From: Escherichia coli | Lineage (GTDB): Bacteria > Pseudomonadota > Gammaproteobacteria > Enterobacterales > Enterobacteriaceae | Reading direction: 5' to 3' (one strand) | Assembly: GCF_003334305.1 (NCBI RefSeq) | Contig: NZ_QOWS01000017.1 | DNA length: 64,000 bases | Shown here: one piece after another, positions 1-64,000 of the stretch | Position numbering within the stretch: the first letter of the stretch is position 1 | Layout: every line of letters starts with the position of its first letter | Notes under the pieces: model-generated | Seen by the model: only the letters and a program-made list of their open reading frames with translations | What the model was told of the DNA's origin: nothing | Databases searched by the model: none | Translations under genes and position numbers: made by a program

Positions 1-477
1 GACAGTTACGCAATCAGTGAAAAGAGTCACGGCAGAGAAGAAATCCGTCTTCATATTGTTTGCGATGTCCCTGATGAACTTATTGATTTCACGTTTGAAT
101 GGAAAGGTCTGAAGAAATTATGCGTGGCAGTCTCCTTTCGGTCAATAATAGCAGAACAAAAGAAAGAGCCCGAAATGACGGTCAGATATTATATCAGTTC
201 TGCTGATTTAACCGCAGAGAAGTTCGCCACAGCAATCCGAAACCACTGGCACGTGGAGAATAAGCTGCACTGGCGTCTGGACGTGGTAATGAATGAAGAC
301 GACTGCAAAATAAGAAGAGGAAACGCCGCAGAATTATTTTCAGGGATACGGCACATCGCTATTAATATTTTGACGAATGATAAGGTATTCAAGGCAGGGT
401 TAAGACGTAAGATGCGAAAAGCAGCTATGGACAGAAACTATCTGGCGTCAGTCCTTGCGGAGAGCGGGCTTTCGTAG
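1..477 (+). pseudogene. ISAs1-family (H-repeat-associated) transposase, C-terminal fragment; ORF 124-477 continues a frame running off the window start
   Basis: Translation ...[28 protein letters not shown]... resembles the C-terminus of H-repeat/ISAs1 transposases; no N-terminus or terminal inverted repeats visible. Confidence 0.5.
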
Positions 478-518
478 TCTTACCCCGACTCTCCCCCAGC
501 CTTAAACACAACCCCCAC

Positions 519-1298
519 TCACCGCAACCTAAACTCATCCGCATCCTGCCATGCCGGAAACTTTTCTCTATATTCCCGCAATGCCACCATCGACAGCTCC
601 GCATCAATGCGCGTTGCCTGATGCGCGTCGGCAGTAGCGATAATCTCGCCCTGCGGGTTAATCACCCGGCTGTCACCGCGATAATGGCAGCCGTTGCCAT
701 CGCTGCCGACGCGATTGCATCCCGCCACATACGCCTGATTCTCAATCGCGCGGGCCGTCAGCAATGCCTGCCAGTGCAGAGAGCGCGGAGCAGGCCAGTT
801 GGCAACGTAGATGGCGAGGTCATAATCGTTGAGATTGCGCGACCACACCGGAAAACGTAAGTCGTAGCACACCAACGGCAAAATACGCCAGCCGCGCCAT
901 TCCACAATCACTCGCGCATTGCCCGCTTTATAATGTAGATGCTCATCTGCCATGCGGAACAGATGACGCTTATCATAAAAATGTACCGTGCCGCCCGGCT
1001 CAACCAGCAAAAAGCGGTTAACCGAACCAGACTCCGTTTGTAATGCAACACTGCCTGCAATCAGCGCATTGCACTGCTGCGCCTTAGCTGTCATCCAGTT
1101 CACTACGTCATCTTGTGCTAGCGACGAAGCTGCCGCTTCCATGGCAAAGCCGCTGGTAAACATCTCCGGTAGAACGATCACATCGCGCCCGGTAATACCT
1201 TCCAGTTGACGATCAAAATGACGCAGGTTGGCAGGGCCATCCATCCACACCAGTGGTTGCTGCAAAAGCGTAATCTTCAAACCAGGCACGGTGTACAA
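519..1298 (-). CDS. yafV: omega-amidase / carbon-nitrogen hydrolase family protein (start may be an internal GTG a few codons in)
   Basis: 259-aa ORF; nitrilase-superfamily sequence and the position beside ivy/fadE match E. coli yafV. Confidence 0.85.
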   Translation of the reverse strand: MYTVPGLKITLLQQPLVWMDGPANLRHFDRQLEGITGRDVIVLPEMFTSGFAMEAAASSLAQDDVVNWMTAKAQQCNALIAGSVALQTESGSVNRFLLVEPGGTVHFYDKRHLFRMADEHLHYKAGNARVIVEWRGWRILPLVCYDLRFPVWSRNLNDYDLAIYVANWPAPRSLHWQALLTARAIENQAYVAGCNRVGSDGNGCHYRGDSRVINPQGEIIATADAHQATRIDAELSMVALREYREKFPAWQDADEFRLR

Positions 1299-1442
1299 CT
1301 CCTTTATGCGAAGGGTTTTATAACTTTAACACCTTATCAGGCAGTTGCCTTAGCGCAGAATAAATTGATAACAAATGCTGATATTGGAAATATCTGATTT
1401 GCAAATTATCGTGTTATCGCCAGGCTTTAGAAGGTTAATAAC

Positions 1443-1916
1443 ATGGGCAGGATAAGCTCGGGAGGAATGATGTTTAAGGCAATAACGACAGTCGCCGCTC
1501 TGGTCATCGCCACCAGTGCAATGGCGCAGGATGATTTAACCATTAGCAGCCTTGCAAAGGGCGAAACCACCAAAGCTGCATTTAATCAGATGGTACAAGG
1601 GCATAAGCTGCCTGCCTGGGTGATGAAAGGCGGTACTTATACTCCCGCACAAACCGTAACGTTGGGAGATGAGACGTATCAGGTGATGAGCGCGTGCAAA
1701 CCGCATGACTGTGGCTCGCAACGTATCGCTGTGATGTGGTCCGAGAAATCTAATCAGATGACGGGGCTGTTCTCGACTATTGATGAGAAAACGTCGCAAG
1801 AGAAACTCACCTGGCTGAATGTGAACGATGCGCTTTCGATTGATGGTAAAACGGTGTTGTTCGCGGCGTTGACCGGCAGCCTGGAAAACCATCCGGATGG
1901 CTTTAATTTTAAATAA
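1443..1916 (+). CDS. ivy: inhibitor of vertebrate lysozyme, periplasmic
   Basis: 157-aa ORF with signal-peptide-like N-terminus; the CKPHDCG motif is characteristic of Ivy. Confidence 0.9.
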   Translation: MGRISSGGMMFKAITTVAALVIATSAMAQDDLTISSLAKGETTKAAFNQMVQGHKLPAWVMKGGTYTPAQTVTLGDETYQVMSACKPHDCGSQRIAVMWSEKSNQMTGLFSTIDEKTSQEKLTWLNVNDALSIDGKTVLFAALTGSLENHPDGFNFK

Positions 1917-1932
1917 TTAGCGGATAAAGAAA

Positions 1933-1955
1933 CGGAGCCTTTCGGCTCCGTTATT
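1933..1955. terminator. bidirectional intrinsic terminator between convergent ivy and fadE
   Basis: Perfect 7-bp stem cggagcc/ggctccg with a 4-nt loop, flanked by A-run and T-run. Confidence 0.6.
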
Positions 1956-1958
1956 CAT

Positions 1959-4403
1959 TTACGCGGCTTCAACTTTCCGCACTTTCTCCGGCAACTTTAC
2001 CGGCTTCGTCGCCAGCTCTTCCGGATCAAAGTCATCAACGTTAATACTGCGCAGACGGCTTTCTTCAGCTTTCACCAGAATAGCGGCTTCATCTTTATCA
2101 ATCAGCCCCTTCGCCAGCGCGTTGTGCGCCAGTTCATCCAGACGGGTAAACGGCAGGTTTTTACCCAGCTCTTTACAGATCCGCTGATGAATTGGGTCGG
2201 CGGCAATCACATCCACCAGCGCCTCTTCCAGCAAGCCAACCGGATTATGCTCGCTCGGCGTCAGGTACTGACCGCGACCAATGCGGGAACGGGTGGCGTT
2301 CGGCACTTGTAAAATCTTCGCCACTTTATGATCCAGCTTGTCAGAAGGTGCCAGATAATGACGTCCGGTCGGGAAGATCACCACATTCAGCAGCCCGGCA
2401 ACCACGCGGTTCGGGAAGTTTTGCAGTAAATCATCCATCGCCTGTTCAGCCTGATACAGCGCATCTTGTACGCCCCAGTGCACCAGCGGCAGGTCGGCTT
2501 CATTACGGCCTTCGTCGTCATAACGCTTCAGCACGGCAGAGGCGAGGTAGAGCTGGCTTAAAATATCCCCCAGACGGGCCGAGATGCGCTCGCGACGTTT
2601 CAGGCTGCCGCCCAGCACTGCCATCGAGACATCAGAAAGCAGGGCGAGGTTGGCGCTCAGGCGGTTCAGGTGCTGATAGTAGCGTTTAGTGGCATCGCCG
2701 GTTGGCGTGCTGCTGGTTAAACCGCGCGTCAGGCCCAGCCAGAAGCTGCGAACTTTGTTGCTACCGACGTGACCGATATGTTTGAACAACAGTTTATCGA
2801 ACGCGTTGACGTCATTGTTCTTCGCCGCTTCCATCTCTTCCAGCACGTACGGATGGCAACGAATCGCTCCTTGTCCGAAGATCATCATGCTGCGGGTCAG
2901 AATGTTAGCCCCTTCAACGGTGATGGCAATCGGTGCGCCCTGGTAAGCACGCGCCAGGAAGTTGCTTTGCCCGAGCATAATGCCTTTGCCACCAGTGATA
3001 TCCATCGCATCAATAATCGACTGCTGCCCGCGGTGGGTACAGTGATACTTAACGATAGCCGACAGCACGGCAGGTTTTTCGCCGAGCATAATGCCGTAGG
3101 TAATCAGCGATGCCGCAGCATCCATCACGTAGGCATTACCGGCAATACGCGCCAGCGGCTCTTCAATCCCTTCCATCTTACCGATAGAGATTTTGAACTG
3201 ACGGCGAATGTGAGCATACGCGCCCGTTGCCAGCGCTACCGATTTCACGCCGCCGGTTGAGTTGGAAGGCAGGGTGATGCCGCGGCCTACCGAGAGGCAC
3301 TCCACCAGCATCCGCCAGCCTTGCCCGGCCATTTTCGGCCCCCCGATGATGTAATCGATCGGTACGAAGACATCTTTACCGCGCGTCGGTCCGTTCTGGA
3401 ACGGTACGTTCAGCGGGAAGTGGCGACGACCAATTTCCACGCCCGGCGTGGTGGTCGGGATCAGCGCACAGGTAATACCTAAATCTTCTGCGCCACCCAG
3501 CAGCTTTTCCGGGTCGGAGAGTTTAAACGCCAGCCCAAGCACAGTCGCAATCGGTGCCAGCGTAATATAGCGTTTGTTCCAGGTCAGACGCATCCCCAGC
3601 ACCTGCTGGCCCTGCCATTCGCCCATGCAGACAATCCCGGTGTCCGGAATCGCGCCCGCATCGGAACCCGCTTCCGGGCTTGTCAGTGCAAAGCAAGGGA
3701 TCTCCTGACCACGCGCCAGACGCGGCAGATAGTGATCTTTCTGCTCGTCAGTGCCGTAATGTTGCAGCAGCTCGCCCGGGCCTAATGAGTTCGGCACGCC
3801 GACGGTAATCGCCAGGATCCCGCTCACGCCGGAGAGTTTTTGCAGCACGCGAGACTGGGCATAAGCTGAGAACTCCAGTCCGCCGTACTCTTTTTTGATA
3901 ATCATCGCGAAGAAGCGATGCTCTTTAAGGTACGCCCACAACTCCGGCGGCAGATCCGCCAGCTCATGAGTAATCTGGAAATCATTCGCCATCCGGCAGG
4001 CTTCTTCTACCGGGCCGTCGAGAAACGCTTGCTCTTCGGCGGTCAGGCGCGGCTGCGGATAGTTATGCAGCTTTTTCCAGTCCGGCTTGCCCTGGAACAA
4101 GTCGCCCTCCCACCAGGTGGTGCCCGCATCAATCGCTTCTTTCTCAGTGCGCGACATCGGCGGCATCACCTTACGGAAACCGCGAAATACCGGCGCGGAA
4201 ATCATCGACTTACGCATAGGCGCAAAGTTAAATGGCACGAGGATAATGGCCAGAGGCACCAGTACCCACGCCGACCACAGACCAGCAACGCCGAGGGCGG
4301 CTGTCCAGGCGAGCAAAATCAGACTGCTGATAAATAAGCTCACGCGGTGATAGAACAACGCGCCGAGCAGGACAACCGTAGCGAGAATACTCAAAATCAT
4401 CAT
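1959..4403 (-). CDS. fadE: acyl-CoA dehydrogenase (fatty acid beta-oxidation)
   Basis: 840-aa ORF; start placed at the internal Met (MMILSIL...) giving about 814 aa; N-terminal membrane segment plus acyl-CoA dehydrogenase domains. Confidence 0.9.
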
Positions 4404-4642
4404 AACGAAAAGCCCCTTACTTGTAGGAGGTCTGACCACTTGTGATGATATGGTTGTAGTGGATGTAAAAACATTTAGCAATGTGTTTACAATATAATTA
4501 CAACAAAGCTCACATTGTTGCTGTTTTTATCCGCACTTCAGGTCAAAAAGTCCTGGTCATAGCACCTGCCCGTACTTCTCGCTTTTGGCGGTATCCGGTA
4601 CACTGCATTTTGTCTATTACATTTATGCTGAAGGATATCCTC

Positions 4643-5221
4643 ATGTACCAGGATCTTATTCGTAACGAACTGAACGAAGCGGCGGAAACGCTGGCTAACT
4701 TTTTAAAAGATGACGCCAATATTCACGCCATTCAGCGCGCGGCGGTCCTGTTAGCAGACAGCTTTAAAGCCGGTGGCAAAGTGCTTTCCTGCGGCAACGG
4801 CGGTTCCCATTGCGACGCTATGCACTTTGCCGAAGAGTTGACCGGTCGCTACCGTGAAAACCGTCCGGGCTACCCGGCGATTGCTATTTCTGACGTTAGT
4901 CATATTTCCTGCGTCGGTAATGATTTCGGTTTCAATGATATTTTCTCCCGCTACGTTGAAGCGGTAGGTCGCGAAGGCGATGTACTGCTGGGGATCTCCA
5001 CCTCCGGTAACTCTGCAAACGTGATCAAAGCGATCGCAGCGGCGCGTGAGAAGGGGATGAAAGTGATCACCCTGACCGGTAAAGACGGCGGTAAAATGGC
5101 TGGCACGGCGGATATCGAAATTCGCGTTCCGCACTTTGGTTATGCCGACCGCATTCAGGAGATTCACATTAAAGTGATCCATATCCTGATCCAGTTAATT
5201 GAAAAAGAGATGGTTAAGTAA
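4643..5221 (+). CDS. gmhA: D-sedoheptulose-7-phosphate isomerase
   Basis: ORF 4481-5221; start placed at the ATG ([10 protein letters not shown]...) giving 192 aa; SIS-domain sequence. Confidence 0.9.
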
Positions 5222-5228
5222 GTCTGGC

Positions 5229-5363
<135 letters not shown>

Positions 5364-5426
5364 CTGAAAATTCTTAAATCAATCTTCGCCGGGGGCCATG
5401 CGCTCCCGCTGTTGTGGAGGTTACCC

Positions 5427-6194
5427 ATGTGCGAATTGCTCGGGATGAGCGCCAACGTCCCTACCGATATCTGCTTTAGTTTCACCGGACTTGTACAGCG
5501 TGGTGGTGGAACCGGGCCACATAAAGATGGCTGGGGCATTACCTTTTACGAAGGTAAAGGCTGTCGCACATTTAAAGATCCACAACCCAGCTTTAATTCC
5601 CCCATCGCCAAACTTGTCCAGGACTACCCGATAAAATCCTGTTCGGTGGTGGCTCATATTCGCCAGGCTAATCGGGGCGAGGTGGCGCTGGAAAATACTC
5701 ACCCATTTACCCGCGAGTTATGGGGGCGTAACTGGACTTATGCCCATAACGGACAACTGACGGGCTACAAATCACTGGAAACCGGCAACTTCCGCCCGGT
5801 CGGTGAAACCGATAGCGAAAAAGCCTTCTGCTGGCTCCTGCATAAATTAACGCAGCGTTACCCGCGCACACCGGGCAACATGGCGGCAGTGTTTAAATAT
5901 ATCGCCTCACTGGCGGATGAACTGCGGCAGAAGGGCGTTTTCAACATGCTGCTTTCTGACGGGCGCTATGTGATGGCGTATTGCTCGACTAATTTACACT
6001 GGATCACCCGCCGCGCGCCGTTTGGCGTGGCAACGCTGCTGGATCAGGATGTGGAAATCGACTTCAGCTCGCAGACCACACCGAATGATGTGGTCACGGT
6101 GATTGCAACACAGCCGCTGACGGGCAATGAAACCTGGCAAAAGATTATGCCAGGCGAATGGCGCTTATTTTGCCTCGGGGAGCGTGTAGTTTGA
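5427..6194 (+). CDS. yafJ: class II glutamine amidotransferase-like protein
   Basis: ORF 5412-6194; start at MCELLGMS... (N-terminal Cys after Met typical of Ntn amidotransferases). Confidence 0.85.
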
Positions 6195-6905
6195 TGCCAG
6201 TTGTGGCTGCACAACTTCGTGGCTTAACGGCTTGCTGACCACGTAACGACCATTGACCACAGAAACGGTCGGTGGCTTACGGGTTTGCTCAAAGTAGTCG
6301 TAACCCGGCTTCAGTTGCTCCCAGAAGTCCTTAAAGTTGGAATATTTATGGCGCTTCATATTGGCGTCGGTCATGCGGAACGGGTAAATACTCACTTGCA
6401 CGCTCGGCTGACCAAACACCAGCGCACCAGTAACGAACTGGAAGATCTCATCAATACCCTGATTGGTCATTGCGTAGCAGCCGATGGAAACACAATCGCC
6501 GTGGATCATCAGGTATTTCCCTTCATAACCATGCGCACGGTCATAGGCATTGGGGAAACCAATATTAATCGCTTTGTAGTAACGGCTGTCTGGTTTTAAC
6601 TGATTACGCTGGACGCTATAAAACCCTTCCGGGCTTTTGAAATCGCCCTGACGCTGTTTTGGCCCTAAGCCGCCGGAATATTTACAGATTTTATAACTGT
6701 CGAGCAGCTGATATTGCTCGCCCATTTTGACGTAGAGATCGAGCGTACGTTCTTCCTTGAAGATCTGGATGTAGACAGGGGATCCCATCAACTGCTGCTT
6801 ATACTCTTTGCTCACTGGCGTGGTCGAGCTACTGCTGCCCAGCAAACCGGCAAACGAAACGCACGGGATCAACAACATCGCAAGAATTAATGCGATTTTA
6901 CGCAT
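6165..6905 (-). CDS. yafK: L,D-transpeptidase-fold periplasmic protein
   Basis: 246-aa ORF with signal peptide and YkuD-like region (…HGDCVSIGC…). Confidence 0.85.
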
Positions 6906-7060
6906 ACTGCTTATTCCTTGATAAAACGGTTACACACGCCAGGACGGCAAAATAGATCCCAAATCGGAATAGTCTGGATTTGGAAGGCTCACATTATCAC
7001 CAAAAGAGTTTTACGCAAGCCTGTCGGCGCAGGGTTTACAAATTTCATCGGCAGCGTGCT

Positions 7061-7339
7061 TTACCCAAAGAGCGCCGCGTGAGTTCCAGTTCTCTCAAAT
7101 CGTAAAAGTTTATCGGTAAGTTTGTAAATCAGGATCCAGTCCGGTTCGACATGAGCATCGCGATAACCTTTCCATGAACCTTGCAGCGGGTGGTCTTTAT
7201 AAACAGCTGGAAGCGGTAAAGTATTATTGATAAGAAGCGTCATAAGATATTTCAATTTATTCATATCCTTATGACGCTTTTGTGCAAGTTTTACATCCTT
7301 TGAAAATTGTCCCGAGTATTCAATATCCCTTTGAATCAT
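7061..7339 (-). CDS. yafQ: type II toxin, RelE/ParE-family mRNA interferase
   Basis: 92-aa ORF immediately downstream of dinJ on the same strand; sequence matches YafQ. Confidence 0.9.
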   Translation of the reverse strand: MIQRDIEYSGQFSKDVKLAQKRHKDMNKLKYLMTLLINNTLPLPAVYKDHPLQGSWKGYRDAHVEPDWILIYKLTDKLLRFERTGTHAALFG

Positions 7340-7341
7340 AT

Positions 7342-7602
7342 TTAAATTCCTAATTTATCAAATAAATCATCGGCGTCTTTGGCCTTATGAACATCAACGC
7401 CAGCTTCGCTGTTTTTGATTGATTGAATGGTTAATTGATTAGGCTCGCGTAAATCAAACGGCAATGCCTTTTCACGCGCGACCTTTGTGAGGGTTATGCG
7501 AACCAGGTCAGAGATGGTCAGCCCCATCCCGGCCAGTACGTCCGCCGCCTGATTCTTCAGATCTTCATCGATTCGGGCGCGAACAAATGCGTTAGCAGCC
7601 AT
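7342..7602 (-). CDS. dinJ: type II antitoxin for YafQ
   Basis: 86-aa ORF; RHH-type N-terminus; operon partner of yafQ. Confidence 0.9.
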   Translation of the reverse strand: MAANAFVRARIDEDLKNQAADVLAGMGLTISDLVRITLTKVAREKALPFDLREPNQLTIQSIKNSEAGVDVHKAKDADDLFDKLGI

Positions 7603-7811
7603 TGGGGTATCTCCTGTGCTGTATATTTATTCAGCTTGAATTGTAGCTCAAATGAGCAACAGCGACAATCCATGAGTAATTTAATAAACGGATGTTTTTA
7701 CATAATTAACTGAAATATATTTATTAATTTTATAATAATGGTTTATTAAGTTTGTTCAGGTACGGGCCGGGATACACTGCAACATCAATGCATGATCAGC
7801 CATTATTGAGT

Positions 7812-8561
7812 ATGTCCTTGCCGTCGATTCCCTCTTTTGTGTTGTCGGGATTACTGTTGCTTTGCTTGCCGTTTTCTTCATTTGCCAGCGCCACCACATC
7901 ACATATCACTTTCAGCTACGCCGCCCGCCAGCGGATGCAAAATCGTGCGCGTTTATTAAAACAGTACCAAACCCATCTGAAAAAACAGGCCAGCTATATT
8001 GTGGAAGGCAATGCCGAAAGCAGAAGGGCGCTACGCCAGCACAACCGCGAACAGATAAAACAGCATCCAGAATGGTTTCCTGCGCCGCTCAAGGCGAGTG
8101 ACAGACGCTGGCAGGCGCTGGCGGAAAACAACCATTTCTTAAGCAGCGACCATCTGCATAACATCACCGAAGTAGCGATTCACCGTCTGGAGCAACAGCT
8201 TGGCAAGCCTTACGTCTGGGGCGGTACGCGGCCCGATCAAGGCTTCGACTGTAGCGGGTTAGTTTTTTATGCCTACAACAAGATCCTTGAGGCGAAACTC
8301 CCACGCACGGCTAATGAGATGTATCACTATCGCCGGGCAACCATTGTGGCGAATAACGACCTGCGCCGGGGAGATTTGCTATTTTTCCATATCCACAGCC
8401 GCGAGATTGCCGACCATATGGGGGTGTATCTGGGCGACGGTCAGTTTATTGAGTCACCGCGCACCGGGGAAACCATTCGGGTAAGTCGGTTAGCTGAACC
8501 TTTCTGGCAGGATCACTTTTTAGGCGCGCGGCGGATTTTGACGGAGGAGACGATTTTGTAA
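7812..8561 (+). CDS. yafL: NlpC/P60-family lipoprotein (peptidoglycan endopeptidase-like)
   Basis: ORF 7752-8561; start placed at MSLPSIP... (249 aa); Cys-containing NlpC/P60 region (…GFDCSGLVFYAY…). Confidence 0.8.
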   Translation: MSLPSIPSFVLSGLLLLCLPFSSFASATTSHITFSYAARQRMQNRARLLKQYQTHLKKQASYIVEGNAESRRALRQHNREQIKQHPEWFPAPLKASDRRWQALAENNHFLSSDHLHNITEVAIHRLEQQLGKPYVWGGTRPDQGFDCSGLVFYAYNKILEAKLPRTANEMYHYRRATIVANNDLRRGDLLFFHIHSREIADHMGVYLGDGQFIESPRTGETIRVSRLAEPFWQDHFLGARRILTEETIL

Positions 8562-8617
8562 ATGGGTAATATTGACGAACTGACAAAAGGTCGGATGCCA
8601 CGCGGCATCCGACCTGT

Positions 8618-8974
8618 TTACATCTGGGCTGAAAACTCACGTTCTAAGACATCAACAATGAGCTGGTTTTTTGAAATGGAATGTTGTCTGGCGACGATGG
8701 TCAGCCGCGAATCAATGTGATGAGGAACACGAAGCGTCAGGCGTTTTTGCTCTTCTTCTTCACGAAAAGGGGCAATACCGTCCTCTTCACAATCCGCCAT
8801 CCACTCATCCAGCGCGCTTTCGCCTTCACGATATAATGCCTCAATACTTGTGGCTACAAAGTCACAATAACCGTTTACATTGAGGAACTTGCCGCGAAAT
8901 GCGTTGATATCGGCTTCAAATGTTACTGCGGCTGGTTGACCTTTAATTGTGATAATGTTCGATGCTTTATTCAT
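8618..8974 (-). CDS. HicB-like antitoxin (RNase-H-like N-domain plus C-terminal ribbon-helix-helix)
   Basis: 118-aa ORF; C-terminal …RLTLRVPHHIDSRLTIVARQHSISKNQLIVDVLEREF is a typical RHH; start overlaps the stop of the upstream ORF. Confidence 0.5.
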   Translation of the reverse strand: MNKASNIITIKGQPAAVTFEADINAFRGKFLNVNGYCDFVATSIEALYREGESALDEWMADCEEDGIAPFREEEEQKRLTLRVPHHIDSRLTIVARQHSISKNQLIVDVLEREFSAQM

Positions 8975-9266
8975 AATCTACCCCTACACAGTTAACAAAC
9001 CACTCCTTAAGACCTGCTACTGCGCCTTTATCCATCACATTCTTTGGATGTGGCTCATGTGTGCTGAATTTGGTCGTTCCAATCTGAAATTTTCGTCTGG
9101 AGCCGTTGTTATTTTTTATTGTTCCACCCACAGCTTTAATGAGTGCAACAACATCATCCCATTTAATTCCAGATTTTGGCGGCTCCGTCATTACATCGTC
9201 GAATGTTTTTCTATGACGAGAACCTAGCGCGCTGACCTTAATCATACTATCAATCCATGACGTCAT
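8967..9266 (-). CDS. HicA-like toxin (putative mRNA interferase), possibly N-terminally extended
   Basis: 99-aa ORF with a …GGTIKNNNGSRRKFQIG…HEPHPKNVMDKGAVAGLKE… pattern resembling the HicA G-S-H-h-h-F / PHPKK core; translationally coupled to the HicB-like ORF. Confidence 0.45.
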   Translation of the reverse strand: MTSWIDSMIKVSALGSRHRKTFDDVMTEPPKSGIKWDDVVALIKAVGGTIKNNNGSRRKFQIGTTKFSTHEPHPKNVMDKGAVAGLKEWFVNCVGVDYE

Positions 9267-9349
9267 TGTATGGTGTCATCGTAGTCTCTTTGCAGTGTGA
9301 CGTCAATTAATGGTGTCAGGTGCTGCAAAGCATGGAAAAGAATCCCCCA

Positions 9350-11819
<2,470 letters not shown>

Positions 11820-11856
11820 ATGCTGAATCTTTACGCATTTCTCAAACCCTGAAATC

Positions 11857-11876
11857 ACTGTATACTTTACCAGTGT
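11857..11876. promoter_or_regulatory. LexA (SOS) box in the dinB promoter
   Basis: cactgtatactttaccagtg conforms to CTGT-N8-ACAG, immediately upstream of dinB. Confidence 0.6.
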
Positions 11877-11889
11877 TGAGAGGTGAGTA

Positions 11890-12945
11890 ATGCGTAAAAT
11901 CATTCATGTGGATATGGACTGCTTTTTCGCAGCGGTGGAGATGCGCGACAATCCCGCCCTGCGCGATATCCCTATTGCTATTGGCGGCAGCCGCGAACGT
12001 CGGGGGGTGATCAGCACCGCCAATTATCCCGCGCGTAAATTTGGCGTACGTAGCGCTATGCCGACAGGGATGGCGCTCAAATTATGCCCGCATCTCACCT
12101 TGCTTCCGGGGCGCTTTGACGCCTACAAAGAAGCCTCAAATCATATCCGTGAAATCTTCTCGCGCTACACCTCGCGTATTGAACCGTTGTCACTGGATGA
12201 GGCTTATCTCGACGTCACCGATAGCGTCCATTGCCACGGTTCTGCGACCCTCATCGCCCAGGAAATCCGCCAGACGATTTTCAGCGAGCTGCAACTGACG
12301 GCGTCTGCGGGCGTGGCACCAGTAAAGTTTCTCGCCAAAATCGCCTCCGACATGAATAAACCCAACGGTCAGTTTGTGATTACGCCGGCAGAAGTTCCGG
12401 CATTTTTACAAACCTTACCGCTGGCAAAAATCCCCGGCGTCGGCAAAGTCTCGGCGGCAAAACTGGAAGCGATGGGGCTGCGGACCTGCGGTGATGTACA
12501 AAAGTGTGATCTGGTGATGCTGCTTAAACGCTTTGGCAAATTTGGCCGCATTTTGTGGGAGCGTAGTCAGGGGATTGACGAGCGCGACGTTAACAGCGAA
12601 CGGTTGCGAAAATCCGTCGGCGTGGAACGCACGATGGCGGAAGATATCCACCACTGGTCTGAATGTGAAGCGATTATCGAGCGGCTGTATCCGGAACTTG
12701 AACGCCGTCTGGCAAAGGTAAAACCTGATTTACTGATTGCCCGCCAGGGGGTGAAATTAAAGTTCGACGATTTTCAGCAAACCACTCAGGAGCACGTCTG
12801 GCCGCGGCTGAATAAAGCTGACTTAATCGCCACCGCGCGTAAAACCTGGGATGAACGCCGCGGCGGGCGCGGTGTGCGACTGGTGGGGCTGCATGTGACG
12901 TTGCTTGACCCGCAAATGGAAAGACAACTGGTGCTGGGATTATGA
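11890..12945 (+). CDS. dinB: DNA polymerase IV (Y-family translesion polymerase)
   Basis: 351-aa [25 protein letters not shown]... canonical Y-family N-terminus. Confidence 0.95.
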
Positions 12946-13394
12946 ATAACATACAAATAAGAGACTATCAGCCTGGCGATTTTCAGCAACTATGCGCTAT
13001 TTTCATTAGAGCGGTTACGATGACTGCCAGTCAGCATTATTCACCACAACAAATTGCCGCCTGGGCGCAGATTGACGAATCTCGCTGGAAGGAGAAACTC
13101 GCGAAATCACAAGTGCGGGTTGCAGTCATTAATGCAAAACTGGTCGGCTTTATTACCTGCGTTGAACACTATATCGATATGTTATTTGTTGACCCTGAAT
13201 ACACCCGCCGTGGGGTTGCCAGCGCTTTGTTAAAACCTTTGATTAAGTCTGAATCCGAACTTACGGTGGACGCAAGCATAACCGCAAAACCCTTTTTTGA
13301 ACGTTATGGTTTTCAGACAGTTAAGCAGCAACGCGTTGAATGTCGGGGAGAGTGGTTTATTAATTTTTATATGCGTTATAAACAGCAACATTAA
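12942..13394 (+). CDS. yafP: GNAT-family acetyltransferase
   Basis: 150-aa ORF overlapping the dinB stop; GNAT motifs. Confidence 0.8.
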
Positions 13395-13612
13395 ATCCAG
13401 CTTGCAATGAAAATAACGCAAGCCTAGTATGTGCGCGTTTTCTTATTCCACAAACTGCAAGGAGGTAAATCATGACAAATCCTTTATCAATGACTCTTTG
13501 CAGACCTTTCCAGGATTAATTCTTTTTTTCTTGCCCTGGATTCGTCTGCCATTTCCTGATTTTTTAATTGTTACTCTCAATAATTCAAGTCGCAACACAT
13601 GCAACTTGAAGT

Positions 13613-14779
13613 ATGACGAGTCTATTTACGGAATGGTATATGGGCAATTATATTCGTCCCTTATCCGATGCGGTATTTACCATCGCATCTGATGACCTGT
13701 GGATCGAGAGTTTAGCGATCCAACAATTACACACCACGGCAAATTTACCCAACATGCAGCGCGTAGTGGGGATGCCAGATTTACATCCCGGACGCGGCTA
13801 TCCGATTGGCGCAGCGTTCTTCTCTGTTGGTCGTTTTTATCCGGCACTGGTCGGCAATGATATCGGCTGCGGTATGGCGCTATGGCAAACAGATATTCTC
13901 ACTCGCAAATACAACGCCGATAAGTTTGAAAAGCGATTATCAGATCTGGATGACGTTGCTGAAGAAAGCTGGCTGGAGGAAAACCTGCCGTCAGCATTTG
14001 CACAGCATCCGTGGCGCAGCTCGCTTGGCTCTATCGGTGGCGGCAATCATTTCGCTGAACTGCAACAAGTTGATCAAATCATCAACGCTGAACTGTTTGC
14101 ACTGGCAGGTCTGGATGCACAACATCTGCAACTGTTGGTTCATAGCGGCTCGCGGGGGGTGGGGCAGTCTATTTTACAGCGGCATATTGCCTCGTTCTCG
14201 CATCATGGTTTGCCTCAAGGCAGTGACGACGCGCTACGGTATATTGCGGAACATGACGATGCGCTGGCGTTTGCGTGTATTAATCGCCAGATGATCGCTT
14301 TGCGCATAATGCAACAAGTTAAGGCCACGGGAAGTCCGGTTCTGGATGTGGCGCATAACTTTGTTAGCGCGTGTCAAATCGGCGATCAACAGGGCTGGTT
14401 GCATCGTAAAGGTGCCACGCCGGATGACAACGGTCTGGTGATTATTCCCGGTTCACGTGGTGATTACTCCTGGATTGTACAGCCTGTTGCGAACGAAAAA
14501 ACGCTCCACTCGCTGGCGCATGGGGCAGGGCGTAAATGGGGGCGCACCGAGTGTAAAGGGCGTCTGGCAGCGAAATACACGGCGACGCAACTCTCGCGTA
14601 CTGAACTTGGCAGTCGGGTAATTTGTCGCGATAAACAACTCATCTTTGAAGAAGCGCCACAAGCCTATAAATCGGCTGAAAGCGTGGTGCAATGTCTGGT
14701 GCAGGCCGGTTTAATTATTCCTGTCGCGCGGCTGCGTCCGGTGCTAACGCTCAAAAACAGTGGAGGGAAAAAAGGATGA
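13613..14779 (+). CDS. RtcB-family RNA ligase paralogue (RtcB2)
   Basis: 388-aa ORF with RtcB hallmarks (…[15 protein letters not shown]…, …GGGNHFAEL…, …HGAGR…); stop overlaps the prfH start (ATGA). Confidence 0.8.
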
Positions 14780-15390
14780 TCTTGCTACAACTCTCCTCAG
14801 CGCAGGGGCCGGAAGAATGTTGTCTCGCAGTGAAAAAGGCGCTGGACAGGCTAATTAAAGAAGCTGCCCGACAAGACGTCGCGGTAACGGTGTTGGAAAC
14901 AGAAACGGGCCGCTACTCTGACACGCTGCGTTCAGCTCTGGTTTCTCTGGATGGCGATAACGCATGGGCATTAAGCGAAAGCTGGTGCGGCACTATTCAG
15001 TGGATTTGTCCGAGTCCGTATCGGCCTCATCATGGGCGCAAAAACTGGTTTCTGGGCATTGGGCGTTTTACCGCTGATGAGCAGGAACAATCGGATGCAA
15101 TCCGTTATGAGACGTTGCGTTCGTCGGGGCCGGGCGGTCAACATGTCAATAAAACCGACTCGGCGGTACGCGCCACGCATTTGGCATCCGGTATTAGCGT
15201 GAAGGTTCAGTCAGAGCGTAGTCAGCATGCTAACAAGCGGCTGGCACGATTGCTGATTGCCTGGAAGCTGGAGCAGCAGCAACAGGAAAATAGCGCGGTG
15301 CTGAAATCGCAGCGGCGAATGTTCCATCACCAGATTGAACGTGGCAACCCGAGACGGACATTTACAGGGATGGCTTTTATCGAAGGATAA
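14776..15390 (+). CDS. prfH: peptide chain release factor homologue PrfH (intact)
   Basis: 204 aa from MILLQLSS...; GGQ motif (…[16 protein letters not shown]…) of class I release factors. Confidence 0.8.
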
Positions 15391-15446
15391 TGAAGGATGA
15401 AACTGCCGGAAGGCGATTAAACGCCATCCGGCAGCAAATCAAATAA

Positions 15447-16904
15447 TTACTTCGCCGGAATTTCTTTCAGCAGTTCAGTCAGCAGTGTCCAGTAATGACC
15501 TACGCTTTCGATGTGAACTTGCTCATCCGGAGAGTGTGGACCGGTGATAGTTGGCCCGATAGAAACCATGTCCATTTCCGGATACGGTTTTTTGAACAGA
15601 CCACATTCCAGGCCCGCGTGGATAATCTGGATGTTCGGTGTTTTGTTGAACAGACGCTGATAGGTTTCACGTACCAGATGCATCACCGGAGAATTAGCGT
15701 CCGGCTGCCAGCCAGGATATGCGCCTTTCGCTTCGGTTTTCGCGCCAGCTAGTTTACCCAGCGAATCCAGCATGCTCACCACGTAGTCTTTACCGCTGTC
15801 GATCAGTGAACGGATCAGGCAGTGAATTTCTACGTTATTGTCAGTCATGGTCACCACACCGACGTTCAGGGAGGTTTCGACCACACCTTTTGCCACGTCG
15901 GAATTGCGGATCACACCGTTCGGGGTGGCGTTCAGCAGACGAATAAAGGTATCGCGAGATTTCGCAATCAGGGCAGCTTTATCGTTCGCTACAGAGTCCA
16001 GCAACAAGGCCAGATTTTTCTCTTTCTCTGCCAGCTCGTTTTTCAGGATCTCCTGATAGGTATTCACCAGAGATTTCAGGACGTCGACTTTATCAGCTGC
16101 GACAGCAATGGTCGCAAAGGCTTCACGCGGGATGGCGTTACGCAGTGTGCCGCCGTTGAAATCGATAAGGCGCAGATCCAGTTCTTCCGCATGACCCGCC
16201 AGGAAGCGCACCAGTAGTTTGTTGGCATTACCCAGGCCAACGTGGATTTCACCGCCGGAGTGACCGCCTTTCAGACCTTTTAAGGTTAACTTGAAGGTTT
16301 CAAAACCAGCTGGAACCGCTTCACGATCTAAATGCAGGTTGGAGGTGAAGTCGATACCCCCCGCACAACCCATGTAGATTTCACCTTCTTCTTCGGAGTC
16401 GGTGTTAATCAGAATATCAGCCTGCAACCAGTTGCTCTGTAAGCCGAACGCACCGTCCATACCGGCTTCTTCGGTCATGGTCAGCAGCACTTCCAGCGGG
16501 CCGTGAACCACGTTTTCGTCAGCCAGAACCGCCAGCGCAGACGCCATACCAATGCCGTTATCTGCACCCAGCGTGGTGCCGCGCGCTTTAACCCATTCGC
16601 CATCAATATAAGGCTGGATAGGATCTTTCGTGAAGTCATGCACGGTGTCGTTATTTTTCTGCGGCACCATATCGAGGTGGGCCTGTAAGACGACCGGTTT
16701 ACGATTTTCCATACCTGCGGTAGCAGGTTTACGAATCAGGATATTACCTACCTGATCGCGTTCGACATGGAAACCTTTCTCTTTTGCCCAACCAACAATG
16801 TATTCAGCGAGTTGCTCTTCATGATAGGACGGGTGAGGAATAGAACAGATTTTGGCAAAAATATCCCACAGCGGCTGTGGAGATAATTGAGACAGTTCAG
16901 ACAC
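15447..16904 (-). CDS. pepD: cytosol non-specific dipeptidase (aminoacyl-histidine dipeptidase)
   Basis: 485-aa ORF, M20-family peptidase sequence matching PepD. Confidence 0.95.
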   Translation of the reverse strand: MSELSQLSPQPLWDIFAKICSIPHPSYHEEQLAEYIVGWAKEKGFHVERDQVGNILIRKPATAGMENRKPVVLQAHLDMVPQKNNDTVHDFTKDPIQPYIDGEWVKARGTTLGADNGIGMASALAVLADENVVHGPLEVLLTMTEEAGMDGAFGLQSNWLQADILINTDSEEEGEIYMGCAGGIDFTSNLHLDREAVPAGFETFKLTLKGLKGGHSGGEIHVGLGNANKLLVRFLAGHAEELDLRLIDFNGGTLRNAIPREAFATIAVAADKVDVLKSLVNTYQEILKNELAEKEKNLALLLDSVANDKAALIAKSRDTFIRLLNATPNGVIRNSDVAKGVVETSLNVGVVTMTDNNVEIHCLIRSLIDSGKDYVVSMLDSLGKLAGAKTEAKGAYPGWQPDANSPVMHLVRETYQRLFNKTPNIQIIHAGLECGLFKKPYPEMDMVSIGPTITGPHSPDEQVHIESVGHYWTLLTELLKEIPAK

Positions 16905-17164
16905 GTTAAGTCTCCTTGTCGATCACCCGCAAAACAGTATTGCAGGTCACAGGGTTAGCAGAAAATGTTGTCAACACAAGACAGGCTTGCGAGATATGTT
17001 TGAGAATACCACTTTATCCCGCGTCAGGGAGAGGCAGTGCGTAAAAAGACGCGGACTCATGTGAAATACTGGTTTTTAGTGCGCCAGATCTCTATAATCT
17101 CGCGCAACCTATTTTCCCCTCGAACACTTTTTAAGCCGTAGATAAACAGGCTGGGACACTTCAC

Positions 17165-17623
17165 ATGAGCGAAAAATACATCGTCACCTGGGACATGTTG
17201 CAGATCCATGCACGTAAACTCGCAAGCCGACTGATGCCTTCTGAACAATGGAAAGGCATTATTGCCGTAAGCCGTGGCGGTCTGGTACCGGGTGCGTTAC
17301 TGGCGCGTGAACTGGGTATTCGTCATGTCGATACCGTTTGTATTTCCAGCTACGATCACGACAACCAGCGCGAGCTTAAAGTGCTAAAACGCGCAGAAGG
17401 CGATGGCGAAGGCTTCATCGTTATTGATGACCTGGTGGATACCGGTGGTACTGCGGTTGCGATTCGTGAAATGTATCCAAAAGCACATTTTGTGACTATC
17501 TTCGCAAAACCGGCTGGTCGTCCGCTGGTTGATGACTATGTTGTTGATATCCCGCAAGATACCTGGATCGAACAGCCGTGGGATATGGGCGTCGTATTCG
17601 TCCCGCCAATCTCCGGTCGCTAA
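17165..17623 (+). CDS. gpt: xanthine-guanine phosphoribosyltransferase
   Basis: 152-aa ORF with PRPP-binding motif (…[11 protein letters not shown]…). Confidence 0.95.
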
Positions 17624-17714
17624 TCTTTTCAACGCCTGGCACTGCCGGGCGTTGTTCTTTTTAACTTCAGGCGGGTTACAATAGTTTCCAGTAAGTATTC
17701 TGGAGGCTGCATCC

Positions 17715-18959
17715 ATGACACAGGCAAACCTGAGCGAAACCCTGTTCAAACCCCGCTTTAAACATCCTGAAACCTCGACGCTAGTCCGCCGCTTTAATCA
17801 CGGCGCACAACCGCCTGTGCAGTCGGCTCTTGATGGTAAAACCATCCCTCACTGGTATCGCATGATTAACCGTCTGATGTGGATCTGGCGCGGCATTGAC
17901 CCACGTGAAATCCTCGACGTCCAGGCACGTATTGTGATGAGCGATGCTGAACGTACCGATGATGATTTATACGATACCGTGATTGGCTACCGTGGTGGCA
18001 ACTGGATTTATGAGTGGGCCACCCAGGCGATGGTGTGGCAACAAAAAGCCTGTGCGGAAGAAGATCCGCAACTCAGTGGTCGACACTGGCTGCATGCGGC
18101 TACGTTGTACAACATTGCCGCCTATCCTCATCTGAAAGGAGATGACCTGGCCGAGCAAGCGCAGGCTTTATCAAACCGCGCCTATGAAGAGGCCGCCCAG
18201 CGTCTGCCGGGCACGATGCGGCAGATGGAGTTTACCGTACCCGGCGGTGCGCCCATCACCGGCTTTTTGCATATGCCGAAAGGCGATGGCCCGTTCCCGA
18301 CAGTATTAATGTGTGGTGGTCTGGATGCGATGCAGACGGACTATTACAGCCTGTATGAACGTTATTTTGCGCCGCGCGGCATTGCGATGCTGACTATTGA
18401 TATGCCGTCGGTGGGCTTTTCTTCAAAATGGAAGCTCACCCAGGACTCCAGCCTGTTGCATCAGCACGTCTTAAAGGCGCTGCCTAACGTACCGTGGGTG
18501 GATCACACTCGCGTCGCGGCCTTTGGTTTCCGTTTCGGCGCTAACGTTGCCGTGCGTCTGGCATACCTTGAATCGCCGCGTCTGAAAGCGGTTGCCTGTC
18601 TTGGTCCGGTAGTTCATACCCTGTTGAGTGATTTTAAGTGCCAGCAACAGGTGCCGGAAATGTATCTTGACGTTCTGGCGAGTCGTTTGGGGATGCATGA
18701 TGCTTCCGATGACGCGTTGCGCGTGGAGCTGAATCGCTATTCATTAAAAGTGCAAGGATTGCTGGGACGTCGCTGCCCAACGCCAATGTTATCAGGCTAC
18801 TGGAAGAACGATCCGTTCAGCCCGGAAGAGGACTCACGCTTAATCACCTCATCATCTGCTGACGGTAAATTATTAGAGATCCCATTTAACCCGGTGTATC
18901 GGAATTTTGACAAAGGTCTTCAGGAAATCACCGGCTGGATCGAAAAACGCTTGTGTTAA
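17715..18959 (+). CDS. frsA: esterase FrsA (alpha/beta hydrolase)
   Basis: 414-aa ORF matching FrsA. Confidence 0.9.
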
Positions 18960-19418
<459 letters not shown>

Positions 19419-19456
19419 GTGAAATGTGCCGGATGCATCACATCCGGCAATAATCA

Positions 19457-20512
19457 TTAAAACTGATAGGTCATGCCAACCGCGACAATATCATCATTAT
19501 TAATATTCAATTTGTTATCGCTATCCAGTTGGTTGATTTTATAATCAACAAACGCTGACATATTTTTGTTGAAATAATATGTAGCCCCGACATCGATATA
19601 ATTGACCAGATCTTCATCACCGATACCTTCAATATCTTTCCCTTTCGATAAGACATAACCCAGCGATGGACGCAGACCAAAGTCAAACTGGTATTGAGCG
19701 ACCGCTTCAAAGTTCTGTGTCTTATTGGCAAAGCCGCCAGTTATTGGCGTCATTTTGCGTGTTTCAGAATAAAAAGTTGCCAGATAAATATTATTGGCAT
19801 CGTATTTCAGACCTGTTGCCCATGCTTCTGCACGCTTGCCAGTGCCACGGCTTTGCAGGTTCTGCTCGTTGGTGCGATCTGAGTTGGTATAGGCACCACT
19901 AATGGCGAAATCGCTGCCGCCAAAGTCATATGTCAATGACGTGCCGAAGCCATCGCCGTTTTGCTTTTTAACGTCGCGGTTTTCGTTTTTCCCTTGATAT
20001 TGCAGGGTTAAGTTCAGGCCATCGATAACGCCGAAGAAGTCGGTGTTCCGATACGTCGCCAGACCGCTGGCGCGTTTGGTCATAAAGTTGTCGGTCTGCG
20101 CCGAGGAGTCGCCACCAAATTCCGGGAACATATCGGTCCAGGCTTCCACGTCATACAACGCGCCCAGGTTACGGCCATAGTCGAAAGAACCCAAATCTTT
20201 ATACTTCAATCCGGCAAAAGCGAGACGCGTTTTTTGCTGTGCAGTATCACTCTCCGCTTTATTTCCGGCAAACTCCGCTTCCCAACGGCCATAGCCAGTC
20301 AGTTGATCGTTAATTTGTGTTTCGCCTTTAAAACCAAAACGGATATAACTCTGGTCGCCATCTTTACTGTCGTTATCACTCATATAATGCATGGCTTTAA
20401 CTTTGCCATAGACATCCAGTTTATTACCGTCTTTGTTATATATTTCTGCGGCCTGTACGGATGCAGATGCCACAATGCCCATCACCACTAATGCCAGAGT
20501 GCTCTTTTTCAT
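19457..20512 (-). CDS. phoE: outer membrane phosphoporin PhoE
   Basis: Porin with signal peptide; start placed at MKKSTLAL... (351 aa); C-terminal …GMTYQF. Confidence 0.9.
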
Positions 20513-20799
20513 TTTCATTCCTGATTTTAATTAACGCGCGAATATTCAGCGGGAGAGCCCCGTTGAAAACAGGAAAGTTTTTAACCTGAGATTGTTAAAG
20601 ATATATTACAGATTAATAATATTCTTAAAATGTGGTAATTTATTAAATCTGTAATAAAAGCGTAAACAACTGCCGCTAGGCTTGCTGATCCCGCGCAACA
20701 AAACGCCATGCTTTGCTTGCAGATGGTTGGCAACCGACGACAGTCCTGCTAAAACGTTCGTTTGATATCATTTTTCCTAAAATTGAATGGCAGAGAATC

Positions 20800-21903
20800 A
20801 TGAGTGACAGCCAGACGCTGGTGGTAAAACTCGGCACCAGTGTGCTAACAGGCGGATCGCGCCGTCTGAACCGTGCCCATATCGTTGAACTTGTTCGCCA
20901 GTGCGCGCAGTTACATGCCGCCGGGCATCGGATTGTTATTGTGACGTCGGGCGCGATCGCCGCCGGACGTGAGCACCTGGGGTACCCGGAACTGCCAGCG
21001 ACTATCGCCTCGAAACAACTGCTGGCGGCGGTAGGGCAGAGTCGACTGATTCAACTGTGGGAACAGCTGTTTTCGATTTATGGCATTCACGTCGGGCAGA
21101 TGCTGCTGACCCGTGCTGATATGGAAGACCGTGAACGCTTCCTGAACGCCCGCGACACCCTGCGTGCGTTGCTCGATAACAATATCGTTCCGGTAATCAA
21201 TGAGAACGATGCTGTCGCTACGGCAGAGATTAAGGTCGGCGATAACGATAACCTTTCTGCGCTGGCGGCGATTCTGGCGGGTGCCGATAAACTGTTGCTG
21301 CTGACCGATCAAAAAGGTTTGTATACCGCTGATCCGCGCAGCAATCCGCAGGCAGAACTGATTAAAGATGTTTACGGCATTGATGACGCACTGCGCGCGA
21401 TTGCCGGTGACAGCGTTTCAGGCCTCGGAACTGGCGGCATGAGTACCAAATTGCAGGCCGCTGACGTGGCTTGCCGTGCGGGTATCGACACCATTATTGC
21501 CGCGGGCAGCAAGCCGGGCGTTATTGGTGATGTGATGGAAGGCATTTCCGTCGGTACGCTGTTCCATGCCCAGGCGACTCCGCTTGAAAACCGTAAACGC
21601 TGGATTTTCGGTGCGCCGCCGGCGGGTGAAATCACGGTAGATGAAGGGGCAACTGCCGCCATTCTTGAACGCGGCAGCTCCCTGTTGCCGAAAGGCATTA
21701 AAAGCGTGACTGGCAATTTCTCGCGTGGTGAAGTCATCCGCATTTGCAACCTCGAAGGTCGCGATATCGCCCACGGCGTCAGTCGTTACAACAGCGATGC
21801 ATTACGCCGTATTGCCGGGCACCACTCGCAAGAAATTGATGCAATACTGGGATATGAATACGGCCCGGTTGCCGTTCACCGTGATGACATGATTACCCGT
21901 TAA
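20800..21903 (+). CDS. proB: glutamate 5-kinase
   Basis: ORF 20713-21903; start placed at [14 protein letters not shown]... (367 aa). Confidence 0.9.
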
Positions 21904-21914
21904 GGAGCAGGCTG

Positions 21915-23168
21915 ATGCTGGAACAAATGGGCATTGCCGCGAAGCAAGCCTCGTATAAATTAGCGCAACTCTCCAGCCGCGAAAAAAATCGCGTGCTGGA
22001 AAAAATCGCCGATGAACTGGAAGCACAAAGCGAAATCATCCTCAACGCTAACGCCCAGGATGTTGCTGACGCGCGTGCCAATGGCCTTGGCGAAGCGATG
22101 CTTGACCGTCTGGCACTGACGCCCGCACGGCTGAAAGGCATTGCCGATGATGTGCGCCAGGTGTGTAACCTCGCCGATCCGGTGGGGCAGGTAATCGATG
22201 GCAGCGTACTGGACAGCGGCCTGCGTCTTGAGCGTCGTCGCGTGCCGCTGGGGGTGATTGGCGTGATTTATGAAGCGCGCCCGAACGTGACGGTTGATGT
22301 CGCTTCGCTGTGCCTGAAAACCGGTAATGCGGTGATCCTGCGTGGTGGCAAAGAAACCTGTCGCACTAACGCGGCAACGGTGGCGGTGATTCAGGACGCC
22401 CTGAAATCCTGTGGCTTACCGGCGGGTGCCGTGCAGGCGATTGATAATCCTGACCGTGCGCTGGTCAGTGAAATGCTGCGTATGGATAAATACATCGACA
22501 TGCTGATCCCGCGTGGTGGCGCTGGTTTGCATAAACTGTGCCGTGAACAGTCGACAATCCCGGTGATCACAGGTGGTATAGGCGTATGCCATATTTACGT
22601 TGATGAAAGTGTAGAGATCGCTGAAGCATTAAAAGTGATCGTCAACGCGAAAACTCAGCGTCCGAGCACATGTAATACGGTTGAAACGTTGCTGGTGAAT
22701 AAAAACATCGCCGATAGCTTCCTGCCCGCATTAAGCAAACAAATGGCGGAAAGCGGCGTGACATTACACGCAGATGCAGCTGCACTGGCGCAGTTGCAGG
22801 CAGGCCCTGCGAAGGTGGTTGCTGTTAAAGCCGAAGAGTATGACGATGAGTTTCTGTCATTAGATTTGAACGTCAAAATCGTCAGCGATCTTGACGATGC
22901 CATCGCCCATATTCGTGAACACGGCACACAACACTCCGATGCGATCCTGACCCGCGATATGCGCAACGCCCAGCGTTTTGTTAACGAAGTGGATTCGTCC
23001 GCTGTTTACGTTAACGCCTCTACGCGTTTTACCGACGGCGGCCAGTTTGGTCTGGGTGCGGAAGTGGCGGTAAGCACACAAAAACTCCACGCGCGTGGCC
23101 CAATGGGGCTGGAAGCACTGACCACTTACAAGTGGATCGGCATTGGTGATTACACCATTCGTGCGTAA
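21915..23168 (+). CDS. proA: gamma-glutamyl phosphate reductase
   Basis: 417-aa ORF matching ProA. Confidence 0.95.
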
Positions 23169-23282
23169 ATAAAACCGGGTGATGCAAAAGTAGCCATTTG
23201 ATTCACAAGGCCATTGACGCATCGCCCGGTTAGTTTTAACCTTGTCCACCGTGATTCACGTTCGTGAACATGTCCTTTCAGG

Positions 23283-23358
23283 GCCGATATAGCTCAGTTG
23301 GTAGAGCAGCGCATTCGTAATGCGAAGGTCGTAGGTTCGACTCCTATTATCGGCACCA
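23283..23358 (+). tRNA. thrW: tRNA-Thr (anticodon CGU)
   Basis: 76-nt cloverleaf sequence GCCGATATAGCTCAGTTGGTAGAGCAGCGCATTCGTAATGCG...CACCA; anticodon loop tTCGTAAt. Confidence 0.9.
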
Positions 23359-23360
23359 TC
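23341..23360. repeat. att core, copy 1 (3' end of thrW): ctcctattatcggcaccatc
   Basis: Exact 20-bp repeat also at 35186-35205; 19/20 copy at 47261-47280. Confidence 0.8.
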
Positions 23361-23522
23361 CCCACTTCTTCAAACGTCCGTATTTGTCCGTAACCATACT
23401 GTTTTATAAAAGATTTTTTGTTCTTGTTGTCCGTATTAGTCCATAACCTTCCAGTAGAATCCAGTACTAAATGTGTATAGGATTATGTATATGTTCCTGT
23501 TCGACTTTGGAATTCTATACAC

Positions 23523-24692
23523 ATGCCCCTAAATGATATGCAGATTCGTCGTGCTAAACCTGAAGCTAAAGCCTATACACTTGGGGATGGGCAAGGGCTG
23601 TCTTTACTTGTAGAGCCAAATGGAAGTAAAAGCTGGCGATTTCGTTATCGCTATGCAGGTAAACCTAAAATGATCTCGCTTGGTGTCTATCCAACGATCA
23701 CACTTGCTGAAGCTCGTTCCCGTCGTGATGAGGCCCGAAAAATAGTGGCTGAGGGAAAAAACCCTAGTGAGGTACGAAAAGAACAAAAACTAGCATTAAG
23801 AATTCAATCTGAGAATGCATTCGAAAAGATTGCTAGAGAGTGGCATCGGATGAAGTCGTTAAAATGGTCTGCTGGGTACGCCTCGGATATTATGGAAGCG
23901 TTCCAGAATGATATTTTTCCGTATGTGGGAACGAGGCCTATAGGAGAAATTAAACCGCTAGAGCTGTTAAATGTACTGCGTAAAATTGAGAAGCGTGGCG
24001 CATTGGAGAAAATGCGAAAAGTACGGCAACGTTGCTCAGAAGTTTTTCGATATGCCATTGCTACCGGAAGAGCAGAGTTTAATCCTGCCGCAGATCTATC
24101 CAGTGCTCTCGAAGTACATAAATCAAATCATTTTCCATTCTTAAAATCAGATGAGATACCTGATTTTCTGCGTGCTTTAGATCGCTATACAGGGAGTCAA
24201 CTTGTCGTTATTGCTACGAAGTTATTGATGATCACGGGAGTAAGAACCATCGAATTACGTACCGCATTATGGTCAGAATTTGATTTGGATAACGCTATTT
24301 GGGAAATTCCTGCTGAAAGAATGAAAATGCGCAGGTCACATCTTGTTCCATTGTCGACTCAAGCGTTAGATTTACTTAATGAACTCAAGATAATGACAGG
24401 GAACTATCGTTATGTTTTTCCGGGGCGGAACGACCCGAACAAGCCTATGAGTGAGGCGAGTATAAATCAGGTTATCAAAAGGATTGGTTATGGCGGAAAA
24501 CTTACTGGACACGGATTTAGGCATATGATGTCTACATTGTTGCATGAACAAGGGTTTGATTCATTTTGGATTGAGATTCAATTAGCCCATGTAGATAAAA
24601 ATAGTATTCGTGGAACTTATAATCATGCGCTGTATTTAGAAAAGCGAAGAGATATGCTTCAGTGGTACTCTTCTTTTATAATGGAGCACTAA
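23523..24692 (+). CDS. int: P4-type tyrosine integrase
   Basis: 389-aa ORF directly 3' of the tRNA; P4-integrase-like N-terminus and C-terminal R/H-x-x-R/Y catalytic signature (…GHGFRHMMST…). Confidence 0.9.
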   Translation: MPLNDMQIRRAKPEAKAYTLGDGQGLSLLVEPNGSKSWRFRYRYAGKPKMISLGVYPTITLAEARSRRDEARKIVAEGKNPSEVRKEQKLALRIQSENAFEKIAREWHRMKSLKWSAGYASDIMEAFQNDIFPYVGTRPIGEIKPLELLNVLRKIEKRGALEKMRKVRQRCSEVFRYAIATGRAEFNPAADLSSALEVHKSNHFPFLKSDEIPDFLRALDRYTGSQLVVIATKLLMITGVRTIELRTALWSEFDLDNAIWEIPAERMKMRRSHLVPLSTQALDLLNELKIMTGNYRYVFPGRNDPNKPMSEASINQVIKRIGYGGKLTGHGFRHMMSTLLHEQGFDSFWIEIQLAHVDKNSIRGTYNHALYLEKRRDMLQWYSSFIMEH

Positions 24693-24693
24693 A

Positions 24694-26397
24694 ATGTATA
24701 TTGATAATGTGTATTTAAAAGGATTTAGGAACTATTCTGATAGTTTTGTAAAATTTAATTATTCAACTCTTATAATTGGTGGTAATGATGTTGGTAAGAC
24801 CAACTTATTGTATTCATTAAGGATTTTGTTGGATAAAAGCTTTTCGGATTTAGATTTAGAACCTAAAAATAGCGATTTTCATATTGATGCGAAAGGAAAT
24901 CAGTGTGAAGAGTTAGAAATAATAATTAATTTTCGTGAAGTAAAAGAGGATGCTGTTCTCTCTAAGTTAGCGGGGTATGTTAGTGATGATGCACAAACAT
25001 ACATCAAATATAAAGCATACAGAGCTACTCTTGATTACAAGTTATATATAGGCCACAAAGAATCTGAAATGGATGAGATTAGTGGCAGATTTTATCTTAA
25101 ATATTTAAATTTACGCTATGTGAATTCACAGCGAGACCTTGCTAAATATATATCTACAGAGAAAAAACATTTACTTCGGCTTGCTCAGGAAATGAGAAAC
25201 GAGGAGCAAGTGCGGAAGGATGAAAATACTTTGAATGAATTAACTAATTTATTAAATGATGTCAATGATAAGGTAAAAGAAATAAGCTACGTCTCGACCG
25301 CTACGGAAGAATTGAATGATGAGTTAAAGAAATTATCATATAACAATGAAAAGATTTCTGTAATGCTCGATTCTGGAGCAATTGGTGTTGATCAGTTTAT
25401 TGAAAAATTAGAGTTAAGTTCAAATACAAATGGAAAAAAGGTAATGCTTGGAGGGGACGGATTTAATAACCAAGTATTACTTGCATTATGGAAAGCCAAG
25501 AGTGTACGCGAGCACGATACTGAAAATGAAGTGGTTATATATTGTGTTGAAGAACCTGAATCACATCTTTATCCGCACCAACAGAGAAAATTATCTGAGT
25601 ATTTAATTAGTAAATTGCCGGGGCAGTCTCTAGTAACTACGCATTCTCCGCAAATTGCCATTAATTACTCACCAGATTCAATAATTAAAATTTGCTCTTA
25701 TAACGGTGAGTCTTACGCAGCAAGTGAAGGGTGTTCAGATTGCATAAGTAATGCCTGGAGTGGAATGGGATACAGGATGAGTATACTTCCTGCAGAGGCA
25801 TTCTTCGCTAATGTCGTATTCTTGGTCGAAGGGCCTTCTGAAATGTTATTTTATCAGGCCCTTGCAAAAGAGTGCCAAATTGATCTGGATTTCTTTAATA
25901 TAAGTATATTATCAGTTGATGGCGTTCAATTTGAAGTTTATAGAAAAATTCTTGATGCACTTGAGATTAAATGGGTTGCTCGTACAGATAATGATTCGTC
26001 TAAAGTTCCAAGGAAAAAAGAGTGGCAATATTCAGGTTTAAATCGAGCTTTGGCTCTATGTGGAATGGAGCCACTAAAGAATGAATTAACGGAAATATCT
26101 CAAGCTCAAAGAATAGAGAAACACAAAATTTATAAAGATAAGCTTAAACATCATAATATATTTGTTTCAATTAATGATCTCGAGGGTGATATTGGCGTTG
26201 AGTTAAGTACACAGCTGAAAGAATATGTAGGTGTTGATAATGAGGAAATTGCTGCTGATTATTTAAGAGGAAAGAAAGCAATAAGGATGCAAGAGTTCTT
26301 AGGTGAATACTCTTATGCACTGAAAAATATTTCAGACGGTGAATTAATTCAACCCCTTTTAACTGCTGTAAAATTGGCTACGGAAGAGTTGAGATGA
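24694..26397 (+). CDS. gajA: Gabija GajA-like protein: OLD-family ABC-ATPase plus TOPRIM nuclease
   Basis: 567 aa; N-terminal P-loop GGNDVGKTNLLYSL; ABC-like …VIYCVEEPESHLYPHQQRKL…; C-terminal TOPRIM-like …VVFLVEGPSEMLFYQ… and …ARTDNDSSK…. Confidence 0.75.
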   Translation: MYIDNVYLKGFRNYSDSFVKFNYSTLIIGGNDVGKTNLLYSLRILLDKSFSDLDLEPKNSDFHIDAKGNQCEELEIIINFREVKEDAVLSKLAGYVSDDAQTYIKYKAYRATLDYKLYIGHKESEMDEISGRFYLKYLNLRYVNSQRDLAKYISTEKKHLLRLAQEMRNEEQVRKDENTLNELTNLLNDVNDKVKEISYVSTATEELNDELKKLSYNNEKISVMLDSGAIGVDQFIEKLELSSNTNGKKVMLGGDGFNNQVLLALWKAKSVREHDTENEVVIYCVEEPESHLYPHQQRKLSEYLISKLPGQSLVTTHSPQIAINYSPDSIIKICSYNGESYAASEGCSDCISNAWSGMGYRMSILPAEAFFANVVFLVEGPSEMLFYQALAKECQIDLDFFNISILSVDGVQFEVYRKILDALEIKWVARTDNDSSKVPRKKEWQYSGLNRALALCGMEPLKNELTEISQAQRIEKHKIYKDKLKHHNIFVSINDLEGDIGVELSTQLKEYVGVDNEEIAADYLRGKKAIRMQEFLGEYSYALKNISDGELIQPLLTAVKLATEELR

Positions 26398-28016
26398 TAG
26401 ATTTTACCCATGAGCAAAAAGCAGCAATAGATTACCCATCTAGTATGGTATTGACGGCTTGTCCTGGAAGTGGGAAAACAGCAGTAATCGTAGAGAAGAT
26501 TGTCCGTGACTTGGTGGAATGCAAGGAATATCAGGGTGTTATTGCCATATCGTATACTAACAAAGCAAGCGATGAACTGAAAAAGAGATGTTTAAAGGCT
26601 ACTCCAAATTCAAAATCAAGCTTTTTTGGGACAATAGATAAATTTTATTTGACTGAAGTTATTTTACCATTCATTAAGCAATTATGGGGAAGAGTTGATG
26701 ACTTACATGTAGTTAAGCTTAATGAGTTAGCTTCTTCTGAAAAAGATAGGCTTTCTGCTTTTTTTAATGTCGAATTCATTTGTGAAAAAATTAATGAGTA
26801 TGATTTTAAGGATATAAAGGAACTATACGCCAATGGTATTCTAATACTGGAGTTTATACCATTGCTTGCATTTTATATATTGCGTAACTCGTTAGCATGT
26901 CGCCGATATATCGCTAAAAAATACACATCTATATATATTGATGAGTATCAAGATGCTGGATGTGTTCAGCATCTTCTTTTTCTTTATCTTTTCGAACTTG
27001 GAGTAAAAGCGGTTGCAGTTGGTGATGCTGACCAATCCATATATTCATATGCGGGTAAAAGTTCGAAATACTTAATGTCTTTACTGGATGAAAAAAGTGG
27101 CTTTGCCCCTTTTAAAATAACTATAAATCATCGTTCTCATTCATCTATAGTTAATTATGCTTCTCGATTGTTGAATGAAAACTGTGACTTGTTAATAACA
27201 GATGAAATTCGTGTCTACAGAAAAACTGTTAATGGTACTCAATGTGAAATAGCTAAGTGGATTGATGCTAATATTAACAATATTAAACGAAAGTTCAATA
27301 TTTCAAAAGAAAAAGAGATAGCGATACTTACTGCAACGAATAGTTCTGTCGCTTTAGTATCCGGCCTTATAAACTCCAAAGCAAGAGCATATCTTGATGA
27401 TGAGCTGTCTGTACTCGGTGGAGATGTGTCTCTCTTATTAAAGAACCTTTTGAATTATCGATTTAATAAAACGATTACAGCACAGGCTATCATTGAAAGT
27501 TTAAATTACAAGGTGCTAGAGAGGAATGCAATAAGAAAGATGAGGGGGGTTATTAGAGATGTGAGAGATTCTAATGACAACCAACTTATTCCTGATTTAC
27601 GTAAGGCAGTAAAATTATTAATCAACGCTGATATTTCTGCTAACCATATTGATGCCATTAACTCAATCTTACACAATAAAATGATGCTAAATAATTATTT
27701 ACCAGTTAGTGATGATGAGTTACAAATAATGACTTTACATAAAGCAAAAGGACTAGAGTTCGACTTTGTTTTTCATTTGGATCTTTATGATTGGATATTA
27801 CCGCGAAGGGAATATATAAAACATTGTTTTGATGAGGTTTTTTCACATTATGAGCAATGTCTGAATCTTCATTATGTTGGAGTTACTAGGGCCAAAAAAG
27901 CCGTGGTATTAATAAATTCTACTGAGCGTTTAAATTATCAGAGTGAATTAAAAAAAGCGAAACCATCTCAGTTCTTGTCACTAAAAGGACTTGAAAGTCT
28001 GTATAAAAAAATTTAA
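26394..28016 (+). CDS. gajB: Gabija GajB-like protein: UvrD/Rep-like SF1 helicase
   Basis: 540 aa; helicase motifs I CPGSGKT, Ia ISYTNKAS, II IDEYQDAG, V/VI …TLHKAKGLEFDFVFHL…; start overlaps the gajA stop. Confidence 0.75.
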   Translation: MIDFTHEQKAAIDYPSSMVLTACPGSGKTAVIVEKIVRDLVECKEYQGVIAISYTNKASDELKKRCLKATPNSKSSFFGTIDKFYLTEVILPFIKQLWGRVDDLHVVKLNELASSEKDRLSAFFNVEFICEKINEYDFKDIKELYANGILILEFIPLLAFYILRNSLACRRYIAKKYTSIYIDEYQDAGCVQHLLFLYLFELGVKAVAVGDADQSIYSYAGKSSKYLMSLLDEKSGFAPFKITINHRSHSSIVNYASRLLNENCDLLITDEIRVYRKTVNGTQCEIAKWIDANINNIKRKFNISKEKEIAILTATNSSVALVSGLINSKARAYLDDELSVLGGDVSLLLKNLLNYRFNKTITAQAIIESLNYKVLERNAIRKMRGVIRDVRDSNDNQLIPDLRKAVKLLINADISANHIDAINSILHNKMMLNNYLPVSDDELQIMTLHKAKGLEFDFVFHLDLYDWILPRREYIKHCFDEVFSHYEQCLNLHYVGVTRAKKAVVLINSTERLNYQSELKKAKPSQFLSLKGLESLYKKI

Positions 28017-28036
28017 TTACGTATCTTGGCGCGCAG

Positions 28037-28055
28037 TGCTCTCCCCGCCTCGCCC
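28037..28055 (-). other. P2/P4-type cos site (19-nt cohesive-end sequence)
   Basis: Reverse complement ggcgaggcggggagagcac differs at one position from the P2/P4 cos sequence as I recall it (GGCGAGGCGGGGAAAGCAC). Confidence 0.6.
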
Positions 28056-28219
28056 GCCCGCTTTGCGGGGCGGTTTTAATGCAGTTGCACTGACACGCTC
28101 AGACCGCGCCGGGAATGGCGCGGTCTGCAGAAAATGAGTCAGGAAAACGCATGCAAAGCCATGCACCTTATCGATGCATGGCTTTTTTCAGTAAAAACAG
28201 GCGGATTTTTCGGGGAGTT

Positions 28220-28792
28220 TTACACAGACTGACGTGATGCCAGTTCTGCACTTTTACGCGAAAAAATCATGTTCTGCGCAGGGGTGAATTTTTCACGGCT
28301 GTCATCCACCGAAGCCGCGTCAGGCCTGAATCCGATGGTCGTTAAAATGTCGCTATCCTGTGCGGAATAATTAATTTTTTCCCCCTTCGCAAGCCAGGAC
28401 AGAAGGGCTTCACGCAGGGCATCTGTGGCACGCTGTATGGCACAGTTTCGGGCAATGGCCGTCAGCTCACTGTAGCCCATCAGCTCCGGTGCCAGTGCGG
28501 CCGCCAGTGCTGTGCCGTGCTGCTGCATAAAATCATTCAGCCGCTCGCGGATGCTGATGTGCTGAACGGCTTCATGCGAACGAACATAACGACCGGCGGC
28601 CTGATTCACCTGCCATTTTCTGACTTCGATAATATTGCGTAATTCGTCCAGGCGACTGACGTTTCTGCCTTCCCCGGACAGAAGCCGCAGATATTCCTGT
28701 TCGGCTGCCGCCAGTTCATTTTTGCGCTGAAGCCATGCCGCTTTGTTATTCTGGCAGACCTCAAAAGCCTGCTGTAATGACATTGTGGTCAC
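28220..28792 (-). CDS. psu: P4 Psu (polarity suppression / capsid decoration protein)
   Basis: 190-aa ORF; …LQQAF..CQNNKAAWLQRKNELAAAEQEYLRLL… matches P4 Psu as I recall it. Confidence 0.85.
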   Translation of the reverse strand: MTTMSLQQAFEVCQNNKAAWLQRKNELAAAEQEYLRLLSGEGRNVSRLDELRNIIEVRKWQVNQAAGRYVRSHEAVQHISIRERLNDFMQQHGTALAAALAPELMGYSELTAIARNCAIQRATDALREALLSWLAKGEKINYSAQDSDILTTIGFRPDAASVDDSREKFTPAQNMIFSRKSAELASRQSV

Positions 28793-28806
28793 ACCCCGTC
28801 TCCTGA

Positions 28807-29052
28807 TTAATGGTTGAATGGTGAGCTGTAACAGCCTTTAACTTTTCGGACAACAGCCGGTGCTGTGCTTGCCGGTGCTGGTTTTTCCTCCGTGACCGGA
28901 GAACGAATCACGGCACAAATTGACTCATGCGTTTTAAATGTCGCCGAACAGTAAATATTCTGGCACTGCAGATAACTTTCTTTGACATTGTCACTCACAT
29001 ACCGGCTGGTGCGGGTATGCGCTGAATGACGACAGAAAGGGCAGCGCATCAT
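28807..29052 (-). CDS. Ogr/Delta-family zinc-finger late-gene activator
   Basis: 81-aa ORF with C-x2-C…C-x4-C pattern (MMRCPFCRHSAHTRTSRY…CQNIYCSATF) like P2 Ogr / P4 Delta. Confidence 0.85.
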   Translation of the reverse strand: MMRCPFCRHSAHTRTSRYVSDNVKESYLQCQNIYCSATFKTHESICAVIRSPVTEEKPAPASTAPAVVRKVKGCYSSPFNH

Positions 29053-29783
29053 GACAGCAGTCCTCTGGCCTTAAGCACTGCTCCCTGCTGGTCTATTTTG
29101 TCCTGCCACACCTTGCGCTGTGCCGGTGTGCCTGCCACCTCATAATCCATGTGCGGGAGTGTTGCCGCTGACAGTCCGGTCAGCCGGAGAACCGGCTCGC
29201 CGGTGAGGCTGATTTGCATCTGTTTTATTTTCTGTTCCAGCGATGATTTCACCTGCTGCATGACAGCTTTATCGGGTGCGACGTAGCCCTGATGGCCGGT
29301 GGTGTTGGCGAGCGGATTTTCCTGTACCAGGATACTCAGATGCATTGCCCGGACAAGCGCCTCACAGGTTTCATTCAGGGCGTGTTCCAGCTCATGCTCT
29401 GCATACAGACTCAGAAGGTGATGATGTGCCTTCCGGTAGGCGGTGGCCGTGCTGTCACACGCCCCTTTCAGGCGTTCACGTTCAAAATTCAGCACCACGG
29501 CCAGATTGTCATATTCCTGTACCAGCTCCCGGCGTGCCACGCGCTCAATGTGGCGCTGTTTCAGCTCATCGCTCAGGACACCACCGGCTGCACGAAAGGC
29601 CGTGCGCCAGTCGTCAGCGTCGTTTCCGTCGGCCTGCGCCAGCGCATTTTTTTCCTGCTCTGCCCGTTCAATGGCCGTAACGGTCTCATCCATCAGGCGG
29701 GCGTTCTCAAGATGGGCGGCTCTGGACTTTTCCAGTTGTGCCAGTGCGGGTTGCAGATATTCAGGGATAGTGTGGTCAGACAT
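29049..29783 (-). CDS. sid: P4 Sid (capsid size-determination external scaffold)
   Basis: ORF 29049-29849; start placed at MSDHTIPEYL... (244 aa); coiled-coil-rich. Confidence 0.8.
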   Translation of the reverse strand: MSDHTIPEYLQPALAQLEKSRAAHLENARLMDETVTAIERAEQEKNALAQADGNDADDWRTAFRAAGGVLSDELKQRHIERVARRELVQEYDNLAVVLNFERERLKGACDSTATAYRKAHHHLLSLYAEHELEHALNETCEALVRAMHLSILVQENPLANTTGHQGYVAPDKAVMQQVKSSLEQKIKQMQISLTGEPVLRLTGLSAATLPHMDYEVAGTPAQRKVWQDKIDQQGAVLKARGLLS

Positions 29784-29817
29784 TTTCCGGCTCCTCGTCA
29801 CTTCAGGTTGAGAAAAT

Positions 29818-29873
29818 TGTGACGTACACCGGACAACAACACGACGCATTGCAGATGTGCCAGCCCTGACACA
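29818..29873. promoter_or_regulatory. two TGT-N12-ACA Ogr/Delta-type activator sites in the divergent late-promoter region upstream of sid
   Basis: TGTgacgtacaccggACA (29818-29835) and TGTgccagccctgacACA (29856-29873). Confidence 0.55.
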
Positions 29874-29951
29874 GGAGACTCATCCTCAGACCGGCAAGCC
29901 AGGAAAAGGTCGCAGGAAAAACCGGCTTACTGTTTGTTTTTTTATATTTTA

Positions 29952-30057
29952 CTGTTCACCTCTGTTCACCATAAGAAAAAAGATAAGTAATACAGTAAGT
30001 TAAAGGGTGAACAATCGCAGTAATGACTGTTCACCGTCTGTTCACCACTGTTCACCC
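29952..30057. repeat. P4 ori-like iteron cluster (TGTTCACC repeats, both orientations)
   Basis: At least six copies of tgttcacc or its complement within about 110 bp. Confidence 0.7.
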
Positions 30058-30335
30058 GTTGATGGGCTTTTTGTGCTGTTTATTACTGTTTGTTTTTATT
30101 AATTCGCCGGGAATGAATAAGAAAAAACGATTTGTATTTCACTATAAAAATTACGAATTGCTTTAAGTGGCTTTAAATGACTTTAAGTGGAGATGAACAA
30201 AAAACACACAAGCATTGTAAGGCTGCCGGAACAAATCCCCCCTGTTGCGTCTGCTGAAAATATTCACAAAATAAAACGCTACCCGAAGCCGGACGGACTT
30301 ATCCGGTGCTGTATGGACATTAACGAGGTAGCCCG

Positions 30336-30602
30336 ATGCAAGCTGTTTTTTCTTCCCCGTCTCCTGCCCCTGTGACGCCACTGATGCCGCTGCCGGACAT
30401 CACACAGGAGCGTTTTTTACGTCTGCCGGAAGTGATGCACCTGTGCGGCCTGTCACGCTCGACCATCTATGAACTTATCCGTAAGGGGGAATTTCCGCCG
30501 CAGGTGAGTCTTGGCGGTAAAAATGTGGCCTGGCTGCACTCTGAAGTCACCGCATGGATGGCCGGGCGCATTGCCGGACGCAAACGGGGGTACGACGCAT
30601 GA
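30336..30602 (+). CDS. AlpA/Vis-family small DNA-binding regulator
   Basis: 88-aa ORF; …[34 protein letters not shown]… is the AlpA-type HTH. Confidence 0.65.
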
Positions 30603-30991
30603 TGATGCCCGCTCTGCAAAAAGTCCCTTTTTCTGGCTTGCCTTTTTCCGGCATTTGCGGATATAGTTTTTCCGTTGCCGCAAAATCGGCAGCCGGGCGT
30701 GAGAACCCGTGTAACTCGAAGGCGACATATGACGCGCCATGCGTCTTTTTTTGTGTCGCAATCAACGCCACAGAGCGCCAGATTATGGTGTGGCGTGTGG
30801 TTTGCCGTGCAGGTATGATCCTGTTCGCAATCGCATGTTATGCCACTGAGTCAATGGTAGCTCAGGCGGGGCAGCCTCCGGGCTGGCCGGTATTCTTCGA
30901 GGCCGGTATTCTCACCCCCGTCTGGGCTATCGCCATCGAGCGTGAGAACTCCGGCGATAGCAGTTATTTGCTACTCGAAGGAGGCTGCCTT

Positions 30992-31189
30992 ATGGCTACA
31001 ACCCTTACCCCCTCACACCCTGAATTTGTCTTTGTGTTTGCGGCTGTCCGTCGCGCAGACCGTCATCCCCGTATCTGCATGCTTCGCACCGTCGCCGGTG
31101 ATGAACGCAGCGCCCGCCGTTCCCTTGTCCGTGACTATGTGCTCTCCCTTGCTGCCCGTCTGCCGGTGGTGGAGGTGTCCCGTGCGTAA
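30992..31189 (+). CDS. small hypothetical protein of the satellite early operon
   Basis: 65 codons from an ATG with a strong upstream aaggagg RBS, inside the longer ORF 30554-31189. Confidence 0.35.
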
Positions 31190-31469
31190 TAAAAAAGCCC
31201 CTCAGACCGTCTCAGCACGTCATGACGCCCGTGAACACCTCAGCATTGAGGCTTACCATAAGCTCAACCGCGCCAGCTCCGTATCCCAGTTTGTTGGGGG
31301 TGATTTGATTCACCGTGAACTCTCCGGCCTGCATCAGCTCTACATTCCGCATATTTTCAGCTACCTGAATGAAGATATTGATTTTGTGCTGAATGAGCTG
31401 AAAGCCAAAGGCCTGTGCCGCGATTTTCTCGCCCAGCAGAAAGACCGGGGAGACAGGACGCATGTTTGA
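31182..31469 (+). CDS. small early-operon protein, 95 aa from a GTG start (possible P4 epsilon-like anti-repressor)
   Basis: Tail of ORF 30942-31469; GTG preceded by ggagg; the size matches my recollection of P4 epsilon, but the assignment is not verified. Confidence 0.3.
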
Positions 31470-31917
31470 TTTTCCCCAGCCCGGTGAGATTTACCGTTCT
31501 GCCGGTTTTCCCGATGTGGCCGTGGTCGGCATTCTGGAAGACGGTATTCCGTGGGAAATGCCGTACCGCTGCCCGGACATTGTCTGGAACCCGTACCGCC
31601 GTAAATTCAGTATCCTTGTGCGTATCCTCGCTGACGGACGCACCACAGACATCCCGCTGGGGCGTTTTCTGCGGGAATTTACCTGTGACCGTCCTGACCT
31701 GTTTAAACGCAGCCCCGTAAACCGGCATGCGGTACTGAAAGAAATGGCCGGAGACCCGGAATTACAGAAATGGCGGGAAAAATATCTGGATATTTACCCG
31801 CAGGCCCCTGTTCCGGTCAGCCGGGCGGCACCGGTGGCGCGGGAATGGCGGGAAATTCCCCGCACGGAGCCTGACCCGGAAATCACCCCGGATAACAGTT
31901 ACCGCAATTATCTGTAA
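31462..31917 (+). CDS. P4 orf151-like hypothetical protein
   Basis: 151-aa ORF in the position and of the size of P4 orf151, upstream of alpha. Confidence 0.5.
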   Translation: MFDFPQPGEIYRSAGFPDVAVVGILEDGIPWEMPYRCPDIVWNPYRRKFSILVRILADGRTTDIPLGRFLREFTCDRPDLFKRSPVNRHAVLKEMAGDPELQKWREKYLDIYPQAPVPVSRAAPVAREWREIPRTEPDPEITPDNSYRNYL

Positions 31918-32052
31918 TTAAAAAACGACACCCGAAAAATTAAATGTGCGTATTCGCGCAGGGATACGCACGTCTTCAGGAGACGCAGATATGCCTTATC
32001 AGTTAATGCAACCGGCACGGAATGCAGTCATCTGTCACAGGGAGGAAAGCAA

Positions 32053-32373
32053 ATGAAAACCCCCTTACCGCCCGTCTTACGCGCAGCCCTTTACCGTCGC
32101 GCTGTCGCCTGTGCCTGGCTGACCGTGTGCGAACGTCAGCACCGCTACCCGCATCTCACCCTTGAATCACTGGAGGCGGCCATCGCCGCTGAGCTGGAAG
32201 GCTTTTATCTGCGCCAGCACGGTGAGGAAAAAGGGCGTCAGATAGCCTGTGCCCTGCTGGAAGATTTAATGGAATCCGGCCCCCTGAAGGCCGCGCCGTC
32301 GCTGTCCTTTCTCGGGCTGGTTGTGATGGATGAACTCTGTGCCCGTCACATAAAAGCGCCGGTACTGCACTGA
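32053..32373 (+). CDS. P4 orf106-like hypothetical protein
   Basis: 106-aa ORF immediately upstream of alpha. Confidence 0.5.
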
Positions 32374-32387
32374 AGGAGAACAACACC

Positions 32388-34721
32388 ATGAAAATGAACG
32401 TAACCGCCACCGTCAGCCATGCACTCGGCCACTGGCCGCGTATTCTCCCGGCGCTGGGGATTCAGGTGCTGAAAAACCGTCATCAGCCCTGTCCGGTCTG
32501 TGGCGGGAGTGACCGCTTCCGTTTTGATGACAGGGAGGGGCGCGGCACCTGGTACTGCAATCAGTGTGGTGCCGGTGACGGCCTGAAACTGGTTGAAAAG
32601 GTGTTTGGTGTTTCCCCGTCCGACGCGGCCGCAAAGGTGGCTGCCGTGACCGGCAGCCTGCCACCGGCTGACCCGGCAGTGACGGCCGCCGCCGTTGCTG
32701 AAACAGACGCTGCCCGGAAGAACGCCGCCACACTGGCACAAACCCTGATGGCGAAAACCCGTACCGGAACCGGTAACGCCTACCTGACCCGCAAGGGCTT
32801 TCCCGGCCGGGAATGCCGGATGCTGACCGGCACACACAGAGCCGGTGGCGTGAGCTGGCGCGCCGGTGACCTTGTGGTGCCACTGTATGACGACAGCGGC
32901 GAACTGGTTAACCTTCAGTTAATCAGTGCTGACGGCCGTAAGCGCACCCTGAAAGGCGGACAGGTCAGGGGCACCTGTCACACCCTTGAAGGACAGAATC
33001 AGGCCGGAAAACGTCTGTGGATAGCGGAGGGATACGCGACCGCACTTACCGTACATCACCTGACCGGTGAAACGGTGATGGTGGCGCTTTCTTCCGTGAA
33101 CCTCCTTTCTCTGGCCAGCCTTGCCCGGCAGAAGCATCCGGCCTGTCAGATTGTCCTTGCCGCAGACCGTGACCTCAGCGGTGACGGCCAGAAAAAAGCC
33201 GCCGCAGCCGCAGATGCGTGTGAGGGCGTTGTTGCCCTGCCGCCGGTCTTCGGTGACTGGAATGATGCCTTCACGCAGTACGGCGGGGAGGCCACCCGTA
33301 AGGCCATTTACGATGCCATCCGGCCACCGGCTGAAAGCCCGTTCGACACCATGAGCGAAGCAGAGTTTTCCGCCATGAGTACCAGCGAAAAGGCCATGCG
33401 TATCTATGAGCATTACGGTGAGGCGCTCGCGGTCGATGCCAACGGCCAGCTTCTGTCTCGCTATGAAAATGGTGTCTGGAAGGTGCTGCCGCCACAGGAC
33501 TTTGCCCGGGATGTGGCCGGGCTGTTTCAGCGTCTGCGCGCGCCGTTCTCCTCCGGGAAGGTGGCCTCCGTGGTGGACACCCTGAAGCTGATTATTCCGC
33601 AGCAGGAAGCCCCCTCCCGCCGCCTGATTGGCTTTCGTAACGGTGTGCTCGACACACAGAACGGCACGTTCCACCCGCACAGTCCGTCACACTGGATGCG
33701 CACCCTGTGCGATGTGGATTTCACCCCGCCGGTGGACGGTGAAACGCTGGAGACCCACGCCCCCGCGTTCTGGCGCTGGCTTGACCGTGCCGCCGGTGGC
33801 CGTGCGGAAAAACGCGACGTGATTCTGGCCGCACTGTTTATGGTGCTGGCAAACCGCTATGACTGGCAGCTCTTTCTGGAGGTGACCGGTCCCGGCGGCA
33901 GCGGCAAAAGTATCATGGCCGAAATAGCCACCCTGCTGGCCGGGGAGGATAACGCCACGTCGGCCACCATTGAGACGCTGGAATCCCCGCGTGAACGTGC
34001 CGCGTTAACTGGCTTCTCACTGATACGCCTGCCGGACCAGGAAAAATGGAGCGGCGACGGTGCCGGACTCAAGGCCATCACCGGCGGCGATGCGGTGTCC
34101 GTTGACCCGAAATACCGGGATGCATACTCCACGCATATCCCGGCGGTGATTCTGGCCGTGAACAATAACCCGATGCGCTTCACCGACCGCAGCGGCGGCG
34201 TGTCACGCCGGCGGGTGATTATTCACTTCCCGGAACAGATAGCCCCGCAGGAGCGCGACCCGCAGCTTAAGGACAAAATCACCCGCGAGCTGGCGGTCAT
34301 CGTGCGTCACCTGATGCAGAAGTTCAGCGACCCGATGCTCGCCCGGTCACTGCTTCAGTCCCAGCAGAACTCAGACGAGGCGCTGAACATCAAACGGGAT
34401 GCCGACCCGACGTTTGATTTTATCGGCTATCTGGAAACCCTGCCGCAGACCAGCGGCATGTATATGGGGAACGCCAGTATCATCCCGCGTAATTACCGTA
34501 AATACCTCTATCACGCCTATCTGGCCTACATGGAGGCAAACGGCTACCGGAATGTACTCAGTCTGAAAATGTTCGGGCTGGGGCTGCCGGTGATGCTGAA
34601 GGAATACGGACTGAATTACGAGAAGCGCCATACCAAACAGGGGATACAGACCAACCTGACGCTGAAAGAGGAAAGCTACGGCGACTGGCTGCCAAAATGT
34701 GACGACCCTGCAACAACCTGA
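32388..34721 (+). CDS. P4 alpha primase-helicase (zinc-finger primase, P-loop helicase, C-terminal iteron-binding domain)
   Basis: 777-aa ORF; N-terminal CPVCGG…CNQCG zinc motif; Walker A GPGGSGKS in the central region. Confidence 0.9.
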   Translation: MKMNVTATVSHALGHWPRILPALGIQVLKNRHQPCPVCGGSDRFRFDDREGRGTWYCNQCGAGDGLKLVEKVFGVSPSDAAAKVAAVTGSLPPADPAVTAAAVAETDAARKNAATLAQTLMAKTRTGTGNAYLTRKGFPGRECRMLTGTHRAGGVSWRAGDLVVPLYDDSGELVNLQLISADGRKRTLKGGQVRGTCHTLEGQNQAGKRLWIAEGYATALTVHHLTGETVMVALSSVNLLSLASLARQKHPACQIVLAADRDLSGDGQKKAAAAADACEGVVALPPVFGDWNDAFTQYGGEATRKAIYDAIRPPAESPFDTMSEAEFSAMSTSEKAMRIYEHYGEALAVDANGQLLSRYENGVWKVLPPQDFARDVAGLFQRLRAPFSSGKVASVVDTLKLIIPQQEAPSRRLIGFRNGVLDTQNGTFHPHSPSHWMRTLCDVDFTPPVDGETLETHAPAFWRWLDRAAGGRAEKRDVILAALFMVLANRYDWQLFLEVTGPGGSGKSIMAEIATLLAGEDNATSATIETLESPRERAALTGFSLIRLPDQEKWSGDGAGLKAITGGDAVSVDPKYRDAYSTHIPAVILAVNNNPMRFTDRSGGVSRRRVIIHFPEQIAPQERDPQLKDKITRELAVIVRHLMQKFSDPMLARSLLQSQQNSDEALNIKRDADPTFDFIGYLETLPQTSGMYMGNASIIPRNYRKYLYHAYLAYMEANGYRNVLSLKMFGLGLPVMLKEYGLNYEKRHTKQGIQTNLTLKEESYGDWLPKCDDPATT

Positions 34722-34765
34722 CCCACCTGACCGGCATCTGCCGGTCTTTTTTTATCCCTGAATTC

Positions 34766-35070
34766 CCCGAAGGTGAACAATCCACTGTTCACCCTTCACC
34801 GTATATTCACCCGTTATCACACTGAAATTAAAAGAGAAAAACGAAAGGTGAACAGTGTGAACAATCAAATCAAAAAAAACTTTTTTCTTCCTGAGTGATT
34901 TCAGCACGGGAAATTAATCCCCTGCACAAGTCACACCGGCAGAATGCCGGAGGTGAAGAATCGAATGTTCACCCTTCACCCATTATTCACCACCTATCCA
35001 ACTGAAATAAAAGGAGAAAACAGAAAGGTGAACAGTGTGAACAGTTCTTTCGAAAAAAAATTTTTTTCTT
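34766..35070. repeat. P4 crr-like region: two tandem repeats of about 120-125 bp, each carrying TGTTCACC-type iterons
   Basis: Near-identical units beginning ccgaaggtgaacaatccactgttcaccc… and ccggaggtgaagaatcgaatgttcaccc…. Confidence 0.7.
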
Positions 35071-35185
35071 ATTTTTAATTGTGCGAAAAACAAGCGACAC
35101 ACGCAGTGTGTATAGATATGTGTATAGTTATATTTTTTGAATATTATAATGTATTACAAATCAATGTGTTAGCTTGTAATATTCA

Positions 35186-35205
35186 CTCCTATTATCGGCA
35201 CCATC
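35186..35205. repeat. att core, copy 2 (attR of the P4-like satellite and left boundary of element 2)
   Basis: Exact 20-bp copy of the thrW 3' end. Confidence 0.8.
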
Positions 35206-35808
35206 AAGAAAATCAATAACTTAGCTTAACTTCTCTAAGAAATTGTATCTTCTGTTATCACTTACAAACGCCTATACGTTGTTATGGGCTTTGGTAGTGT
35301 AACACGTATGGGCGAGTAGTTCCCAGGCTCAACCTCGTAACAAGTTCCTTTGAAGCTGGAAGACGTGCCACCGTCTCTAAACCTTCTACCAAAACTCTTA
35401 GCAAGATGTTCCACACCTGGCGCGGTGTCCAATGATGCTACACGTCGTGAGACGTTGCAGAGGATAAACAGGCTAAATGATGGGAAGAGTTTTAAGTGCA
35501 ATAGTGGATTAAAGCCCACCTCTTCAAAACCTAACTTGATCGGGAAAGAATCAAGCTCTAGCACGGTTTCGTCCACCGGAGTACAACGGGTGCCTGATAA
35601 GAGAAGAACTGCTAAGACTTCATAGCTTTTGTGAAAAAGCCCTTTTTAGTGGATACGCCTACGGCGCTTATTTTTTGGTATAACCATCAAAGGCGCTTTA
35701 TGGCTCCTATTGTCTTGAAAATGTATCTTTACTTGTATTGTGTTTTATGCGTAGTCTCCCTGTGTAGTATGTAACTTGTTAATTTTCATATGAATACAGA
35801 GGCACACG

Positions 35809-35967
35809 ATGAAAAACATTGCAGCTATCAAACGGAATAACCGCAAGATTCACGCTCGTAAGTTCCTGTCTACGCCAGAAGGAAAAGCCTGGCTAGAGCG
35901 TAAACAGAGAGAAAACGAAGAAAGAAAACTCCTTAGTGAGTTGAAATGGCTTAGAGAGGATTTCTGA
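35809..35967 (+). CDS. small basic hypothetical protein (52 aa), below the ORF-track size cutoff
   Basis: ATG preceded by an agagg RBS; translation MKNIAAIKRNNRKIHARKFL…. Confidence 0.3.
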   Translation: MKNIAAIKRNNRKIHARKFLSTPEGKAWLERKQRENEERKLLSELKWLREDF

Positions 35968-36310
35968 AAATCTCCAGAACGCAACAGGACGCATTCTAAC
36001 GCTGTTTTCATTACTCGGTATAGGGATTATAGGTGATGTGTGTTTAATGCGTCTGTGAGCTTGTTTTGTGCCTTATTTTGCATTTTCATAATGCAGGAGA
36101 GAACACGGAAAGCCTTAAAATTAATTATTGGGGTATTTAAGGCTATTTTTAGGTTATTTAAGGGTATTAAACTTGATTTAATTGATTGAAATATAAACAG
36201 ATAATTATGTATCTTATTGATTTATAAGGTTATTTTTAAATAAAGGTAAATAAAAAATAAATAGCCATAAATAGCTATAAATACATCTAAATACCTATAT
36301 CCCTTCCCTT

Positions 36311-36694
36311 ATGGCTAGATTGCGAGAAGTGCTTAACGCGATTTTCAGCGCCCCCCGATCTGGAAAATCCAGAATCCCCAAATATCAGCAAGGAATTTTC
36401 TTGCGTAATCAACATCGTTTTTACCTATTAAATCATTACACAGAAAGCCTTTCTGTAATGTCTCTCACTAAACTTTCACTAAACACGAGAATGATCGGTT
36501 TTATGTCGGATCAGATGCTAGAAATAGCACCACGTCTCACAAGGGCTGTAAGCGATGAAACCAGTGTTTATGCGGGTGCAGGTCAAAATATAGGCCAAAA
36601 TACATTTAACATAATAAACGTAATATGCACTAAGGAACACATAGAACGCCTTGAGTTGATGTATCAGGGGAAAAGTGGTGGATTTTTTACGTAG
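36311..36694 (+). CDS. hypothetical protein
   Basis: 127-aa ORF in an AT-rich region; no recognisable motif. Confidence 0.25.
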   Translation: MARLREVLNAIFSAPRSGKSRIPKYQQGIFLRNQHRFYLLNHYTESLSVMSLTKLSLNTRMIGFMSDQMLEIAPRLTRAVSDETSVYAGAGQNIGQNTFNIINVICTKEHIERLELMYQGKSGGFFT

Positions 36695-36720
36695 GAGCAC
36701 GAGAGGGCTTCTATTGACTT

Positions 36721-36999
36721 TTGTATGCTATGAAATATAATAGAAGGTTTTTTTATGTTGATAGTGATTGCACATTAAAGATTGAAAGCAAATTTAAACA
36801 TAAATTTTCAACACGTGAAAGAGAACTTGTTCGACAAATGATAAAACGTTTATTGAGCAACAATTTTGCAGTGATGCGCTATATGCCGAATTACACAAGG
36901 CTTTGCGAAAGTGATGTAAAAGTGAAGAAAGTAAGAATTGCAACTTTAAGCTACTTTTCATTGAATTTTTTAGTATGGAATTACACAGGAATAAGTTAG
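36721..36999 (+). CDS. hypothetical protein
   Basis: 92-aa ORF; no recognisable motif. Confidence 0.25.
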   Translation: MYAMKYNRRFFYVDSDCTLKIESKFKHKFSTRERELVRQMIKRLLSNNFAVMRYMPNYTRLCESDVKVKKVRIATLSYFSLNFLVWNYTGIS

Positions 37000-37085
37000 G
37001 GATATTCTATGATTTACACAGGGAATATAGGGGGATTATGGCACACACATAGAAAGACATTACACAAAGTGCTATGTGACAAATG

Positions 37086-37303
37086 GATGTAACGAGAGGT
37101 TACATTCAGCTATCTGAAATGCTCTCTGTAAGAAAGTTGGTAGTAACGATATGTTACATAGACTAATTATTGAATGTAACGATATTACACATCGGTAGTA
37201 ACGATACGTTACATCGACTAATTATTGAATGTAACGATATTACACATCGGTAGTAACGATACGTTACATCGACAGATGATTGGATGTAACGAAAGGTTAC
37301 ACA
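37086..37303. repeat. iteron/operator array: seven GTAACG-N4-5-GTTAC-type palindromic sites, including two perfect 57-bp tandem units
   Basis: Units ggtagtaacgata(c/t)gttacat…gaatgtaacgatattacacatc repeated head-to-tail; an AT-rich stretch follows at about 37310-37390. Confidence 0.7.
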
Positions 37304-38398
37304 ATAAGACTATATTATTTATAATACTAAATAAAACTATATTAGATTATTAATTAGATCATAATAATATTCTTTATATCTATATATATGATCTTTTGCC
37401 TTCCGGCGTTAGCTTCACTCCCTGGCAAGCAGCCTTACTCCGCTACCTTTCGGGCTACGTTGGCTGGCCCGTTCCGCTCACACCGAAAGCAAAGCGTTAC
37501 TTTCTTCGTGTAACTATCGTGGCGGTAACGCCCACGAAGAAATACTATTGCGCTGTGCGCAGAAGAGTAATCACCTAACCAATCATAGATTGCTTATGTG
37601 TTAACTCTCTCTACCTCTTAATTCCACTTCCTACATTTAATAACTCTGTTATTCTCTGTAGTTGTGTAATTACTCGAAGAGAGAGCGGCTAAAGCTCAAT
37701 TACACTCTGCTTTCCTCGTGTAAGTTCACTAAGCCTCAATACAATTTCACTTCCTACATTCTGTAGTCGTGTAATTGTTTTCGGTGGAAAAGCCAGAGGC
37801 GACACCGAAAGAGAATTCTGATCTTATTAATCTTATCTATCTTAGTTAATCTTCTTACTTTATCTACTTTATTATTAATAATAGCTTTATAAGCTCTGTG
37901 TAGCTCTCTGACGCAAGAAACAGCATTCAGGAAGGGAATCACCTTAGAAAAGGTGTTCTTTGCGTCATAATGTGTTTTATGAAGGATTCAGAGGTGTTTC
38001 ATAACAGGAATGTATAGAGGATATTTTAATTAATTAAAAATAAGGGGTCTAAATGCTTCTCTAACAACATTAAGCAGGGTAGGGAATGGAAACGCATTGC
38101 CTACATATAATAAGCTCACTACAGGGCTTTACAGAGCGTTTTATAAAGTGACTCTCTGTTTTATATTTACCATTACCTTTTCATATACCTAACAAATACA
38201 AAATAAGCCCCTTCAATAAGCCTCTGGCGAGCGAAACAGCCATTAGATAAGGGAATGTATTGCTTTTATCAAAATCTCGTCAGAATGCGATTGAGAGTGT
38301 TTTAGCGGATAATGAAGAATAGCACTACATAGAAGAGCACGAATTGTTAAGCAAAATCATAACATACTGAAAAAGATCAGTTTTTTTGTGAAAAGGTA

Positions 38399-38427
38399 TT
38401 GACAAACGTCTCTTTCTGTGCAATAAT
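38399..38427 (+). promoter_or_regulatory. sigma70-like promoter (TTGACA, 17-bp spacer, TGcAATAAT extended -10)
   Basis: Read directly from sequence; about 130 nt upstream of the 38555 ORF. Confidence 0.5.
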
Positions 38428-38554
38428 AGGTATTAGAGGGGACAGGAATAGATTCTTATCCTCTAAATAATTAAACCAATGCACCGCACTTTGAAGCCCA
38501 AGAGGCTTGCAAGGTGTTTTTTCTTTTAACCAAATCGAATAAGGAGGCTAATTA

Positions 38555-38731
38555 ATGAAATATTTCACTCCACAGGATGTAGTAGAAGCCTGGAAACGTG
38601 GTGAGATCAACCGCTTTAAAGTAAGGATGTATAGAAACACCGCTCGCCGTTGTGGTTATCCAGAGCGTGAAAAATGTTTTGACGATGCACTGAAAATTAT
38701 TGATGAACTGCGTAAAGCTGAGAAAGAATAA
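38555..38731 (+). CDS. small hypothetical protein (58 aa)
   Basis: ATG with a strong aaggagg RBS; first gene after the promoter. Confidence 0.45.
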   Translation: MKYFTPQDVVEAWKRGEINRFKVRMYRNTARRCGYPEREKCFDDALKIIDELRKAEKE

Positions 38732-38753
38732 TAGACAAGAGAAGGAGAAAACT

Positions 38754-38921
38754 ATGAGCGAAACTAAGAAACCAATTCCGCGCACTTACCTTCACGTTGA
38801 CCCTGAAATCTTCAAGGTTTTATTTGCTGAAGCCAAGAAAAGGCAAATTATGGTCAGTGATTTGATGTTAGAAATCATTACTGAAGCAGCAGAGAACATC
38901 AAACAAAAAAAGGGTAAGTGA
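38754..38921 (+). CDS. ribbon-helix-helix (CopG/Arc-like) DNA-binding protein
   Basis: 55 aa; …RTYLHVDPEIFKVLFAEAKKRQIMVSDLMLEII… fits a beta-strand then two helices (RHH). Confidence 0.5.
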   Translation: MSETKKPIPRTYLHVDPEIFKVLFAEAKKRQIMVSDLMLEIITEAAENIKQKKGK

Positions 38922-38974
38922 TCCTCATTCACTTTAGTAGCGCATTAAGCGTGATTTATAAGGAGATGATTCTA

Positions 38975-39718
38975 ATGTCTAAAATTAAATTGATTCGTGA
39001 AAAATACCAGTATGTTGATAAACAAACAGGAGAAATTAAAGACCGAACTTTGAATATACCGCATTACTTTTGTGAGATTGAATTTATCTACTCCTCAAGT
39101 GTTGATGGTGGAAAAGTTAAGTTTAGTGCAGAAATGCAAAAATTATATTGCTATGTTTCAGATTGGGAGAAATCAGGGGGGATATGTTTTGAAACACAAA
39201 CGAAGTTAAGTAAAGTTTGTGGCTGTAGCCGTAAGACAGTTAATGAACTGATTGGTCTTATGATTAAAATCGGTCTTTTAGAAGAGGTCGGAGAACGAAT
39301 TCCAAAACGTCCTTTAAAATTACGTGCGCTACCTCTCACAGATGCACATATTACTCCCCCAGGAGAATCATCACTCTCTGATCTTTCTGAGGCAGAAGAA
39401 GCACAGGAACAACCTAAAGGCCATAAACAGCCTTCTTTTGATGTTCTTGATGATTGGGATGCGCCTTTACCGTGGGAGACGGAAGAAACACCTGTTTCAT
39501 CAAGTGAAAAGGTAGCTAATGATAATGAGGAGGATGTATTAGAGAATTTTGCCTCTCTTATCATCCAGGAGAAACACACAAGAACAGGAGGAGCATCATT
39601 TATTGAGTTTGCAAATTCACTAGCTTATAGATACGGGCTAAAACGACCAAATGGTATTGAGGCATATTTTTCTAAGAATTACCCAAATGTATATGATGAA
39701 TTTGATATTCCCTTTTAA
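38975..39718 (+). CDS. helix-turn-helix protein with acidic C-terminal half (candidate replication initiator or regulator)
   Basis: ORF 38918-39718; start placed at the ATG after an aaggag RBS; winged-helix-like segment …TQTKLSKVCGCSRKTVNELIGLMIKIGLLEE…. Confidence 0.5.
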   Translation: MSKIKLIREKYQYVDKQTGEIKDRTLNIPHYFCEIEFIYSSSVDGGKVKFSAEMQKLYCYVSDWEKSGGICFETQTKLSKVCGCSRKTVNELIGLMIKIGLLEEVGERIPKRPLKLRALPLTDAHITPPGESSLSDLSEAEEAQEQPKGHKQPSFDVLDDWDAPLPWETEETPVSSSEKVANDNEEDVLENFASLIIQEKHTRTGGASFIEFANSLAYRYGLKRPNGIEAYFSKNYPNVYDEFDIPF

Positions 39719-40141
39719 TAAGGAGGACTATGATTCAATATTTAGTAAAAAAATCAAGTAGACAGAATTCAGTGTAATGACACAGGAAAACGCATCTACG
39801 AAACACTTGCTTACCTCTATAAAGGAAAGCCAACACCGCTAAAATATAGCGATGTGTTACATCGAGCAGGGTGCTCTGAAGCTGGTTTAAAATTCTGGCT
39901 GAAACAGCTATCAAATTTCGGTGTTATTGAAATGAAAGAGCTGTCTTTTTCTACATTCAATCTCAAAAGATTAGATAAAGAAATAGAATTCATCTATTCC
40001 ACTCTCTAAAATCTCTCTATGTAATTAAAATATAAAAGGAAAACATTATTATGATAGTAGCTATGTATTGGTTATTGTTCTTTCTCACGTTAGAAGCATA
40101 CTTTGGGGTGTTTTCCTTTAAAAGAAAAGGAAAAGTAAATA

Positions 40142-40558
40142 ATGGCAAAAAGAAAAAACAACGTTGTTAAGAAAATCGGTGATTCAGCTTCTCTTCTAAG
40201 TAAACCTAAACCTAAATCTATTCTAAGACGTAAAGACTTTAAAGAGCTAGTTACGCTCACCAAGCAAAATAGCGCCCCTGGCGAATGGAAAACAGAGATC
40301 ATAGAACATTCTCCCTCTGTGCCTTGTGGAGATGAATTTAACGCCTTGCAAGAAATCTTATCTTCAACACCTGGCGTATTCTGGAAACCTAGAAAAAGAA
40401 AAGAGTATATCGTTGATAGCTCTGATTTACGCAAATACCAGATTTTAGGATTTGAAGATTATAACCACTACGTCGGTTATCTCGCCACCAATGGCCTAAA
40501 TAATTTAGTTCCTGAATTCCAAATTTTAGATAATGCTGATCACTATGGAGACTTTTAA
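40142..40558 (+). CDS. hypothetical protein with basic N-terminus
   Basis: 138-aa ORF. Confidence 0.45.
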   Translation: MAKRKNNVVKKIGDSASLLSKPKPKSILRRKDFKELVTLTKQNSAPGEWKTEIIEHSPSVPCGDEFNALQEILSSTPGVFWKPRKRKEYIVDSSDLRKYQILGFEDYNHYVGYLATNGLNNLVPEFQILDNADHYGDF

Positions 40559-40559
40559 T

Positions 40560-40898
40560 ATGAACAAAAACACGTATGACACAATTTATTCACTAATTAA
40601 TTATTATGAGGATGATTACCTCCTGCCTTTAAACCGCGCTGAACTTGAAGCATACAAAGAAAACACGCCAGGGGCGCTAAATGAGGCGTTTAAACACTGG
40701 GATTTAGCTGTGAATGCCTTTGAGCACCTTTCTAAAAGAGTAGAGATGCTCTGTAAGCGTGAAAACGCATACCTGACAGCCGATCAGATATGGGAGCTAT
40801 CAAACTGGATAGAAGATATTGAATCTGATGTTCGCTATGTAGGGGATGGCCTGGTTGAATTAGCTCAACGCTTAGGCGCTACTATCACAGAAGAATAA
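40560..40898 (+). CDS. hypothetical protein
   Basis: 112 aa from an ATG overlapping the upstream stop (taATG). Confidence 0.45.
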   Translation: MNKNTYDTIYSLINYYEDDYLLPLNRAELEAYKENTPGALNEAFKHWDLAVNAFEHLSKRVEMLCKRENAYLTADQIWELSNWIEDIESDVRYVGDGLVELAQRLGATITEE

Positions 40899-40927
40899 AA
40901 AAAGCAACAAAAAAGTTGTAAAATATC

Positions 40928-40959
40928 TTGACATTCCATCTATTGTATGTTAATATAAT
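40928..40959 (+). promoter_or_regulatory. strong sigma70-like promoter (TTGACA, 17-bp spacer, TAATAT)
   Basis: Read directly from sequence; followed by about 290 nt of structured leader before the 41248 ORF. Confidence 0.5.
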
Positions 40960-41247
40960 TATATAGGGGTGATTATTTTTCCTTTATTGGTTCGATATTA
41001 AAAATTCTTCCTGTCATTAAAGGGGAGTAAAATCTCCGCTCCCCGCTTCTCCTCCTTAAGTAAATACTGTGTCATTATACCTCTTTTTTCCTTTGTTATG
41101 CATACATCTTGGAGTATGCATAACATAGGGTAATTACATAGGTATGAGTTAATAAAAGGCGGCTCTAAATGCTGCCTTTTATTTTGCCCGTTATGCAACT
41201 TAAAAGTTGTATTTCTTACTTTAAAAAAGGTAACAAGGTTTATATAA

Positions 41248-41460
41248 ATGTTGTTTTTAAACGATAAAGAGCAAATCATCAAGTATAAAGATGAAATGCT
41301 GAAAATTAATCCACAAATTACCGAAATGGTAGCTAAATACGCTGGGTGTTCTGTCGAGGAAGTAGAAAGATGTGTTGAAAAATATTTTTCTCCTTCTACT
41401 CCGTCTACACCTTCCCTTAATGAATTAATCAAATTAAAAGCTAAGGAGATTACTAAATGA
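41248..41460 (+). CDS. hypothetical small protein
   Basis: 70-aa ORF; stop overlaps the next start. Confidence 0.4.
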   Translation: MLFLNDKEQIIKYKDEMLKINPQITEMVAKYAGCSVEEVERCVEKYFSPSTPSTPSLNELIKLKAKEITK

Positions 41461-41819
41461 TTATTGATTTAGACACTCTGTTTCCAGTTAGAAAGACTTT
41501 CACAGATATTGTAAGTTATTGTACTGATCCGTTTGCCTCTGTAGAAAGCAAGGTTTTTGCTTCTCTTCCTGCTGATGTTGAGTGCGGCGACTTGATCACC
41601 AGTACTGGCGCTAAATATGAATCAGGAGATGATATCTATGTTGTTATGAGTGAATTTGTAACGGCTGGAGAAAACAAGCCTGTAGATGTGCTACGTAGTA
41701 ATGCTGGTCTTGTCTGCATCAAAGCTGATGCGCTGAATGCTGTAAGTGAAGCAGCAAAAACAGCATTAATTAAAAAAGGCTTCCAGCTTGAAGGGTTCCA
41801 TTCTGTTTTCACTTCTTAA
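41457..41819 (+). CDS. hypothetical protein upstream of the capsid-like gene (possible decoration or scaffold-like)
   Basis: 120-aa ORF, translationally coupled; functional guess from position only. Confidence 0.45.
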   Translation: MIIDLDTLFPVRKTFTDIVSYCTDPFASVESKVFASLPADVECGDLITSTGAKYESGDDIYVVMSEFVTAGENKPVDVLRSNAGLVCIKADALNAVSEAAKTALIKKGFQLEGFHSVFTS

Positions 41820-41837
41820 TAAAAGGAATAATAATAA

Positions 41838-42869
41838 ATGATTCTAGGTAATGATTACGTTGATTTAGCTCCGCTTTTCCAGGCACACAGCACTAGAAAC
41901 TTTCTGCTCTCTACCCTCGACTTCACTGATCCGGTGGGCGTTAGTTCTCATAAAGTAGCTGTTTCTCAGCTTGTCGAAAGCAACGAATCTCTGTTCAACA
42001 AAGAAACCTCTCGTTTCTCTTCTGAACACAATGTTACTAAGCGTGAACAAGGTAAAGAATGGCTGATTGAAATCCCGTATTTTCTTCGTGAAGATGTGAT
42101 CCGTCCTTCTGATGTTCAAGGCAAGCGTAAGCCTGGCACTGATTTTCAGGAAACACTCACTGATATCTATGCGGAATATATCGCTAAACACCACGTAGCG
42201 TATCAGCGTACAAAAGAGAGCGTGTTGGCTGCATCTCTGTTTAGCGGTAAAACTTACACGCCTAAAACTGATGATGTTCTTATCGAGTGGGGCAAGCTGT
42301 TTAACGTGGCACCTATGAAAGCCACCTTGAACGCTTCCAGCACTGACACAATGACCGTTTTCAAGCAATTTGACCAGCTTGCTACGGATATGATTGCTAA
42401 GGCACAAAACCAGGCTGCAACCATTGAGCGTGTTGTTGTGTTCTGTAAACCTGCGGCATTCAACGCTATTCGTTACAGTGTTGGTATGGTCAATGCTTTC
42501 CAATATGCAAGCCCTGTAGACGATGCCAACGTGGTGTTTAATGTGCGTTCCCTGCTACCAGGTGTAACTACTTTCACCATTCCAGGAACTAACATTGACC
42601 TGATCAAAGTGACTGATCCGCTACACCTTGCACATATGGCTTCTGATGCGGTTGCTGTGCCTAAATTCGCTAAGGGGGCAGGTGTTTACCAATCTATCTA
42701 TGGGGCAGCTTCCAGCACCTTTGAACTGATCAATGCCGCTCCTGCTGAGGTGTATAGCTATAGCTATGAATCTTCTTCTCGTGGTGATGCTGTTAACGTT
42801 GTTACAGAGAATAGCCAGATGGTGGTAAACCACGGCGTTGGTTTCTCCGTTCAAATCACTGTTAAATAA
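41838..42869 (+). CDS. phage major capsid protein candidate (lambda gpE-like family)
   Basis: 343-aa ORF (lambda E is about 341 aa); several segments, including the C-terminal …GFSVQITVK, resemble my recollection of lambda E; not verified by search. Confidence 0.5.
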   Translation: MILGNDYVDLAPLFQAHSTRNFLLSTLDFTDPVGVSSHKVAVSQLVESNESLFNKETSRFSSEHNVTKREQGKEWLIEIPYFLREDVIRPSDVQGKRKPGTDFQETLTDIYAEYIAKHHVAYQRTKESVLAASLFSGKTYTPKTDDVLIEWGKLFNVAPMKATLNASSTDTMTVFKQFDQLATDMIAKAQNQAATIERVVVFCKPAAFNAIRYSVGMVNAFQYASPVDDANVVFNVRSLLPGVTTFTIPGTNIDLIKVTDPLHLAHMASDAVAVPKFAKGAGVYQSIYGAASSTFELINAAPAEVYSYSYESSSRGDAVNVVTENSQMVVNHGVGFSVQITVK

Positions 42870-42955
42870 TATTTTAACGTGTAATAGAGGCGTGGCGTGA
42901 ATAACACGCTTCGCCTTTTTTTATTTATTTTTAAATTTTGAGAGGTGATTAAAAT

Positions 42956-43159
42956 ATGGAAGTGATTCTGAAATCAAAAAATGGTGTACACGTTTATTTA
43001 GATGCTAATGATTCAAGAGGCTTGTTAAATCTGAAATATCTATGTTCTCTCTTGGATGTTCCATATGAAGGCGTAAAAGCCCGAATGTTCAGATTAAACG
43101 AGAGTATTGATCAAGCTCTACACCATTTCTTAAGCAAAGAAGGTGGTAAAAATGATTAA
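42956..43159 (+). CDS. hypothetical small protein
   Basis: 67-aa ORF. Confidence 0.35.
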   Translation: MEVILKSKNGVHVYLDANDSRGLLNLKYLCSLLDVPYEGVKARMFRLNESIDQALHHFLSKEGGKND

Positions 43160-43173
43160 TAAGGGGATTTTAA

Positions 43174-45012
43174 ATGTTAGAAATTAACACTTCTAAAATT
43201 AAGAACACAGTAACATTTAGTGTAGATAAAGACAGCTTGAAAAAAGCGAAAGACTCTATTACAGGCTTAAAGGAATTCACAGAAAACATCAAGCCAGCTA
43301 AATTAAGGTTTGATAGTGTCACTAAAGGCTATAAGAAAGCACAAAGCGAAGTAGACAAGATTGCTCAACAGAAAGCTAAAACAGAAAAGCAGAATCAAAG
43401 AGCACAAGCTGCCGCAGCAAGAGCACAGGCAAGGCAACAGACACAAATAGCAGCACGTAAAGAGAAAGCAGAATTAAAGCTCCTCGATGTGTCAAGCTCT
43501 ATCAGTGCAATGCACCGCCTCTCTGTAGCGGAACAATACAAAGCTATTGCACAGGCTAGAGAGATAGCAAAACAATATGAGCAAGGGGCTATCTCGCTTG
43601 CACGTATGAATAGTCAGATGAAACGCCTACAACAGCAACAACGTAAGATTAATGGCAACAGAAAAGCTCAATTAGCCCCCGTTAAGGGAGGAGGATCAGG
43701 GAATTCCGCCACGATGGGTGCTCTGTTATTTGGAGGCGCTACAGCGGCTGCTGGCGTGATGGCTGTTAGTAAAGCGTCGGAGTTTGTTAGTAACAGTTTC
43801 GCTAACGCAGAGACACAAGGTGAGCTAATTCAACGTGCAAGGCTTGGCGGTGTAGACGTTAACCAGATGTACAACATTACAGAATGGGCCTATAGAAACG
43901 GCGTTGACTCTATGATGGGTGATCAAGGGGCTAGGAAATACCTGGATCAGATGAAAGATGTTAGGGAACGTGCCGCAAAATCCTATAGTGAAGCTGAATA
44001 TGTAGTCGATAAAAAAACTGGTAAAGGCGGCGAATGGAAAGGCGGTGATAACGCTATTAATGAACTTCTAAACATCGGTGTTATTAACAAGAGCGACCTT
44101 AAAAAATTTGCTGATAATCCAGCCGGATTAATTTCTAAGGCTGTTAATGGAATGATGAAAAAAGGGTTTTCAGACTCCCAAATTGGACAACGTTTAGAAG
44201 ACCTGGGTGATGATTTGATGCTTACATCAAAATATTGGCAACGTTCCGTTAAAGATGTACAAACAAGCATCGAGCAGCAAAAAGCCTCTGGAAAATGGCT
44301 AACAGAAACACAGCAAGATTCTATTGTTAAATTCAGAGAACTAAACAGACAGCTTTCACAGCTTTCTGATGCAAGACAAGTAGCATTTGTAGACGGCTTT
44401 ATGAAATCTCTCGATCCAAAAGTAACGGAAGAGTTTATGAAAAACCTTTCTAATCTCACTCCGTATTTTACAAAGCTGGGAGAAGCTACAGGAAGTCTCT
44501 TTGAAGCTATTATGAAGATTGTAAACTGGTTTAATCGTAATGATGATAAGACAGATGCTATTCAGAAAAATTTAGGTGATGCACCGCCATTAAGCAATGA
44601 AGGAATGAAACAGAATCTTTCTAATCTCGTTCCTGATCAATATAAAGGCGCTGGCACCGGAACAACTAAGCCAGATAACAGCAATTCCCTGTTTAACACT
44701 ATTAAGGGATTGCTTTTCGATGATAAGTCTTCTTCTGTGTCAGATGTAAAAATGTCAGTCAGCGAAGCACCGATAACCAATCTCAAACAGGGCGCTTTAA
44801 ATAATCTTGCAATGACAACTCCGGCTTATAATTTATCTCCTGTGTTTAATCTGAATCCTACATTTGAAGTGGTAACAGAGGTTCCTCTTACTATTAATTC
44901 TGACACATCAAGATTAAGCGATTATGTGGATTTTACAGCGAGATCAAGTCGGGATAGCTTCTTGAAATCATTAACATTAACCAGCTTATCAGGACAATCT
45001 AACGGCGGGTAA
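43174..45012 (+). CDS. large coiled-coil protein with a Gly/Ala-rich hydrophobic segment (tape-measure-, pilot- or ejection-like)
   Basis: 612 aa; K/Q/A-rich predicted coiled coil in the N-terminal 170 aa; GGGSGNSATMGALLFGGATAAAGVMAV segment. Confidence 0.55.
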   Translation: MLEINTSKIKNTVTFSVDKDSLKKAKDSITGLKEFTENIKPAKLRFDSVTKGYKKAQSEVDKIAQQKAKTEKQNQRAQAAAARAQARQQTQIAARKEKAELKLLDVSSSISAMHRLSVAEQYKAIAQAREIAKQYEQGAISLARMNSQMKRLQQQQRKINGNRKAQLAPVKGGGSGNSATMGALLFGGATAAAGVMAVSKASEFVSNSFANAETQGELIQRARLGGVDVNQMYNITEWAYRNGVDSMMGDQGARKYLDQMKDVRERAAKSYSEAEYVVDKKTGKGGEWKGGDNAINELLNIGVINKSDLKKFADNPAGLISKAVNGMMKKGFSDSQIGQRLEDLGDDLMLTSKYWQRSVKDVQTSIEQQKASGKWLTETQQDSIVKFRELNRQLSQLSDARQVAFVDGFMKSLDPKVTEEFMKNLSNLTPYFTKLGEATGSLFEAIMKIVNWFNRNDDKTDAIQKNLGDAPPLSNEGMKQNLSNLVPDQYKGAGTGTTKPDNSNSLFNTIKGLLFDDKSSSVSDVKMSVSEAPITNLKQGALNNLAMTTPAYNLSPVFNLNPTFEVVTEVPLTINSDTSRLSDYVDFTARSSRDSFLKSLTLTSLSGQSNGG

Positions 45013-45046
45013 TTCCCGCCATAACATTACAAGGAAAATTATTATT

Positions 45047-45760
45047 ATGGCGACCGCCGGGATTTTAACCATACGTGCAGCAAATACTCCAGAACAACAC
45101 GTTCAGGCTGTTTACAAAGCAGAACAAGATATAAATTCTACAAAAAACGAAAATAGCAAAGCTAATAAAACAAAAGGAGAGAACGGATTTGCTATTGTTA
45201 CCAGTGGCTTGGCATCTTCTGGCAATGACGTTTATGAAAATTATATGGCCCTGGCCTTTGACAGTGTAGACGATGTGAACGTGAGACGTTCGGCAGATGT
45301 CACAAGCTACCCCGTAGAAAATGGTGCTACTGTGTCTGATCACGTTCAAATTAAAAACAATAAGTTTTCTCTTAAAGGAAGGATCACTGAAACACCGATT
45401 AAAAGCGATCCTGGCTTGTTAAAGAGTGCAGGGGTGAACGGGAACAGAAGATCATTAGCCATAGACTACTTGAATCAGATTATGGACAGTAGACAGCCTT
45501 TTCTTCTTGTTACAGAAAATAAAACTTTTGAGAACGTTGTTTTAACAGGCATCGAATACACAGAAGAGGCAAGCGAATCCCTGGTATTTGATCTTAGCTT
45601 TGAGCAGATCAGATTAGTTTCTTATGGCACTGTATCCACTATTGCACTTAAAACACAACCATCTAAGAACATCGGGGCGAATATGAAAAAACGTGTTAAC
45701 ACTGAAAAATCAAGTAGTGAAGGTGAAGACACTATTACTCCTGCCTTTAAGCAGAAATAG
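45047..45760 (+). CDS. hypothetical protein (possible virion structural protein)
   Basis: 237-aa ORF. Confidence 0.5.
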   Translation: MATAGILTIRAANTPEQHVQAVYKAEQDINSTKNENSKANKTKGENGFAIVTSGLASSGNDVYENYMALAFDSVDDVNVRRSADVTSYPVENGATVSDHVQIKNNKFSLKGRITETPIKSDPGLLKSAGVNGNRRSLAIDYLNQIMDSRQPFLLVTENKTFENVVLTGIEYTEEASESLVFDLSFEQIRLVSYGTVSTIALKTQPSKNIGANMKKRVNTEKSSSEGEDTITPAFKQK

Positions 45761-45801
45761 CCGTAAACGCCTCTAAAACGCTCTGTAACGATGTAATTAT
45801 A

Positions 45802-45838
45802 AAAGAGGCTGCCAATCTATGTTGAAGCCTCTTTATTG
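45802..45838. terminator. bidirectional intrinsic terminator between the structural-like genes and the convergent integrase
   Basis: Stem aaagaggct / agcctcttt with flanking A/T runs. Confidence 0.55.
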
Positions 45839-45841
45839 TGT

Positions 45842-47206
45842 TTATGGCGTTGTTTTACGCCTTAAATTTGATTTTTTATTGATTGATAAGCCTTTCTCTA
45901 TTTCAGGGTAGCGTAGAAGCTCAATATAGTTTTTAAGCTCTACTGGAGAAGCTGCATTCTTGCTATATGTGCGGAATGTCTCTGTATTGCCGCGTGTATG
46001 GCCCAGGAGAAGGGCGATCCTGTCTTCTGGAATTTGATTTCGATCAAGAAGCTGTGCTACTCCGTGTCTCAGAGAATGAAACACTTTCCTTTCTGTTCCC
46101 TTTTCCCCTAAAGCCTTTCGTTTAGCTCTTGTAAATCTCTGCGTGTGCCACGTGGAACGTTTACCATCAGCACGCTCTGTAATGCTGGCGTGATAGAACA
46201 AAAAGCCATTATGAGGCTTTTCACGCAGCGACAACACCAACGGAGTGATAAGGCTATGTACAGGCACAACACGTGCCGCAGCTTTCGTTTTTCCCTGTGT
46301 GATTTCAAAACACAGCACACCTTCGATCTCTTTCACATCGTCTATTGTGAGACTTGCTATCTCATTGATCCGCATACCTGTATATAAACCGATAAGACAC
46401 AAAGCCATCATTTCTTTGTTTTCTGCTGAATTACCGGAAAATACTTGCAACACCTGCAATAGCTCTTTGTTAGAAAATGCCTCGTAGCTCTCTCTACTTT
46501 GTGCCACATCAAGCCTATGCCCTCGCCAGGGGGAGAGCGCCCTTTCTGGCGCATCGTGGTAACGTGATGAAGCTAACTCCCATAGCTGGGCTATTGGGCT
46601 GATATAATTTGCAATTGATTGTTGTGAAAGAGTTTTTTGCATGTGTTCTATCCAGCCTGTAACAGTGGTGCGGCTCACATCTTGCAATGCAATATCAGGC
46701 TTTTTACGGTAGGAGAGAAACATCTCTACCGCTTTTCTTGCCTTAGCTAAAGTGGCTGGCTTCTTCTTCGTGCTGTTAATTGTCAGGTAGATTTCAAGAA
46801 TTTTAAGCAATGACGGACACGAAGACGCTGTATCTTGCATTCTGGTAGCTGTTTTGGCGTATTTAGCCTTACTGCGTAACAGCTCCAGCGTGTTCTCTAT
46901 TGTGCTGTTTACAGGGGCGACACTCTCCCGTAGGCAATGGTATTCATCTGCAATCTGATCACGCTTTCTACGTGCAACACGAAGATTATTTGTGTGTAGA
47001 CTTCTGACAAACGTCCTTTTTCCTTCAAAAAAGGGCTGCATATACACAGGCAGCGTGATCCTTAAATAGTAGTTACCGTAAGAATCACAGATTAAGTATT
47101 GGTTAGGCTTGTATCTCATAAAATCTCCGGCTAAAGTGTCGGAGCGTTTGTAATGTGAAAATTGATTGTAACGCATAGAAAATGATAATTTTTCTATAAG
47201 ATTCAA
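45842..47206 (-). CDS. tyrosine integrase (intF-position integrase)
   Basis: 454-aa ORF; catalytic signature …GMRINE…HSLRHG…GHTRGNTETFRTYSK; sits beside the degenerate att copy. Confidence 0.85.
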   Translation of the reverse strand: MNLIEKLSFSMRYNQFSHYKRSDTLAGDFMRYKPNQYLICDSYGNYYLRITLPVYMQPFFEGKRTFVRSLHTNNLRVARRKRDQIADEYHCLRESVAPVNSTIENTLELLRSKAKYAKTATRMQDTASSCPSLLKILEIYLTINSTKKKPATLAKARKAVEMFLSYRKKPDIALQDVSRTTVTGWIEHMQKTLSQQSIANYISPIAQLWELASSRYHDAPERALSPWRGHRLDVAQSRESYEAFSNKELLQVLQVFSGNSAENKEMMALCLIGLYTGMRINEIASLTIDDVKEIEGVLCFEITQGKTKAAARVVPVHSLITPLVLSLREKPHNGFLFYHASITERADGKRSTWHTQRFTRAKRKALGEKGTERKVFHSLRHGVAQLLDRNQIPEDRIALLLGHTRGNTETFRTYSKNAASPVELKNYIELLRYPEIEKGLSINKKSNLRRKTTP

Positions 47207-47260
47207 TCAATTAGTAATGGTCGTAGGTGATGGCATTAACACGAGATTAATCGAGTGTTT

Positions 47261-47280
47261 TACTCCTATTATCGCACCAT
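47261..47280. repeat. att core, copy 3 (degenerate, 19/20): actcctattatcgcaccatt
   Basis: One-base deletion relative to copies 1 and 2. Confidence 0.6.
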
Positions 47281-47405
47281 TAAAATCAAAGAGTTACCCC
47301 ATATTTAAATACACCACGTTTCCTCCTGTGCCGCATTTGTGCCATTGTAACCTTGGCAATTCATCAAAATACTGTTCTGACATCAGGCAGTGCAGGTGCA
47401 GCTAT

Positions 47406-47740
47406 TTAAACCAATTGCTGCCGCCATTCTTTGACGTAGTCAATCAGGGCGCGGAGCTTTGGTGCAATATTGCGACGCTGTGGGAAATACAGATAGAAGC
47501 CCGGAAATTGTGGAAGAAAGTCATCAAGCAGCGATACAAGCTTACCGCTTTCAATATATGGCCTGAAAGTTTCCTGAGTGGCAATTGTTATTCCTCCGCC
47601 GGCAAGAGCCAGCCTCAACATCAGACGCAGATCATTAGTCGTAATCTGCGGTTCAATCGCAAGGTCGAAAGTTCTCCCGTTTTCTTCAAATGGCCAGCGA
47701 TAAGGCGCAACCTCCGGGGACTGACGCCAGCCGATACACT
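47406..47740 (-). pseudogene. yagP: LysR-family regulator fragment (substrate-binding domain only)
   Basis: C-terminal LysR-like sequence without an HTH domain; corresponds to the K-12 yagP fragment. Confidence 0.5.
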
Positions 47741-47794
47741 TATGGGTATTTCCCCCGGAGGCGAGAAAGCGCTCTCCACGCCCGGCCGCAAGGA

Positions 47795-48751
47795 TCAGGA
47801 CGACGGGGGCAGGCATGAATCCTCCTCCTGATGGAGACGTACAGAGGCGACTTCTGCCAGCACGGAGAGTGCCAGAGTATGCGCATCCCGGGCTTTGGGG
47901 AATATCCCGACGGGTGCCCGGATTTGCGTTGTTTCCTCCCTGGACCATCCCAGCTCGTGGAGCTTTTGCAGACGTAACGTGTGGGTTCGATAGCTGCCCA
48001 ATGCGCCGAGATAAAAGGGTTTTGCTTCTCGCGCGGCCTGCAACACTGGCAGCTCCCGGTTGAGATCATGGCACAGCAAAATGACCGCCGTATCGGTATC
48101 GATCTGAGCGCTGGCTGAGGCCGGAAAAAGATCGAAGATATGGCTGTCATAGCCTGTGGCTGCTGCAAGACTCGCAGTTGCCTGCGCCTCAAGAGAACGT
48201 CCGTAAATCATCAGCCTGACGCATGGCCTGAACCCCACCTCAAAGCCATTGAGATTCCAGCCCGTTCGGGTTTGCGTGGGCAGGCACACCAGCGATTGTG
48301 CTTGCGGATCGTAGCGCAGCCCCGCCGGTTTTCTCTGTTCCAGACGGTTCAGCACGGCGAGCAGAGGCTGTGCCGAGCGTAGTTTATGGAGCGTCAGCGT
48401 GATCCCACCGCCGCAGGGCAGAACGATGTCAAACCACGGCGAACCTTCGCCATAGCGAATTTCGCGATCGCGGCCTGAGCCCATCATCTCCAGCGCTTCA
48501 AAAGCGGCAGCGGCCTCCACGCAGCCGCCAGAGACAAAACCGCAGTAACGACCATCTTCGCGAACCACCATCTGCGCCCCGAGCGGGCGCGCTGCGCCGC
48601 CGCGTATCTCCACCAGCGTCACCAGCACCGCTCCTTTACCGGACATTAGCGCCTCTACGGCGAAGCGCAGAATGGTCCGGTGGTCATCGGTGAGAAACGC
48701 CTGCTCTGGCTTATGCCAGTGTTCGTCTTTATCAAAAAGCGGGTATGACAT
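47795..48751 (-). CDS. paoD: molybdenum cofactor insertion chaperone (XdhC family)
   Basis: 318-aa ORF matching yagQ/paoD. Confidence 0.85.
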   Translation of the reverse strand: MSYPLFDKDEHWHKPEQAFLTDDHRTILRFAVEALMSGKGAVLVTLVEIRGGAARPLGAQMVVREDGRYCGFVSGGCVEAAAAFEALEMMGSGRDREIRYGEGSPWFDIVLPCGGGITLTLHKLRSAQPLLAVLNRLEQRKPAGLRYDPQAQSLVCLPTQTRTGWNLNGFEVGFRPCVRLMIYGRSLEAQATASLAAATGYDSHIFDLFPASASAQIDTDTAVILLCHDLNRELPVLQAAREAKPFYLGALGSYRTHTLRLQKLHELGWSREETTQIRAPVGIFPKARDAHTLALSVLAEVASVRLHQEEDSCLPPSS

Positions 48752-48760
48752 TGTTTCTCC

Positions 48761-50959
48761 TTAAACCACATCCGGCAGCTTATCGAGCAGCTTATCCAGA
48801 GTGATGGGATAATCCCGTACCCGAATACCGGTGGCGTTATACACCGCGTTGGCGATAGCCGCGCTCACGCCGCACAGGCCCAGCTCACCGACACCTTTGG
48901 CCTTCATCGGGGAGGATATGGGGTCGGTATCATCCAGGAAAATCACCTCCTGTTTTGGGATATCCGCATGGACCGGCACCTCATACCCCGCCATATCGTG
49001 ATTAACGAAGTAGCCCAAACGGTCATCCACCGCCAGCTCCTCCATCAGTGCCGCGCCCATGCCCATAGTCATTGCGCCAATGACCTGGCTGCGCGCAGTT
49101 TTCGGATTCAGGATGCGTCCTGCAGCACACACAGCGAGCATACGCCGGACCCGAACTTCTCCCGTCGCGCTATGCACGCCGACCTCCACAAAATGCCCGG
49201 CAAAGGTCGACTGCTGGTACTCTTTGCTCAGTGTTCCGAATTCAATGCTCTCTTCCGCTGTCAGTCTGCCGCCTGCGGTGGCTTCATGTAGCGTGGCGCT
49301 TCGGGTACCGTTGGTAATCTTGCCGTCGGCAAACTGCGACTGCTCAGGATCAAACCCGACTGCCGAGGCAATCATTTCGCGAAGCTTCATACAGGCGGCG
49401 TAAACGCCGGAGGTGGAGGTATTCGCGCCCCATTGTCCACCAGAACCCGCAGAAACCGGGAAACTGGAATCGCCGAGGTGAACCGCAACCTGCTCCAGCG
49501 GTACGCCAAGCATTTCCGCTGCCGTCTGGGCCAGAATGGTGTAGCTGCCGGTGCCAATGTCGGTCATGTCCGTTTCTACGGTAACGGTGCCGTTTTGTTC
49601 GAGGTGAACCCGAGCACCCGATTTTTCCAGCAGATTATTGCGAAAGCCCGCCGCAACACCGTGGCCGACTAGCCACTCCCCGTCGCGCACCTGTCCGGGT
49701 GTGGCGTTGCGCTGCTTCCAGCCAAATTTATCCGCTCCGGTGCGCAAGCACTCGATAAGCTGACGGCGAGAGAAGCAGCGCGTCGGGTCGGCGGGGTCAA
49801 CCTGAGTGTCATTCAGGATGCGAAACTCGACGGGATCGATGCCCGCTTTTTCCGCCAGTTCGTCGATCGCGATTTCGAGCGCCATCAGACCGGGGGCTTC
49901 GCCGGGCGCACGCATGGCGTTCCCTTCCGGCAAATCAAGCGTGGCGAGCCGCAGGCCGGTATGACGATTCGCCCCGGCGTAGAGTAATTCGCTTTGCTGT
50001 ACCGCCGTTTCCGGCGTGCCGCCGGGCAGGTTTCCAGACCAGCTTTCATGTGAGATAGCGGTGATTTTCCCGCTCTGGTCGGCACCGATACGCAAGTGCT
50101 GAAGGGTGGCGGGGCGGTGCGTGGTGTTATTGGGAATAGAGGGGCGGGGGAGCATCACTTTAACCGGACGTTTCACCGCTCGGGCGGCGAGGGCCGCCAG
50201 CAGCGCATCGCTTCTCAGGAACAGCTTGCCGCCAAACCCTCCGCCGATATACGGGGAGATAATACGCACATTCTCCACGGGAACTTTCAGCGTTTTTGCC
50301 AGATCGGTGCGGCACCAGTCAATCATCTGATTTGAGGTCCAGAGGGTAAGCTTATTTCCATCCCAGACGGCCATCGAGGCATGCGGCTCCATCGCCATAT
50401 GGCTCTGGTCCGGGGTCGTGTAGGTAGCATCAATCTTCACCGCAGCGGAGGTGAAAGCCCCGTCAAAGTCACCGACGTTTTTGTCGGGCGTGTCTTCCGG
50501 CGGCTGATTGACGGCCTGTTTTTCGTCCGCCAGGGGGTAAGCTCCTTTATTACGGCGATAGTGTGCCTGCACCAGCGAGGCCGCCGCTCGCGCCTGTTCG
50601 AAGGTCTCGGCCACTACCAGCGCAATGGCCTGATGATAGTGCTCAATAGTGGGGCCGCCTAACAGCCTGGCGGTGTTTTTGTCGCCTTTGCCGAGTGCCC
50701 CGGCGTTACTGGCGGTAATGACAGCCAGTACGCCCGGCGCTTTTTGCGCGGCGTCCGTATCAAGGGCGGTGAGGCGTCCTTTGGCAATGGCGGAACCGAC
50801 GATATAGCCATAGGCGGCGTTGGGGGCCTCTTCATGCCATTCGTAGGCGTAGCGTGCCGTGCCGGTAGTTTTCAGCGGTCCGTCGATGCGGTCATGGGGA
50901 CGACCGACAACCTTCAGCTGATCGATCGGGTTTTCCCCTGCGGGTTTATCAAATTTCAT
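48761..50959 (-). CDS. paoC: periplasmic aldehyde oxidoreductase, molybdopterin-binding subunit
   Basis: 732-aa ORF matching yagR/paoC. Confidence 0.9.
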
Positions 50960-51912
50960 GCCTGTGCCCTCGCTTCAGCCAGTACGGAGGCAAGCGTTCG
51001 CTTCGCCAACAGGAGTTTAAAGGTGTTTTCAGCGGTGGGATGGGCGCTGGCGAACAGCGTGTCATATACGGCCTGCGCCCCCTGGGATAGCTGAGCATCC
51101 GCAGCCTCAATGCGCCAGGGCTTATGTGCTACTCCGCCCAGCGCGACGCGCCCGCTGCCGTCAGGCTGAATAATCGCCGCGACCGATACCAGGGCAAAGG
51201 CGTAGGAGGCGCGATCGCGCACCTTACGGTAGATATGTTTTCCGCCGAGCGGTGGAGGTAACGTCACCGCAACGATAAGCTCACCGGGAAGCAGGGCGGT
51301 TTCAATGTGCGGCGTTTTCCCCGGTGGGTGATAAAAATCAGCCAGTGTGATACTGCGAGTCTTTCCCTCCGGCGTGATGGTTTCCACCACCGCATCCAGC
51401 AACCGCATTGCGACCGCCATATCGCTCGGATGGGTGGCTATGCAGGCTTCACTTACGCCTACCACCGCGTGCTGACGGCTAAAGCCTTCAAGCGCCGCGC
51501 AGCCGCTCCCGGGCAGGCGCTTATTGCAGGGCTGATTGGTGTCGTAAAAATAGGGGCAGCGCGTGCGCTGGAGCAGATTACCTGCGGTGGTTGCCTGATT
51601 ACGTAACTGACCAGATGCGCCAGCGAGCAGGGCGCGGGAGAGTACCGCGTAATCACGACGCACGCGCTCGTGAGCCGCCAGGTCGGTGTTCCGTACCAGT
51701 GCGCCGATGCGCAGCCCACCCGCGTCGGTCACTTCAATCTTATCGAGCCCGAGGCCGTTCACATCGATAAGGTGGGTGGGCGTTTCAATTTCCAGCTTCA
51801 TCAGGTCCAGCAGATTGGTCCCGCCCGCGATAAATTTTGCGCCGGGTACGCGCTGAGCGCTAAGTGCCGCCTCGGCTGGGGTGTTCACTCGTTCATAGGT
51901 AAACGCCTTCAT
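50956..51912 (-). CDS. paoB: aldehyde oxidoreductase FAD-binding subunit
   Basis: 318-aa ORF matching yagS/paoB. Confidence 0.9.
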
Positions 51913-52598
51913 GATTTTATCTCCCCCGCAGCATCTTCAATGGCGGCAAGGATGTTAGCGTATGCACCACAGCGACAGATGTTGCCGCTCATACGTTCAC
52001 GGATCTCATCGGCAGTTGTTTCTGGAGCGGAAACCAAATCGACCGTGACGTGACTGGGAATGCCGTCCTGAATCTCTTTTAGCACCGCTACTGATGAGCA
52101 AATTTGCCCGGAGGTGCAGTAGCCGCACTGGAAGCCATCATGCTTGATAAAGGCCGCCTGCATGGGGTGAAGATTATCTGGCGAACCCAGGCCTTCAATG
52201 GTGGTGATCTCGGCCCCCTGATGCATGACTGCAAGCGTCAGGCAGGCATTAAGCCTGCGACCATTGACCAGCACGGTACAGGCTCCGCACTGTCCGTGAT
52301 CGCAACCTTTCTTGGTACCGATCAAATGCAGATTTTCACGCAAAGCGTCCAGTAGCGTGGTTCGGGTATCCACCTCAAGCTGCTCGGTTTTGCCGTTCAC
52401 CTTCAGTGTCAGGGGCATTATCTCTGGCGCGGGTGTAGCTGCCGGAACGCTTGCCGCCAGCGTAGAATGAGGATAAACCACGGCGGTCGCCGCTGTTGCG
52501 GCGCTCACTTTAATCAGATCGCGACGGGTCAAACTTAAATCGTGCGGCTCGTGCTTCCCAACCCGATTATCTTCGGGGTATTCGCCTTGGTTGCTCAT
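51909..52598 (-). CDS. paoA: aldehyde oxidoreductase 2Fe-2S subunit with Tat signal
   Basis: 229-aa ORF; RRDLIK twin-arginine motif; 2Fe-2S cysteine motifs. Confidence 0.9.
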
Positions 52599-53015
52599 AC
52601 CAGGCCTCCGGTATTCTAAAGGGGAAAATAAGAGTGCGTTGCGAGAGTGCTGATGCTTTTTTAAATGTTAAGCATAGTCGGCGACAGCAGGAGGATTATT
52701 CTTAAAACGCGAATGCAGCTATGAGCCCGGCTAATAAATTCATGTTCGCCGGGATGTTGATGATGATGGGAGCTGGTTTATTGCTTTAGTTGTACGATGC
52801 AAAAACCAATAAGGAAACCTGTGATTTTCAGCTCTGCATCACCCTGCAAATCTCTGTCACTTCTAATATAAAAATAGGGAGAAATGATGGAGCTTATATT
52901 CATTGGCGATTAGGAAACCATCTTGTTATACAAAACAATACAGTTCTTTACATTTGCCTTGTTTTATGAATACTCCTGAAGAGGTGTATAACATAATGGT
53001 ACAAGCAGGGTAGAT

Positions 53016-53630
53016 ATGAATATATTTGAACAAACTCCACCGAACCGCAGACGTTATGGTCTTGCTGCATTCATTGGGCTGATTGCTGGCGTTGTTTCCG
53101 CATTCGTGAAGTGGGGGGCTGAAGTTCCATTGCCGCCACGTAGCCCGGTGGATATGTTTAATGCAGCGTGTGGCCCGGAATCATTAATCAGGGCTGCAGG
53201 CCAAATTGATTGCTCGCGTAATTTTCTCAATCCACCGTATATTTTTCTTCGAGACTGGTTGGGGCTGACAGATCCCAATGCGGCTGTTTATACCTTTGCC
53301 GGGCATGTCTTTAACTGGGTTGGTGTTACGCACATTATCTTTTCGATAGTGTTTGCTGTCGGTTATTGTGTGGTCGCTGAAGTATTTCCAAAAATTAAAC
53401 TCTGGCAGGGCTTACTGGCAGGTGCTTTAGCCCAACTTTTTGTTCATATGATTTCATTCCCTCTCATGGGACTGACGCCACCTCTGTTTGATCTCCCGTG
53501 GTATGAGAATGTTTCTGAAATTTTTGGACATTTAGTCTGGTTCTGGTCTATTGAAATTATTCGCAGAGATTTACGAAACAGAATTACTCATGAGCCAGAC
53601 CCTGAGATCCCTTTAGGCTCAAACAGATAA
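53016..53630 (+). CDS. yagU: inner membrane protein YagU (DUF1440)
   Basis: 204-aa ORF matching YagU. Confidence 0.85.
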
Positions 53631-53877
53631 TGCATTGAATGATAAAAATGGCGCAAATACAGCGCCATTTTTATAGGTTAAAAACATTGCTTTTTATATT
53701 CTGATGCAGATAGTCAGTGAGTATATCGCGCTACTTCAGGATGATGTAGATCCGAAGAACGCTACAGAAGAGAGGCATTGTTGCTGGCAAATAGAAGAAG
53801 TATCGGGTTTTGTTACCCCTGAAAAACGAAGCCCCGCTATTATCGCTGGCGGGGCATTGCAATTAATTATTGTATGT

Positions 53878-54207
53878 TTATAACGGTGTCAGCCCGTATT
53901 TAGCCCTTGCACGATTGCAAGCCTCATTGACGACTCCGTTCTCACCAGACATGGCGAATTCTCTGCATGTGGACGATCGATTTTTATATATCGTGCAGCA
54001 GGCATTTTTGCCCGGGGTTCCTGCAAGGGCAATACATCGGGGGTTTTTCTGATTGGTACCGCTCATGCATCGGTGAAAAGGGGATATTTGTTCAGTGAGC
54101 CTGGCGGGAATAGTACCGCCAGCATCGTCGGCTTCGGCCCAGTAAAAAGAGACGCGGAAAAATGCACAACAGGCACCACACGTCATGCATGGATTCAGAT
54201 TGCTCAT
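53878..54207 (-). CDS. ykgJ: Cys-rich YkgJ-family protein
   Basis: 109-aa ORF with CxxCxxCC motif. Confidence 0.8.
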
Positions 54208-54519
54208 AATTCACCAGTACAGCTAAAAATCGTAAAGAGAACAGCGGTACATCGTATGTAAGAACGTACCGCGGTTGGCTGGGGAACTTTCGATAGTGTG
54301 AGTATTGAATGATTTCCAGCCGTTACCGATTTTACGTACTAATTCGTGATTAAACCACTCGTTAGCAGGCTGCCTGATACCTTTCCGTGTCTCCTGAACA
54401 CTATGGTGTGCATATGAGAAAGCCCATCGTTACAGGTGATATTGACGATCGCTTCCACATCATTTAAACGATTTTTGGGGCTCTGAGGTGGAATTCTTCC
54501 CTCGACCGATGGATAAGTC

Positions 54520-55230
54520 TTAGTCCGCCGAAGGGGGCTTAGCCGGACAGGAATCGCTAATCTTAATGAATTTGTCGTTATAGACCAGATAATGATTCCC
54601 CGGCTGACGTAACTCAGGCTGATGAACCACGTCTCCCGGACGTAGATACCAGGCATCGCCTTCCTCTTCGGTCGAATCACATCCTGGCTTAATCAGTAGC
54701 TTAAACCATGTGTTGCCAGTGTTACTTACCGTTCCTGTCACCTTGTCGAAGGACCATTTAAACTGAACCTGACGTGGTCGTACTACCAGAATGGTATCCA
54801 TCACCACCACCGGCTCCGTGCTGACCTCGCCGCCGGTTGGGCTACGTCTTGTCTGGTTACGAGTGGGGACTTCGCGAAATGAGACCCGGTAGTAGCGCTC
54901 GCGGTTATCCCGTGGACCATGATAGTAAAATTTAAAATACTCGCTCTCACCAGCCTGCAACGCCAGTTGGCGGGGGGCGAAAAGCAGTTCACCATCCACC
55001 GGTCGGGTGCGCAATTCACTGCTGCCCGGGCTATCAATAGCACTGATGGCAATACGGTATATCCGTGCGCTTTTGTTGTTATTCACTACACGTTTGCTGA
55101 CAAAGTCAGTCTCGGACGGCAGCGAAAATGTCAGATTGCCGACCGAAATCGCCTGTGTCAAAGGTGCCGCCAGCATACAGACCGCTGTCAGCAGGGCTTT
55201 AGTTAATGTTACGCCACGTCGCCTGAACAT
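54520..55230 (-). CDS. ecpE: E. coli common pilus chaperone EcpE
   Basis: ORF 54520-55275; start placed at MFRRRGV... (236 aa). Confidence 0.8.
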
Positions 55231-56842
55231 GAATCTCTCCTGAAGCGCTGACTTCGCCAAACCAGCCGTTATCATCTACCGTACGCAGCGAAATGGCGTT
55301 ATCCATTGGAATCGAAAATTTGACTGTGGTCTTATCCATCTGCCCCACTTCGCCAGAGATATCAGTCCACGGTGTGGTCAACCACAGCGCATCGGTCATA
55401 TCCCGCCAGCTATCATCGCACCCGGCATCGTAGGTTTTTGTAGCTCCGTTGCGGGTAATAAAGGAAAGTGTCGCCGGGAACGGTACTTTCGCCTTACCGT
55501 CATCGGAGCTGAAGACACAATAGGAGCGCCCGCCAATCACCTGCGCGGGTCCGGTCACCTTGATCAGCACTTCGTCGGCAGCTGTTTTACCGCTGGTGGT
55601 TACGATATAGCCGAAATCGAGTGCCGACTCGCCGCTGCCAACATATCCCTCCCGCGACGGTGTCTGAGTATATTCATCGGAGATAATACTGATGCTGAAA
55701 TCACGGGGTTTGATAATCAGCGTGTTGGAGGTAGAAAATTCATACCAGCCAGACTCCGGTGATGTGGTGTTCTGAAAGCGAAAGTTGAATAGATCTTTGG
55801 TGTTGATATCGCTGATCCCGAGGTTCACCATCTGCTTAAAGAAGTTGCTCGAGAAGAAAACATAGATCGAGTCTGCGCTCTTCATCTCGTTGAAGGTGTA
55901 GTAATAGGCGGTATTGCTCACCGGTTTCCATGAACTGCCATTCAGACTGAACTGCATATCGTACGCCCCGACGGCCGAGGCTAACGACGAGTTGGCGATC
56001 GCCGGGAATATATGGATTGAGGTGTTGCTGAGTCCGTTTGTTTGCAGGGTATAGTTGACCATCTTACAACTTAATCCTGAAAGGCTGCCGATGGTCTGTG
56101 TCCGGCAGTCGGCGTTCCCTTCGCCCAGAGTCGGTACTCCGTCGCTGTTGATAAATACCTCCGCCAGCGAGTGGGTATTTATTAACCGCAGATTTGCTGC
56201 TTTCGTATGGGTGACGTTGCGAACATACCAGTTGCCGGTGGCCTGATCCTTACAGCGTGCGCCGCTGCTGGCGTCATAGTTCACAGAGGTCTGGCAGGCA
56301 TTGATGGTCATTGTAAAGCTGCTGCCGACGGGCATTTGTTGCAGATACTGGTAAAACGCGTCTGACAACATGCCGTGCATCCACTTCGCGCCGCCGCTGG
56401 TCACCGTCGCGCCATAAAATCCACTGGCGTCGGTGGTTTGCGGCAGGATAAGACTGGTGGTCATATTACACCCAGCGTACCAGTTGATGCAGCGCAAGCC
56501 AGTTAAAGGAGATGAAACTGGTGAATTTTCCAGCCACATATCAAACTTCCAGTTGGTATAAAGGCCGGTGTTGTAACCGTTATCAATGTAGCCGAGGCTT
56601 TGCTGATAGATGGTTCCTGAACCAGTGTATTTTAAACCGGTCCAGCGGTTGGCACCGGTCAGGCGCGGATCCAGCGCCCCGCCAGGAGTGACGAAAAAGT
56701 TGTCGTCTGAGTTGTTTTCGACAAACACAAACTCGCGTGCCGGTGCATCCGCCCAGGTTGTTTTGCTCACTGCCGCTCTGAGCTCAGTTACTGGCCAGAT
56801 TAGCGCGAAAATTATCATCGTTATTAGTAGGTTAACTCTCAT
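55199..56842 (-). CDS. ecpD: E. coli common pilus tip adhesin EcpD
   Basis: 547-aa ORF with signal peptide. Confidence 0.85.
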
Positions 56843-59357
56843 TCTCTTCTCCTGTCTGCGTCACCGCCGCCCACGATGAGAGGCCGCTGCAGACCACATC
56901 ACCGACCCAGACGGCACCGCGCGCCTGGTTGAGTTCCAGTGCCACTTCGCAGGTTTTATTGCCACTGTAGCGAAAATCGATAGTGGGATATTTCTTATCC
57001 ACGTCCATGACAAACTCGCCGTTTTCATCGGTTCGGGTTCGGCCGATATGGTTGTTAATCCGTGCGTTAGCCAGCAGTGTGCCGTCTTCCGCACGGATAC
57101 GACCGGAGACGGTAACCATCTGCTTCACCTCTGGCTCAATGACAGCGACATTGCCTGGATAGAGAGTCAGATGGCTTTTGCGGCCGCTGACGATATCGTA
57201 GCTGTCGAGTGAGTTTTTGCTGTTCTGTAACTCCACCTCATATCTTCCATAGGGAGAGAGCGGGAGATAGTTACGCTTGCCGTTAAGCGGGAAAATCCGC
57301 CCGTTGATTTTGGCGCTGATCTGACCGTCGTCCTCCAGCCCGGTGTTGAATATCACCCCAGCGTTGCCATCAGTCCGCCCGCTGGCAGCGATGTTTTTAC
57401 CCTGCCAGCCGACGCTGCCATTGGCGGTCAAGTTGGTATTGATGTAGCCGTCCGCCGCGCTATTGACGTTCAGCGTTCCGCTGGCGTAACGAGCGTCGAA
57501 CTGTGCATACGCCCCACCGCTGAGGGTTTTGTCATCACCGGTATCGCCGGAGATGGCACGTGACAGATTGGCACCAACAGTGCGAATGGTTCCTTCATCA
57601 AACTGTTTGCGTGCTGACAGGTTTGCCATGGTGTAGCCGTTTTGATGGGTCATCCCTGCGCTAAACCAGTTGCCCAGTGGTAGCGAGAGATCGAGAGCGA
57701 TATATTTCCCTGTATTGGCGTTGCTGTCGCCGTTGTTATAGCGCTGAATACCGGCCCGCAGGCCAAGCGAACCAAAGGTACCGCTGTAGACATTTTGATA
57801 GTAATCTGCCGTGTAATAATGGCTGTTGTAACGGCGGTCATCATTGTAGCTGATGCTGAATGTGCCCAGCTTCGACCACAGTGAGTTCAGGTTGAGTGTG
57901 CCGCCGATTGCACGGTTGTCGGCATCGCTACGTCGCAATTGATTGCCAATGCGGGTTTTTTCCTGGTTAACCCACAGCGAACTAAAGCCTCCCGGTAGAG
58001 TGGCGCTGATGCTGCCGATGCTGCTCCATGAGCTGTCACTGGCCAGCATATTTTGCAGGTTAACGTTGATCGCCCCCCCAAGCGGCAGCGTCAGACGGGT
58101 TTCACCCACCGCCTGATTATCGTATCCATATCCCGTTGCCGCCCAGCTAAGCGTACTCAATGAGCCGGAGGTCGAGGCACCTGCTAGCCAACTCTCTTTA
58201 GCTGGTCGCGTCTTTTTCCCGTTTTCCGACCAGCGATCCATATGAAAGCTACCGCCCCATACCTGCCACGCCAGTGGTGCACCGACGCCGCGCCCCCGGC
58301 TAAACAGCTTATTGACCCGCTGGGGGCGTTTGCTGATCACGCGACCGTTAACGATCACCTCAACTTCCACATCGTAAATCCCGTACGGTAGACCCCGGGT
58401 ATCCACTTCATGATTGCCCATAGTGAAGTTCTGAACGCTTAGTAGCCGCCCATCACGGGTGAGATGTACTTCGCCCGCCGCCGGTAAAAAGGCGATCACT
58501 GGCGTGGCTGACTGGCTGCTGTCGAAGATGGTGGAGCTGGCCTGGTTTCCCCAGGAAAGGCCGTAAATCTTCCCTGCTGAAATGGCGGTCATCGGCCCTA
58601 AGGACTGCAAGTTCCAGGTGTCGAGCATTCCACCGGCAAATCGGTGACCGGCAAAATCGCGTTCATACATCGCTTTATATAATTCACTGTCCTGTTGACC
58701 GCTACCGATCCCGTACAGCGAGCCGTCGAGCACCACATGATGTTCGCGCAGCGCAGTAACGTTATTCAGCGACAGATAGCTGGATGTGTTGCTCCCGCCG
58801 TTACGCAACTGGTTGTTATAGACGCCCAAGTTATAGCTCAGATTACTGCTGAGGGTGTTAACACTGGACTGCCCGATGTCTTCGCTACGTGAGCGTAGTA
58901 CGGTGCCCAGCGCTTCGCGCTTGACCACCAGCTGCAGCAGCAGTTGGCGCAAGCTGAGATCCAGCTGCGCGTTGTCAGTCAGGGGGATGGTAAGGGCCTC
59001 ATTGAACGGGGCGTTGGCCAGAGCCATCAGCTGCTGTCGAGTTTGTTCGCTGACACTGGCGTTATCTTCACTCTCTTCCAGCTGTATTTTCCGGATGCGT
59101 AGCTGTCCATCATCCAGCCAGATAAAAGCGCTGCCGATTCGCTGATCGTCCTGGCGACCCTGGCTACCGGCGAGATGAATATAGAGCGGGACGCTCATGC
59201 CGTCCTGAAGCGCCTGACTGAAGGCCTGCGGAATAATCACCCCACCTATTTGCTGCGCACTTATGTCAGCAGCGCTGGCATCGGGTTGAACGAACAAAAA
59301 GACCATGCCGAAGGCAAACTGGGCTTTCAGTCCTGGGGAGAACCGTCGTAAAGGCAT
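56832..59357 (-). CDS. ecpC: E. coli common pilus usher EcpC
   Basis: 841-aa ORF. Confidence 0.85.
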
Positions 59358-59382
59358 TGTCGTTATCCATCTGCACAGCTAT

Positions 59383-60051
59383 CTATTTCACGGGAATGAA
59401 CTTATCACCCTGCCAAAGTGCAACCCGTCCTTTGTTATCCGCAGTGTCCACACGGGTAAAACGACGCGACTTGCCCGGCATCAGGTAGTAATTCTCTTTA
59501 CACTCCTTACCGTTGGCGGCTTTCAGGCAAGGGCCGTAGGCGAGGATCCGCAGCGTCGCATTTCCTGTATTTGTCAGGGAGCCGTTGGCGTACTGAAAGT
59601 GGTAGTTCGCCTGGCGAGGGGCGACGACCAGAATGGTGCCGATGCGGGCGGAAGCAGTGGCCACAGCGCTGCGGTTGGCATTATCGCGCTGCGCATCACT
59701 GAGGGCCTGATCAAACCAGACAATGCGGTAGTAGCGCTCTTTTTCATCTGCGGGTCCCTTATAGAAGAAGCGGATCACTTCGCTGGCTTGGGCGGGTAGC
59801 AGCAAGCTGGCGGGAGTGAGTAGCAACTCATCCGGCTTGTCCATTGAGATAACCTGCCCGTCGTCAAGCGGTGAAGAGAGCCGTTCGAGACGGATATTGA
59901 TAAGGCGACCACTGTCGGTACTGTTTTTGATCGTTTTGCTCAGCGTGCTGCTGTCACTGTTCATAAACGATGATATATCGCCGACATCCAGCGCCTGGGC
60001 CGGAGGTATTCCGGAAAACAGCAGAGCGAGAGGCAGAAGGTGCTTTTTCAT
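59383..60051 (-). CDS. ecpB: E. coli common pilus chaperone EcpB
   Basis: 222-aa ORF with signal peptide. Confidence 0.85.
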
Positions 60052-60108
60052 AACAATTCCGTCCAGGAATAAAGCAGGGGGGCTACCCCTGCTGGTACAT
60101 CAGAGAGA

Positions 60109-60696
60109 TTAACTGGTCCAGGTCGCGTCGAACTGTACGCTAACGTCGCCGCTCCAGATGCCTTCCGGTAGAGTGCTGTAATCGGTTACTGCGGTGGTAC
60201 CATTGGTGGTGCCGCTGATGATGGTGAAGGTGAAACCATCCTGTGCGGTGGTACGATTGCTGGCATTGTAACCGTTAGCCAGCGGGCTAAGGTTGCCGCC
60301 CAGTACGCCGTTGGCGGTATCGATCATCACGGTATCGCCAGTTTTTTCGACTGCCGCGCCGTTATAATCCACGCCCACATTCAGTGTGGAACCTGAGGTA
60401 TCCAACTGGGTTAATGTGTTGGTGATAAGACGTGAGGTCAGTTTAAAGGCGGTAGCCGTTGAGTCACCCTCGATAGCCACGTCAAATAGACCTTTCTGTG
60501 AGTTAAAACCTTTAATGCCTTCGGCATACTGGAACGCCAGGCTACCGAGTGGCGTCACAACCAGCTTACTGGTGGTGTCTTTTTTGGCTGTTGCCGACCA
60601 GGTCGCTACAGCCTGAGCTGTTACGTCAGCAGCCTGCGCCACACCCATGCCGGTAAACACCGTTACCAGAGCTATTGCCAGAACCTTTTTTTTCAT
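60109..60696 (-). CDS. ecpA: E. coli common pilus major subunit EcpA (MatB)
   Basis: 195-aa ORF with signal peptide. Confidence 0.9.
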
Positions 60697-60770
60697 TGCA
60701 TTTCTTCCCGAGTTGAATTGAGGACGTGATGTCCCAGTGAGTCATTTTTTAAAACTAACTTGCCTGGAGT

Positions 60771-61382
<612 letters not shown>

Positions 61383-62399
61383 TTACAGGTGCATTCAGTT
61401 TCCTTAGTAAACCGGAAGTAAATAAGATACGTAGTACATATCAATAAAGGTTAAACGAGATTAAGTTTAATTATTTTCGATTGGGCTTAAATTTATGTTT
61501 TTTTCCCGATGAGTGTCAATATGTGAACGGAAAAGGAATTCAATGGTTAAGTCAATATTTAGAAAAACTGAAAATATTGCTTTTTTGATAAGAAGAAAAA
61601 GACATTTGGTTTCATAAGGTTATTGGCAATATAACGTTCAATTCTTACTTGCATTTTATATTGGTCAGGAACTTTGCCCTGAAGTGTTAGGAATAGTCTT
61701 AATGCGCTGTGTGATGGACTAGTAAAAAAAACAAGTTTTAAGGGTAAGGGATAGAATATAAAACTATAATGAGCTGTCATTGAAGATGATTTGCCAATCA
61801 GTAAGAAATTTTAATGGATTAACATGCCGCACAAAATGGTTATAGGTGTTCATTACAATAAGTGATGGAAAATTGAACGGGCGTATGTACGTCATCTGTT
61901 CGGTAAGACCCCCAAGAGCCAGATTAAGTGAAGTTAAACGAAGGCTGCCAGCTGTCACAGGAACGATGGCCTCTTTGTCAGGGCACTGAGTGCAGTTATC
62001 TGTGCGCGTTACTCTAACTGGCACTCGAACGTCGGCGATGGGCTTACCGGTGGATCAAACTGTTCCTGTGGCGTAAACGTTTTTATGTTAGTACCAACAG
62101 ATTTACCACATTTATCATCTTAACAGTTTGAGTGAAAACGCAGGCTGCGCCGCAAAGGGAGGAGACTGAGTGGCGTGTTCAGTCTAAAAGAGGGTTGATG
62201 CCAGCATACAGGGGCGAAGCTGGTCAACAAGTCAACATTAAGATAATGGAATATTCGGAGAGAAACGTCAGGCAGTTGGCCTCAAATGAACAGGAAGAAT
62301 ATATCCCCAGGAAAATTAATGTTGGTGTTATAAACACACCAACATTAATCCGATCTGATTATTAATCAGACAAATATCGTTAATTCGTCGAATTTTGAA

Positions 62400-62540
62400 T
62401 CAACGTTTTTTCTTACGACCCTGAACGGCCTTAAAACGTGGATTAGATTTACAAATCACATACAACCGTCCTTTTCGCTTCACAATCTGACAGTCTTGAT
62501 GGCGTTCTTTTGCGGTACGCAGAGAGTTAAGAACTTTCAT
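62400..62540 (-). CDS. ykgO: 50S ribosomal protein L36 paralogue (zinc-independent type)
   Basis: 46-aa ORF below the ORF-track cutoff; translation [46 protein letters not shown]. Confidence 0.8.
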
Positions 62541-62803
62541 TACGCCCCCTTTTTCGTGCTAACAAAACGACCAAAACGTTGGGTGAACCGTGCAACATTT
62601 CCTTCTGATGCCACTGTTCTCAGCTTCCCTGTATAGAACGGGTGCGATTTCGAAGAGACATCAATTGTTACGTACGGATACGTTACGCCATCCAGCTCAA
62701 TCTCACGGTCTGTTTTGATAGTCGAGCCGATTTTAAAGTACTCATCAACACTGGTGTCGTGGAACACCACAGTACGATACTCAGGATGGATATTGGGCTT
62801 CAT
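62540..62803 (-). CDS. ykgM: 50S ribosomal protein L31 paralogue (type B)
   Basis: 87 aa from [10 protein letters not shown]…. Confidence 0.9.
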
Positions 62804-62813
62804 CATTTTTACC

Positions 62814-62830
62814 TGTTATGTTATAACATA
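62814..62830. promoter_or_regulatory. Zur-box-like palindrome upstream of ykgM
   Basis: tgttatgttataacata is an AT-rich palindrome of the Zur operator type, just 5' of the ykgM start. Confidence 0.5.
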
Positions 62831-64000
62831 ACCATAAAGATACATGCTCATCCGGATCATTTCAACACCCAATCCCTGTGACTCTTTGTGGATGTGGAAT
62901 TTTCGCAACGGGGAACTCTGGCATTGTTAGCAGCCATTGGTGACGCTCCCATAAACGCCTGGATGAGTGATTGATGATGGTTTTGCTGAGAGTATGGATT
63001 TTTCGACAATGGAGGTTATCTCCACTTTACTGGCCGATGATTTATCGCAGTATGATTGATTACCTGACAGCGTGTATTCCTCTCCCACGGATATAATAAT
63101 TACTTACAAAAAGGGAGAGGATGCATATTTTAAATATCACTGAAGTGAACAGTTTATTGCCGTTATTAATAGAAATGGAGAAATAAATAGGCGTATTCTA
63201 CAATTGCGACAAAAACAACGATATTAATCAGTTTATGACTGATTTGTTGTACTTTATTCTCTTTCATTGGTACTTCCTCGCTTTAAAAAAGAGCGCACTT
63301 CGTAAGTGCCCTTATATAAATAACGAGTTTGGTCAACCAATTTTTTGACATGTATCACAAATTTGAATAGATGTATTACATCGGCTATCTTTTATTGCAC
63401 CAACGTCATTGATATATGTCGCCTGAAGTCAGTTCCGGGAATGAGTCTGATCTCAAGACTGGCCCAGTCCGGGCGTTGATTGGCGCTGAGGAGCATATCG
63501 CATCTCATCATAATGTCGTATCTCCTGGGGTGTTATACAAGATATCGTTGTTGGTGACCTGGGAGAGGAATTGAGTTCTATTAAACCGTCAACTATGCCG
63601 GATACATACTGGATTACACTGCAGGCACGCCTTACGAGAGAACGTGCCGCAGTGACGGGTTAATTATCTGAAAGAATTTGTGAGGCTGTATCGGTTACTC
63701 ATTGATTTGATAGTTTTACTCTCGGGAGAGTAATAGATATTTAATCTATTAACGGAAACCAGCCAGTTCCTTTCGATGCCTGAATTTGATTCCATAGTTT
63801 ATCCGGAATGGTTAATTCATGAATAAGTTGTGTTCTCGTTCATGAGAAGCATAACGTAAAGGGAAAAGCTCGATTAGACGGCAGGATTTGTCAGGGGTTA
63901 TGAACGAAATTCATAAATCTGTTTGAGTGTTGCGATGGGTAGTGCAAGTTCGAAATCTCCGCAATTTACAGTCCGATGAAGGAAAATGAATATCCATAAA

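Follow-up and report, generated by a model that had tools for sequence, protein, structure and literature searches.

The two-gene dinB-yafP operon of an Escherichia coli strain as a probable empty site of the yafNO toxin-antitoxin cassette

In Escherichia coli K-12, the toxin-antitoxin genes yafN and yafO lie between dinB and yafP in the SOS-regulated dinB operon. In a 64,000-nucleotide stretch of E. coli DNA (RefSeq assembly GCF_003334305.1, contig NZ_QOWS01000017.1; hereafter the window), dinB runs straight into yafP, which raises the question of whether this allele has lost the yafNO pair or descends from a form that never carried it. The original prediction, which drew attention to the arrangement, left the choice between loss and ancestral absence open, and appropriately so.

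Both genes at the junction could be assigned with confidence. In an NCBIfam profile search, dinB matched the DNA polymerase IV equivalog NF002677 with 546 bits, and the 150-aa ORF downstream was covered from end to end (1-150 of 150) by the YafP equivalog NF007338, which scored 327.6 bits where 146 is the cut-off. The product of this ORF is 92% identical to K-12 YafP, occupies the same syntenic slot before rtcB-prfH-pepD, and is 100% identical to WP_001059855.1, which RefSeq annotates as yafP in many strains, confirming the proposed assignment. According to the ORF list and the sequence, dinB ends in CTG GGA TTA TGA and yafP begins with ATG AAT AAC, the stop of the former and the start of the latter sharing the same ATGA as predicted, and no frameshift or stop was found in either gene in the window. 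A tblastn search of the whole 64-kb window with K-12 YafN and YafO, queries validated by their own matches to NF007300 and NF007377, found neither gene (best E = 3.9), and alignment with K-12 MG1655 (L001), in which yafN and yafO do lie between dinB and yafP, showed the window to be without exactly 759 bp. In addition, the dinJ-yafQ pair, said in the original prediction to be retained nearby, is present about 5 kb upstream of dinB, where profile matches of 120.9 bits (TIGR00053) and 83.7 bits (TIGR02384) confirmed two adjacent genes.

That the 150-aa ORF is something other than yafP, a possibility raised together with the original prediction, or that the junction is an assembly artefact, is exceedingly improbable. 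Misassignment was checked for and not found, nothing spoke in favour of either idea, and both are ruled out by the full-length equivalog match, the 92% identity to K-12 YafP at a syntenic position before rtcB-prfH-pepD, and the occurrence of an identical junction in 2,570 complete genomes. It is thus nearly certain, for gene identities and architecture alike, that the window carries the dinB operon in its usual two-gene version.

Table 1. Features at the dinB-yafP junction and in its surroundings, in window coordinates
Feature	Position	Strand	Description
promoter-like site	11839-11866		upstream of dinB
LexA (SOS) box-like CACTGTATACTTTACCAGTG	11856..11875	+	read from the sequence; just upstream of dinB
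dinB, DNA polymerase IV	11890..12945	+	351 aa, intact; NF002677 and 99.7% protein identity to K-12 DinB
ATTATGA, single copy	12939..12945	+	holds dinB TGA and yafP ATG
shared ATGA	12942-12945		common to dinB stop and yafP start
yafP, GNAT-family N-acetyltransferase	12942..13394	+	150 aa, intact; NF007338 equivalog, identical to RefSeq WP_001059855.1
yafQ	7061-7339	-	type II toxin-antitoxin partner of dinJ; pair spans 7061..7602
dinJ	7342-7602	-	TIGR02384/TIGR00053 profile matches for the pair; RefSeq annotation of identical locus
overlapping ORFs, 118 aa and 99 aa	8618-9266	-	between yafL and the lfhA remnant
Flag-2 (lateral flagella) deletion scar	9350-11819		K-12-like
truncated lfhA/flhA	9350-11089	-	adjoins truncated lafU
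truncated lafU	about 11034-11819	+	Flag-2 deletion scar
rtcB-family RNA ligase gene and prfH	13613-15390	+	intact
ISAs1-family transposase, C-terminal fragment	124-477	+	NF033564

Upstream of dinB, the sequence CACTGTATACTTTACCAGTG overlaps a promoter-like −10 hexamer, TATACT, and would be the SOS (LexA) box known from the K-12 dinB promoter; it was found by reading, since the search pattern CTGT-N8-CAG missed a box that has the form CTGT-N8-CCAG. A single SOS-inducible, LexA-repressed mRNA would encode both DinB and YafP. The start of yafP lacks a well-spaced Shine-Dalgarno sequence, having only GGGA at positions −6 to −3. SOS-dependent YafP synthesis was shown in strain CFT073, and frameshifting was proposed for YafP on the grounds that no Shine-Dalgarno sequence was seen (Gutierrez et al. 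2011, PMC3105422). Judged from the nucleotides at the junction, the ATGA overlap accompanied by GGGA may be more simply read as termination-reinitiation coupling than as frameshifting, and such coupling at the overlap would be the most likely route of YafP translation. In strains of the window's type, dinB and yafP would be directly coupled, and results obtained in K-12 on the SOS control of yafNO are not transferable to them.

The arrangement is a known and very common polymorphism of E. coli rather than a peculiarity of this strain. The contiguous dinB-yafP junction, detected with a 100-nt probe centred on it, occurs in 2,570 of 5,426 complete E. coli genomes (~47%), and yafNO DNA is present in 2,847 of them, so that the two counts together cover almost every one of the 5,415 genomes in which the locus occurs; yafNO coverage was only partial in about 13 E. 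coli genomes. Over 8.3 kb (8600-16900), the window agrees at 100% identity with many chromosomes, those of H15, A7 and NCTC9088 among them. Gutierrez et al. (2011, PMC3105422) found 40-50% of strains to have the two-gene operon with the ATGA overlap, among them every B1 strain and CFT073, which was their model, and ascribed this structure to recombination between two ATGA sequences; with E. fergusonii being four-gene, the ECOR strain tree implied at least three losses, one of them in B1. Fraikin et al. (2020, PMC7167474) described dinB-yafP as an undisturbed, functional bicistronic operon, for example in UTI89, and yafNO as inserted into the dinB-yafP intercistronic region. The finding and both historical readings of it, loss and insertion, are therefore already in print. 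What we add is a 7-bp duplication around the cassette, a gap-free alignment of the empty junction with outgroups, and a low synonymous divergence of the cassette, and these three tilt the published question towards insertion at the root.

The 759 bp by which K-12 exceeds the window consist of a 752-bp cassette and one copy of ATTATGA, the K-12 sequence reading GGG-ATTATGA-(752 bp: yafN promoter, yafN, yafO)-ATTATGA-ATAAC. The same 7-mer stood at both ends of the cassette in 10 out of 10 four-gene alleles examined, eight of them from E. coli, one from a divergent 'E. coli' and one from E. whittamii. Because junction microhomology of at least 7 nt is expected by chance in only ~0.1-0.3% of random 759-bp segments at the same locus, either a deletion used the 7-mer as its substrate or an insertion produced it.

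The direction of change at the genus level emerges from the outgroups. Citrobacter amalonaticus (L009) carries yafK-dinB-yafP-pepD-gpt-frsA-crl, two Citrobacter-like metagenome contigs (L028, which is 94% identical to L009, and L029) carry yafK-dinB-yafP-rtcB-prfH-pepD, and Kluyvera sichuanensis (L010, L011) carries dinB-yafP-pepD with pepD-gpt downstream. In all five of these loci, the gap between dinB and yafP is 2-5 nt and no toxin-antitoxin pair lies in it. Given that these outgroup genera are syntenic and without the pair, dinB-yafP adjacency predates Escherichia and yafNO was inserted into it; and as both copies of the 7-mer contain ATGA, the ATGA overlap predates the insertion. The Citrobacter and Escherichia two-gene junctions align without a gap (TTATAAccgcgATG against TTATGAataacATA; in a longer form, GGGTTATAAccgcgATGAAC against GGATTATGAataacATACAA), and in this alignment a change of TAA to TGA in Escherichia makes the overlapping ATG, the old ATG having become ATA. 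Within the genus, the two-gene state with the same ATGA overlap occurs in E. marmotae (L008) and Escherichia sp. MOD1-EC7003 (L004), and the four-gene state in E. whittamii (L006) and the divergent 'E. coli' (L005). The scan of the genome collection for YafP, by exact peptide words, returned five loci and missed E. fergusonii and E. albertii, and one outgroup candidate (P0030, 67% identity) was left out because its assembly (L027) is riddled with frameshifts and offers no usable gene calls. We favour the view that the two-gene form is the older one, with ancestral absence at the genus level and then, probably, one insertion that duplicated 7 bp. The 752-bp yafNO cassette would have entered a pre-existing dinB/yafP overlap, duplicating the 7-bp target ATTATGA, and the window would carry the empty form of this insertion site.

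The age of the cassette was gauged from four-fold sites. Pooled over nine four-gene alleles, divergence at these sites was 0.146 for dinB, 0.160 for yafP, 0.119 for yafN and 0.048 for yafO, which places yafO synonymous divergence 3-5 times below that of the flanks, at only ~50 sites per pair. When E. whittamii is compared with E. coli, 1-2 of ~51 yafO sites are different, as against ~11 expected from the flanks (dinB ~0.21). Constraint could partly cause the low yafO synonymous divergence. As the synonymous divergence of the cassette falls far below that of its flanks, the cassette appears to have been exchanged among lineages and species after their split, and with yafNO exchanged between species, its presence in E. 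fergusonii is weak evidence for an ancestral yafNO. Taking the outgroups and the cassette together, we lean, with some caution, towards reversing at the root the published parsimony of a four-gene ancestor and at least three losses: the overlapped pair would be ancestral and yafNO a single later insertion that duplicated ATTATGA, is younger than the Escherichia species splits, was passed on from lineage to lineage and from species to species by homologous recombination in the flanking dinB and yafP, and was occasionally removed precisely. If this is true, the window presents an unoccupied toxin-antitoxin attachment site.

Two possible vehicles for the cassette were considered. The 7-bp flanking duplication is present around it, but the 752 bp yielded neither a transposase nor convincing terminal inverted repeats, and a transposon model was discarded for lack of them. 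As for a plasmid donor, the high-identity YafO matches labelled as plasmids proved to be F-prime or mislabelled chromosomes, and no close plasmid donor was found, the true plasmid homologues of YafO, mostly from Klebsiella, being at most 36% identical. At its left end, upstream of yafN in K-12 (L001 3800-3846), the cassette has direct repeats spaced by 12 nt that resemble TATTATGTATA, a motif with which the start region of yafP, TATTATGAATA, agrees in 10 of 11 positions. These repeats may be YafN operator repeats, and their resemblance to ATTATGA hints at a microhomology-guided insertion.

The operon also varies in other ways. A third allele, dinB-yafN-yafP, is found in Escherichia sp. E1V33 (L003 3624-4001) and E. 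coli MEI003 (L026 1449-1826), both of which have lost the yafO toxin gene by deletion at a short microhomology, TTAT, and kept the antitoxin. In strain GN06156 (L022 1654-2052), yafO has an internal stop; IS1 lies inside yafP in the two-gene strain 2012EL-2448 (H1), and in the yafNO region in two other hits (H41, H51), with yafO split in one of these two strains. For a core gene of E. coli, yafP itself shows unusual variability, the window and K-12 proteins sharing 92% identity next to a DinB that shares 99.7%. Pooled amino-acid divergence is 6.7% for yafP against 0.9% for dinB, at similar synonymous divergence, which suggests relaxed or diversifying selection on YafP.

The history of the window's own allele is a separate matter, as a precise deletion from ATTATGA to ATTATGA regenerates exactly the window sequence, so that the junction cannot separate descent from an empty site from emptying of a filled one. 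In the secondary loss modelled by Gutierrez et al. (2011), the ancestor was four-gene and then lost the cassette when its two ATTATGA repeats underwent illegitimate recombination or replication slippage, an event that exactly restored the overlap. The 7-bp direct repeats, kept in all four-gene alleles examined, are an adequate substrate for such an event, and at least two haplotype backgrounds other than the window's include a two-gene and a four-gene allele whose flanks match exactly: two-gene R6 agrees with four-gene Combat2C1 in every position for 363 nt on the left side of the junction and 216 nt on the right, and two-gene SI-NP020 agrees with four-gene O157 for 122 nt and 226 nt, respectively. 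Since these twins share identical flanks, there has been more than one change of state on the same background; the simplest event that could recur is a precise deletion through the 7-bp repeat, and short recombination tracts could bring about the same change. Loss is further in keeping with the decay of the cassette by other routes (the yafO deletion of E1V33 and MEI003, the internal stop of GN06156), with the four-gene state of E. whittamii and the divergent 'E. coli', and with the three losses deduced from the ECOR tree and four-gene E. fergusonii. By contrast, two outgroup genera and E. marmotae show the two-gene state to be the older one, and the movement of the cassette by recombination, seen in its low synonymous divergence, weakens the parsimony argument from E. 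fergusonii. Moreover, a four-gene twin of the window's own haplotype was not seen among the sampled records: haplotypes like the window's at 99% identity or more number ~1,000 records, all eight of the sampled records at least 99% identical to its junction region were without yafNO (seven plain two-gene and one with IS1), and the closest four-gene allele in the spread sample is at 98.2%. In the comparison of flanks, the nearest four-gene allele sampled already departs from the window's haplotype 66 nt leftward and 23 nt rightward of the junction. We regard secondary loss as a credible history of this allele that falls short of being probable.

It is also conceivable that yafNO was formerly present in the lineage and disappeared when homologous recombination brought in a two-gene allele from another strain, in which case the DNA itself would be of never-occupied descent, with no new deletion. 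NJ trees of four flank segments (dinB 5', dinB 3', yafP 5' and yafP 3') conflict strongly with one another, with the two states interleaved, and this disagreement, which is due to recombination, indicates that exchange in the region is frequent. Cassette divergence is uncoupled from flank divergence, and the region mixes its features independently, the window having Flag-2 deleted and strain C21 having intact motA and lafU at an identical junction. From the allele alone, however, an imported junction looks the same as one retained from the ancestor, and we consider the import rather unlikely; organismal loss by an imported empty allele is in any case compatible with never-occupied descent of the DNA. 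The flank trees show recurrent change of state without giving a direction for the window's haplotype, and E. coli includes both sites that stayed empty and sites that were emptied secondarily. Our lean for the window's allele, a slight one, is towards descent from the never-occupied ancestral form. At the genus level, the comparisons favour insertion. Overall, the account that we consider probable is that of a two-gene operon in which yafNO presence or absence is a polymorphism arising by insertion, with the window as an empty site.

Several neighbouring features were recorded alongside the operon. The truncated lfhA/flhA and lafU genes form a K-12-like scar of the Flag-2 deletion. Strain C21 shares the identical dinB-yafP junction and has intact fliL-fliA-motA-lafU, from which it follows that the Flag-2 deletion and the yafNO state assort independently. 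The overlapping 118-aa and 99-aa ORFs occupy the position at which K-12 presumably has rayT (yafM). Neither ORF had an NCBIfam match at E ≤1e-5; in the identical strain H15, RefSeq annotates them as a HicB-family antitoxin and a HicA-family toxin, the latter called from a start ~20 codons downstream. The window is thus without yafNO yet has a different toxin-antitoxin pair ~2.6 kb upstream of dinB. On the other side of the operon, the window encodes an intact RtcB-family ligase (388-aa ORF; 379 aa in RefSeq) and PrfH (232-aa ORF; 204 aa in RefSeq). K-12 and several other four-gene strains have rtcB and prfH only as fragments, and an intact rtcB annotation is kept in some four-gene strains. The transposase fragment near the beginning of the window matches NF033564 with 103 bits over profile positions 241-314 of 314.

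The two-gene configuration is normal in about half of E. coli and has been both described and used experimentally (CFT073), and the value of the present analysis is a modest one that concerns how chromosomal toxin-antitoxin cassettes evolve. For this, the locus offers a clean example, combining a cassette in a housekeeping operon with a 7-bp duplication, an empty outgroup site, and signs of both spread by recombination and decay.

Compared with the published two-gene operon of CFT073, UTI89 and the ECOR B1 strains (PMC3105422, PMC7167474), the window shows no material difference, having the same gene pair with the ATGA overlap and a putative LexA-box promoter and no yafN or yafO. Its yafP allele is of the B1 type, with 92.7% DNA identity to yafP of R6 and E166, the most divergent two-gene alleles among those sampled. 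The four-gene operon of K-12 has the same flanking genes and promoter, with DinB 99.7% identical, and lies in a similar neighbourhood with lfhA'-'lafU upstream and pepD-gpt downstream, but its YafP is only 92% identical and its rtcB-prfH genes are fragments of those that are intact in the window. Citrobacter amalonaticus and Kluyvera sichuanensis resemble the window in their syntenic two-gene order without a toxin-antitoxin pair, whereas their dinB stop is TAA, their yafP starts 2-5 nt after it and 9 nt downstream of the Escherichia ATG with no ATGA overlap, and their YafP has 147 aa and ~57-60% protein identity. A parallel is provided by relA-mazEF-mazG, where a toxin-antitoxin pair of another family, at another locus, likewise sits between two cistrons of an operon that is undisturbed where the pair is absent (Fraikin et al. 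2020, PMC7167474).

Follow-up and report, generated by a model that had tools for sequence, protein, structure and literature searches.

A PA5471.1-type leader open reading frame upstream of Escherichia coli rtcB2-prfH as a candidate ribosome-stalling sensor

Introduction

The repair of colicin E3-cut 16S rRNA by RtcB2 and PrfH has already been published (PMC9223846, PMC9304027, PMC13166195). RtcB2 of Escherichia coli ATCC 25922 rejoins 16S rRNA severed between A1493 and G1494, and at its native level the operon protects cells against colicin E3, with no induction step reported (PMC9223846, PMC13166195). The start codon is the site at which E3-cut ribosomes stall, and RtcB served as the negative control in the same study because it does not repair these ribosomes (PMC13166195). 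In the E. coli rtcB2-prfH literature searched, the genes were expressed from plasmid promoters or at native levels, and a leader ORF, a promoter and induction are all undiscussed.

In Pseudomonas aeruginosa, armZ (PA5471) and its short leader ORF, PA5471.1, have a constitutive promoter (PMC13041342). Ribosome-targeting drugs, mutations in suhB or cca, or an amber codon at leader position 3 switch armZ on, while complete translation of PA5471.1 keeps it off. The model proposed for this response is transcriptional, with a terminator formed from segments 3 and 4 after complete translation of the leader (PMC13041342, PMC12057347), whereas one paper names the mechanism 'translational attenuation' (PMC3575510). 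In the P. aeruginosa work the RtcB-like ArmZ figures chiefly as a MexXY efflux pump regulator, and the two literatures on what appears to be one module are unconnected: work on E. coli deals with the action of the proteins on ribosomes, and work on P. aeruginosa with sensing by the leader.

Here we describe the rtcB2-prfH region of a 64,000-nucleotide stretch of E. coli DNA (the window). The gene pair and its repair function are known; what is added here is the E. coli leader ORF and its tie to the PA5471.1 family.

Results

The rtcB2-prfH gene pair

The window carries rtcB2 (13640..14779, + strand), predicted to encode a 379-aa RF-H-coupled RNA ligase of the RtcB family, and prfH (14776..15390, + strand), encoding the 204-aa peptide chain release factor H. 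RefSeq annotates the same rtcB2 start, 13640, in an identical strain, and the fit to NCBIfam profile NF007153 agrees; an ATG at 13613, which would give a longer ORF, was rejected because 13640 is the conserved start. A preliminary description of this DNA had reported that both genes are full length and share an ATGA overlap, and both points hold. Residues 1-378 of RtcB2 align with positions 1-378 of the 379 in profile NF007153, and the overlap at 14776-14779 joins the prfH ATG (14776-78) to the rtcB2 TGA (14777-79) in co-oriented genes, an arrangement through which prfH is predicted to be translationally coupled to rtcB2. RtcB2 scores 642.5 bits against NF007153 (cut-off 407) and 617.5 bits against TIGR03073 (cut-off 271.8), and PrfH scores 329.3 bits against TIGR03072 (cut-off 166.65); both proteins lie far above the cut-offs of the curated RF-H-coupled RtcB and PrfH models, in agreement with the identities first given to them. 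An HGAGR sequence at residues 294-298 of RtcB2 is the motif bearing the GMP-accepting histidine of RtcB enzymes. Only the C-terminal portions of RF1 and RF2 align with PrfH, which lacks RF domain 1 and has kept the GGQ motif previously noticed in it (residues 120-122).

Alignment to a characterised PrfH, which had been suggested as a check, gave 200 of 204 identical residues (98%) to chain 8 of PDB 7SA4, E. coli PrfH solved on a damaged ribosome. The genes, locus and ATGA coupling are those of the ATCC 25922 and 7SA4 RtcB2-PrfH system, from which the window proteins appear to have no substantive difference. By these comparisons the pair corresponds to the known system in which PrfH releases, and RtcB2 re-ligates, ribosomes with a 16S cut in the decoding centre; the action on damaged ribosomes mentioned earlier for the pair is published, and the colicin E3 experiment then put forward is already in the literature (PMC9223846, PMC9304027, PMC13166195).

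An intact pair is ordinary and known rather than unusual, as at least 80% of the region is present in 2,710 of 5,426 complete E. coli genomes, about half. As had been pointed out for K-12, MG1655 and one K-12-like strain have only fragments, ykfJ and prfH, annotated as pseudogenes. The gene order at the window locus is yafP-rtcB2-prfH-pepD, and between the convergent prfH and pepD lies a GC-rich hairpin (15403..15434, no strand assigned; fold of 15391-15450, -25.1 kcal/mol) that probably marks the end of the operon, with no T-run on the + strand and no entry for the site in the terminator scan. A covariance-model scan of 12800-15600 against Rfam, up to E = 10, gave no relevant match; its sole hit was a chance match to sR28 inside prfH on the other strand.

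A leader ORF that travels with the operon

A 15-codon ORF running from ATG to TAA (13472..13519, + strand) and encoding MTNPLSMTLCRPFQD lies upstream of rtcB2, preceded by the Shine-Dalgarno sequence AAGGAGGT (13459-13466) with a 5-nt spacer to the ATG. The preliminary description had placed a strong-SD ORF of this length about 130 nt upstream; the ORF and its SD stand, while the distance to the rtcB2 ATG is 168 nt from the start of the ORF and 120 nt from its stop. The ORF is found in 5,387 of 5,426 complete E. coli genomes but goes unannotated in RefSeq. A detailed analysis of 22 lineages, comprising Enterobacterales, Pseudomonas, Ralstonia and one IncC plasmid, placed a strong-SD ORF of 13-15 codons at the same site in every one, and four more distant proteobacterial loci feature an SD-preceded ORF of 11-16 codons at that position. 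Protein look-ups supplied the wider lineage sample, together with plasmid records and one metagenome pattern scan; a scan of genome contigs with the single protein gave nine loci. Because the genomic neighbourhood of the operon differs between lineages, the leader can be said to travel with the operon. The leader ORF (K-12 coordinates 253239-253286) is absent from the supplementary table of one small-ORF ribosome-profiling preprint, and its peptide string had no match in the literature text searched.

A frame test indicated that the leader reading frame is open beyond chance: the 21 distinct versions of the ORF contain no early in-frame stops, compared with 17 in the +1 frame and nine in the +2 frame, and both length differences are multiples of three. 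The peptide itself is variable. Its N-terminal codons, covering residues 2-8, are unconserved, and most lineages share a C-terminal pattern L-C-(R/G)-x-x-Q-x. Where these residues are present, Leu is always encoded by CTT and Cys by TGC, and the IncC-plasmid leader has the same CCUUUGCAGG motif in another reading frame, where it gives MQNTSTSFAGLVR. These fixed synonymous sites and the frame difference place the constraint on the RNA, so the conserved feature would be the act of translation over an RNA switch and not the peptide sequence. With its variable peptide and the different frame of the IncC leader, the set of 22 lineages yielded no conserved nascent arrest peptide. The preliminary idea of a possible regulatory leader peptide gains from the consistent position of the ORF across all lineages examined and from its homology to P. 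aeruginosa PA5471.1; the regulatory leader stands, whereas the conserved part is the RNA rather than the peptide.

It could still be argued from the recurring C-terminal pattern that the 15-residue peptide itself carries the function, as a small protein or through sequence-specific arrest, and Q3 and F4 of PA5471.1 do affect induction in a cca mutant. However, the latter effect has been attributed to the supply of the corresponding tRNAs, not to the peptide (PMC13041342), and all of the conserved residues fall on paired RNA segments. A change of the leader R to G is accompanied by a compensating change in the partner segment of helix P2 (described below), which, with the unconserved residues 2-8 and the alternative frame of the IncC plasmid, makes a peptide product very improbable in our view.

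Relationship to P. aeruginosa PA5471.1

RtcB2 is 59% identical to P. aeruginosa ArmZ over its full length and PrfH is 62% identical to PA5470, and armZ-PA5470 and rtcB2-prfH belong to the same NCBIfam equivalogs, indicating that armZ-PA5470 is the orthologous operon. The ORF upstream of armZ reads MIQFSTLCRLRLA and was identified as PA5471.1 because the mutations described in PMC13041342 fit its Q3, its F4 and its nucleotide positions 7 and 12. The leaders analysed here and PA5471.1 share GCAAAGGAGG, CCCUUUGCAGGC, CCUGG and UAA, as well as CCCUUUGCAGG, the P2 partner GUCUGCC and a GGAUUGG ribosome-binding region. In degenerate form, the shared motifs are GCAA(A)GGAGG, C(C/U)CUUUGCAG(G/A)C, CC(A/U)GG, UAA and the partner G(U/C)CUGCC. 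This likeness is at the level of motifs and was traced through Pseudomonas YH-1, Budviciaceae and Klebsiella; it identifies the E. coli leader ORF, as far as sequence can, as the enterobacterial counterpart of PA5471.1 and an unannotated member of a known attenuator family.

In both species a short SD-preceded ORF precedes the orthologous operon, with 15 codons in the E. coli leader and 13 in PA5471.1. The distance from leader stop to downstream gene is 120 nt in E. coli (69 nt without an ERIC remnant, see below) and approximately 210 nt in P. aeruginosa, where the P2 loop has about 150 extra nucleotides and the anti-SD is placed differently. The MexZ/MexXY target belongs to the P. aeruginosa system only and is absent in E. 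coli.

Mutually exclusive helices between the leader ORF and rtcB2

Three overlapping helices, P1 to P3, are predicted between the leader and the start of rtcB2, all on the + strand. P1 pairs CTGCAAGGAG (13455..13464), which overlaps the leader Shine-Dalgarno, with CTCTTTGCAG (13494..13503) within leader codons 8-11 (inverted repeat I3), and nearly every lineage has it in its predicted minimum-energy fold. P2 pairs GCAGACCTTTCCAGG (13500..13514), within leader codons 10-14, with CCTGGATTCGTCTGC (13535..13549); it was identified as an inverted repeat (I2), by RNAalifold and by covariation. P3 pairs an anti-SD segment, TGCCATTTCC (13547..13556), which is followed by a T-run at 13560-13565, with GGAATGGTA (13630..13638) in the weak ribosome-binding region of rtcB2, and appears in single-sequence folds of most lineages. 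The sequence (A)TGGA(A/T)TGGTATATGGGCAA is near-invariant from Escherichia to Budviciaceae. The end of the P1 3' arm and the start of the P2 5' arm have GCAG (13500-03) in common, and TGC (13547-49) is common to the end of the P2 3' arm and the P3 5' arm; each helix would therefore weaken the next. The leader ORF is in this way joined to the rtcB2 ribosome-binding site by mutually exclusive helices, as in an attenuator.

Support for the helices was assessed on a block alignment anchored on sequence motifs that we chose, and pairs were counted on the same sequences from which the helices were derived. Across the 22 lineages, P1 is paired in 82.6% of cells compared with 42-56% when the partner columns are slid, and P3 in 85.4% compared with 29-43%. 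The six basal pairs of P2 form in 100% of lineages, and compensatory changes occur in three of these pairs; none of 500 shuffles reached the P2 covariation score, and P2 is also the sole helix that RNAalifold predicts from the full alignment. One P3 pair is A-U in eight lineages and U-A in six, with a covariation score above all 500 shuffles, a switch that may be a single evolutionary event. Compensatory change thus gives clear support to one predicted helix, P2, while the support for P1 and P3 is mostly conservation and wobble-compatible changes.

A fourth helix, P4, is tentative. Its putative 5' arm, TTGCCC (13531..13536, + strand), complements GGGCAA at 13642-13647, which comprises the G of the rtcB2 ATG and codons 2-3. 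Of the 22 lineages, 15 have the sequence (A/T)TTGCCC, Pseudomonas and Ralstonia among them, whereas Budviciaceae, Providencia, Proteus and the IncC plasmid lack it; P4 is paired in some minimum-energy folds, and no covariation was seen for it in the 22 lineages. An alternative in which the CU-rich anti-SD pairs with the SD of the leader itself was dropped because, judged by eye, it was not conserved.

The same region bears on whether such a leader, belonging to the same family and responding to the same signal, might act through premature transcription termination, intrinsic or Rho-dependent, with sequestration of the ribosome-binding site being secondary. This is the output of the model proposed for PA5471.1 (PMC13041342, PMC12057347), and the E. 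coli leader beyond the ORF is C/U-rich and G-poor, like Rho loading sites, and contains the T-run at 13560-13565. However, the terminator scan found no + strand hairpin with a T-run between yafP and rtcB2 (13395-13640) and no terminator-like site in the P. aeruginosa leader, and the T-run of Enterobacterales lies 10 nt past P2, inside the P3 loop. In addition, the strongly conserved partner in the switch is the rtcB2 start region itself, and the term used in PMC3575510 refers to translation. We therefore regard termination as a rather unlikely output, though one of appreciable weight, and favour an effect on the translation of rtcB2.

A candidate promoter and an ERIC remnant

A candidate sigma-70 promoter for leader-rtcB2-prfH was read from the sequence at 13402..13430 (+ strand), with a -35 element TTGCAA (13402-07), a 17-nt spacer and a -10 element TAGTAT (13425-30), followed by a GC-rich discriminator, GTGCGCG (13431-37). 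It matches the consensus at 8 of 12 positions, which is why a consensus scan did not list it. The arrangement TTGC(A/T)A-17-TAnnAT with a GC-rich discriminator recurs before the leader in Klebsiella, Citrobacter, Phytobacter, Providencia, Proteus, Pseudomonas and Ralstonia, despite different upstream genes, and from this conserved promoter-like site we infer that the leader and rtcB2-prfH share one transcript. The text portion of a K-12 Cappable-seq supplement lists no start site near 2532xx.

A 51-nt insertion (13572..13622, no strand assigned) containing inverted repeat I1 (arms 13573-94 and 13600-21) separates the leader switch from the rtcB2 ribosome-binding site; from the ERIC1R and ERIC2 primer sequences we take it to be an internally deleted ERIC/IRU element. 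K-12 has 72 nt more at this site, with the ERIC core, and the insertion is absent in E. whittamii, Escherichia L005, K. oxytoca, Citrobacter and others; the remnant does not belong to the ancestral leader. The 22-nt inverted repeat at 13573-13621 had been considered as an operator or RNA hairpin and was discarded, as it is the ERIC remnant and is absent from other lineages.

Proposed switching mechanism

The reading that we favour, with moderate confidence, is that the promoter, the 15-codon leader and rtcB2-prfH form a self-contained module in which the leader serves as a PA5471.1-type ribosome-stalling sensor acting through the three overlapping helices. In P1, the leader SD region would pair with leader codons 8-11; in P2, leader codons 10-14 would find their partner some 20 nt further downstream; and in P3, to which P4 may add strength, the segment just past P2 would pair with the rtcB2 ribosome-binding site. 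Healthy ribosomes would translate the leader ORF to its stop and melt P2 in each round, and the freed P2 3' arm would lengthen P3/P4 and close the rtcB2 start region. Ribosomes stuck at or near the leader start codon, or slow to arrive, would leave P1 open and P2 complete; a full P2 would weaken P3/P4, so that the remaining working ribosomes could start on rtcB2, and prfH expression would follow by coupling. Since E3-cut ribosomes stall on start codons, the repair enzymes would be induced when needed. We infer that the E. coli leader acts on the initiation of rtcB2 translation and that damaged ribosomes are its natural signal, while the assignment of stalling to the on state and of complete translation to the off state is carried over by analogy from the P. 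aeruginosa work. A PA5471.1 start-codon mutant described by Morita in 2009 is reportedly also constitutively on, an outcome that is not predicted by, and counts against, a strict version in which P1 closes everything when no ribosome is bound.

A thermodynamic model was applied to the 22 insertion-free leaders, in which the energetic cost of opening the rtcB2 start region was calculated with a ribosome placed on the leader. A ribosome on the leader AUG lowered the predicted opening energy in 20 of 22 lineages (mean 2.4 kcal/mol), a ribosome at the leader stop raised it by 1.8 kcal/mol, and both effects vanished when the P1b/P2a segment was shuffled. A crude scan of ribosome positions was noisy at codons 2-3, as steric hindrance from a ribosome inside the P1 loop is not part of the model. 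For the natural window sequence, with its 51-nt ERIC remnant and coding flank, the modelled energies were 7.5 kcal/mol with the RNA free, 8.6 kcal/mol with a ribosome at the leader start and 9.5 kcal/mol with one at the leader stop; the model predicts no opening here, which counts against the sensor reading in E. coli. Escherichia versions without the insertion gave a small start-ribosome effect (-1.9 to +0.7).

This weak modelled effect in Escherichia sequences, like the protection against colicin E3 at natural expression with no induction step reported (PMC9223846, PMC13166195), would suit a leader ORF and helices that merely set a constitutive low level of rtcB2-prfH in E. coli, for example through ribosome availability or mRNA protection, rather than forming an inducible sensor. 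Such a role sits poorly with the conservation of three mutually exclusive helices from Enterobacterales to Ralstonia and with the inducibility of the homologous P. aeruginosa leader. Moreover, K-12 ykfJ, whose remnant has a leader ORF and switch identical to the window up to the anti-SD, is reported to be inducible by the translation-disturbing 4-azaleucine, according to the passage of PMC3516279 that cites Morita 2006. We consider a purely constitutive role improbable, and retain the ribosome-stalling sensor as the working model.

Discussion

The conservation of the leader with the operon from Enterobacterales to Ralstonia leads to a testable idea, namely that ribosome repair is switched on by ribosomes stuck on a decoy ORF, and the covarying helices provide a basis for designing mutational tests of it. 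A more far-reaching version is possible but, in our estimate, doubtful: the leader would be a dedicated ribosome-damage sensor in a closed loop, ancestral across Proteobacteria. A ribosome whose decoding centre had been cut by colicin E3 or a cloacin-type toxin would still bind the very strong leader SD and the AUG but be unable to leave the start codon; ribosomes parked in this way would hold the switch open while intact ribosomes make RtcB2 and PrfH, and release by PrfH and repair by RtcB2 of the leader-parked ribosomes would reset it. If this version is true, the role of ArmZ as a MexZ anti-repressor would be a later addition to a repair operon. The conservation of the leader with the operon also suggests that aminoglycosides induce armZ through an older repair response.

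The proposed switch can be compared with three other kinds of regulated system. As in the ermC and cat leaders, a short ORF is followed by a chain of mutually exclusive helices that reaches the downstream ribosome-binding site; sequestration of that site and its release by a ribosome stalled in the leader are steps of the ermC and cat systems that are proposed for the E. coli leader. There is no sequence relationship between them, and the E. coli leader differs in having no conserved arrest peptide or known drug specificity, in a first helix that hides the leader's own SD, and in a sensitive position that appears to be the start or first codons rather than the middle of the ORF. With the trp and tnaC attenuators it shares the principle that the translation status of the leader selects the RNA fold, a completed ORF being off. 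Unlike these, it features neither a terminator hairpin with a T-run nor a run of regulatory codons, and its signal would be the performance of the ribosome instead of one amino acid. Finally, rtcBA, which encodes the other E. coli RtcB, a different enzyme, and is under RtcR and sigma-54, is likewise an RNA-repair ligase system induced by damage to the translation apparatus, but it relies on a transcription activator that senses RNA fragments, whereas the rtcB2 region has no sigma-54 promoter or regulator gene.

An intact rtcB2-prfH pair in E. coli

In this part of the E. coli chromosome the gene order is lafU-dinB-yafP, a 246-nt spacer and rtcB2-prfH, followed by pepD on the opposite strand and then by gpt and frsA. 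rtcB2 (13640-14779) and prfH (14776-15390) both lie on the plus strand, with the ATG of prfH overlapping the rtcB2 TGA. The start at 13640 is also the RefSeq start in a strain that is identical across the whole region, and RtcB2 read from it gives an end-to-end alignment to the NCBIfam equivalog NF007153 (642.5 bits against a cut-off of 407) and scores 617.5 bits against TIGR03073 (RtcB coupled to release factor H). PrfH scores 329.3 bits against TIGR03072 (cut-off 166.65), carries GGQ at residues 120-122 and differs from the E. coli PrfH chain of PDB 7SA4 at 4 of 204 positions. These coordinates and profile alignments confirmed the preliminary description of two full-length genes with an ATGA overlap and a retained GGQ motif. 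Its statement that the K-12 counterparts are fragments was equally correct, and both are annotated as pseudogenes. An Rfam match to the archaeal snoRNA sR28 inside prfH (14970-15037, minus strand) was rejected as a chance hit (17.1 bits versus a gathering score of 39, E = 0.21).

On the other side of the spacer, dinB (11890-12945) and the GNAT acetyltransferase gene yafP (12942-13394) also share an ATGA overlap, and the yafN-yafO toxin-antitoxin pair, which lies between these two genes in K-12, is absent here. Positions 9350-11819 hold a remnant, like that of K-12, of the lateral-flagella (Flag-2) cluster, in which a minus-strand FlhA-like fragment adjoins lafU; strain 165, which equals the window over rtcB2-prfH, instead has a complete fliS...motA-lafU cluster.

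The intact pair is common, not unusual, in E. coli: at least part of the region is present in 5,416 of 5,426 complete genomes, and at least 80% of it in 2,710. Published work has shown that E. coli ATCC 25922 owes protection from colicin E3 to this operon; when 16S rRNA has been cleaved between A1493 and G1494, PrfH frees the peptide from the ribosome and RtcB2 re-ligates the rRNA (PMC9223846, PMC9304027, PMC13166195, PMC12829566). This agrees with the reported action on damaged ribosomes and means that the colicin test suggested in the preliminary description has already been done. The gene pair as such is already known.

A conserved leader ORF upstream of rtcB2

The leader ORF runs from an ATG at 13472 to a TAA ending at 13519 on the plus strand, encodes MTNPLSMTLCRPFQD and has the SD AAGGAGGT five bases ahead of its ATG. 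K-12 carries an identical ORF, and the identity continues through the anti-SD (the 5' arm of helix P3). A 177-nt query (13396-13572) comprising the end of yafP, a promoter-like site, the ORF and the surrounding RNA switch matched 5,387 of the 5,426 complete E. coli genomes at ≥95% identity. No annotated feature lay under any of 12 sampled matches, and RefSeq tables for an identical strain, a K-12-like strain and MG1655 list no feature between yafP and rtcB2. An Rfam search of the leader found no family, and the rtcB2-prfH literature, as far as searchable, mentions no operon promoter, leader or upstream ORF. The leader ORF of E. coli and its relatives thus appears to be unannotated and unconnected to the searchable ribosome-repair literature. 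A structural-entropy screen of E. coli intergenic regions for riboswitch-like elements ranked MG1655 253317-253416, a 100-nt segment of the yafP-ykfJ spacer 3' of the ORF, 98th (PMC4448311).

rtcB2 upstream regions were collected from other Escherichia, Klebsiella, Citrobacter, an uncultured enterobacterium, Salmonella, Phytobacter, Intestinirhabdus, Kosakonia, Entomohabitans, Cronobacter, Limnobaculum, Leminorella, Providencia, Proteus, a Pseudomonas, metagenomes, and plasmids or megaplasmids of Ralstonia, K. pneumoniae (IncC), Methylosinus, Microbulbifer, Tritonibacter and Shinella. All of them contain an SD-preceded ORF of 11-16 codons ~100-170 nt 5' of rtcB2. The flanking genes vary (dinB/yafP in Enterobacteriaceae, a C92 peptidase gene in Budviciaceae, others elsewhere), which indicates that the leader travels with the operon. 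Among 21 distinct versions of the ORF, no in-frame stop precedes the conserved one, compared with 17 and 9 in the other frames, and the only two length changes are of -3 and -6 nt. This pattern argues that the leader ORF is real and kept open by selection.

Several individual loci deserve mention. An IncC plasmid of K. pneumoniae carries rtcB2-prfH in a divergent form (52.6% identity), adjoining sul1 and preceded by a leader of its own, and the same sequence occurs on an E. coli plasmid; both are conjugative multiresistance plasmids, so the repair module is mobile. Shinella plasmid pShin-02 has two tandem RtcB-family genes ahead of prfH, with a short SD-preceded ORF between the two. In Intestinirhabdus alba, a 173-nt insertion lies within the P2 loop with both P2 arms retained, and prfH is split into ORFs of 144 and 61 aa, probably a pseudogene.

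A conserved promoter-like site (13402-13437) has equivalents in comparison loci L008, L011, L015, L022-L024, L042 and L049. Between its -10 element and the likely start is a GC-rich discriminator (GTGCGCG, ACGCGCAC or TTCGCCAC) resembling those of stringently controlled rRNA promoters; it might link transcription to growth rate or ppGpp.

The leader ORF overlaps covarying RNA helices

Leader codons 2-8 vary freely among lineages, and the peptide pattern L-C-(R/G)-x-x-Q-x corresponds base for base to paired RNA segments. Synonymous sites are fixed (CTT for every Leu, TGC for every Cys), and on the IncC plasmid the CCUUUGCAGG motif is translated in a different frame, giving MQNTSTSFAGLVR. The conserved entity, judged from these alignments, is RNA rather than peptide. 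Three helices were defined: P1 (13455-64 with 13494-13503) pairs the leader SD region with codons 8-11, P2 pairs 13500-14 with 13535-49, and P3 (13547-56 with 13630-38) pairs the segment 3' of P2 with the rtcB2 ribosome-binding region. GCAG is common to P1 and P2, and UGC to P2 and P3.

Pairs were counted in a gapless block alignment of 22 lineages from which mobile insertions had been taken out. In these counts, made on the sequences from which the helices were derived, on related lineages and on blocks anchored on sequence motifs, 88.3% of cells are paired in P2 (100% at its six basal pairs), 85.4% in P3 and 82.6% in P1, versus 21-44%, 29-43% and 42-56%, respectively, with slid partners. P2 occurs as GCAGAC:GUCUGC, GCAGGC:GCCUGC, GCGGGC:GCCCGC, GCGGAC:GUCCGC and GCAGAU:AUCUGC, and its covariation score was reached by none of 500 shuffles; RNAalifold also predicted P2 unaided from an ordinary MAFFT alignment. 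One P3 pair alternates between A-U (8 lineages) and U-A (6), again with a score reached in 0/500 shuffles. P1 is mostly conserved or varies in ways that keep wobble pairing, and its score was reached in 9/500 shuffles. A fourth pairing, TTGCCC (13531-36) with GGGCAA (13642-47), is present in 15 of the 22 lineages, including Pseudomonas and Ralstonia, and is tentative because it shows no covariation across them. Taken together, the pairing data point to the leader ORF being part of a covarying RNA switch.

A thermodynamic model of the switch

The cost of unpairing the rtcB2 start region (-13 to +9) was computed for three states: a free leader, a leader whose AUG is covered by a ribosome footprint, and a leader whose stop codon lies in the A site of such a footprint. 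In 22 insertion-free leaders, the opening cost fell by a mean of 2.4 kcal/mol with a ribosome on the AUG (a decrease in 20 of the 22) and rose by 1.8 kcal/mol with one at the stop; both effects were lost when the P1b/P2a segment was shuffled (+1.0 and +0.1). The AUG effect was weak in the other Escherichia versions, and no opening was seen in the window's natural sequence, with its 51-nt ERIC remnant between the P3 arms (7.5, 8.6 and 9.5 kcal/mol for free, AUG and stop). ERIC/IRU-type insertions have a hot spot in the stretch that separates the switch from the rtcB2 ribosome-binding site: the window has the 51-nt remnant (13572-13622), K-12 and Escherichia MOD1-EC7003 exceed this by 72 nt, K. 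spallanzanii carries a 60-nt element whose ends are similar, and the site is empty in E. whittamii. Such insertion may blunt the switch.

In the proposed mechanism, a ribosome held early would keep P1 open, so that P2 forms in full and P3 lacks its first pairs; a ribosome reaching the ORF end would melt P2 and pass its 3' arm to P3. We favour control at translation initiation of rtcB2, since the leader is short in Enterobacterales and its conserved pairing is with the start region of rtcB2. Premature transcription termination in the leader, possibly Rho-dependent, is a live rival, as the leader is C/U-rich, like Rho loading sites, and the P. aeruginosa literature mainly invokes a transcriptional terminator, but a terminator scan found none in the E. 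coli or P. aeruginosa leader and one P. aeruginosa paper names the mechanism translational attenuation. The natural signal may be E3-cut ribosomes; these stall at start codons (PMC13166195), and a leader with a very strong SD would be a suitable sensor for them. The remnant ykfJ of K-12 is reported to be induced by 4-azaleucine, a translation disturber (PMC3516279, the discoverers' review).

Relationship to PA5471.1-armZ and other attenuation systems

In P. aeruginosa, the RtcB-like RNA ligase ArmZ (PA5471) is followed by PA5470, a PrfH, and both are controlled by the leader peptide PA5471.1, a sensor of stalled ribosomes (MexXY regulation review, PMC12057347). In one P. aeruginosa locus, ArmZ shares 59% identity with the window RtcB2 along its whole length and PA5470 shares 62% with PrfH, and the two match the same NCBIfam equivalogs. 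An ORF 254 nt 5' of armZ has the SD GCAAAGGAGG and encodes MIQFSTLCRLRLA; its Gln-3, Phe-4 and bases 7 and 12 match published PA5471.1 mutations (PMC13041342), which identifies it as PA5471.1. It shares with the other leaders the SD context, CCCUUUGCAGGC, CCUGG-UAA, the partner GGUCUGCC and the GGAUUGG ribosome-binding region. These motifs argue that the E. coli leader ORF belongs to the known PA5471.1 family, studied only in P. aeruginosa. The earlier suggestion of a regulatory leader is upheld by this membership and by the ORF's retention across lineages.

The armZ promoter is constitutive; complete translation of the leader keeps armZ off, whereas ribosome-targeting drugs, suhB or cca mutations, or an amber at codon 3 turn it on (PMC12057347, PMC13041342). 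A 7-nt clinical deletion in PA5471.1 is also reported to make armZ constitutive (PMC12057347). The deleted ACCCTTT (L049, the P. aeruginosa locus, 2262-2268; PA5471.1 nt 16-22) is the SD-pairing half of the P1 3' arm, and the P2 arm GCAGGC is untouched. This is consistent with P1 restraining P2, though the reading frame is also shifted. A leader start-codon mutant was reportedly constitutive for "on" as well, according to a 2009 abstract. In that case the switch without a ribosome would be closer to "on" than P1, read strictly, implies, and the role of P1 may be to tune initiation at the leader instead of gating the switch.

The E. coli leader makes the question of how ribosome repair is turned on approachable by simple experiments. 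The order seen in P. aeruginosa, on with an early ribosome and off when the ribosome reaches the end, agrees with our model, and the logic of the modelled switch is the same as that of ermC-type attenuation.

Follow-up and report, generated by a model that had tools for sequence, protein, structure and literature searches.

The thrW locus

The window analysed here, a 64-kb stretch of Escherichia coli DNA, contains the tRNA gene thrW followed by an integrated block of about 24 kb (table 1). The block is bounded by proA-thrW on the left and by a yagP remnant and paoD on the right, and these flanks bear out the proposal of the initial annotation that it sits at the position taken by CP4-6 in K-12. 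The same annotation reported a 20-nt repeat at the 3' end of the tRNA gene and further inside the block. Indeed, CTCCTATTATCGGCACCATC has two exact copies in the window (23341-23360 and 35186-35205), and it found a match in none of 100 dinucleotide-preserving shuffles, even with three mismatches tolerated. Identity runs one base further to the left, giving the 21-nt core ACTCCTATTATCGGCACCATC (23340-23360 and 35185-35205), which, with the tRNA gene placed by ARAGORN at 23283-23358, spans the last 19 nt of the tRNA and 2 nt past its CCA end. A third copy with a one-base deletion, previously placed at 47261-47280, is real, but it starts at 47262; this copy, ACTCCTATTATCG-CACCAT (47262-47280), lacks one G and is followed by T, not C.

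Table 1. The integrated block at thrW and its borders, with positions in the window.
Feature	Position	Strand	Basis
thrW, tRNA-Thr(CGT), intact, with CCA end; chromosomal attB	23283..23358	+	ARAGORN; Rfam tRNA, 71.8 bits; PGAP
attL core (tRNA 3' end + TC), GG form	23340..23360	+	repeat search
Element 1, P4-like phage satellite, 11.8 kb	23361..35184		gene content; lone element in EC-107, 99.4% identical
Tyrosine integrase of element 1, 389 aa, reads away from attL	23523..24692	+	phrog_1 integrase, 1.4e-74; PGAP
GajA, OLD-family ATPase/nuclease, int-cos hotspot cargo	24694..26397	+	PADLOC PDLC00066, E 9.7e-254, full length
GajB, UvrD-like helicase	26394..28016	+	PADLOC PDLC00123, E 3.4e-229, full length
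psu, polarity suppression/capsid decoration	28220..28792	-	phrog_6366, 1.4e-98
delta, ogr/Delta zinc-finger late activator	28807..29052	-	phrog_603; PGAP
sid, capsid size determination (PGAP name 'glycoprotein 3')	29049..29849	-	phrog_6165, 1.7e-114
Three tandem repeats containing TGTTCACC	30025..30056	+	TRF
AlpA/Vis-like HTH regulator/excisionase	30336..30602	+	phrog_2790, phrog_66
icd/kil-like, epsilon (derepression) and orf151 homologues	30599..31917	+	PGAP names; phrog_10748
P4-type RNA immunity: c4-a1b1 targets, isrK, C4 antisense RNA (30850-30937)	30661..30937	+	
alpha primase-helicase, 777 aa	32388..34721	+	phrog_2249, 1.1e-241
Two 120-nt direct repeats, 180 nt apart	34767..35066	+	repeat search
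Internal att core (element 1 right arm/element 2 left arm), GG form	35185..35205	+	repeat search
Element 2, 12-kb integrative element, putative satellite of phi92-like myoviruses	35206..47261		
Left-end block of element 2; sole annotated gene orf52 (35809-35967)	35206..35962	+	
orf127, variable region of element 2; conserved in part of the family	36311..36694	+	
40-nt block, 39/40 identical to phage PHB05 nt 357-318	36320..36359	+	
Iterons: 55-nt unit x 2.8; 21-nt core TGGATGTAACGA.AGGTTACA x 5	37084..37303	+	repeat searches
Replication initiator-like HTH protein (PGAP start 38975)	38918..39718	+	
Two conserved proteins, 138 aa and about 112-121 aa	40142..40898	+	family conservation
orf120, decoration-like	41457..41819	+	AF2 pLDDT 68; best fold matches phage head decoration proteins, small capsid chains
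Major capsid protein, 343 aa	41838..42869	+	Pfam Phage_cap_E, 4.4e-14; phrog_29
Tape-measure-like protein, 612 aa, homologue of Phi92 gp134	43174..45012	+	
Dit-like tail tube initiator, 237 aa, homologue of Phi92 gp135	45047..45760	+	
Tyrosine integrase of element 2, reads away from attR (PGAP start 47119)	45842..47206	-	phrog_1, 1.3e-33
attR core, one-G-deleted form, then native chromosomal flank TTAAAATCAAAGAG	47262..47280	+	
yagP remnant (LysR substrate-binding domain, lacking the N-terminus), right chromosomal flank	47406..47744	-	PGAP

Two unrelated elements in tandem

The core occurs as a direct repeat at both ends of the block and at an internal junction, and its distribution in other genomes follows this partition. 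Synthetic junction sequences searched in 5,426 complete E. coli genomes recovered the empty thrW site in 948 of them, thrW joined straight to the left end of element 2 in 393 (the synthetic junction being matched at 100% identity over 600 bp) and the right end of element 1 joined straight to the yagP flank in 147. The junction between the two elements seen in the window occurs in two genomes, and the reverse order, element 2 followed by a P4-like element, in 29 (for example at locus L005). Element 1 stands alone at thrW in EC-107, and an element of the second type does so in strain 503025; another array in the same order as ours, at 90% identity, is present in the soil isolate SC467. Comparison with other genomes had been set beforehand as the check that could refute the partition, and it turned up many genomes carrying one element alone, joined exactly at the predicted core. 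The integrases of the two elements are unrelated (BLASTP E = 0.33). The earlier reading of the block as a P4-like satellite next to a second, unrelated element is supported.

We interpret the block, on the strength of these sequence comparisons, as two integrative elements that stand in tandem at thrW and move independently of each other, and put the probability of this explanation as a whole at about 0.85. The unrelated tyrosine integrases would both recombine within the same core of about 20 bp at the 3' end of thrW; each element should in principle be able to excise alone, the outer sites could excise the pair, and either integrase may be active today. A single composite element, with the internal repeat arising by chance or as a vestige, might be argued from the occurrence of the exact junction in just two genomes, but the second repeat copy appears in no shuffle, each half occurs alone and joined to the chromosome at the core, the halves are also found in reverse order, and the thrW/element 2, element 1/yagP and empty-site counts refute it. 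The array itself is routine, as tandem arrays at thrW are already known (Sp1-Sp2 of O157 Sakai).

Order of arrival

Judging from where the one-G deletion lies, element 2 integrated into the distal att site of element 1 and not into the tRNA gene, and it is rather likely that element 1 was the first resident and element 2 arrived second. Under this scenario, resident element 1 would have carried the one-G-deleted core at its distal attR, and the element 2 integrase would have recombined this site with attP of element 2, with the crossover inside ACTCCTATTATCG; the GG form would then end up at the internal junction, and the deleted form would stay at the far right. The argument assumes that the attP of the P4-like element carries the deletion, and that one integrase cuts to the left of the missing G and the other to the right.

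Three observations favour this order and weigh against the opposite one, in which element 2 was resident at thrW, element 1 later entered the tRNA gene, and the far-right deletion is an independent mutation. The deletion is present at the attR of element 1 in all five sampled genomes with element 1 only, and the sequence next to it is identical to the flank in the window; all other sampled copies of the element 2 attR have the GG form; and the junctions in the window are the exact reciprocal products of attR (element 1, deleted) and attP (element 2, GG). The opposite order has in its favour that the tRNA copy is the normal target of P4-like integrases, and that three arrays (L013, L019 and L021) run from a P4-like right arm through a deleted core into an element 2 left arm. 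These arrays mean that arrival of element 2 first does occur, but for the window we consider it unlikely. A point against the proposed order is that the P4-like/element 2 array of SC467 contains no deleted copy of the core.

Element 1 is a P4-like satellite carrying Gabija

The P4 marker set (int, psu, delta, sid, alpA, epsilon and alpha) is co-localised in element 1, with PHROG matches of 1e-17 to 1e-241 in addition to the PGAP names, and the immunity RNAs match Rfam RF03163 (49.5 bits), RF01394 and RF01695 (74.3 bits), all above the gathering score. The label of P4-like satellite given in the initial annotation was thus correct. Beside psu, where a cos site would be expected, a candidate P2/P4-type cos-like site lies at 28036..28054 on the minus strand; it agrees at 18 of 19 positions with the P2/P4 cohesive-end sequence, a match also produced by 2 of 100 shuffles. 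The TGTTCACC repeats presumably resemble the type I iterons of the P4 ori, and we likewise assume a resemblance of the two 120-nt direct repeats to P4 crr. Judged by this content, element 1 is intact as a P4-like satellite and has int, a candidate cos site, psu-delta-sid, CI/C4 RNA immunity, epsilon and alpha. The genes for GajA (ATPase-TOPRIM) and GajB (UvrD-like helicase) are adjacent, with a 4-nt overlap, and the gajA cargo region has a low G+C content of 33-36%; their annotation identifies a Gabija defence system in the int-cos interval, a known cargo hotspot.

P4-like satellites have reportedly been treated by de Sousa & Rocha. Their defence hotspots were described by Rousset et al. 2022 (PMC9122126), and tRNA genes are a common site for them (PMC10121019). 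Element 1 agrees with P4 satellites in the full marker set, the C4/CI RNA, the candidate cos-like site and the defence cargo between int and cos. It differs in residing at thrW, not leuX, and in having Gabija as its cargo; otherwise there is nothing unusual about it.

Gene content of element 2

About 3 kb at the left end of element 2 are poor in ORFs. The left-end block is 97.5-98.5% identical across the subtypes of the element, and within it substitutions at 35250-35640 are too few for a coding test. An RNA gene in this conserved interval was considered and rejected, there being no Rfam match and no stable fold (folding z-scores of -0.7 and 0.0). The iterons further to the right are probably the replication origin, as suggested by their sequence. 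The initiator-like protein matches PHROG replication initiation and O-like families (9e-07 to 5e-03) and Pfam HTH_36, and has relatives with DUF6945. Neither of the two proteins encoded at 40142..40898 has a family match, and the model of the longer one, orf138, is too poor for a fold search (pLDDT 54). Family and profile searches with five conserved small proteins of the element gave no function, and PDB profile searches with orf120 and orf138 gave no matches.

More can be said about the putative structural proteins. The fold matches suggest that orf120 is probably a head decoration protein; only one of its five AF2 models was good (pLDDT 68), and neither BLASTP nor profile comparison revealed a sequence-level match to the PHB05 decoration protein. 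The family profile of the major capsid protein (MCP) matches the PHB05 MCP at 8.6e-12, with a pairwise identity of just 19%. The tape-measure protein (TMP) matches phrog_16051 (4.4e-54) and PDB 21vq_V (2.4e-38), and its family profile matches the PHB05 TMP at 7.9e-87. The Dit-like protein matches Pfam Dit_like (6.9e-29) and PDB 21vq_N (3.1e-78), and is 56-61% identical to proteins of the Stephanstirmvirinae. No terminase, sheath, tube or baseplate gene was detected in element 2; portal, protease, head-tail connectors and terS had no PHROG, Pfam or NCBIfam match, no packaging function or pac/cos site was identified, and no conjugation or mobilisation genes were seen.

A conserved family linked to phi92-like phages

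Element 2 is present over at least 80% of its length in 227 of the 5,426 complete E. coli genomes, and partially in 779. MCPs of the family occur in E. coli, Klebsiella, Citrobacter, Enterobacter, Cronobacter, Serratia and Sodalis; their identity is 39-94%, but their length never leaves the range of 342-345 aa. The gene order is the same in 20 other loci, and in the window no core ORF is disrupted. Sequence comparison thus makes element 2 a member of a conserved family of elements of about 12 kb across the Enterobacterales. Subtypes have exchanged the TMP/Dit module, whereas their integrases remain about 98% identical. Every core protein looked up was annotated as hypothetical or bore a generic name, and a literature search found no existing description of such elements in the papers it covered, which is no proof of absence.

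The TMP and Dit region has about 70% nucleotide identity to phi92-like phages, and the three Dit subtypes of the family all match a single phage subfamily, Stephanstirmvirinae, at 50-64% amino acid identity. The idea that each Dit subtype points to a distinct helper genus was rejected, since all three match this same subfamily and no specific helper can be named. When the family profiles were compared with the whole PHB05 genome, only MCP, TMP and Dit were significant, with orf127 giving a weak match (E 2e-4) via the shared 40-nt block; orf67 matched nothing in PHB05 gp125, by pairwise BLASTP or by profile comparison. The shared block also occurs, at 39/40 nt, in two other large phage contigs. 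No virome source of sequences like element 2 was found, as 16 of 16 IMG/VR loci with the MCP lie on contigs with isolate-genome-style names. Metagenome contigs of 11-12 kb with relatives of the element appear to be plain fragments.

What element 2 may be

The virion and packaging genes found in element 2 do not make up a full set, and the element has integration and replication functions of its own, as is general among phage satellites, and its links to potential helpers are the homology of two of its proteins to Phi92 gp134/gp135 and the 39/40-nt shared block. It fits neither the P4-like type nor the classical PICI or cf-PICI type. Psu, delta, sid and alpha of P4-like elements were not detected; of the classical PICI genes, int and an initiator are present, an MCP is present too, and alpA, primase and terS/ppi/rpp were not detected; and of the capsid and packaging module of cf-PICIs (MCP, portal, maturation protease, head-tail connectors, small terminase/HNH) only the MCP was found, with the decoration-like protein besides. 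A relationship to CP4-6 was rejected, with no blastn match beyond the att core and an identity to IntF of 24% over 162 aa.

We give somewhat better than even odds to the reading that element 2 is a phage satellite which Stephanstirmvirinae-like phages activate and help to package. The element would then contribute a small-capsid shell of its own and two parts of the tail core. It is probably an apparently undescribed satellite whose helpers are large virulent myoviruses. The fuller version of this idea is more tentative, and we hold it at somewhat less than even odds: an undescribed Enterobacterales satellite family exploiting the large virulent myoviruses of the phi92/phAPEC8 group (Stephanstirmvirinae), with a private shell of MCP and decoration protein, its own tape measure and tube initiator, which would be unusual in a satellite, and recognition of the helper through the short block at 36320-36359, nearly identical in the phage genome.

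An alternative that we regard as improbable is that element 2 is chiefly an anti-phage island, whose divergent capsid, TMP and Dit homologues serve as decoys and spoil assembly in infecting phi92-like phages, and which spreads unpackaged as an ordinary integrative element. TMP and Dit are 30-60% identical to the phage proteins, a distance at which they could still co-assemble but fit badly; the swapping of their module beside a nearly constant integrase would suit such a role, and interference of islands with tail assembly is documented (PMC11364771). Nevertheless, an MCP with a decoration-like protein and a dedicated origin are satellite tools for amplification and for making shells of one's own, the wide spread has been achieved with no conjugation or mobilisation genes seen, and interference can in any case coexist with satellite transfer.

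Even less probable is a decaying prophage remnant that has kept a few structural genes by chance and is immobile, having no life cycle of its own. It would account for the mere subset of virion genes, the ORF-poor left end and the missing virome counterpart, and the K-12 occupant of this site is a cryptic prophage. It is at odds with the recurrence of the compact gene set and order in several genera, with an MCP of fixed length at widely varying identity, with the intact core ORFs and with the element's own initiator and iterons. The att cores, too, are precise, and the element is cleanly present or absent in hundreds of genomes and found in both array orders.

Comparison with known systems

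The Sp1-Sp2 array of O157:H7 Sakai, a lambdoid remnant followed in tandem by a P4-like element, and CP4-6 of K-12 use the same att site between proA-thrW and yagP; the attR of the Sakai P4-like element is also one-G-deleted, and the CP4-6 integrase lies at the distal end, as in element 2. However, the partner element is a different one, outside the core element 2 has no DNA in common with CP4-6 or Sp1, and the repeat of CP4-6 and Sp1 is much longer, reaching the anticodon loop. Accretion of ICEs and CIMEs at tRNA genes likewise proceeds by integration into the flanking att site of a resident, giving three-repeat arrays with units mobile alone or together, but here both units are phage-related, with unrelated integrases acting on one core, and the core polymorphism makes the order of arrival inferable.

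As for satellites, cf-PICIs are also small integrative islands with an MCP of their own that depend on a helper for other virion parts, as element 2 presumably does. They differ in that their capsid and packaging module is complete, with portal, protease, connectors and small terminase, and in having no tail genes, whereas element 2 has only the MCP and the decoration-like protein, plus a tape measure and a tube initiator. PLE of Vibrio cholerae and the PICMIs of Vibrionaceae are satellites of virulent phages with their own initiator and iterons, and element 2 would resemble them in depending on a large virulent myovirus and not on a temperate helper. PLE steals and remodels the coat protein of its helper, whereas element 2 brings its own. 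Its hosts, unlike theirs, are Enterobacterales, and the likeness comes without any sequence relationship seen.

Implications

In the array, nature offers a clean case of convergence, with two unrelated recombinases using one tRNA core, and a one-base marker in this core would record which element came second, and where. The interesting part is, however, not the array but element 2, which deserves study. If it is a satellite of phi92- or phAPEC8-like phages, it would represent a first satellite-helper system for large virulent coliphages under development for therapy. It could then explain why such phages fail or show oddities of host range, and it would add a type of satellite carrying tail-core genes.

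Two independent elements in tandem at thrW

The 20-mer that the initial annotation had reported at the tRNA 3' end and at 35186–35205 is indeed present there in two exact copies, and 100 dinucleotide-preserving shuffles gave no match to it with up to three mismatches; the full identity extends to 21 nt (ACTCCTATTATCGGCACCATC). Because ARAGORN places the sole tRNA gene of the window at 23283–23358, the repeat comprises the 3'-terminal 19 nt of thrW and the two bases that follow. A third copy of this att core, ACTCCTATTATCG-CACCAT, lacks one G and has T instead of C as the next base; the one-base deletion claimed for it thus holds, but the span first assigned, 47261–47280, is slightly offset. 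The 24-kb block does occupy the position of CP4-6 in K-12, being flanked by proA–thrW on one side and by a truncated yagP and then paoD on the other. The window strain is E. coli A7, isolated from orangutan faeces (NZ_CP028767.1). The yagP beside the right junction (attR) is a pseudogene in K-12 likewise and full-length in Sakai; the chromosomal flank of the hotspot is eroded in some lineages.

Coordinates of features in the window
Feature	Position	Remark
Low-G+C stretches outside the array	7001–8000; 61001–64000	G+C 0.36–0.44
tRNA-Thr(CGT), thrW	23283–23358
Core, first copy	23340–23360	20-mer at 23341–23360
Element 1	23361–35184	P4-like satellite
Core, second copy	35185–35205	20-mer at 35186–35205
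Element 2	35206–47261	integrative element, ~12 kb
Left-end block of element 2	35206–35962	757 bp
Perfect 21-nt inverted repeat	35489–35509; 45634–45654	left-end block; inside Dit gene
40-nt block shared with PHB05	36320–36359 (+)	start of orf127
ORF-free stretch	37340–38550	around/right of iterons
Core, third copy	47262–47280	one G deleted
yagP	47406–47744	N-terminally truncated

Junction queries of 600 bp were compared with 5,426 complete E. coli genomes, and a place was scored when it covered at least 80% of the query. In 948 genomes the site is empty, thrW running straight into the sequence from 47280 onward (many at 100% identity); in 393, thrW is followed immediately by the element 2 left end (best matches at 100% identity across the full 600 bp), and in 147 the element 1 right end directly abuts the yagP flank. 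Since each element is therefore found at the core without the other, the internal repeat is a junction, as initially proposed. The junction between elements 1 and 2 itself occurs in only two genomes, A7 and, at 90% identity, the soil isolate SC467, and the reverse one, a right end of element 2 followed by a P4-like left end, in 29. The arrangement is thrW–element 1–yagP in EC-107 (its element being 99.4% identical to element 1), thrW–element 2 type–yagP in strain 503025, and thrW–element 2 type–P4-like–yagP in Res13-Lact-PEB08-01. The two integrases are unrelated (BLASTP E = 0.33), which together with the separate occurrence bears out the view of the block as two unrelated elements; its halves are independent units. 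Many genomes carry ~38-kb thrW arrays with three integrases (e.g. NZ_CP163042.1 3708777–3746715) and additional cargo (a TIGR04141 protein, a reverse transcriptase and flotillin), which look like three or more elements.

Order of insertion

Core sequences at thrW junctions
Site	Structure
Native site	...GGTTCG ACTCCTATTATCGGCACCA TTAAAATCAAAGAG...
attR, element 1-only genomes (5/5 sampled)	element 1 arm + ACTCCTATTATCG-CACCA + TT + native flank
attL (left junction), element 2-only genomes	tRNA(GG) + TC + AAGAAAATC
attR, element 2-only genomes	element 2 arm + GG core + TT + flank
Window, internal junction	element 1 arm + GG core + TC + element 2 left arm
Window, right junction	element 2 arm + deleted core + TT + flank

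Other P4-like elements, among them Sakai Sp2, likewise have the one-G deletion in their right arm. The two junctions of the window are the exact reciprocal products of recombination between attR of element 1 and attP, the own site of element 2, with the crossover inside ACTCCTATTATCG. From this pattern of sequences we conclude, with moderate confidence, that element 1 was resident at thrW first and that element 2 then integrated into its distal site. The opposite order of arrival occurs as well, as the deleted core lies at the internal junction in three other arrays (L013, L019 and L021).

Element 1 is a P4-like satellite carrying Gabija

The P4-like label given to element 1 is justified by its genes, which comprise integrase, psu, delta, sid, an AlpA/Vis-like regulator, icd-like, epsilon, orf151, orf106/DUF5375 and an alpha primase of 777 aa, and by its RNA immunity (C4 antisense RNA, a1b1 targets and isrK, each exceeding the Rfam gathering score). 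A cos-like site adjoining psu matches the P2/P4 cohesive-end sequence at 18/19 positions; TGTTCACC repeats occupy the position of ori in P4, and a pair of 120-nt direct repeats that of crr. Element 1 is a canonical, ordinary satellite of this type. Its cargo between int and cos, a GajA/GajB pair low in G+C (full-length matches, 9.7e-254 and 3.4e-229), constitutes a Gabija system, located in the cargo hotspot known from P4 (PMC9122126). Hotspot cargo differs in other thrW P4-like elements. In Res13-Lact-PEB08-01 (L005 14046–17588), where sid and part of delta have been lost from the element, it consists of a reverse transcriptase and a partner protein, whereas Sakai Sp2 (L007 14808–19269) has a pseudogene of an AAA ATPase there.

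Organization and distribution of element 2

The left-end block is 97.5–98.5% identical in every E. coli subtype of the family, in contrast to only 25–60% for the structural-gene proteins between the same subtypes. It holds a single annotated ORF (52 aa), with no Rfam match and no stable predicted fold; attP arm sites or regulatory elements may lie within it. Next comes a variable cargo region (orf127 and orf92 in the window, a serine recombinase in relatives), then iterons (55-nt unit, 21-nt core ×5), two small ORFs, an HTH initiator-like protein, four small conserved proteins, a major capsid protein (MCP) of the Phage_cap_E family, a protein of 67 aa, a tape-measure-like protein (TMP) of 612 aa, a tail tube initiator-like protein (Dit) and, rightmost, a tyrosine integrase directed away from attR. 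The ORF-free 1–2 kb near the iterons is kept across the family, including distant members from other genera (e.g. L024 845–2666, L026 2327–4301). For orf120, directly upstream of MCP, a model of moderate quality was obtained (pLDDT 68), and by fold it best matches head decoration proteins of phages and small capsid chains from myoviruses. The Dit site of the 21-nt inverted repeat matches at only 16/21 positions in two directly compared relatives (L005 and L014), and the remaining loci yielded no perfect or near-perfect copy; five clustered substitutions render the match perfect in the window, as might result from micro-conversion or selected antisense pairing.

MCPs of this type (39–94% identity, always 342–345 aa) occur in E. 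coli, Klebsiella, Citrobacter, Enterobacter, Cronobacter, Dryocola, Serratia and Sodalis, and gene order is kept in distant members. At least 80% of element 2 is present in 227, and some of its sequence in 779, of the 5,426 E. coli genomes. Homologues of orf120 and orf138 are widespread and without exception annotated as hypothetical. Across 20 loci compared, integrases are ~98% identical whereas TMP/Dit range over 25–98%, which points to module exchange within the family.

Element 2 and large virulent coliphages

The TMP and Dit region shows ~70% DNA identity to phi92-like coliphages (Justusliebigvirus, about 145–150 kb), and the two proteins match PDB 21vq chains named Phi92_gp134 (2.4e-38) and Phi92_gp135 (3.1e-78). 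Dit is 56–61% identical to Stephanstirmvirinae proteins, as opposed to only ~28% to rV5-type ones; two other subtypes (Dit 50–60% identical to that of the window) likewise have their best Dit match in Stephanstirmvirinae (53–64%). When the whole genome of phage PHB05 was assembled and searched with profiles of every protein of the family, significant matches were obtained for MCP (8.6e-12; a distant homologue, 19% identical and collinear from the N-terminus), TMP and Dit, and orf127 gave one weak match (E 2e-4) stemming from a shared 40-nt block. This block, TTGCGAGA(A/G)GTGCTTAACGCGATTTTCAGCGCCCCCCGAT, shows 39/40 identity to genomes of phi92-like phages (PHB05 nt 357–318, L032), in a non-coding stretch around the deposited genome ends; its exact 31-mer recurs in 12 loci of the family as well as in a phage contig of 149,506 bp and a metagenomic viral contig of 97 kb, with copies at L047 10989–11019 and L042 1097–1127. 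The block may serve as a shared cis site (packaging, promoter or recombination), or it may reflect small-ORF homology. A CAAATATCA motif is also kept at the same spacing.

Our favoured reading is that element 2 would be a satellite of phi92-like or phAPEC8-like phages, with a probability of roughly 0.5–0.6. Alternatively, the element may be a decoy-type defence island or a prophage remnant. Terminase, portal, protease, sheath, tube and baseplate genes were not detected in it. It does not fit the marker set of P4-like satellites, of PICIs or of cf-PICIs, and no description of such elements was found in the literature searched.

Tandem occupancy of thrW is already documented in O157:H7 Sakai, where Sp1 (a lambdoid remnant) and then Sp2 (P4-like) lie between thrW and yagP (PMC8190617; PMC9997748), tandem satellites must be handled by satellite-detection software (PMC10085698), and good descriptions exist of defence-carrying P4-like satellites located in tRNA hotspots (PMC9122126; PMC10121019). 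The initial observation is thus confirmed and its interpretation supported, the array being a routine new instance of a known phenomenon. What it adds is the probable order of insertion and element 2, which is probably a new family of satellites with a link to large virulent coliphages.

Follow-up and report, generated by a model that had tools for sequence, protein, structure and literature searches.

The window, a stretch of 64,000 nucleotides of Escherichia coli DNA, carries at positions 23361 to 35205 an insertion of 11,845 bp. Its integration target was thrW, the tRNA-Thr(CGT) gene (23283-23358, plus strand; ARAGORN; Rfam tRNA, 71.8 bits), which remained intact after the insertion. The insertion is framed by a perfect direct repeat of 21 bp, ACTCCTATTATCGGCACCATC, which is made up of the thrW 3' end and 2 further nt; the attL core (23340-23360, plus strand) and the attR core (35185-35205, plus strand) were its only copies in the window, with a chance expectation of 0. 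An artificial empty-site junction, made by fusing positions 23060-23360 with 35206-35505, was found in one piece and with 100% identity in many E. coli chromosomes, and 393 genomes covered at least 80% of it. On this evidence, the att repeats are the true boundaries of the element, and the coordinates of the initial annotation, which had taken the interval for a complete P4-like satellite at thrW, turned out to be exact. The same search ruled out an extension of the element beyond 35205 into the low-GC region, which belongs to a distinct island that has an integrase of its own and a degenerate att site.

This neighbor is a 12-kb capsid-gene island lying in tandem with the satellite. An Rfam scan of 35 to 46 kb gave nothing meaningful, and an NCBIfam search with the proteins of the island gave no matches except for its integrase.

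The first gene of the insertion, int (23523-24692, plus strand), encodes a P4-family tyrosine integrase of 389 aa with the Pfam domains Arm-DNA-bind_3, Phage_int_M, and Phage_integrase. Its full-length identity to P4 Int was 39%, with the catalytic R, HxxR, H, and Y all aligned, and its best NCBIfam match, NF007246, scored under the curated cut-off. A P22-type integrase was considered as well, since thrW is the att site of P22 and SfV, the protein has 389 aa, and the tRNA 3' end matches many lambdoid phage records; it was rejected on the domain composition and the full-length identity to P4 Int. The int-proximal att arm (23361-23522, plus strand), delineated by k-mer analysis in the reconstructed attP, contains TGTGTATAG repeats, one of which overlaps the ATG of int, along with three repeats of the TTGTCCGTA type. 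They are candidates for arm-type and accessory binding sites, and their layout parallels that of the P4 arm, in which the repeats are TTGGGGGCAT. The distal arm (35067-35184, plus strand) has two TGTGTATAG repeats, identified among the attP k-mers, and no homology to P4, which ends at 35066. P4 integrates at leuX rather than thrW, and int belongs to a thrW-specific lineage of P4-family integrases; a literature search on thrW-specific satellites found nothing useful. The difference from P4 had initially been confined to the cargo, which does differ, but the int/att module differs too.

From cos to crr, the DNA was approximately 97% identical to that of satellite phage P4 (NC_001609 / X51522; 11,624 bp), and the order and orientation of all the core genes were the same. 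The psu, sid, vis/alpA, epsilon, orf151, cnr, and alpha genes were intact, free of frameshifts, and 95 to 100% identical to P4 at the amino acid level. The early genes, all on the plus strand, are vis/alpA (30336-30602), coding for an excisionase and late-promoter regulator of 88 aa (98.9% identity to P4 ORF88; Pfam Phage_AlpA, E = 9e-21); an Icd-like/kil-eta open reading frame (ORF) (30599-31189; RefSeq annotation and NCBIfam phage_ICD_like); epsilon (31182-31469; helper derepression, 95 aa, 97.9% identity); orf151 (31462-31917; 98% identity); cnr, or orf106 (32053-32373; copy-number control, 100% identity); and alpha (32388-34721), whose 777-aa product, a primase-helicase and origin-binding protein, was 99.5% identical to P4 alpha and matched TIGR01613. 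The ori (29927-30190), identified by an iteron search and from the P4 annotation, has six TGTTCACC type-1 iterons (29953-30056) and three 10-bp type-2 repeats (30156-30190). The crr (34767-35066), identified by repeat and iteron searches and alignment to P4, consists of two 120-bp direct repeats (34767-34886 and 34947-35066) with type-1 iterons. All 11 exact TGTTCACC copies in the window (1.6 expected by chance) fell within ori (6) or crr (5), which bears out the ori iterons of the initial annotation.

The immunity region (30661-30985, plus strand), delineated with Rfam, comprises seqA (30699-30725), the CI RNA (30850-30937), which carries seqB (30889-30915), seqC (30942-30985), and an isrK-like leader (30674-30751). 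The matches were C4 RF01695 (74.3 bits) and c4-a1b1 (49.5 bits), both over their gathering thresholds, and isrK (67 bits). As in CI-RNA immunity, seqB is complementary to the upstream seqA and the downstream seqC, with energies of the cognate duplexes of -23.4 and -29.7 kcal/mol. P4 has in common with this element the immunity region as well as the ori type-1 and type-2 repeats, crr, the late promoter dyads, and cos, but it differs in seqA, seqB, and seqC, which carry compensatory changes. Because these immunity sequences co-vary, the CI allele is predicted to be heteroimmune to P4.

The cos cohesive-end sequence of 19 nt, GGCGAGGCGGGGAGAGCAC (28036-28054, minus strand), was located by alignment to the P4 end junction and the P2 left end. 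It matched both P4 and P2 at 18 of the 19 positions, the single difference being an A-to-G substitution in the overhang, and this variant was 100% conserved in nine genomes, strain A7 included. With a psu-side flank 96.5% identical to P4, it is a cos of the P2/P4 type, which the helper terminase would use for packaging. Beside it, a terminator scan and the alignment to P4 showed a GC-rich hairpin followed by TTTT (28054-28073, plus strand), which is conserved in P4 and is terminator-like for rightward int-gajAB transcription. The late genes on the minus strand are psu (28220-28792; polarity suppression and capsid decoration, 190 aa, 95% identity to P4 Psu), delta (28807-29052), and sid (29049-29783; capsid size determination, 244 aa, 98.8% identity to P4 Sid). 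A pattern search placed two TGT-N12-ACA dyads (29818-29835 and 29856-29873) in the Psid late promoter region (29818-29873) and a third one (30216-30233, plus strand) ahead of vis, at the PLL late promoter. In the window as a whole, this motif was no more frequent than expected by chance (16 found versus 14.8 expected). The late promoter with such sites that had been proposed initially is upheld by the clustering of the three dyads (29818, 29856, and 30216) within 416 bp and by their P4-homologous positions.

The DNA segment least similar to P4 is delta. The gene is present in the place originally assigned to it, but it required refinement: it is an allele of 81 aa encoding a single Ogr-like zinc-finger protein, a predicted late-gene activator, not the 166-aa tandem protein of P4, to whose N-terminal half it is 51% identical. 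The match to the Ogr family model NF007241 scored 80 bits, under the curated cut-off of 116. A truncation or pseudogene was nevertheless rejected, as the ORF is complete, its product has the Ogr-type four-cysteine motif (C-X2-C...C-X4-C) in addition to this subthreshold match, and Ogr/Delta-like genes of about 90 codons (273 to 276 bp) are annotated in sister elements too. The delta of phiR73 is a natural single-domain delta; a literature search on it found nothing useful.

Type A P4-like satellites are defined by seven core components (Moura de Sousa & Rocha 2022, PMC8628076). All seven, int, psu, delta (its N-terminal-half match), sid, vis/alpA, epsilon, and alpha, were found here by blastp against the P4 proteins at the identities given above, so that the homology to P4 on which the initial annotation depended for alpha, sid, psu, and int is present on alignment. 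The P4 gene order (int, hotspot/cos, psu-delta-sid, alpA, epsilon, alpha, att) was found as well, running as first described from int through the cargo, cos, psu, delta, and sid to alpha, crr, and attR.

Such an element may be mobilizable by a helper. It could also be a cryptic immobile remnant that looks complete but is past excision and packaging and persists as a fixed chromosomal defense island. That reading would be in keeping with a cos cohesive end one position off P4 and P2, a delta of half length, a P4-like Vis next to an int and att unlike those of P4, and the absence of a P2 gpN match in 9 of the 15 other-strain carriers. It is at odds with the core ORFs, all of them intact, with the perfect att repeats, with a length close to that of P4, and with the comparably short Ogr/Delta-like genes of the sisters. 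Moreover, a near-identical element, cos variant included, was found at 99% identity or more in unrelated strains of numerous hosts, a distribution that speaks for recent spread by horizontal transfer. We consider a cryptic remnant rather improbable and prefer the potentially mobilizable satellite. Strain A7 gave a second match that only the P2 gpN portion of a combined query can account for, which points to a resident P2-family prophage; since the strain thus appears to carry a P2-family capsid gene, a helper may be resident.

Between int and cos lies the variable cargo slot (24671-28030, plus strand), the P4 defense hotspot, which was delimited by blastn against four sister loci (L003 to L006) and by junction sequences. 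Homology to these sisters breaks at 24670, 22 nt ahead of the int stop codon, and returns at 28025-28031, about 5 nt ahead of the cos cohesive end. In the P4 annotation, the cos-int interval contains gop, beta, and cII, as had been stated at the outset, while here the slot is filled, also as stated, by the Gabija pair, both proteins of which matched the PADLOC models over their full length. The gajA gene (24694-26397, plus strand) encodes an OLD-family ATPase-TOPRIM nuclease of 567 aa (PADLOC GajA, E = 9.7e-254, residues 1 to 564), and gajB (26394-28016, plus strand), which overlaps it by 4 nt, a UvrD-like SF1 helicase of 540 aa (PADLOC GajB, E = 3.4e-229, full length). The cassette was at least 99.6% identical in 16 genomes, the hosts being orangutan, chicken, human, cattle, tapir, mink, and deer.

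The slot was also compared across related elements. Seven others had integrases 86 to 94% identical to the one described here, and in the same slot they carried, between them, cargo of four further kinds as well as two additional Gabija alleles. Sister thrW-type P4-like elements of other E. coli strains (L003 to L006 and L008 to L011), some of them degraded or interrupted by insertion sequences (IS), have the same att core and the same left and right cargo junctions, and their cargo is a SIR2 protein, an ORC/CDC6 ATPase, a UG7 reverse transcriptase with its partner, an ABC-three-component system (ABC-3C), a reverse-oriented hypothetical gene, or Gabija alleles with 62/49% and 27/24% amino acid identity. 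With six cargo types in the sisters, this int-psu locus adjoining cos varies in content among homologous elements, and different defense cargo occurs at the same junctions, as published for the P4 hotspot (PMC9122126).

The GC content of the cassette (32 to 37%) falls sharply relative to that of the P4 core (52 to 62%), from which it follows that the cassette is of foreign origin. The same drop could be taken as a sign of an independent, transposon- or integron-like insertion instead of homologous exchange between satellites. Such an event has only a slim chance of being the explanation, as gene annotation and a repeat search revealed no transposase, IS element, or terminal repeats in or next to the cassette, its junctions are the same to the nucleotide as those of the other cargo types in the sisters, and long conserved homology extends on both sides. 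Most likely, the cassette would have come by recombination between related satellites, through homologous flanks provided by the 3' end of int on one side and the cos-psu region on the other.

GajA combines an N-terminal ABC-type ATPase with a C-terminal TOPRIM domain of the OLD family, and the UvrD-like SF1 helicase is encoded directly downstream in the same operon. The Gabija system of Bacillus cereus VD045 (PDB 8J4T, 8SM3, 8U7I, and others) has the same two-gene organization, and Walker A, Walker B, TOPRIM, and helicase motifs I and II are in common. GajA aligned with the B. cereus structures over residues 3 to 510 (E = 2.6e-34; GKT, EEPE, and EGPSE motifs), and GajB aligned with E = 1.1e-35 (GSGKT and DEYQD). 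The B. cereus system is, however, a remote sequence relative only (phmmer E of about 1e-34), its GajB has 494 aa versus 540 aa here, and it resides in a chromosomal defense island, not in a satellite hotspot. That the pair is instead a non-Gabija OLD nuclease and UvrD protein serving the satellite itself, in replication, recombination, or helper interference, for example, could be suspected from the low identity to the experimentally characterized system and from the main text of PMC9122126, where this allele does not figure in the set of systems cloned, but it is hardly credible given the full-length matches to Gabija-specific PADLOC models, the gene overlap like that of canonical gajAB operons, the label Gabija given to the cluster by Rousset et al. 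(PMC9122126), and the occupation of the slot by unrelated defense genes in the sisters and by gop-beta-cII in P4, which also indicates that the slot is dispensable for satellite functions. Judged by these sequence features, the slot carries a bona fide Gabija pair, with a predicted role in defense.

Cargo and int are directly contiguous: the gajA ATG lies 1 nt past the stop codon of int, and the gajA ribosome-binding site (RBS) lies inside the final int codons. Neither sigma-70 promoter candidates specific to gajAB nor candidate terminators inside the operon were more frequent than in shuffled sequence, and gajAB are probably transcribed together with int. In the thrW-integrase lineage, all the co-oriented defense cassettes examined, seven different ones at seven distinct loci, start within a short interval that reaches from 8 nt upstream to 7 nt downstream of the stop codon of int, and each brings its own last 6 to 10 Int codons, containing the cargo RBS. 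A stronger proposal would be that the cassettes form an obligatory operon with int, their expression being set by an Int/Vis-regulated int promoter or by thrW read-through and switched off upon satellite induction. We regard it as possible but unlikely; if it were true, helper and satellite DNA would be spared from Gabija during the hijacking cycle.

Taken together, the region is very probably a structurally intact, integrated Type A P4-like satellite carrying Gabija, with entry at thrW by its own integrase, a life cycle like that of P4, and cassette exchange. The element would have entered the 3' end of thrW by site-specific recombination through this P4-family integrase. From its near-identity to P4, we infer that in the lysogen the CI RNA would pair with seqA and seqC, so that early transcription is terminated and the element is silent. 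In the presence of a P2-like helper, epsilon would derepress the helper, delta and the helper Ogr would fire Psid and PLL, and Vis and Int would excise the element, Vis being 99% P4-like and the int/att module heterologous. Alpha would replicate the element from ori and crr, Sid would redirect the helper gpN to small capsids, which Psu would decorate, and the helper terminase would cut cos and package the genome of about 11.8 kb. By homology to B. cereus Gabija, GajA and GajB would form a GajA4-GajB4 complex attacking invading phage DNA (PMC8136825, PMC10781630, PMC10822852), and the satellite would protect both its host and itself from non-helper phages.

The anti-phage hotspot between psu and int of P4 adjoins cos (Rousset et al. 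2022, PMC9122126). Table S1A of that study lists the exact protein pair found here (WP_021546002 and WP_024236189), and Gabija is system #6 of Table S1B, with 153 loci in the P4 psu-int hotspot. Since protein pair, position, and neighboring genes are the same, the window is one such locus or an exact sibling from strain A7, and the arrangement was already known: the initial reading of a Gabija-carrying P4-like satellite is correct but had been catalogued. That study does not describe the thrW lineage of integrases, the direct succession of int and cargo, or the immunity allele. The hotspot, with Gabija in it, having been published in 2022, no new principle emerges from the present locus. Its value is that of a reference locus in which the junctions of att, cos, and cargo are defined exactly, the integrase belongs to a thrW-specific lineage, and the CI allele is predicted to be heteroimmune. 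Clean and annotated throughout, it illustrates how a phage satellite can act as a carrier of exchangeable anti-phage systems.

A 21-bp sequence (ACTCCTATTATCGGCACCATC), which comprises the final 19 nt of the tRNA-Thr(CGT) gene thrW (23283-23358, by ARAGORN and Rfam) plus 2 nt, occurs exactly twice in the 64 kb, at 23340-23360 and 35185-35205, with no copies expected by chance. For an empty-site test, positions 23060-23360 were fused to 35206-35505 and searched against complete E. coli genomes. The junction was found as a single piece with 100% identity in many strains, and it was covered to at least 80% in 393 genomes. Since the uninterrupted junction exists in other genomes, the limits proposed in the initial annotation for a complete P4-like satellite, 23361-35205, are the true ends and delimit an insertion of 11,845 bp precisely. 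The whole window occurs unchanged in the chromosome of E. coli A7 (NZ_CP028767.1), in which proB is followed by proA and then thrW.

In four of the thrW-type P4-like loci of other E. coli genomes (L003, L005, L006, and L008), the element is not first but lies behind a prophage, or what remains of one, with tail-fibre, pinE, and related genes, and homology to the window then starts at 23313, within the 3' half of the tRNA; thus, thrW often carries tandem arrays of elements. In the window, a second integrative island of ~12.1 kb and ~36% GC (35206 to ~47283) stands in tandem with the P4-like element. It ends on the right in a tyrosine integrase of 425 aa (45842-47119, minus strand), beyond which the att sequence recurs a third time in degenerate form (ACTCCTATTATCG-CACCAT, 47264-47282). 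Its other products include a protein with weak Rep/O-like similarity (38975-39718), a major capsid protein of the lambda gpE type (41838-42869; Pfam Phage_cap_E, E 4e-14) that shares just 23-25% identity with any phage in the collection, a protein of 612 aa that matches the PHROG 'tape measure' (E 4e-54) but no Pfam family, and a Dit-like tail protein (45047-45760); neither a portal nor a terminase was seen in the island. The ~3.3 kb at its left end (35206-38555) is AT-rich, with one annotated gene (52 aa), no ORF above 127 aa, and no Rfam match, and may consist of decayed genes or of non-coding DNA. Of 5,426 complete E. coli genomes, 227 contain at least 80% of the island, which could represent either a satellite-like element not described before or one that has degraded.

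The core of the P4-like element was compared with phage P4 by megablast and blastn, which gave two collinear blocks of ~97% identity (P4 4291-10436 against window 35066-28930, and P4 10903-11624 against 28777-28055). Protein identity to P4 was 99.5% for alpha, 100% for cnr/orf106, 98.0% for orf151, 97.9% for epsilon, 98.9% for vis/ORF88 (a Phage_AlpA protein), 98.8% for sid, and 95.2% for psu, which bears out the P4 homology asserted for alpha, sid, and psu. The ori iterons, the dyads, and crr likewise sit where they had been placed from the sequence. Of the 11 exact TGTTCACC iterons in the window (1.6 expected), six belong to ori and the other five to crr; three 10-bp type-2 repeats are at 30156-30190, and the two 120-bp crr repeats are at 34767-34886 and 34947-35066. 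TGT-N12-ACA dyads occur upstream of sid (29818 and 29856) and of vis (30216). Over the whole window, the frequency of this motif was not above chance, and the three dyads are meaningful because they are clustered and homologous to those of P4. The reverse complement of the P4 left end (GTGCTTTCCCCGCCTCGCC), to which the P2 left end is identical, aligns to 28036-28054 (GTGCTCTCCCCGCCTCGCC) with one substitution, and the P4 homology runs ~8 nt further before ending. This variant cos and its flanks are 100% conserved in nine genomes (strain A7 and eight others) from different hosts.

The delta gene is a second small variable spot (28778-29030): it encodes a single Ogr-like zinc-finger protein of 81 aa, whereas P4 delta has a 166-aa tandem form, found also in L003, L004, and L010. 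In L006, L009, and L011, Ogr/Delta-like genes of 273-276 bp (~90 codons) are annotated on the other side of psu. In the immunity region, the CI RNA (30850-30937; Rfam C4 family, 74 bits) and its a1b1 and isrK-type leader (30661-30751, Rfam) were recognized. Compared with seqA/seqB/seqC of P4 (TTCACAGG / CCTGTGAA / TTCACAGG), those of the element (CTCGAAGG / TCTTCGAG / CTCGAAGG; 30699-30725, 30889-30915 within the CI RNA, and 30942-30985) carry coordinated, compensatory substitutions. Cognate duplexes retain their pairing energies (-23.4 and -29.7 kcal/mol), while duplexes formed across with the P4 sequences are weaker by 6-9 kcal/mol, and the element is therefore predicted to be heteroimmune to P4, with a distinct immunity specificity.

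The 389-aa integrase has the P4-type domain architecture and aligned catalytic residues but shares only 39% identity with P4 Int. Integrase exchange among P4-like elements is frequent (PMC8628076). The reconstructed attP carries four TGTGTATAG repeats around the core, one overlapping the int start codon, in a layout that mirrors the TTGGGGGCAT arm repeats of P4. At 80-100% nucleotide identity, this int was detected in 528 of 5,426 complete genomes.

As had been proposed, the int-to-cos interval, which in the P4 record holds gop, beta, and cII, is occupied here by a Gabija pair. The PADLOC GajA model matched gajA (24694-26397) end to end (E 9.7e-254), and the GajB model matched gajB (26394-28016; E 3.4e-229). 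Most of each protein can be aligned with its solved Bacillus cereus Gabija counterpart (E ~1e-34), and the ATPase, TOPRIM, and helicase motifs are conserved. The GC content is 32-37% over the cassette versus 52-62% in the P4 core. The exact cassette (at least 99.6% identity) was present in 16 genomes, adjoined by the integrase every time. As for mechanism, we rely on published B. cereus and P. aeruginosa work, in which GajA acts as a DNA nicking endonuclease that nucleotides inhibit, GajB recognizes DNA ends and hydrolyzes (d)ATP and (d)GTP, and the two form a GajA4-GajB4 complex (PMC8136825, PMC10781630, PMC10822852, bioRxiv 10.1101/2023.05.02.539174). A 2025 preprint proposes that Gabija stops incoming linear DNA that lacks RecBCD from circularising (PMC12407980).

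The variability of this interval among thrW-integrated P4-like elements was upheld by a comparison of eight sister loci, whose Int proteins are 86-94% identical and whose att core is the same. In the slot they carry a SIR2 protein, an ORC/CDC6 ATPase, a UG7 reverse transcriptase with a partner, an ABC-three-component system (two loci), a reverse-oriented hypothetical gene with IS66, or one of two other Gabija alleles (62/49% and 27/24% amino-acid identity). Alignment of four of the loci to the window shows homology ending on the int side at 24670 (24637 in one) and, in the three with a match to the cos-psu flank, returning at 28025-28031. In all seven co-oriented cassettes (window 24671-24700; L003-L006, L010, and L011), the first codon of the cargo falls somewhere from 8 nt ahead of the int stop to 7 nt past it, and within this thrW-integrase lineage the final 6-10 Int residues of co-oriented loci vary with the cassette; the exception is L009, with cargo in the opposite orientation and a 90-nt gap. 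The cargo start at the int stop and the cassette-specific Int end suggest that int and cargo form one co-transcribed operon. They also suggest a recombination junction inside the 3' end of int.

The psu-int hotspot beside cos was described by Rousset et al. 2022 (PMC9122126), whose Table S1A has rows with exactly WP_021546002 plus WP_024236189, the RefSeq proteins annotated in the window, and whose Table S1B counts 153 occurrences of system #6, 'Gabija (Doron et al., 2018)'. The reading of a Gabija-carrying P4-like satellite is thus correct and already known.

A query combining 1.3 kb of gajB and the P2 gpN gene matched two places in strain A7, while the cassette alone matches one place per genome; the extra place can stem only from the gpN part, which indicates a P2-family capsid gene, and with it a P2-family prophage as candidate helper, elsewhere in A7 (NZ_CP028767.1), outside the window. 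The same second place was seen in 5 of the 14 other carriers listed. We infer that the element may be mobile: in addition to this candidate helper in A7, its core genes are all intact, its att repeats are perfect, its genome is 1.9% longer than that of P4, and unrelated strains hold near-identical copies.

Follow-up and report, generated by a model that had tools for sequence, protein, structure and literature searches.

A probable Gabija anti-phage system carried as satellite cargo in Escherichia coli

Gabija and its relatives

The closest relative of solved structure for the locus analyzed here is the Gabija system of Bacillus cereus VD045 (8SM3, 8J4T, 8JQB, 8U7I), which shares its two-protein architecture over the full length with the pair found in Escherichia coli strain A7. 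A GajA4:GajB4 supramolecular complex is not known from any Gabija other than that of B. cereus (PMC10781630, PMC10822852). Two further sources describe GajA nicking and cleavage inhibited by NTPs and (d)NTP hydrolysis by GajB stimulated by DNA ends (PMC8136825, 10.1101/2023.05.02.539174). Gabija is also reported to act on linear DNA ends that are free of RecBCD (PMC12407980). The TOPRIM active site of B. cereus GajA has been defined as a Glu behind the second strand of the domain (E379), a conserved Gly (G409) and a DxD motif (D432/D434; PMC10781630).

B. cereus Gabija is the best structural match of the A7 pair and has the catalytic residues (E379 and D432/D434, with identical numbering) and the helicase motifs in common with it. 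On the other hand, the proteins of the two systems are only ~20-24% identical, A7 GajB is 46 aa longer, A7 GajA carries Asp409 in place of Gly, and A7 Gabija, unlike its B. cereus counterpart, is satellite-borne and has a Gram-negative host. Since the identity is this low, the target sequence, phage range and regulation of the A7 system may differ from those of B. cereus Gabija.

Two other types of system are also close to the locus. Phage P2 Old and the class 1 OLD proteins (e.g. Thermus scotoductus OLD, 6P74) have the same ABC-ATPase and TOPRIM fold as A7 GajA, and P2 Old, like A7 gajAB, is phage-borne exclusion cargo adjoining cos in the P2/P4 system. However, class 1 OLD is encoded by a single gene without a helicase partner. 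PARIS (AriA/AriB) likewise combines an OLD-related ATPase with a TOPRIM domain and is frequent in the P4 hotspot that holds A7 Gabija. In PARIS the ATPase (AriA) and the DUF4435 TOPRIM (AriB) are separate and no helicase is present, whereas the A7 TOPRIM is fused to the ATPase and has a helicase as its partner.

The psu-int hotspot of P4 adjoins cos, lies in an element subject to a capsid limit of ~12 kb, and holds cargo that has been shown to defend against phages (Rousset et al. 2022, PMC9122126). The same survey labels system #6 of the hotspot (153 occurrences) Gabija, classes it as a known system, and lists the exact A7 pair, WP_021546002 and WP_024236189, in its Table S1A. Domainator (2024) recovers the same system, its cluster 7 being Gabija. 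The A7 gajAB pair at this position is an already-known Gabija, so that its recognition, though right, is unremarkable. The earlier note on this DNA had placed the interest in the allele and its satellite context; both are already in Rousset et al., so this part of its assessment does not hold.

Identity of gajA and gajB

Within the 64,000-nt window (the whole stretch of DNA analyzed), identical in sequence to E. coli strain A7, gajA (24694..26397, + strand, 567 aa) and gajB (26394..28016, + strand, 540 aa) are adjacent and co-oriented, with a start-stop overlap, ATGA, at 26394-26397. The int ORF ends at 24692 and leaves a gap of 1 nt to gajA. The earlier note had described two coupled genes directly behind an integrase, with ORF coordinates that proved exact. 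The gajA ATG is preceded by GGAG at a distance of 7 nt, and the gajB start by GGAAGAG. Two ORFs of more than 500 codons in DNA of 33% GC, whose profile matches reach E-values of 1e-253 and 3e-229, far exceed what could arise by chance.

ORF, profile, PDB, motif and structure-model evidence identifies gajA as a class 2 OLD-family gene encoding an ABC-ATPase joined to a TOPRIM nuclease. The PADLOC GajA model PDLC00066 covers residues 1-564 of the 567-aa protein (841 bits), and Pfam places AAA_15 at 1-186 and 140-322 and OLD-like_TOPRIM at 370-434, the latter with full model coverage. The ATPase motifs are GGNDVGKT (29-36, Walker A K35), VIYCVEEPE (281-289, Walker B/D-loop) and THSP (316-319, H-loop), and those of the TOPRIM domain are EGPSE (379-383) and TDND (431-434), with E379/E383, G410 and D432/D434 as the key residues. 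Across 37 GajA homologues, down to 51% identity, K35, E379, E383, G410, D432 and D434 are invariant, as are E286, E287 and H317 of the ATPase. Among solved structures, the best sequence match is B. cereus GajA (8jq9 and relatives, E 3e-34, residues 3-510), compared with E 3.5e-5 for class 1 OLD, and E379, D432 and D434 align with the B. cereus active-site residues without gaps.

The AlphaFold2 model of GajA has a mean pLDDT of 73.6, with values above 85 over the TOPRIM domain and the C-terminal half; the insertion in the ATPase domain (~residues 130-280) is modeled with low confidence. When this model was compared with the PDB by Foldseek, ranks 1-14 were all GajA chains (E 5e-31 to 1e-21, TM 0.54-0.72), followed by class 1 OLD (6p74) and then retron Eco8. 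Position 409 is Asp, versus the Gly called invariant in B. cereus GajA. We considered whether this substitution might leave an inactive TOPRIM domain and rejected the idea, as none of the 37 homologues departs from D409-G410 and the residues E379 and D432/D434 are unaltered.

By ORF, profile, PDB and motif evidence, gajB encodes an SF1A UvrD-like helicase. The PADLOC GajB model PDLC00123 covers residues 2-540 of the 540-aa protein (760 bits), which contains the Pfam domains UvrD-helicase, AAA_19 and UvrD_C. Its motifs comprise CPGSGKT (23-29, Walker A K28), SYTNKA (53-58), DEYQD (183-187), GDADQSIY (210-217), HKAKGLEFD (449-457) and VGVTRAK (495-501). B. cereus GajB (8jqb and relatives, E 1e-35) ranks ahead of Rep, UvrD and PcrA among solved structures, with 126.6 bits versus 86.6 for Rep. 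As judged from these alignments and motifs, the predicted catalytic residues are intact in both proteins (K35, E379, D432 and D434 in GajA; K28 and DEYQD in GajB).

These data bear out what the earlier note had read from the letters: an N-terminal P-loop/ABC ATPase and a C-terminal TOPRIM in the first protein, the SF1 UvrD/Rep motif set in the second, with every motif it quoted present in both, and the identity of the pair as Gabija. Both proteins are full-length by profile and by comparison with solved-structure sequences, and the predicted fold of GajA agrees. The profile-HMM searches that the note had proposed thus gave end-to-end matches to GajA and GajB, and the structure prediction it had suggested, run for the first protein, returned GajA chains first.

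By analogy with its family, the A7 allele would be expected to defend against phage. The steps proposed here are taken over from published studies of Gabija in B. cereus and P. aeruginosa (PMC8136825, 10.1101/2023.05.02.539174, PMC10822852, PMC10781630 and PMC12407980). GajA and GajB would assemble into a GajA4:GajB4 complex, in which physiological NTP bound at the ABC-ATPase domain of GajA would hold the TOPRIM nuclease off. GajA would nick or cleave the invading DNA once the replicating phage depletes nucleotides, or where the ends of linear phage DNA are protected against RecBCD. GajB would then sense the resulting DNA ends and hydrolyze (d)ATP/(d)GTP, so that circularization and replication of the phage genome would be blocked.

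The satellite and its cargo slot

The pair lies inside an att-bounded element. The tRNA-Thr(CGU) gene thrW (23283..23358, + strand; ARAGORN, Rfam tRNA) is the integration site, with the attL core (23340-23360) at its 3' end. The identical attR core ACTCCTATTATCGGCACCATC is found at 35185..35205 (+ strand), the two forming a direct repeat (family D7), and the spacing of these 21-nt cores sets the length of the satellite at 11,845 bp (11.85 kb). Behind thrW follows the tyrosine integrase of a P4-like satellite (23523..24692, + strand; phrog_1 integrase, E 1e-74). Next to the cargo, 20 nt past the gajB stop, a P2/P4-type cos core, GGCGAGGCGGGGAGAGCAC (28036..28054, - strand), marks the right edge of the slot. 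This core has 1 mismatch to what we take to be the cos 19-mer, with 0.02 chance matches expected.

The late genes psu (28220-28792), delta (28807-29052, 81 aa) and sid (29049-29849) occupy 28220..29849 on the - strand and were identified by PHROG (phrog_6366 Psu, 329 bits; phrog_603; phrog_6165, 382 bits) and RefSeq annotation. They are followed by the P4 immunity RNA region (30661..30937, + strand), with c4-a1b1 targets, isrK and the C4 antisense RNA (30850-30937); its matches to RF03163, RF01394 and RF01695 all exceed the gathering score. The alpha primase-helicase (777 aa; phrog_2249, 806 bits) lies at 32388..34721 on the + strand. By PHROG, Rfam and RefSeq, the P4 core of int, psu, delta, sid, alpha and C4 immunity RNA is complete, and gajAB sits as cargo between int and psu, adjoining cos.

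The GC content of gajA (0.337) and gajB (0.330) stands against 0.544 for psu-delta-sid, 0.608 for alpha and 0.548 for proBA. In other P4-like satellites at thrW, with int 85-89% identical, the same slot holds an ORC-CDC6 family AAA ATPase (L005) or a UG7 reverse transcriptase with a partner (L006). The earlier note had placed the pair in a satellite hotspot and read its AT-richness relative to the flanking genes as consistent with swappable cargo. All of this stands: the pair is at 0.33-0.34 GC and the satellite core at 0.54-0.61, unrelated genes fill the slot elsewhere, and cos, att repeats, PHROG core genes and Rfam C4 RNA establish the context.

A scan for sigma-70 promoters found 18 sites versus 17.9 in shuffled sequence, with no recognizable promoter signal for gajAB, and a consensus scan placed a GC hairpin with a trailing T-run, resembling a terminator, at 28054..28083 (+ strand), where it could end an int-gajA-gajB transcript. 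Given the 1-nt gap after int, the lack of a separate promoter signal, and the hairpin and T-run after cos, gajAB is probably expressed by read-through from int or from a promoter inside int.

Considering all the above results, we assign a probability of about 0.9 to the reading that gajAB is a functional-looking Gabija anti-phage system and that it is the cargo which an 11.85-kb P4-like satellite, integrated at thrW in E. coli, carries in its variable int-cos-psu slot. The cassette would travel with the satellite when this is packaged by a P2-type helper, and both lysogen and satellite would be protected from competing phages.

Alternative readings, alleles and prior record

The pair could be Gabija by descent and yet a decayed or silent relic that has lost expression or activity in the A7 satellite. 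The absence of a recognizable promoter of its own would fit such a loss, as would the rarity of the allele, carried by 16 of the 5,426 complete genomes (more distant alleles occur in ~40), and the damage to two of these copies, one split by IS1 in H9 (strain A27) and one truncated to 80% in H16. However, both ORFs are intact in the remaining 14 of the 16 carriers, at 99.7-100% identity, and all catalytic residues are kept. Moreover, the int-gajA-gajB layout with its start/stop overlaps is preserved in Klebsiella and Serratia satellites whose GajA is 85% and 66% identical to that of A7, which implies purifying selection. We therefore regard decay as very unlikely. A further reading is that gajAB mainly serves the life cycle or maintenance of the satellite (helper interference, stabilization or addiction, DNA processing) and not defense against unrelated phages. 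The tight coupling to int and the conservation of the arm as a unit across genera would suit this role, and the reported action on RecBCD-free linear ends (PMC12407980) could in principle reach the cos-ended genomes of helpers or competitors. Nevertheless, gajAB is dispensable for the satellite, since other P4-like satellites at thrW lack it and have unrelated genes in the slot. The Gabija family is experimentally a defense system (PMC10781630, PMC8136825), and Rousset et al. 2022 (PMC9122126) showed slot cargo to be anti-phage; a primary maintenance role has only a slim chance of being correct.

There is hardly any probability that the locus encodes another OLD-family system, such as PARIS or a class 1 nuclease of the P2 Old type. 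The ABC-ATPase and TOPRIM architecture is common to all of them, PARIS is at home in this hotspot, and PADLOC AriA appears as a secondary match. That match reaches only 92 bits versus 841 for GajA, ATPase and TOPRIM form a single protein instead of the latter lying on a DUF4435 partner, and the adjacent gene encodes a UvrD-like helicase matching GajB with 760 bits, so PARIS was rejected. Class 1 OLD was discarded as well, as each of the 14 GajA chains outranks 6p74 in the fold comparison.

A search of a full-text library with the accessions of the A7 pair and of the common P4 allele (four RefSeq ids) retrieved no paper, the only record being the supplementary table of Rousset et al. When the cassette was compared by megablast with 50,697 phage records, no match resulted, and it is absent from the sequenced free phages and the P4 reference. 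Wu et al. took the E. coli Gabija that they tested from ECOR49, and their Gabija analysis deals with tmn/Gabija plasmids; we found no link to the A7 allele.

A7 gajAB is a minor allele. The common Gabija of the P4 hotspot (system #6, represented by WP_001356949 and WP_001356948, e.g. E. coli RM14723) occupies the same slot, int - gajA - gajB - cos - psu, and shares with A7 the thrW site, gene order, start/stop coupling and low GC (0.34). Identity between the two is 62% for GajA and 49% for GajB, against 87% for Int, 95% for Psu and 98% for Sid. Compared with the Klebsiella satellite, Int is 92%, GajA 85% and GajB 72% identical. By these identities, the int-gajAB arm of A7 is Klebsiella-like, and its sid and psu are E. 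coli-like relative to RM14723; GajB also diverges consistently faster than GajA (49-72% vs 62-85%).

A tentative and rather doubtful extension is that the int-gajA-gajB arm is a unit moving between thrW-type P4-like satellites of different genera. Several consequences may be proposed. The rare A7 allele may have a different phage range or escape anti-Gabija proteins (Gad1) effective on other alleles, and defense expression may be coupled to that of the integrase. Additionally, the clade-invariant Asp409 might reflect an altered TOPRIM chemistry.

The value of the locus for discovery is small, and it has a modest use as part of a natural allelic series. Four int-gajAB arms are available in one genomic frame (two from E. 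coli, one from Klebsiella and one from Serratia), with 62-85% GajA and 49-72% GajB identity to A7. Such a series could map the determinants of Gabija phage specificity and of sensitivity to Gad1/Gad2, and whether satellite Gabija spares the P2 helper. Within int, homology to other thrW-type int alleles (80-90% identical) stops at query positions 1229-1271 of 1293, and the last ~22-64 nt of int fall past this end.

Identity of the gene pair

We found that the two genes at 24694-28016 are an intact Gabija system placed in the int-to-psu hotspot of a P4-like satellite, as the earlier note had correctly identified, and its observation is confirmed in all details. The gajA ORF (24694-26397, + strand, 567 aa) begins after a 1-nt spacer from the end of the integrase gene int (24692) and has a GGAG 7 nt upstream, while its stop overlaps the start of gajB (26394-28016, + strand, 540 aa) as ATGA, in agreement with the ORF positions, the translational coupling and the place directly after the integrase previously claimed. 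The motifs quoted for both proteins were all found at the expected places, and the AT-richness relative to the satellite neighbours was borne out (GC of 0.337 for gajA and 0.330 for gajB, vs 0.544 for psu-delta-sid, 0.608 for alpha and 0.548 for proBA).

The profile searches gave near end-to-end matches in PADLOC, with the GajA model PDLC00066 covering residues 1-564 of 567 of the first protein (841 bits, E 1e-253) and the GajB model PDLC00123 residues 2-540 of 540 of the second (760 bits, E 3e-229). The best non-Gabija PADLOC models were much weaker, at 125 bits (DRT-associated helicase) and 92 bits (AriA). Pfam assigned AAA_15 and OLD-like_TOPRIM (370-434, whole model) to the first protein, and UvrD-helicase, AAA_19 and UvrD_C to the second. 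In NCBIfam, no model passed its cut-off for either protein, and all that the second yielded were hits to Rep, PcrA and UvrD below threshold. This accounts for the unspecific names that the two carry in RefSeq ("ATP-dependent nuclease" and "UvrD-helicase domain-containing protein"). By sequence comparison, the closest solved structures were B. cereus GajA (E 3e-34, residues 3-510), with OLD fragments of classes 2 and 1 ranking behind it, and B. cereus GajB (E 1e-35, residues 14-518), with Rep, UvrD and PcrA behind. The structure predicted for GajA, built on a 37-sequence alignment from a single homologue search, had a mean pLDDT of 73.6, exceeding 85 in the TOPRIM and C-terminal half and low in the ATPase insertion (about 130-280). 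When compared with the PDB by Foldseek, its ranks 1-14 were all GajA chains (E 5e-31 to 1e-21, TM 0.54-0.72), followed by Thermus class 1 OLD and then retron Eco8. The two proteins are thus a GajA-type OLD-family nuclease and a UvrD-like GajB.

The TOPRIM active site of GajA has been assigned to E379, G409 and D432/D434 (Antine et al., PMC10781630). Here, E379, D432 and D434 carry the same numbers as in B. cereus GajA (ungapped alignment), and K35, E379, E383, G410, D432 and D434 are invariant in 37 homologues, down to 51% identity. In contrast, codon 409 (25918-25920) encodes Asp where B. cereus GajA has the reported invariant Gly. The D409-G410 pair is invariant in all 37 aligned proteobacterial homologues, and we read Asp409 as a feature of the clade and not as a defect. 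GajB retains the Walker A K28, DEYQD at 183-187 and motifs III, V and VI.

Beyond domains, residues and gene layout, the mechanism considered here is drawn entirely from other published Gabija systems. By analogy with these, GajA and GajB would assemble into a 4:4 complex (PMC10781630, PMC10822852). GajA would be a sequence-specific, nucleotide-inhibited nicking endonuclease (PMC8136825), and GajB a sensor of DNA termini with (d)ATP/(d)GTP hydrolysis activity (10.1101/2023.05.02.539174). The P. aeruginosa Gabija prevents linear phage DNA with RecBCD-free ends from circularising (PMC12407980).

The host satellite and its probably exchanged arm

The satellite is integrated at thrW, a tRNA-Thr(CGU) gene (23283-23358), between two copies of a 21-nt att core, ACTCCTATTATCGGCACCATC (23340-23360 and 35185-35205), which lie 11,845 bp apart; this length fits the small P4 capsid, for which Rousset et al. 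(PMC9122126) quote a maximum of ~12 kb. A P2/P4-type cos core (28036-28054) is found 20 nt after the gajB stop and is followed on the + strand by a GC hairpin with a T-run. Psu, Delta, Sid and the alpha primase were confirmed by PHROGs, and C4 antisense RNA, isrK and c4-a1b1 by Rfam. In two other thrW P4-like satellites, with int 85-89% identical, this slot is occupied by other cargo: one has an ORC-CDC6 family ATPase, the other a UG7 reverse transcriptase with its partner. The first cargo gene overlaps the int stop in both. Therefore, the proposed hotspot reading is correct.

The delta gene (28807-29052) is half-size, with 81 aa and one Ogr-like unit; Delta has 166 aa in the E. coli satellites of RM14723, L65 and PRO_A-1420, and short forms occur in the Klebsiella (81 aa) and Serratia (84 aa) satellites. 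Just past the end of alpha and ahead of attR lie two 120-nt direct repeats, 81% identical and 60 nt apart (34767-34886 and 34947-35066), arranged as in the cis replication region (crr) of P4.

The cassette and its flanks are identical to those of E. coli strain A7 (NZ_CP028767.1). Compared with this A7 satellite, the RM14723 satellite, a representative P4 allele also at thrW, is close in Int (87%), Psu (95%) and Sid (98%) and distant in GajA (62%) and GajB (49.5%). The Klebsiella pneumoniae satellite shows the reverse pattern (Int 92%, GajA 85% and GajB 72%, vs Sid 59% and Delta 57%), and that of Serratia marcescens has the same layout (GajA 66%, GajB 51%). The A7 satellite is hence a mosaic of a Klebsiella-like int-gajAB arm with E. 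coli-like sid and psu, and, given these opposite identity patterns, the arm appears to pass between satellites as a unit. Since the homology of int to thrW-type alleles of 80-90% identity stops 22-64 nt before its stop (24628-24692), the C-terminus of Int would belong to the exchanged module. GajB diverges faster than GajA in every comparison (RM14723, Klebsiella and Serratia), and the cassette GC is about 0.33-0.34 in all four satellites.

In every satellite examined (this one and those of RM14723, the ORC-CDC6 and UG7 cargo, Klebsiella and Serratia), the gene that opens the cargo lies on the strand of int and adjoins or overlaps its stop, which makes co-expression of the cargo with int probable. 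For gajAB, this would probably occur by read-through, as there is no intergenic space and a promoter scan of the cassette region gave no signal above background.

Frequency and prior record of the allele

The allele is rare, being found at ≥99.7% identity in 16 of 5,426 complete E. coli genomes, chromosomal in every case and at thrW in all three copies whose flanks were inspected (A7, EC-107 and L65). About 40 further genomes carry more distant alleles (67-70% nucleotide identity). In strain A27 (NZ_CP028748.1) the allele is split by an IS1A insertion, and in LF3-1 (NZ_CM139230.1) a truncated copy retains only 80% of the cassette; both are natural knock-outs.

The earlier note had placed its interest in this allele and its satellite context, both of which turn out to be already catalogued (PMC9122126). 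The psu-int hotspot was surveyed across 20,125 E. coli genomes (Rousset et al. 2022, PMC9122126), and Table S1A lists the pair WP_021546002 and WP_024236189, the GajA and GajB accessions here, at least nine times. Table S1B names system #6 (UvrD_C/AAA_19 | AAA_15; 153 occurrences) as "Gabija (Doron et al., 2018)", and Domainator (PMC11754643) independently found it, as its cluster 7 (Gabija), 19 times among the 2,718 E. coli genomes of its set. Based on these entries, we conclude that the pair is already known, satellite context included. Our literature search found no experimental test of this gajAB allele. As a discovery the cassette holds little interest, and its minor value lies in belonging to a natural allelic series.

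A second element in tandem and the chromosomal flanks

A second element of ~12.1 kb and low GC (0.39) lies in tandem with the satellite (35206-47256), sharing the same tRNA-Thr att core, with a third, degenerate att copy at its far end (47257-47274). It has a weak replication-initiator-like ORF (38918-39718), PHROG matches to major head (41838-42869), to tape measure (43174-45012) and to tail proteins (45047-45760), and, at the far end, an integrase (45842-47206, - strand). The element looks like a satellite-like island, and at least 80% of its length is present in 227 of the 5,426 complete E. coli genomes; a literature search turned up no islands of this type.

Within it, 626 bp (38742-39367) are 97.6% identical to the Justusliebigvirus phage inny (MN850601, 120157-120781), and a 226-bp stretch is 99.1% identical to phage muut. 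Justusliebigvirus are phi92-like, large virulent phages of ~147 kb. These matches suggest recent DNA exchange with such phages, on which the element may perhaps depend. A 2.6-kb stretch (~35967-38555) without a RefSeq-annotated gene contains a 55-nt unit, GGTAGTAACGATATGTTACA..., repeated in tandem three to five times (37084-37303); the repeats look iteron-like and are possibly the replication origin of the element.

In the chromosomal flanks, Rfam matched IS009 (202 bits, 53636-53835) and naRNA4/CssrE (76 bits, 5232-5309), and among the core genes upstream are two toxin-antitoxin pairs (dinJ-yafQ and hicAB), rtcB-prfH, and an flhA pseudogene with lafU.
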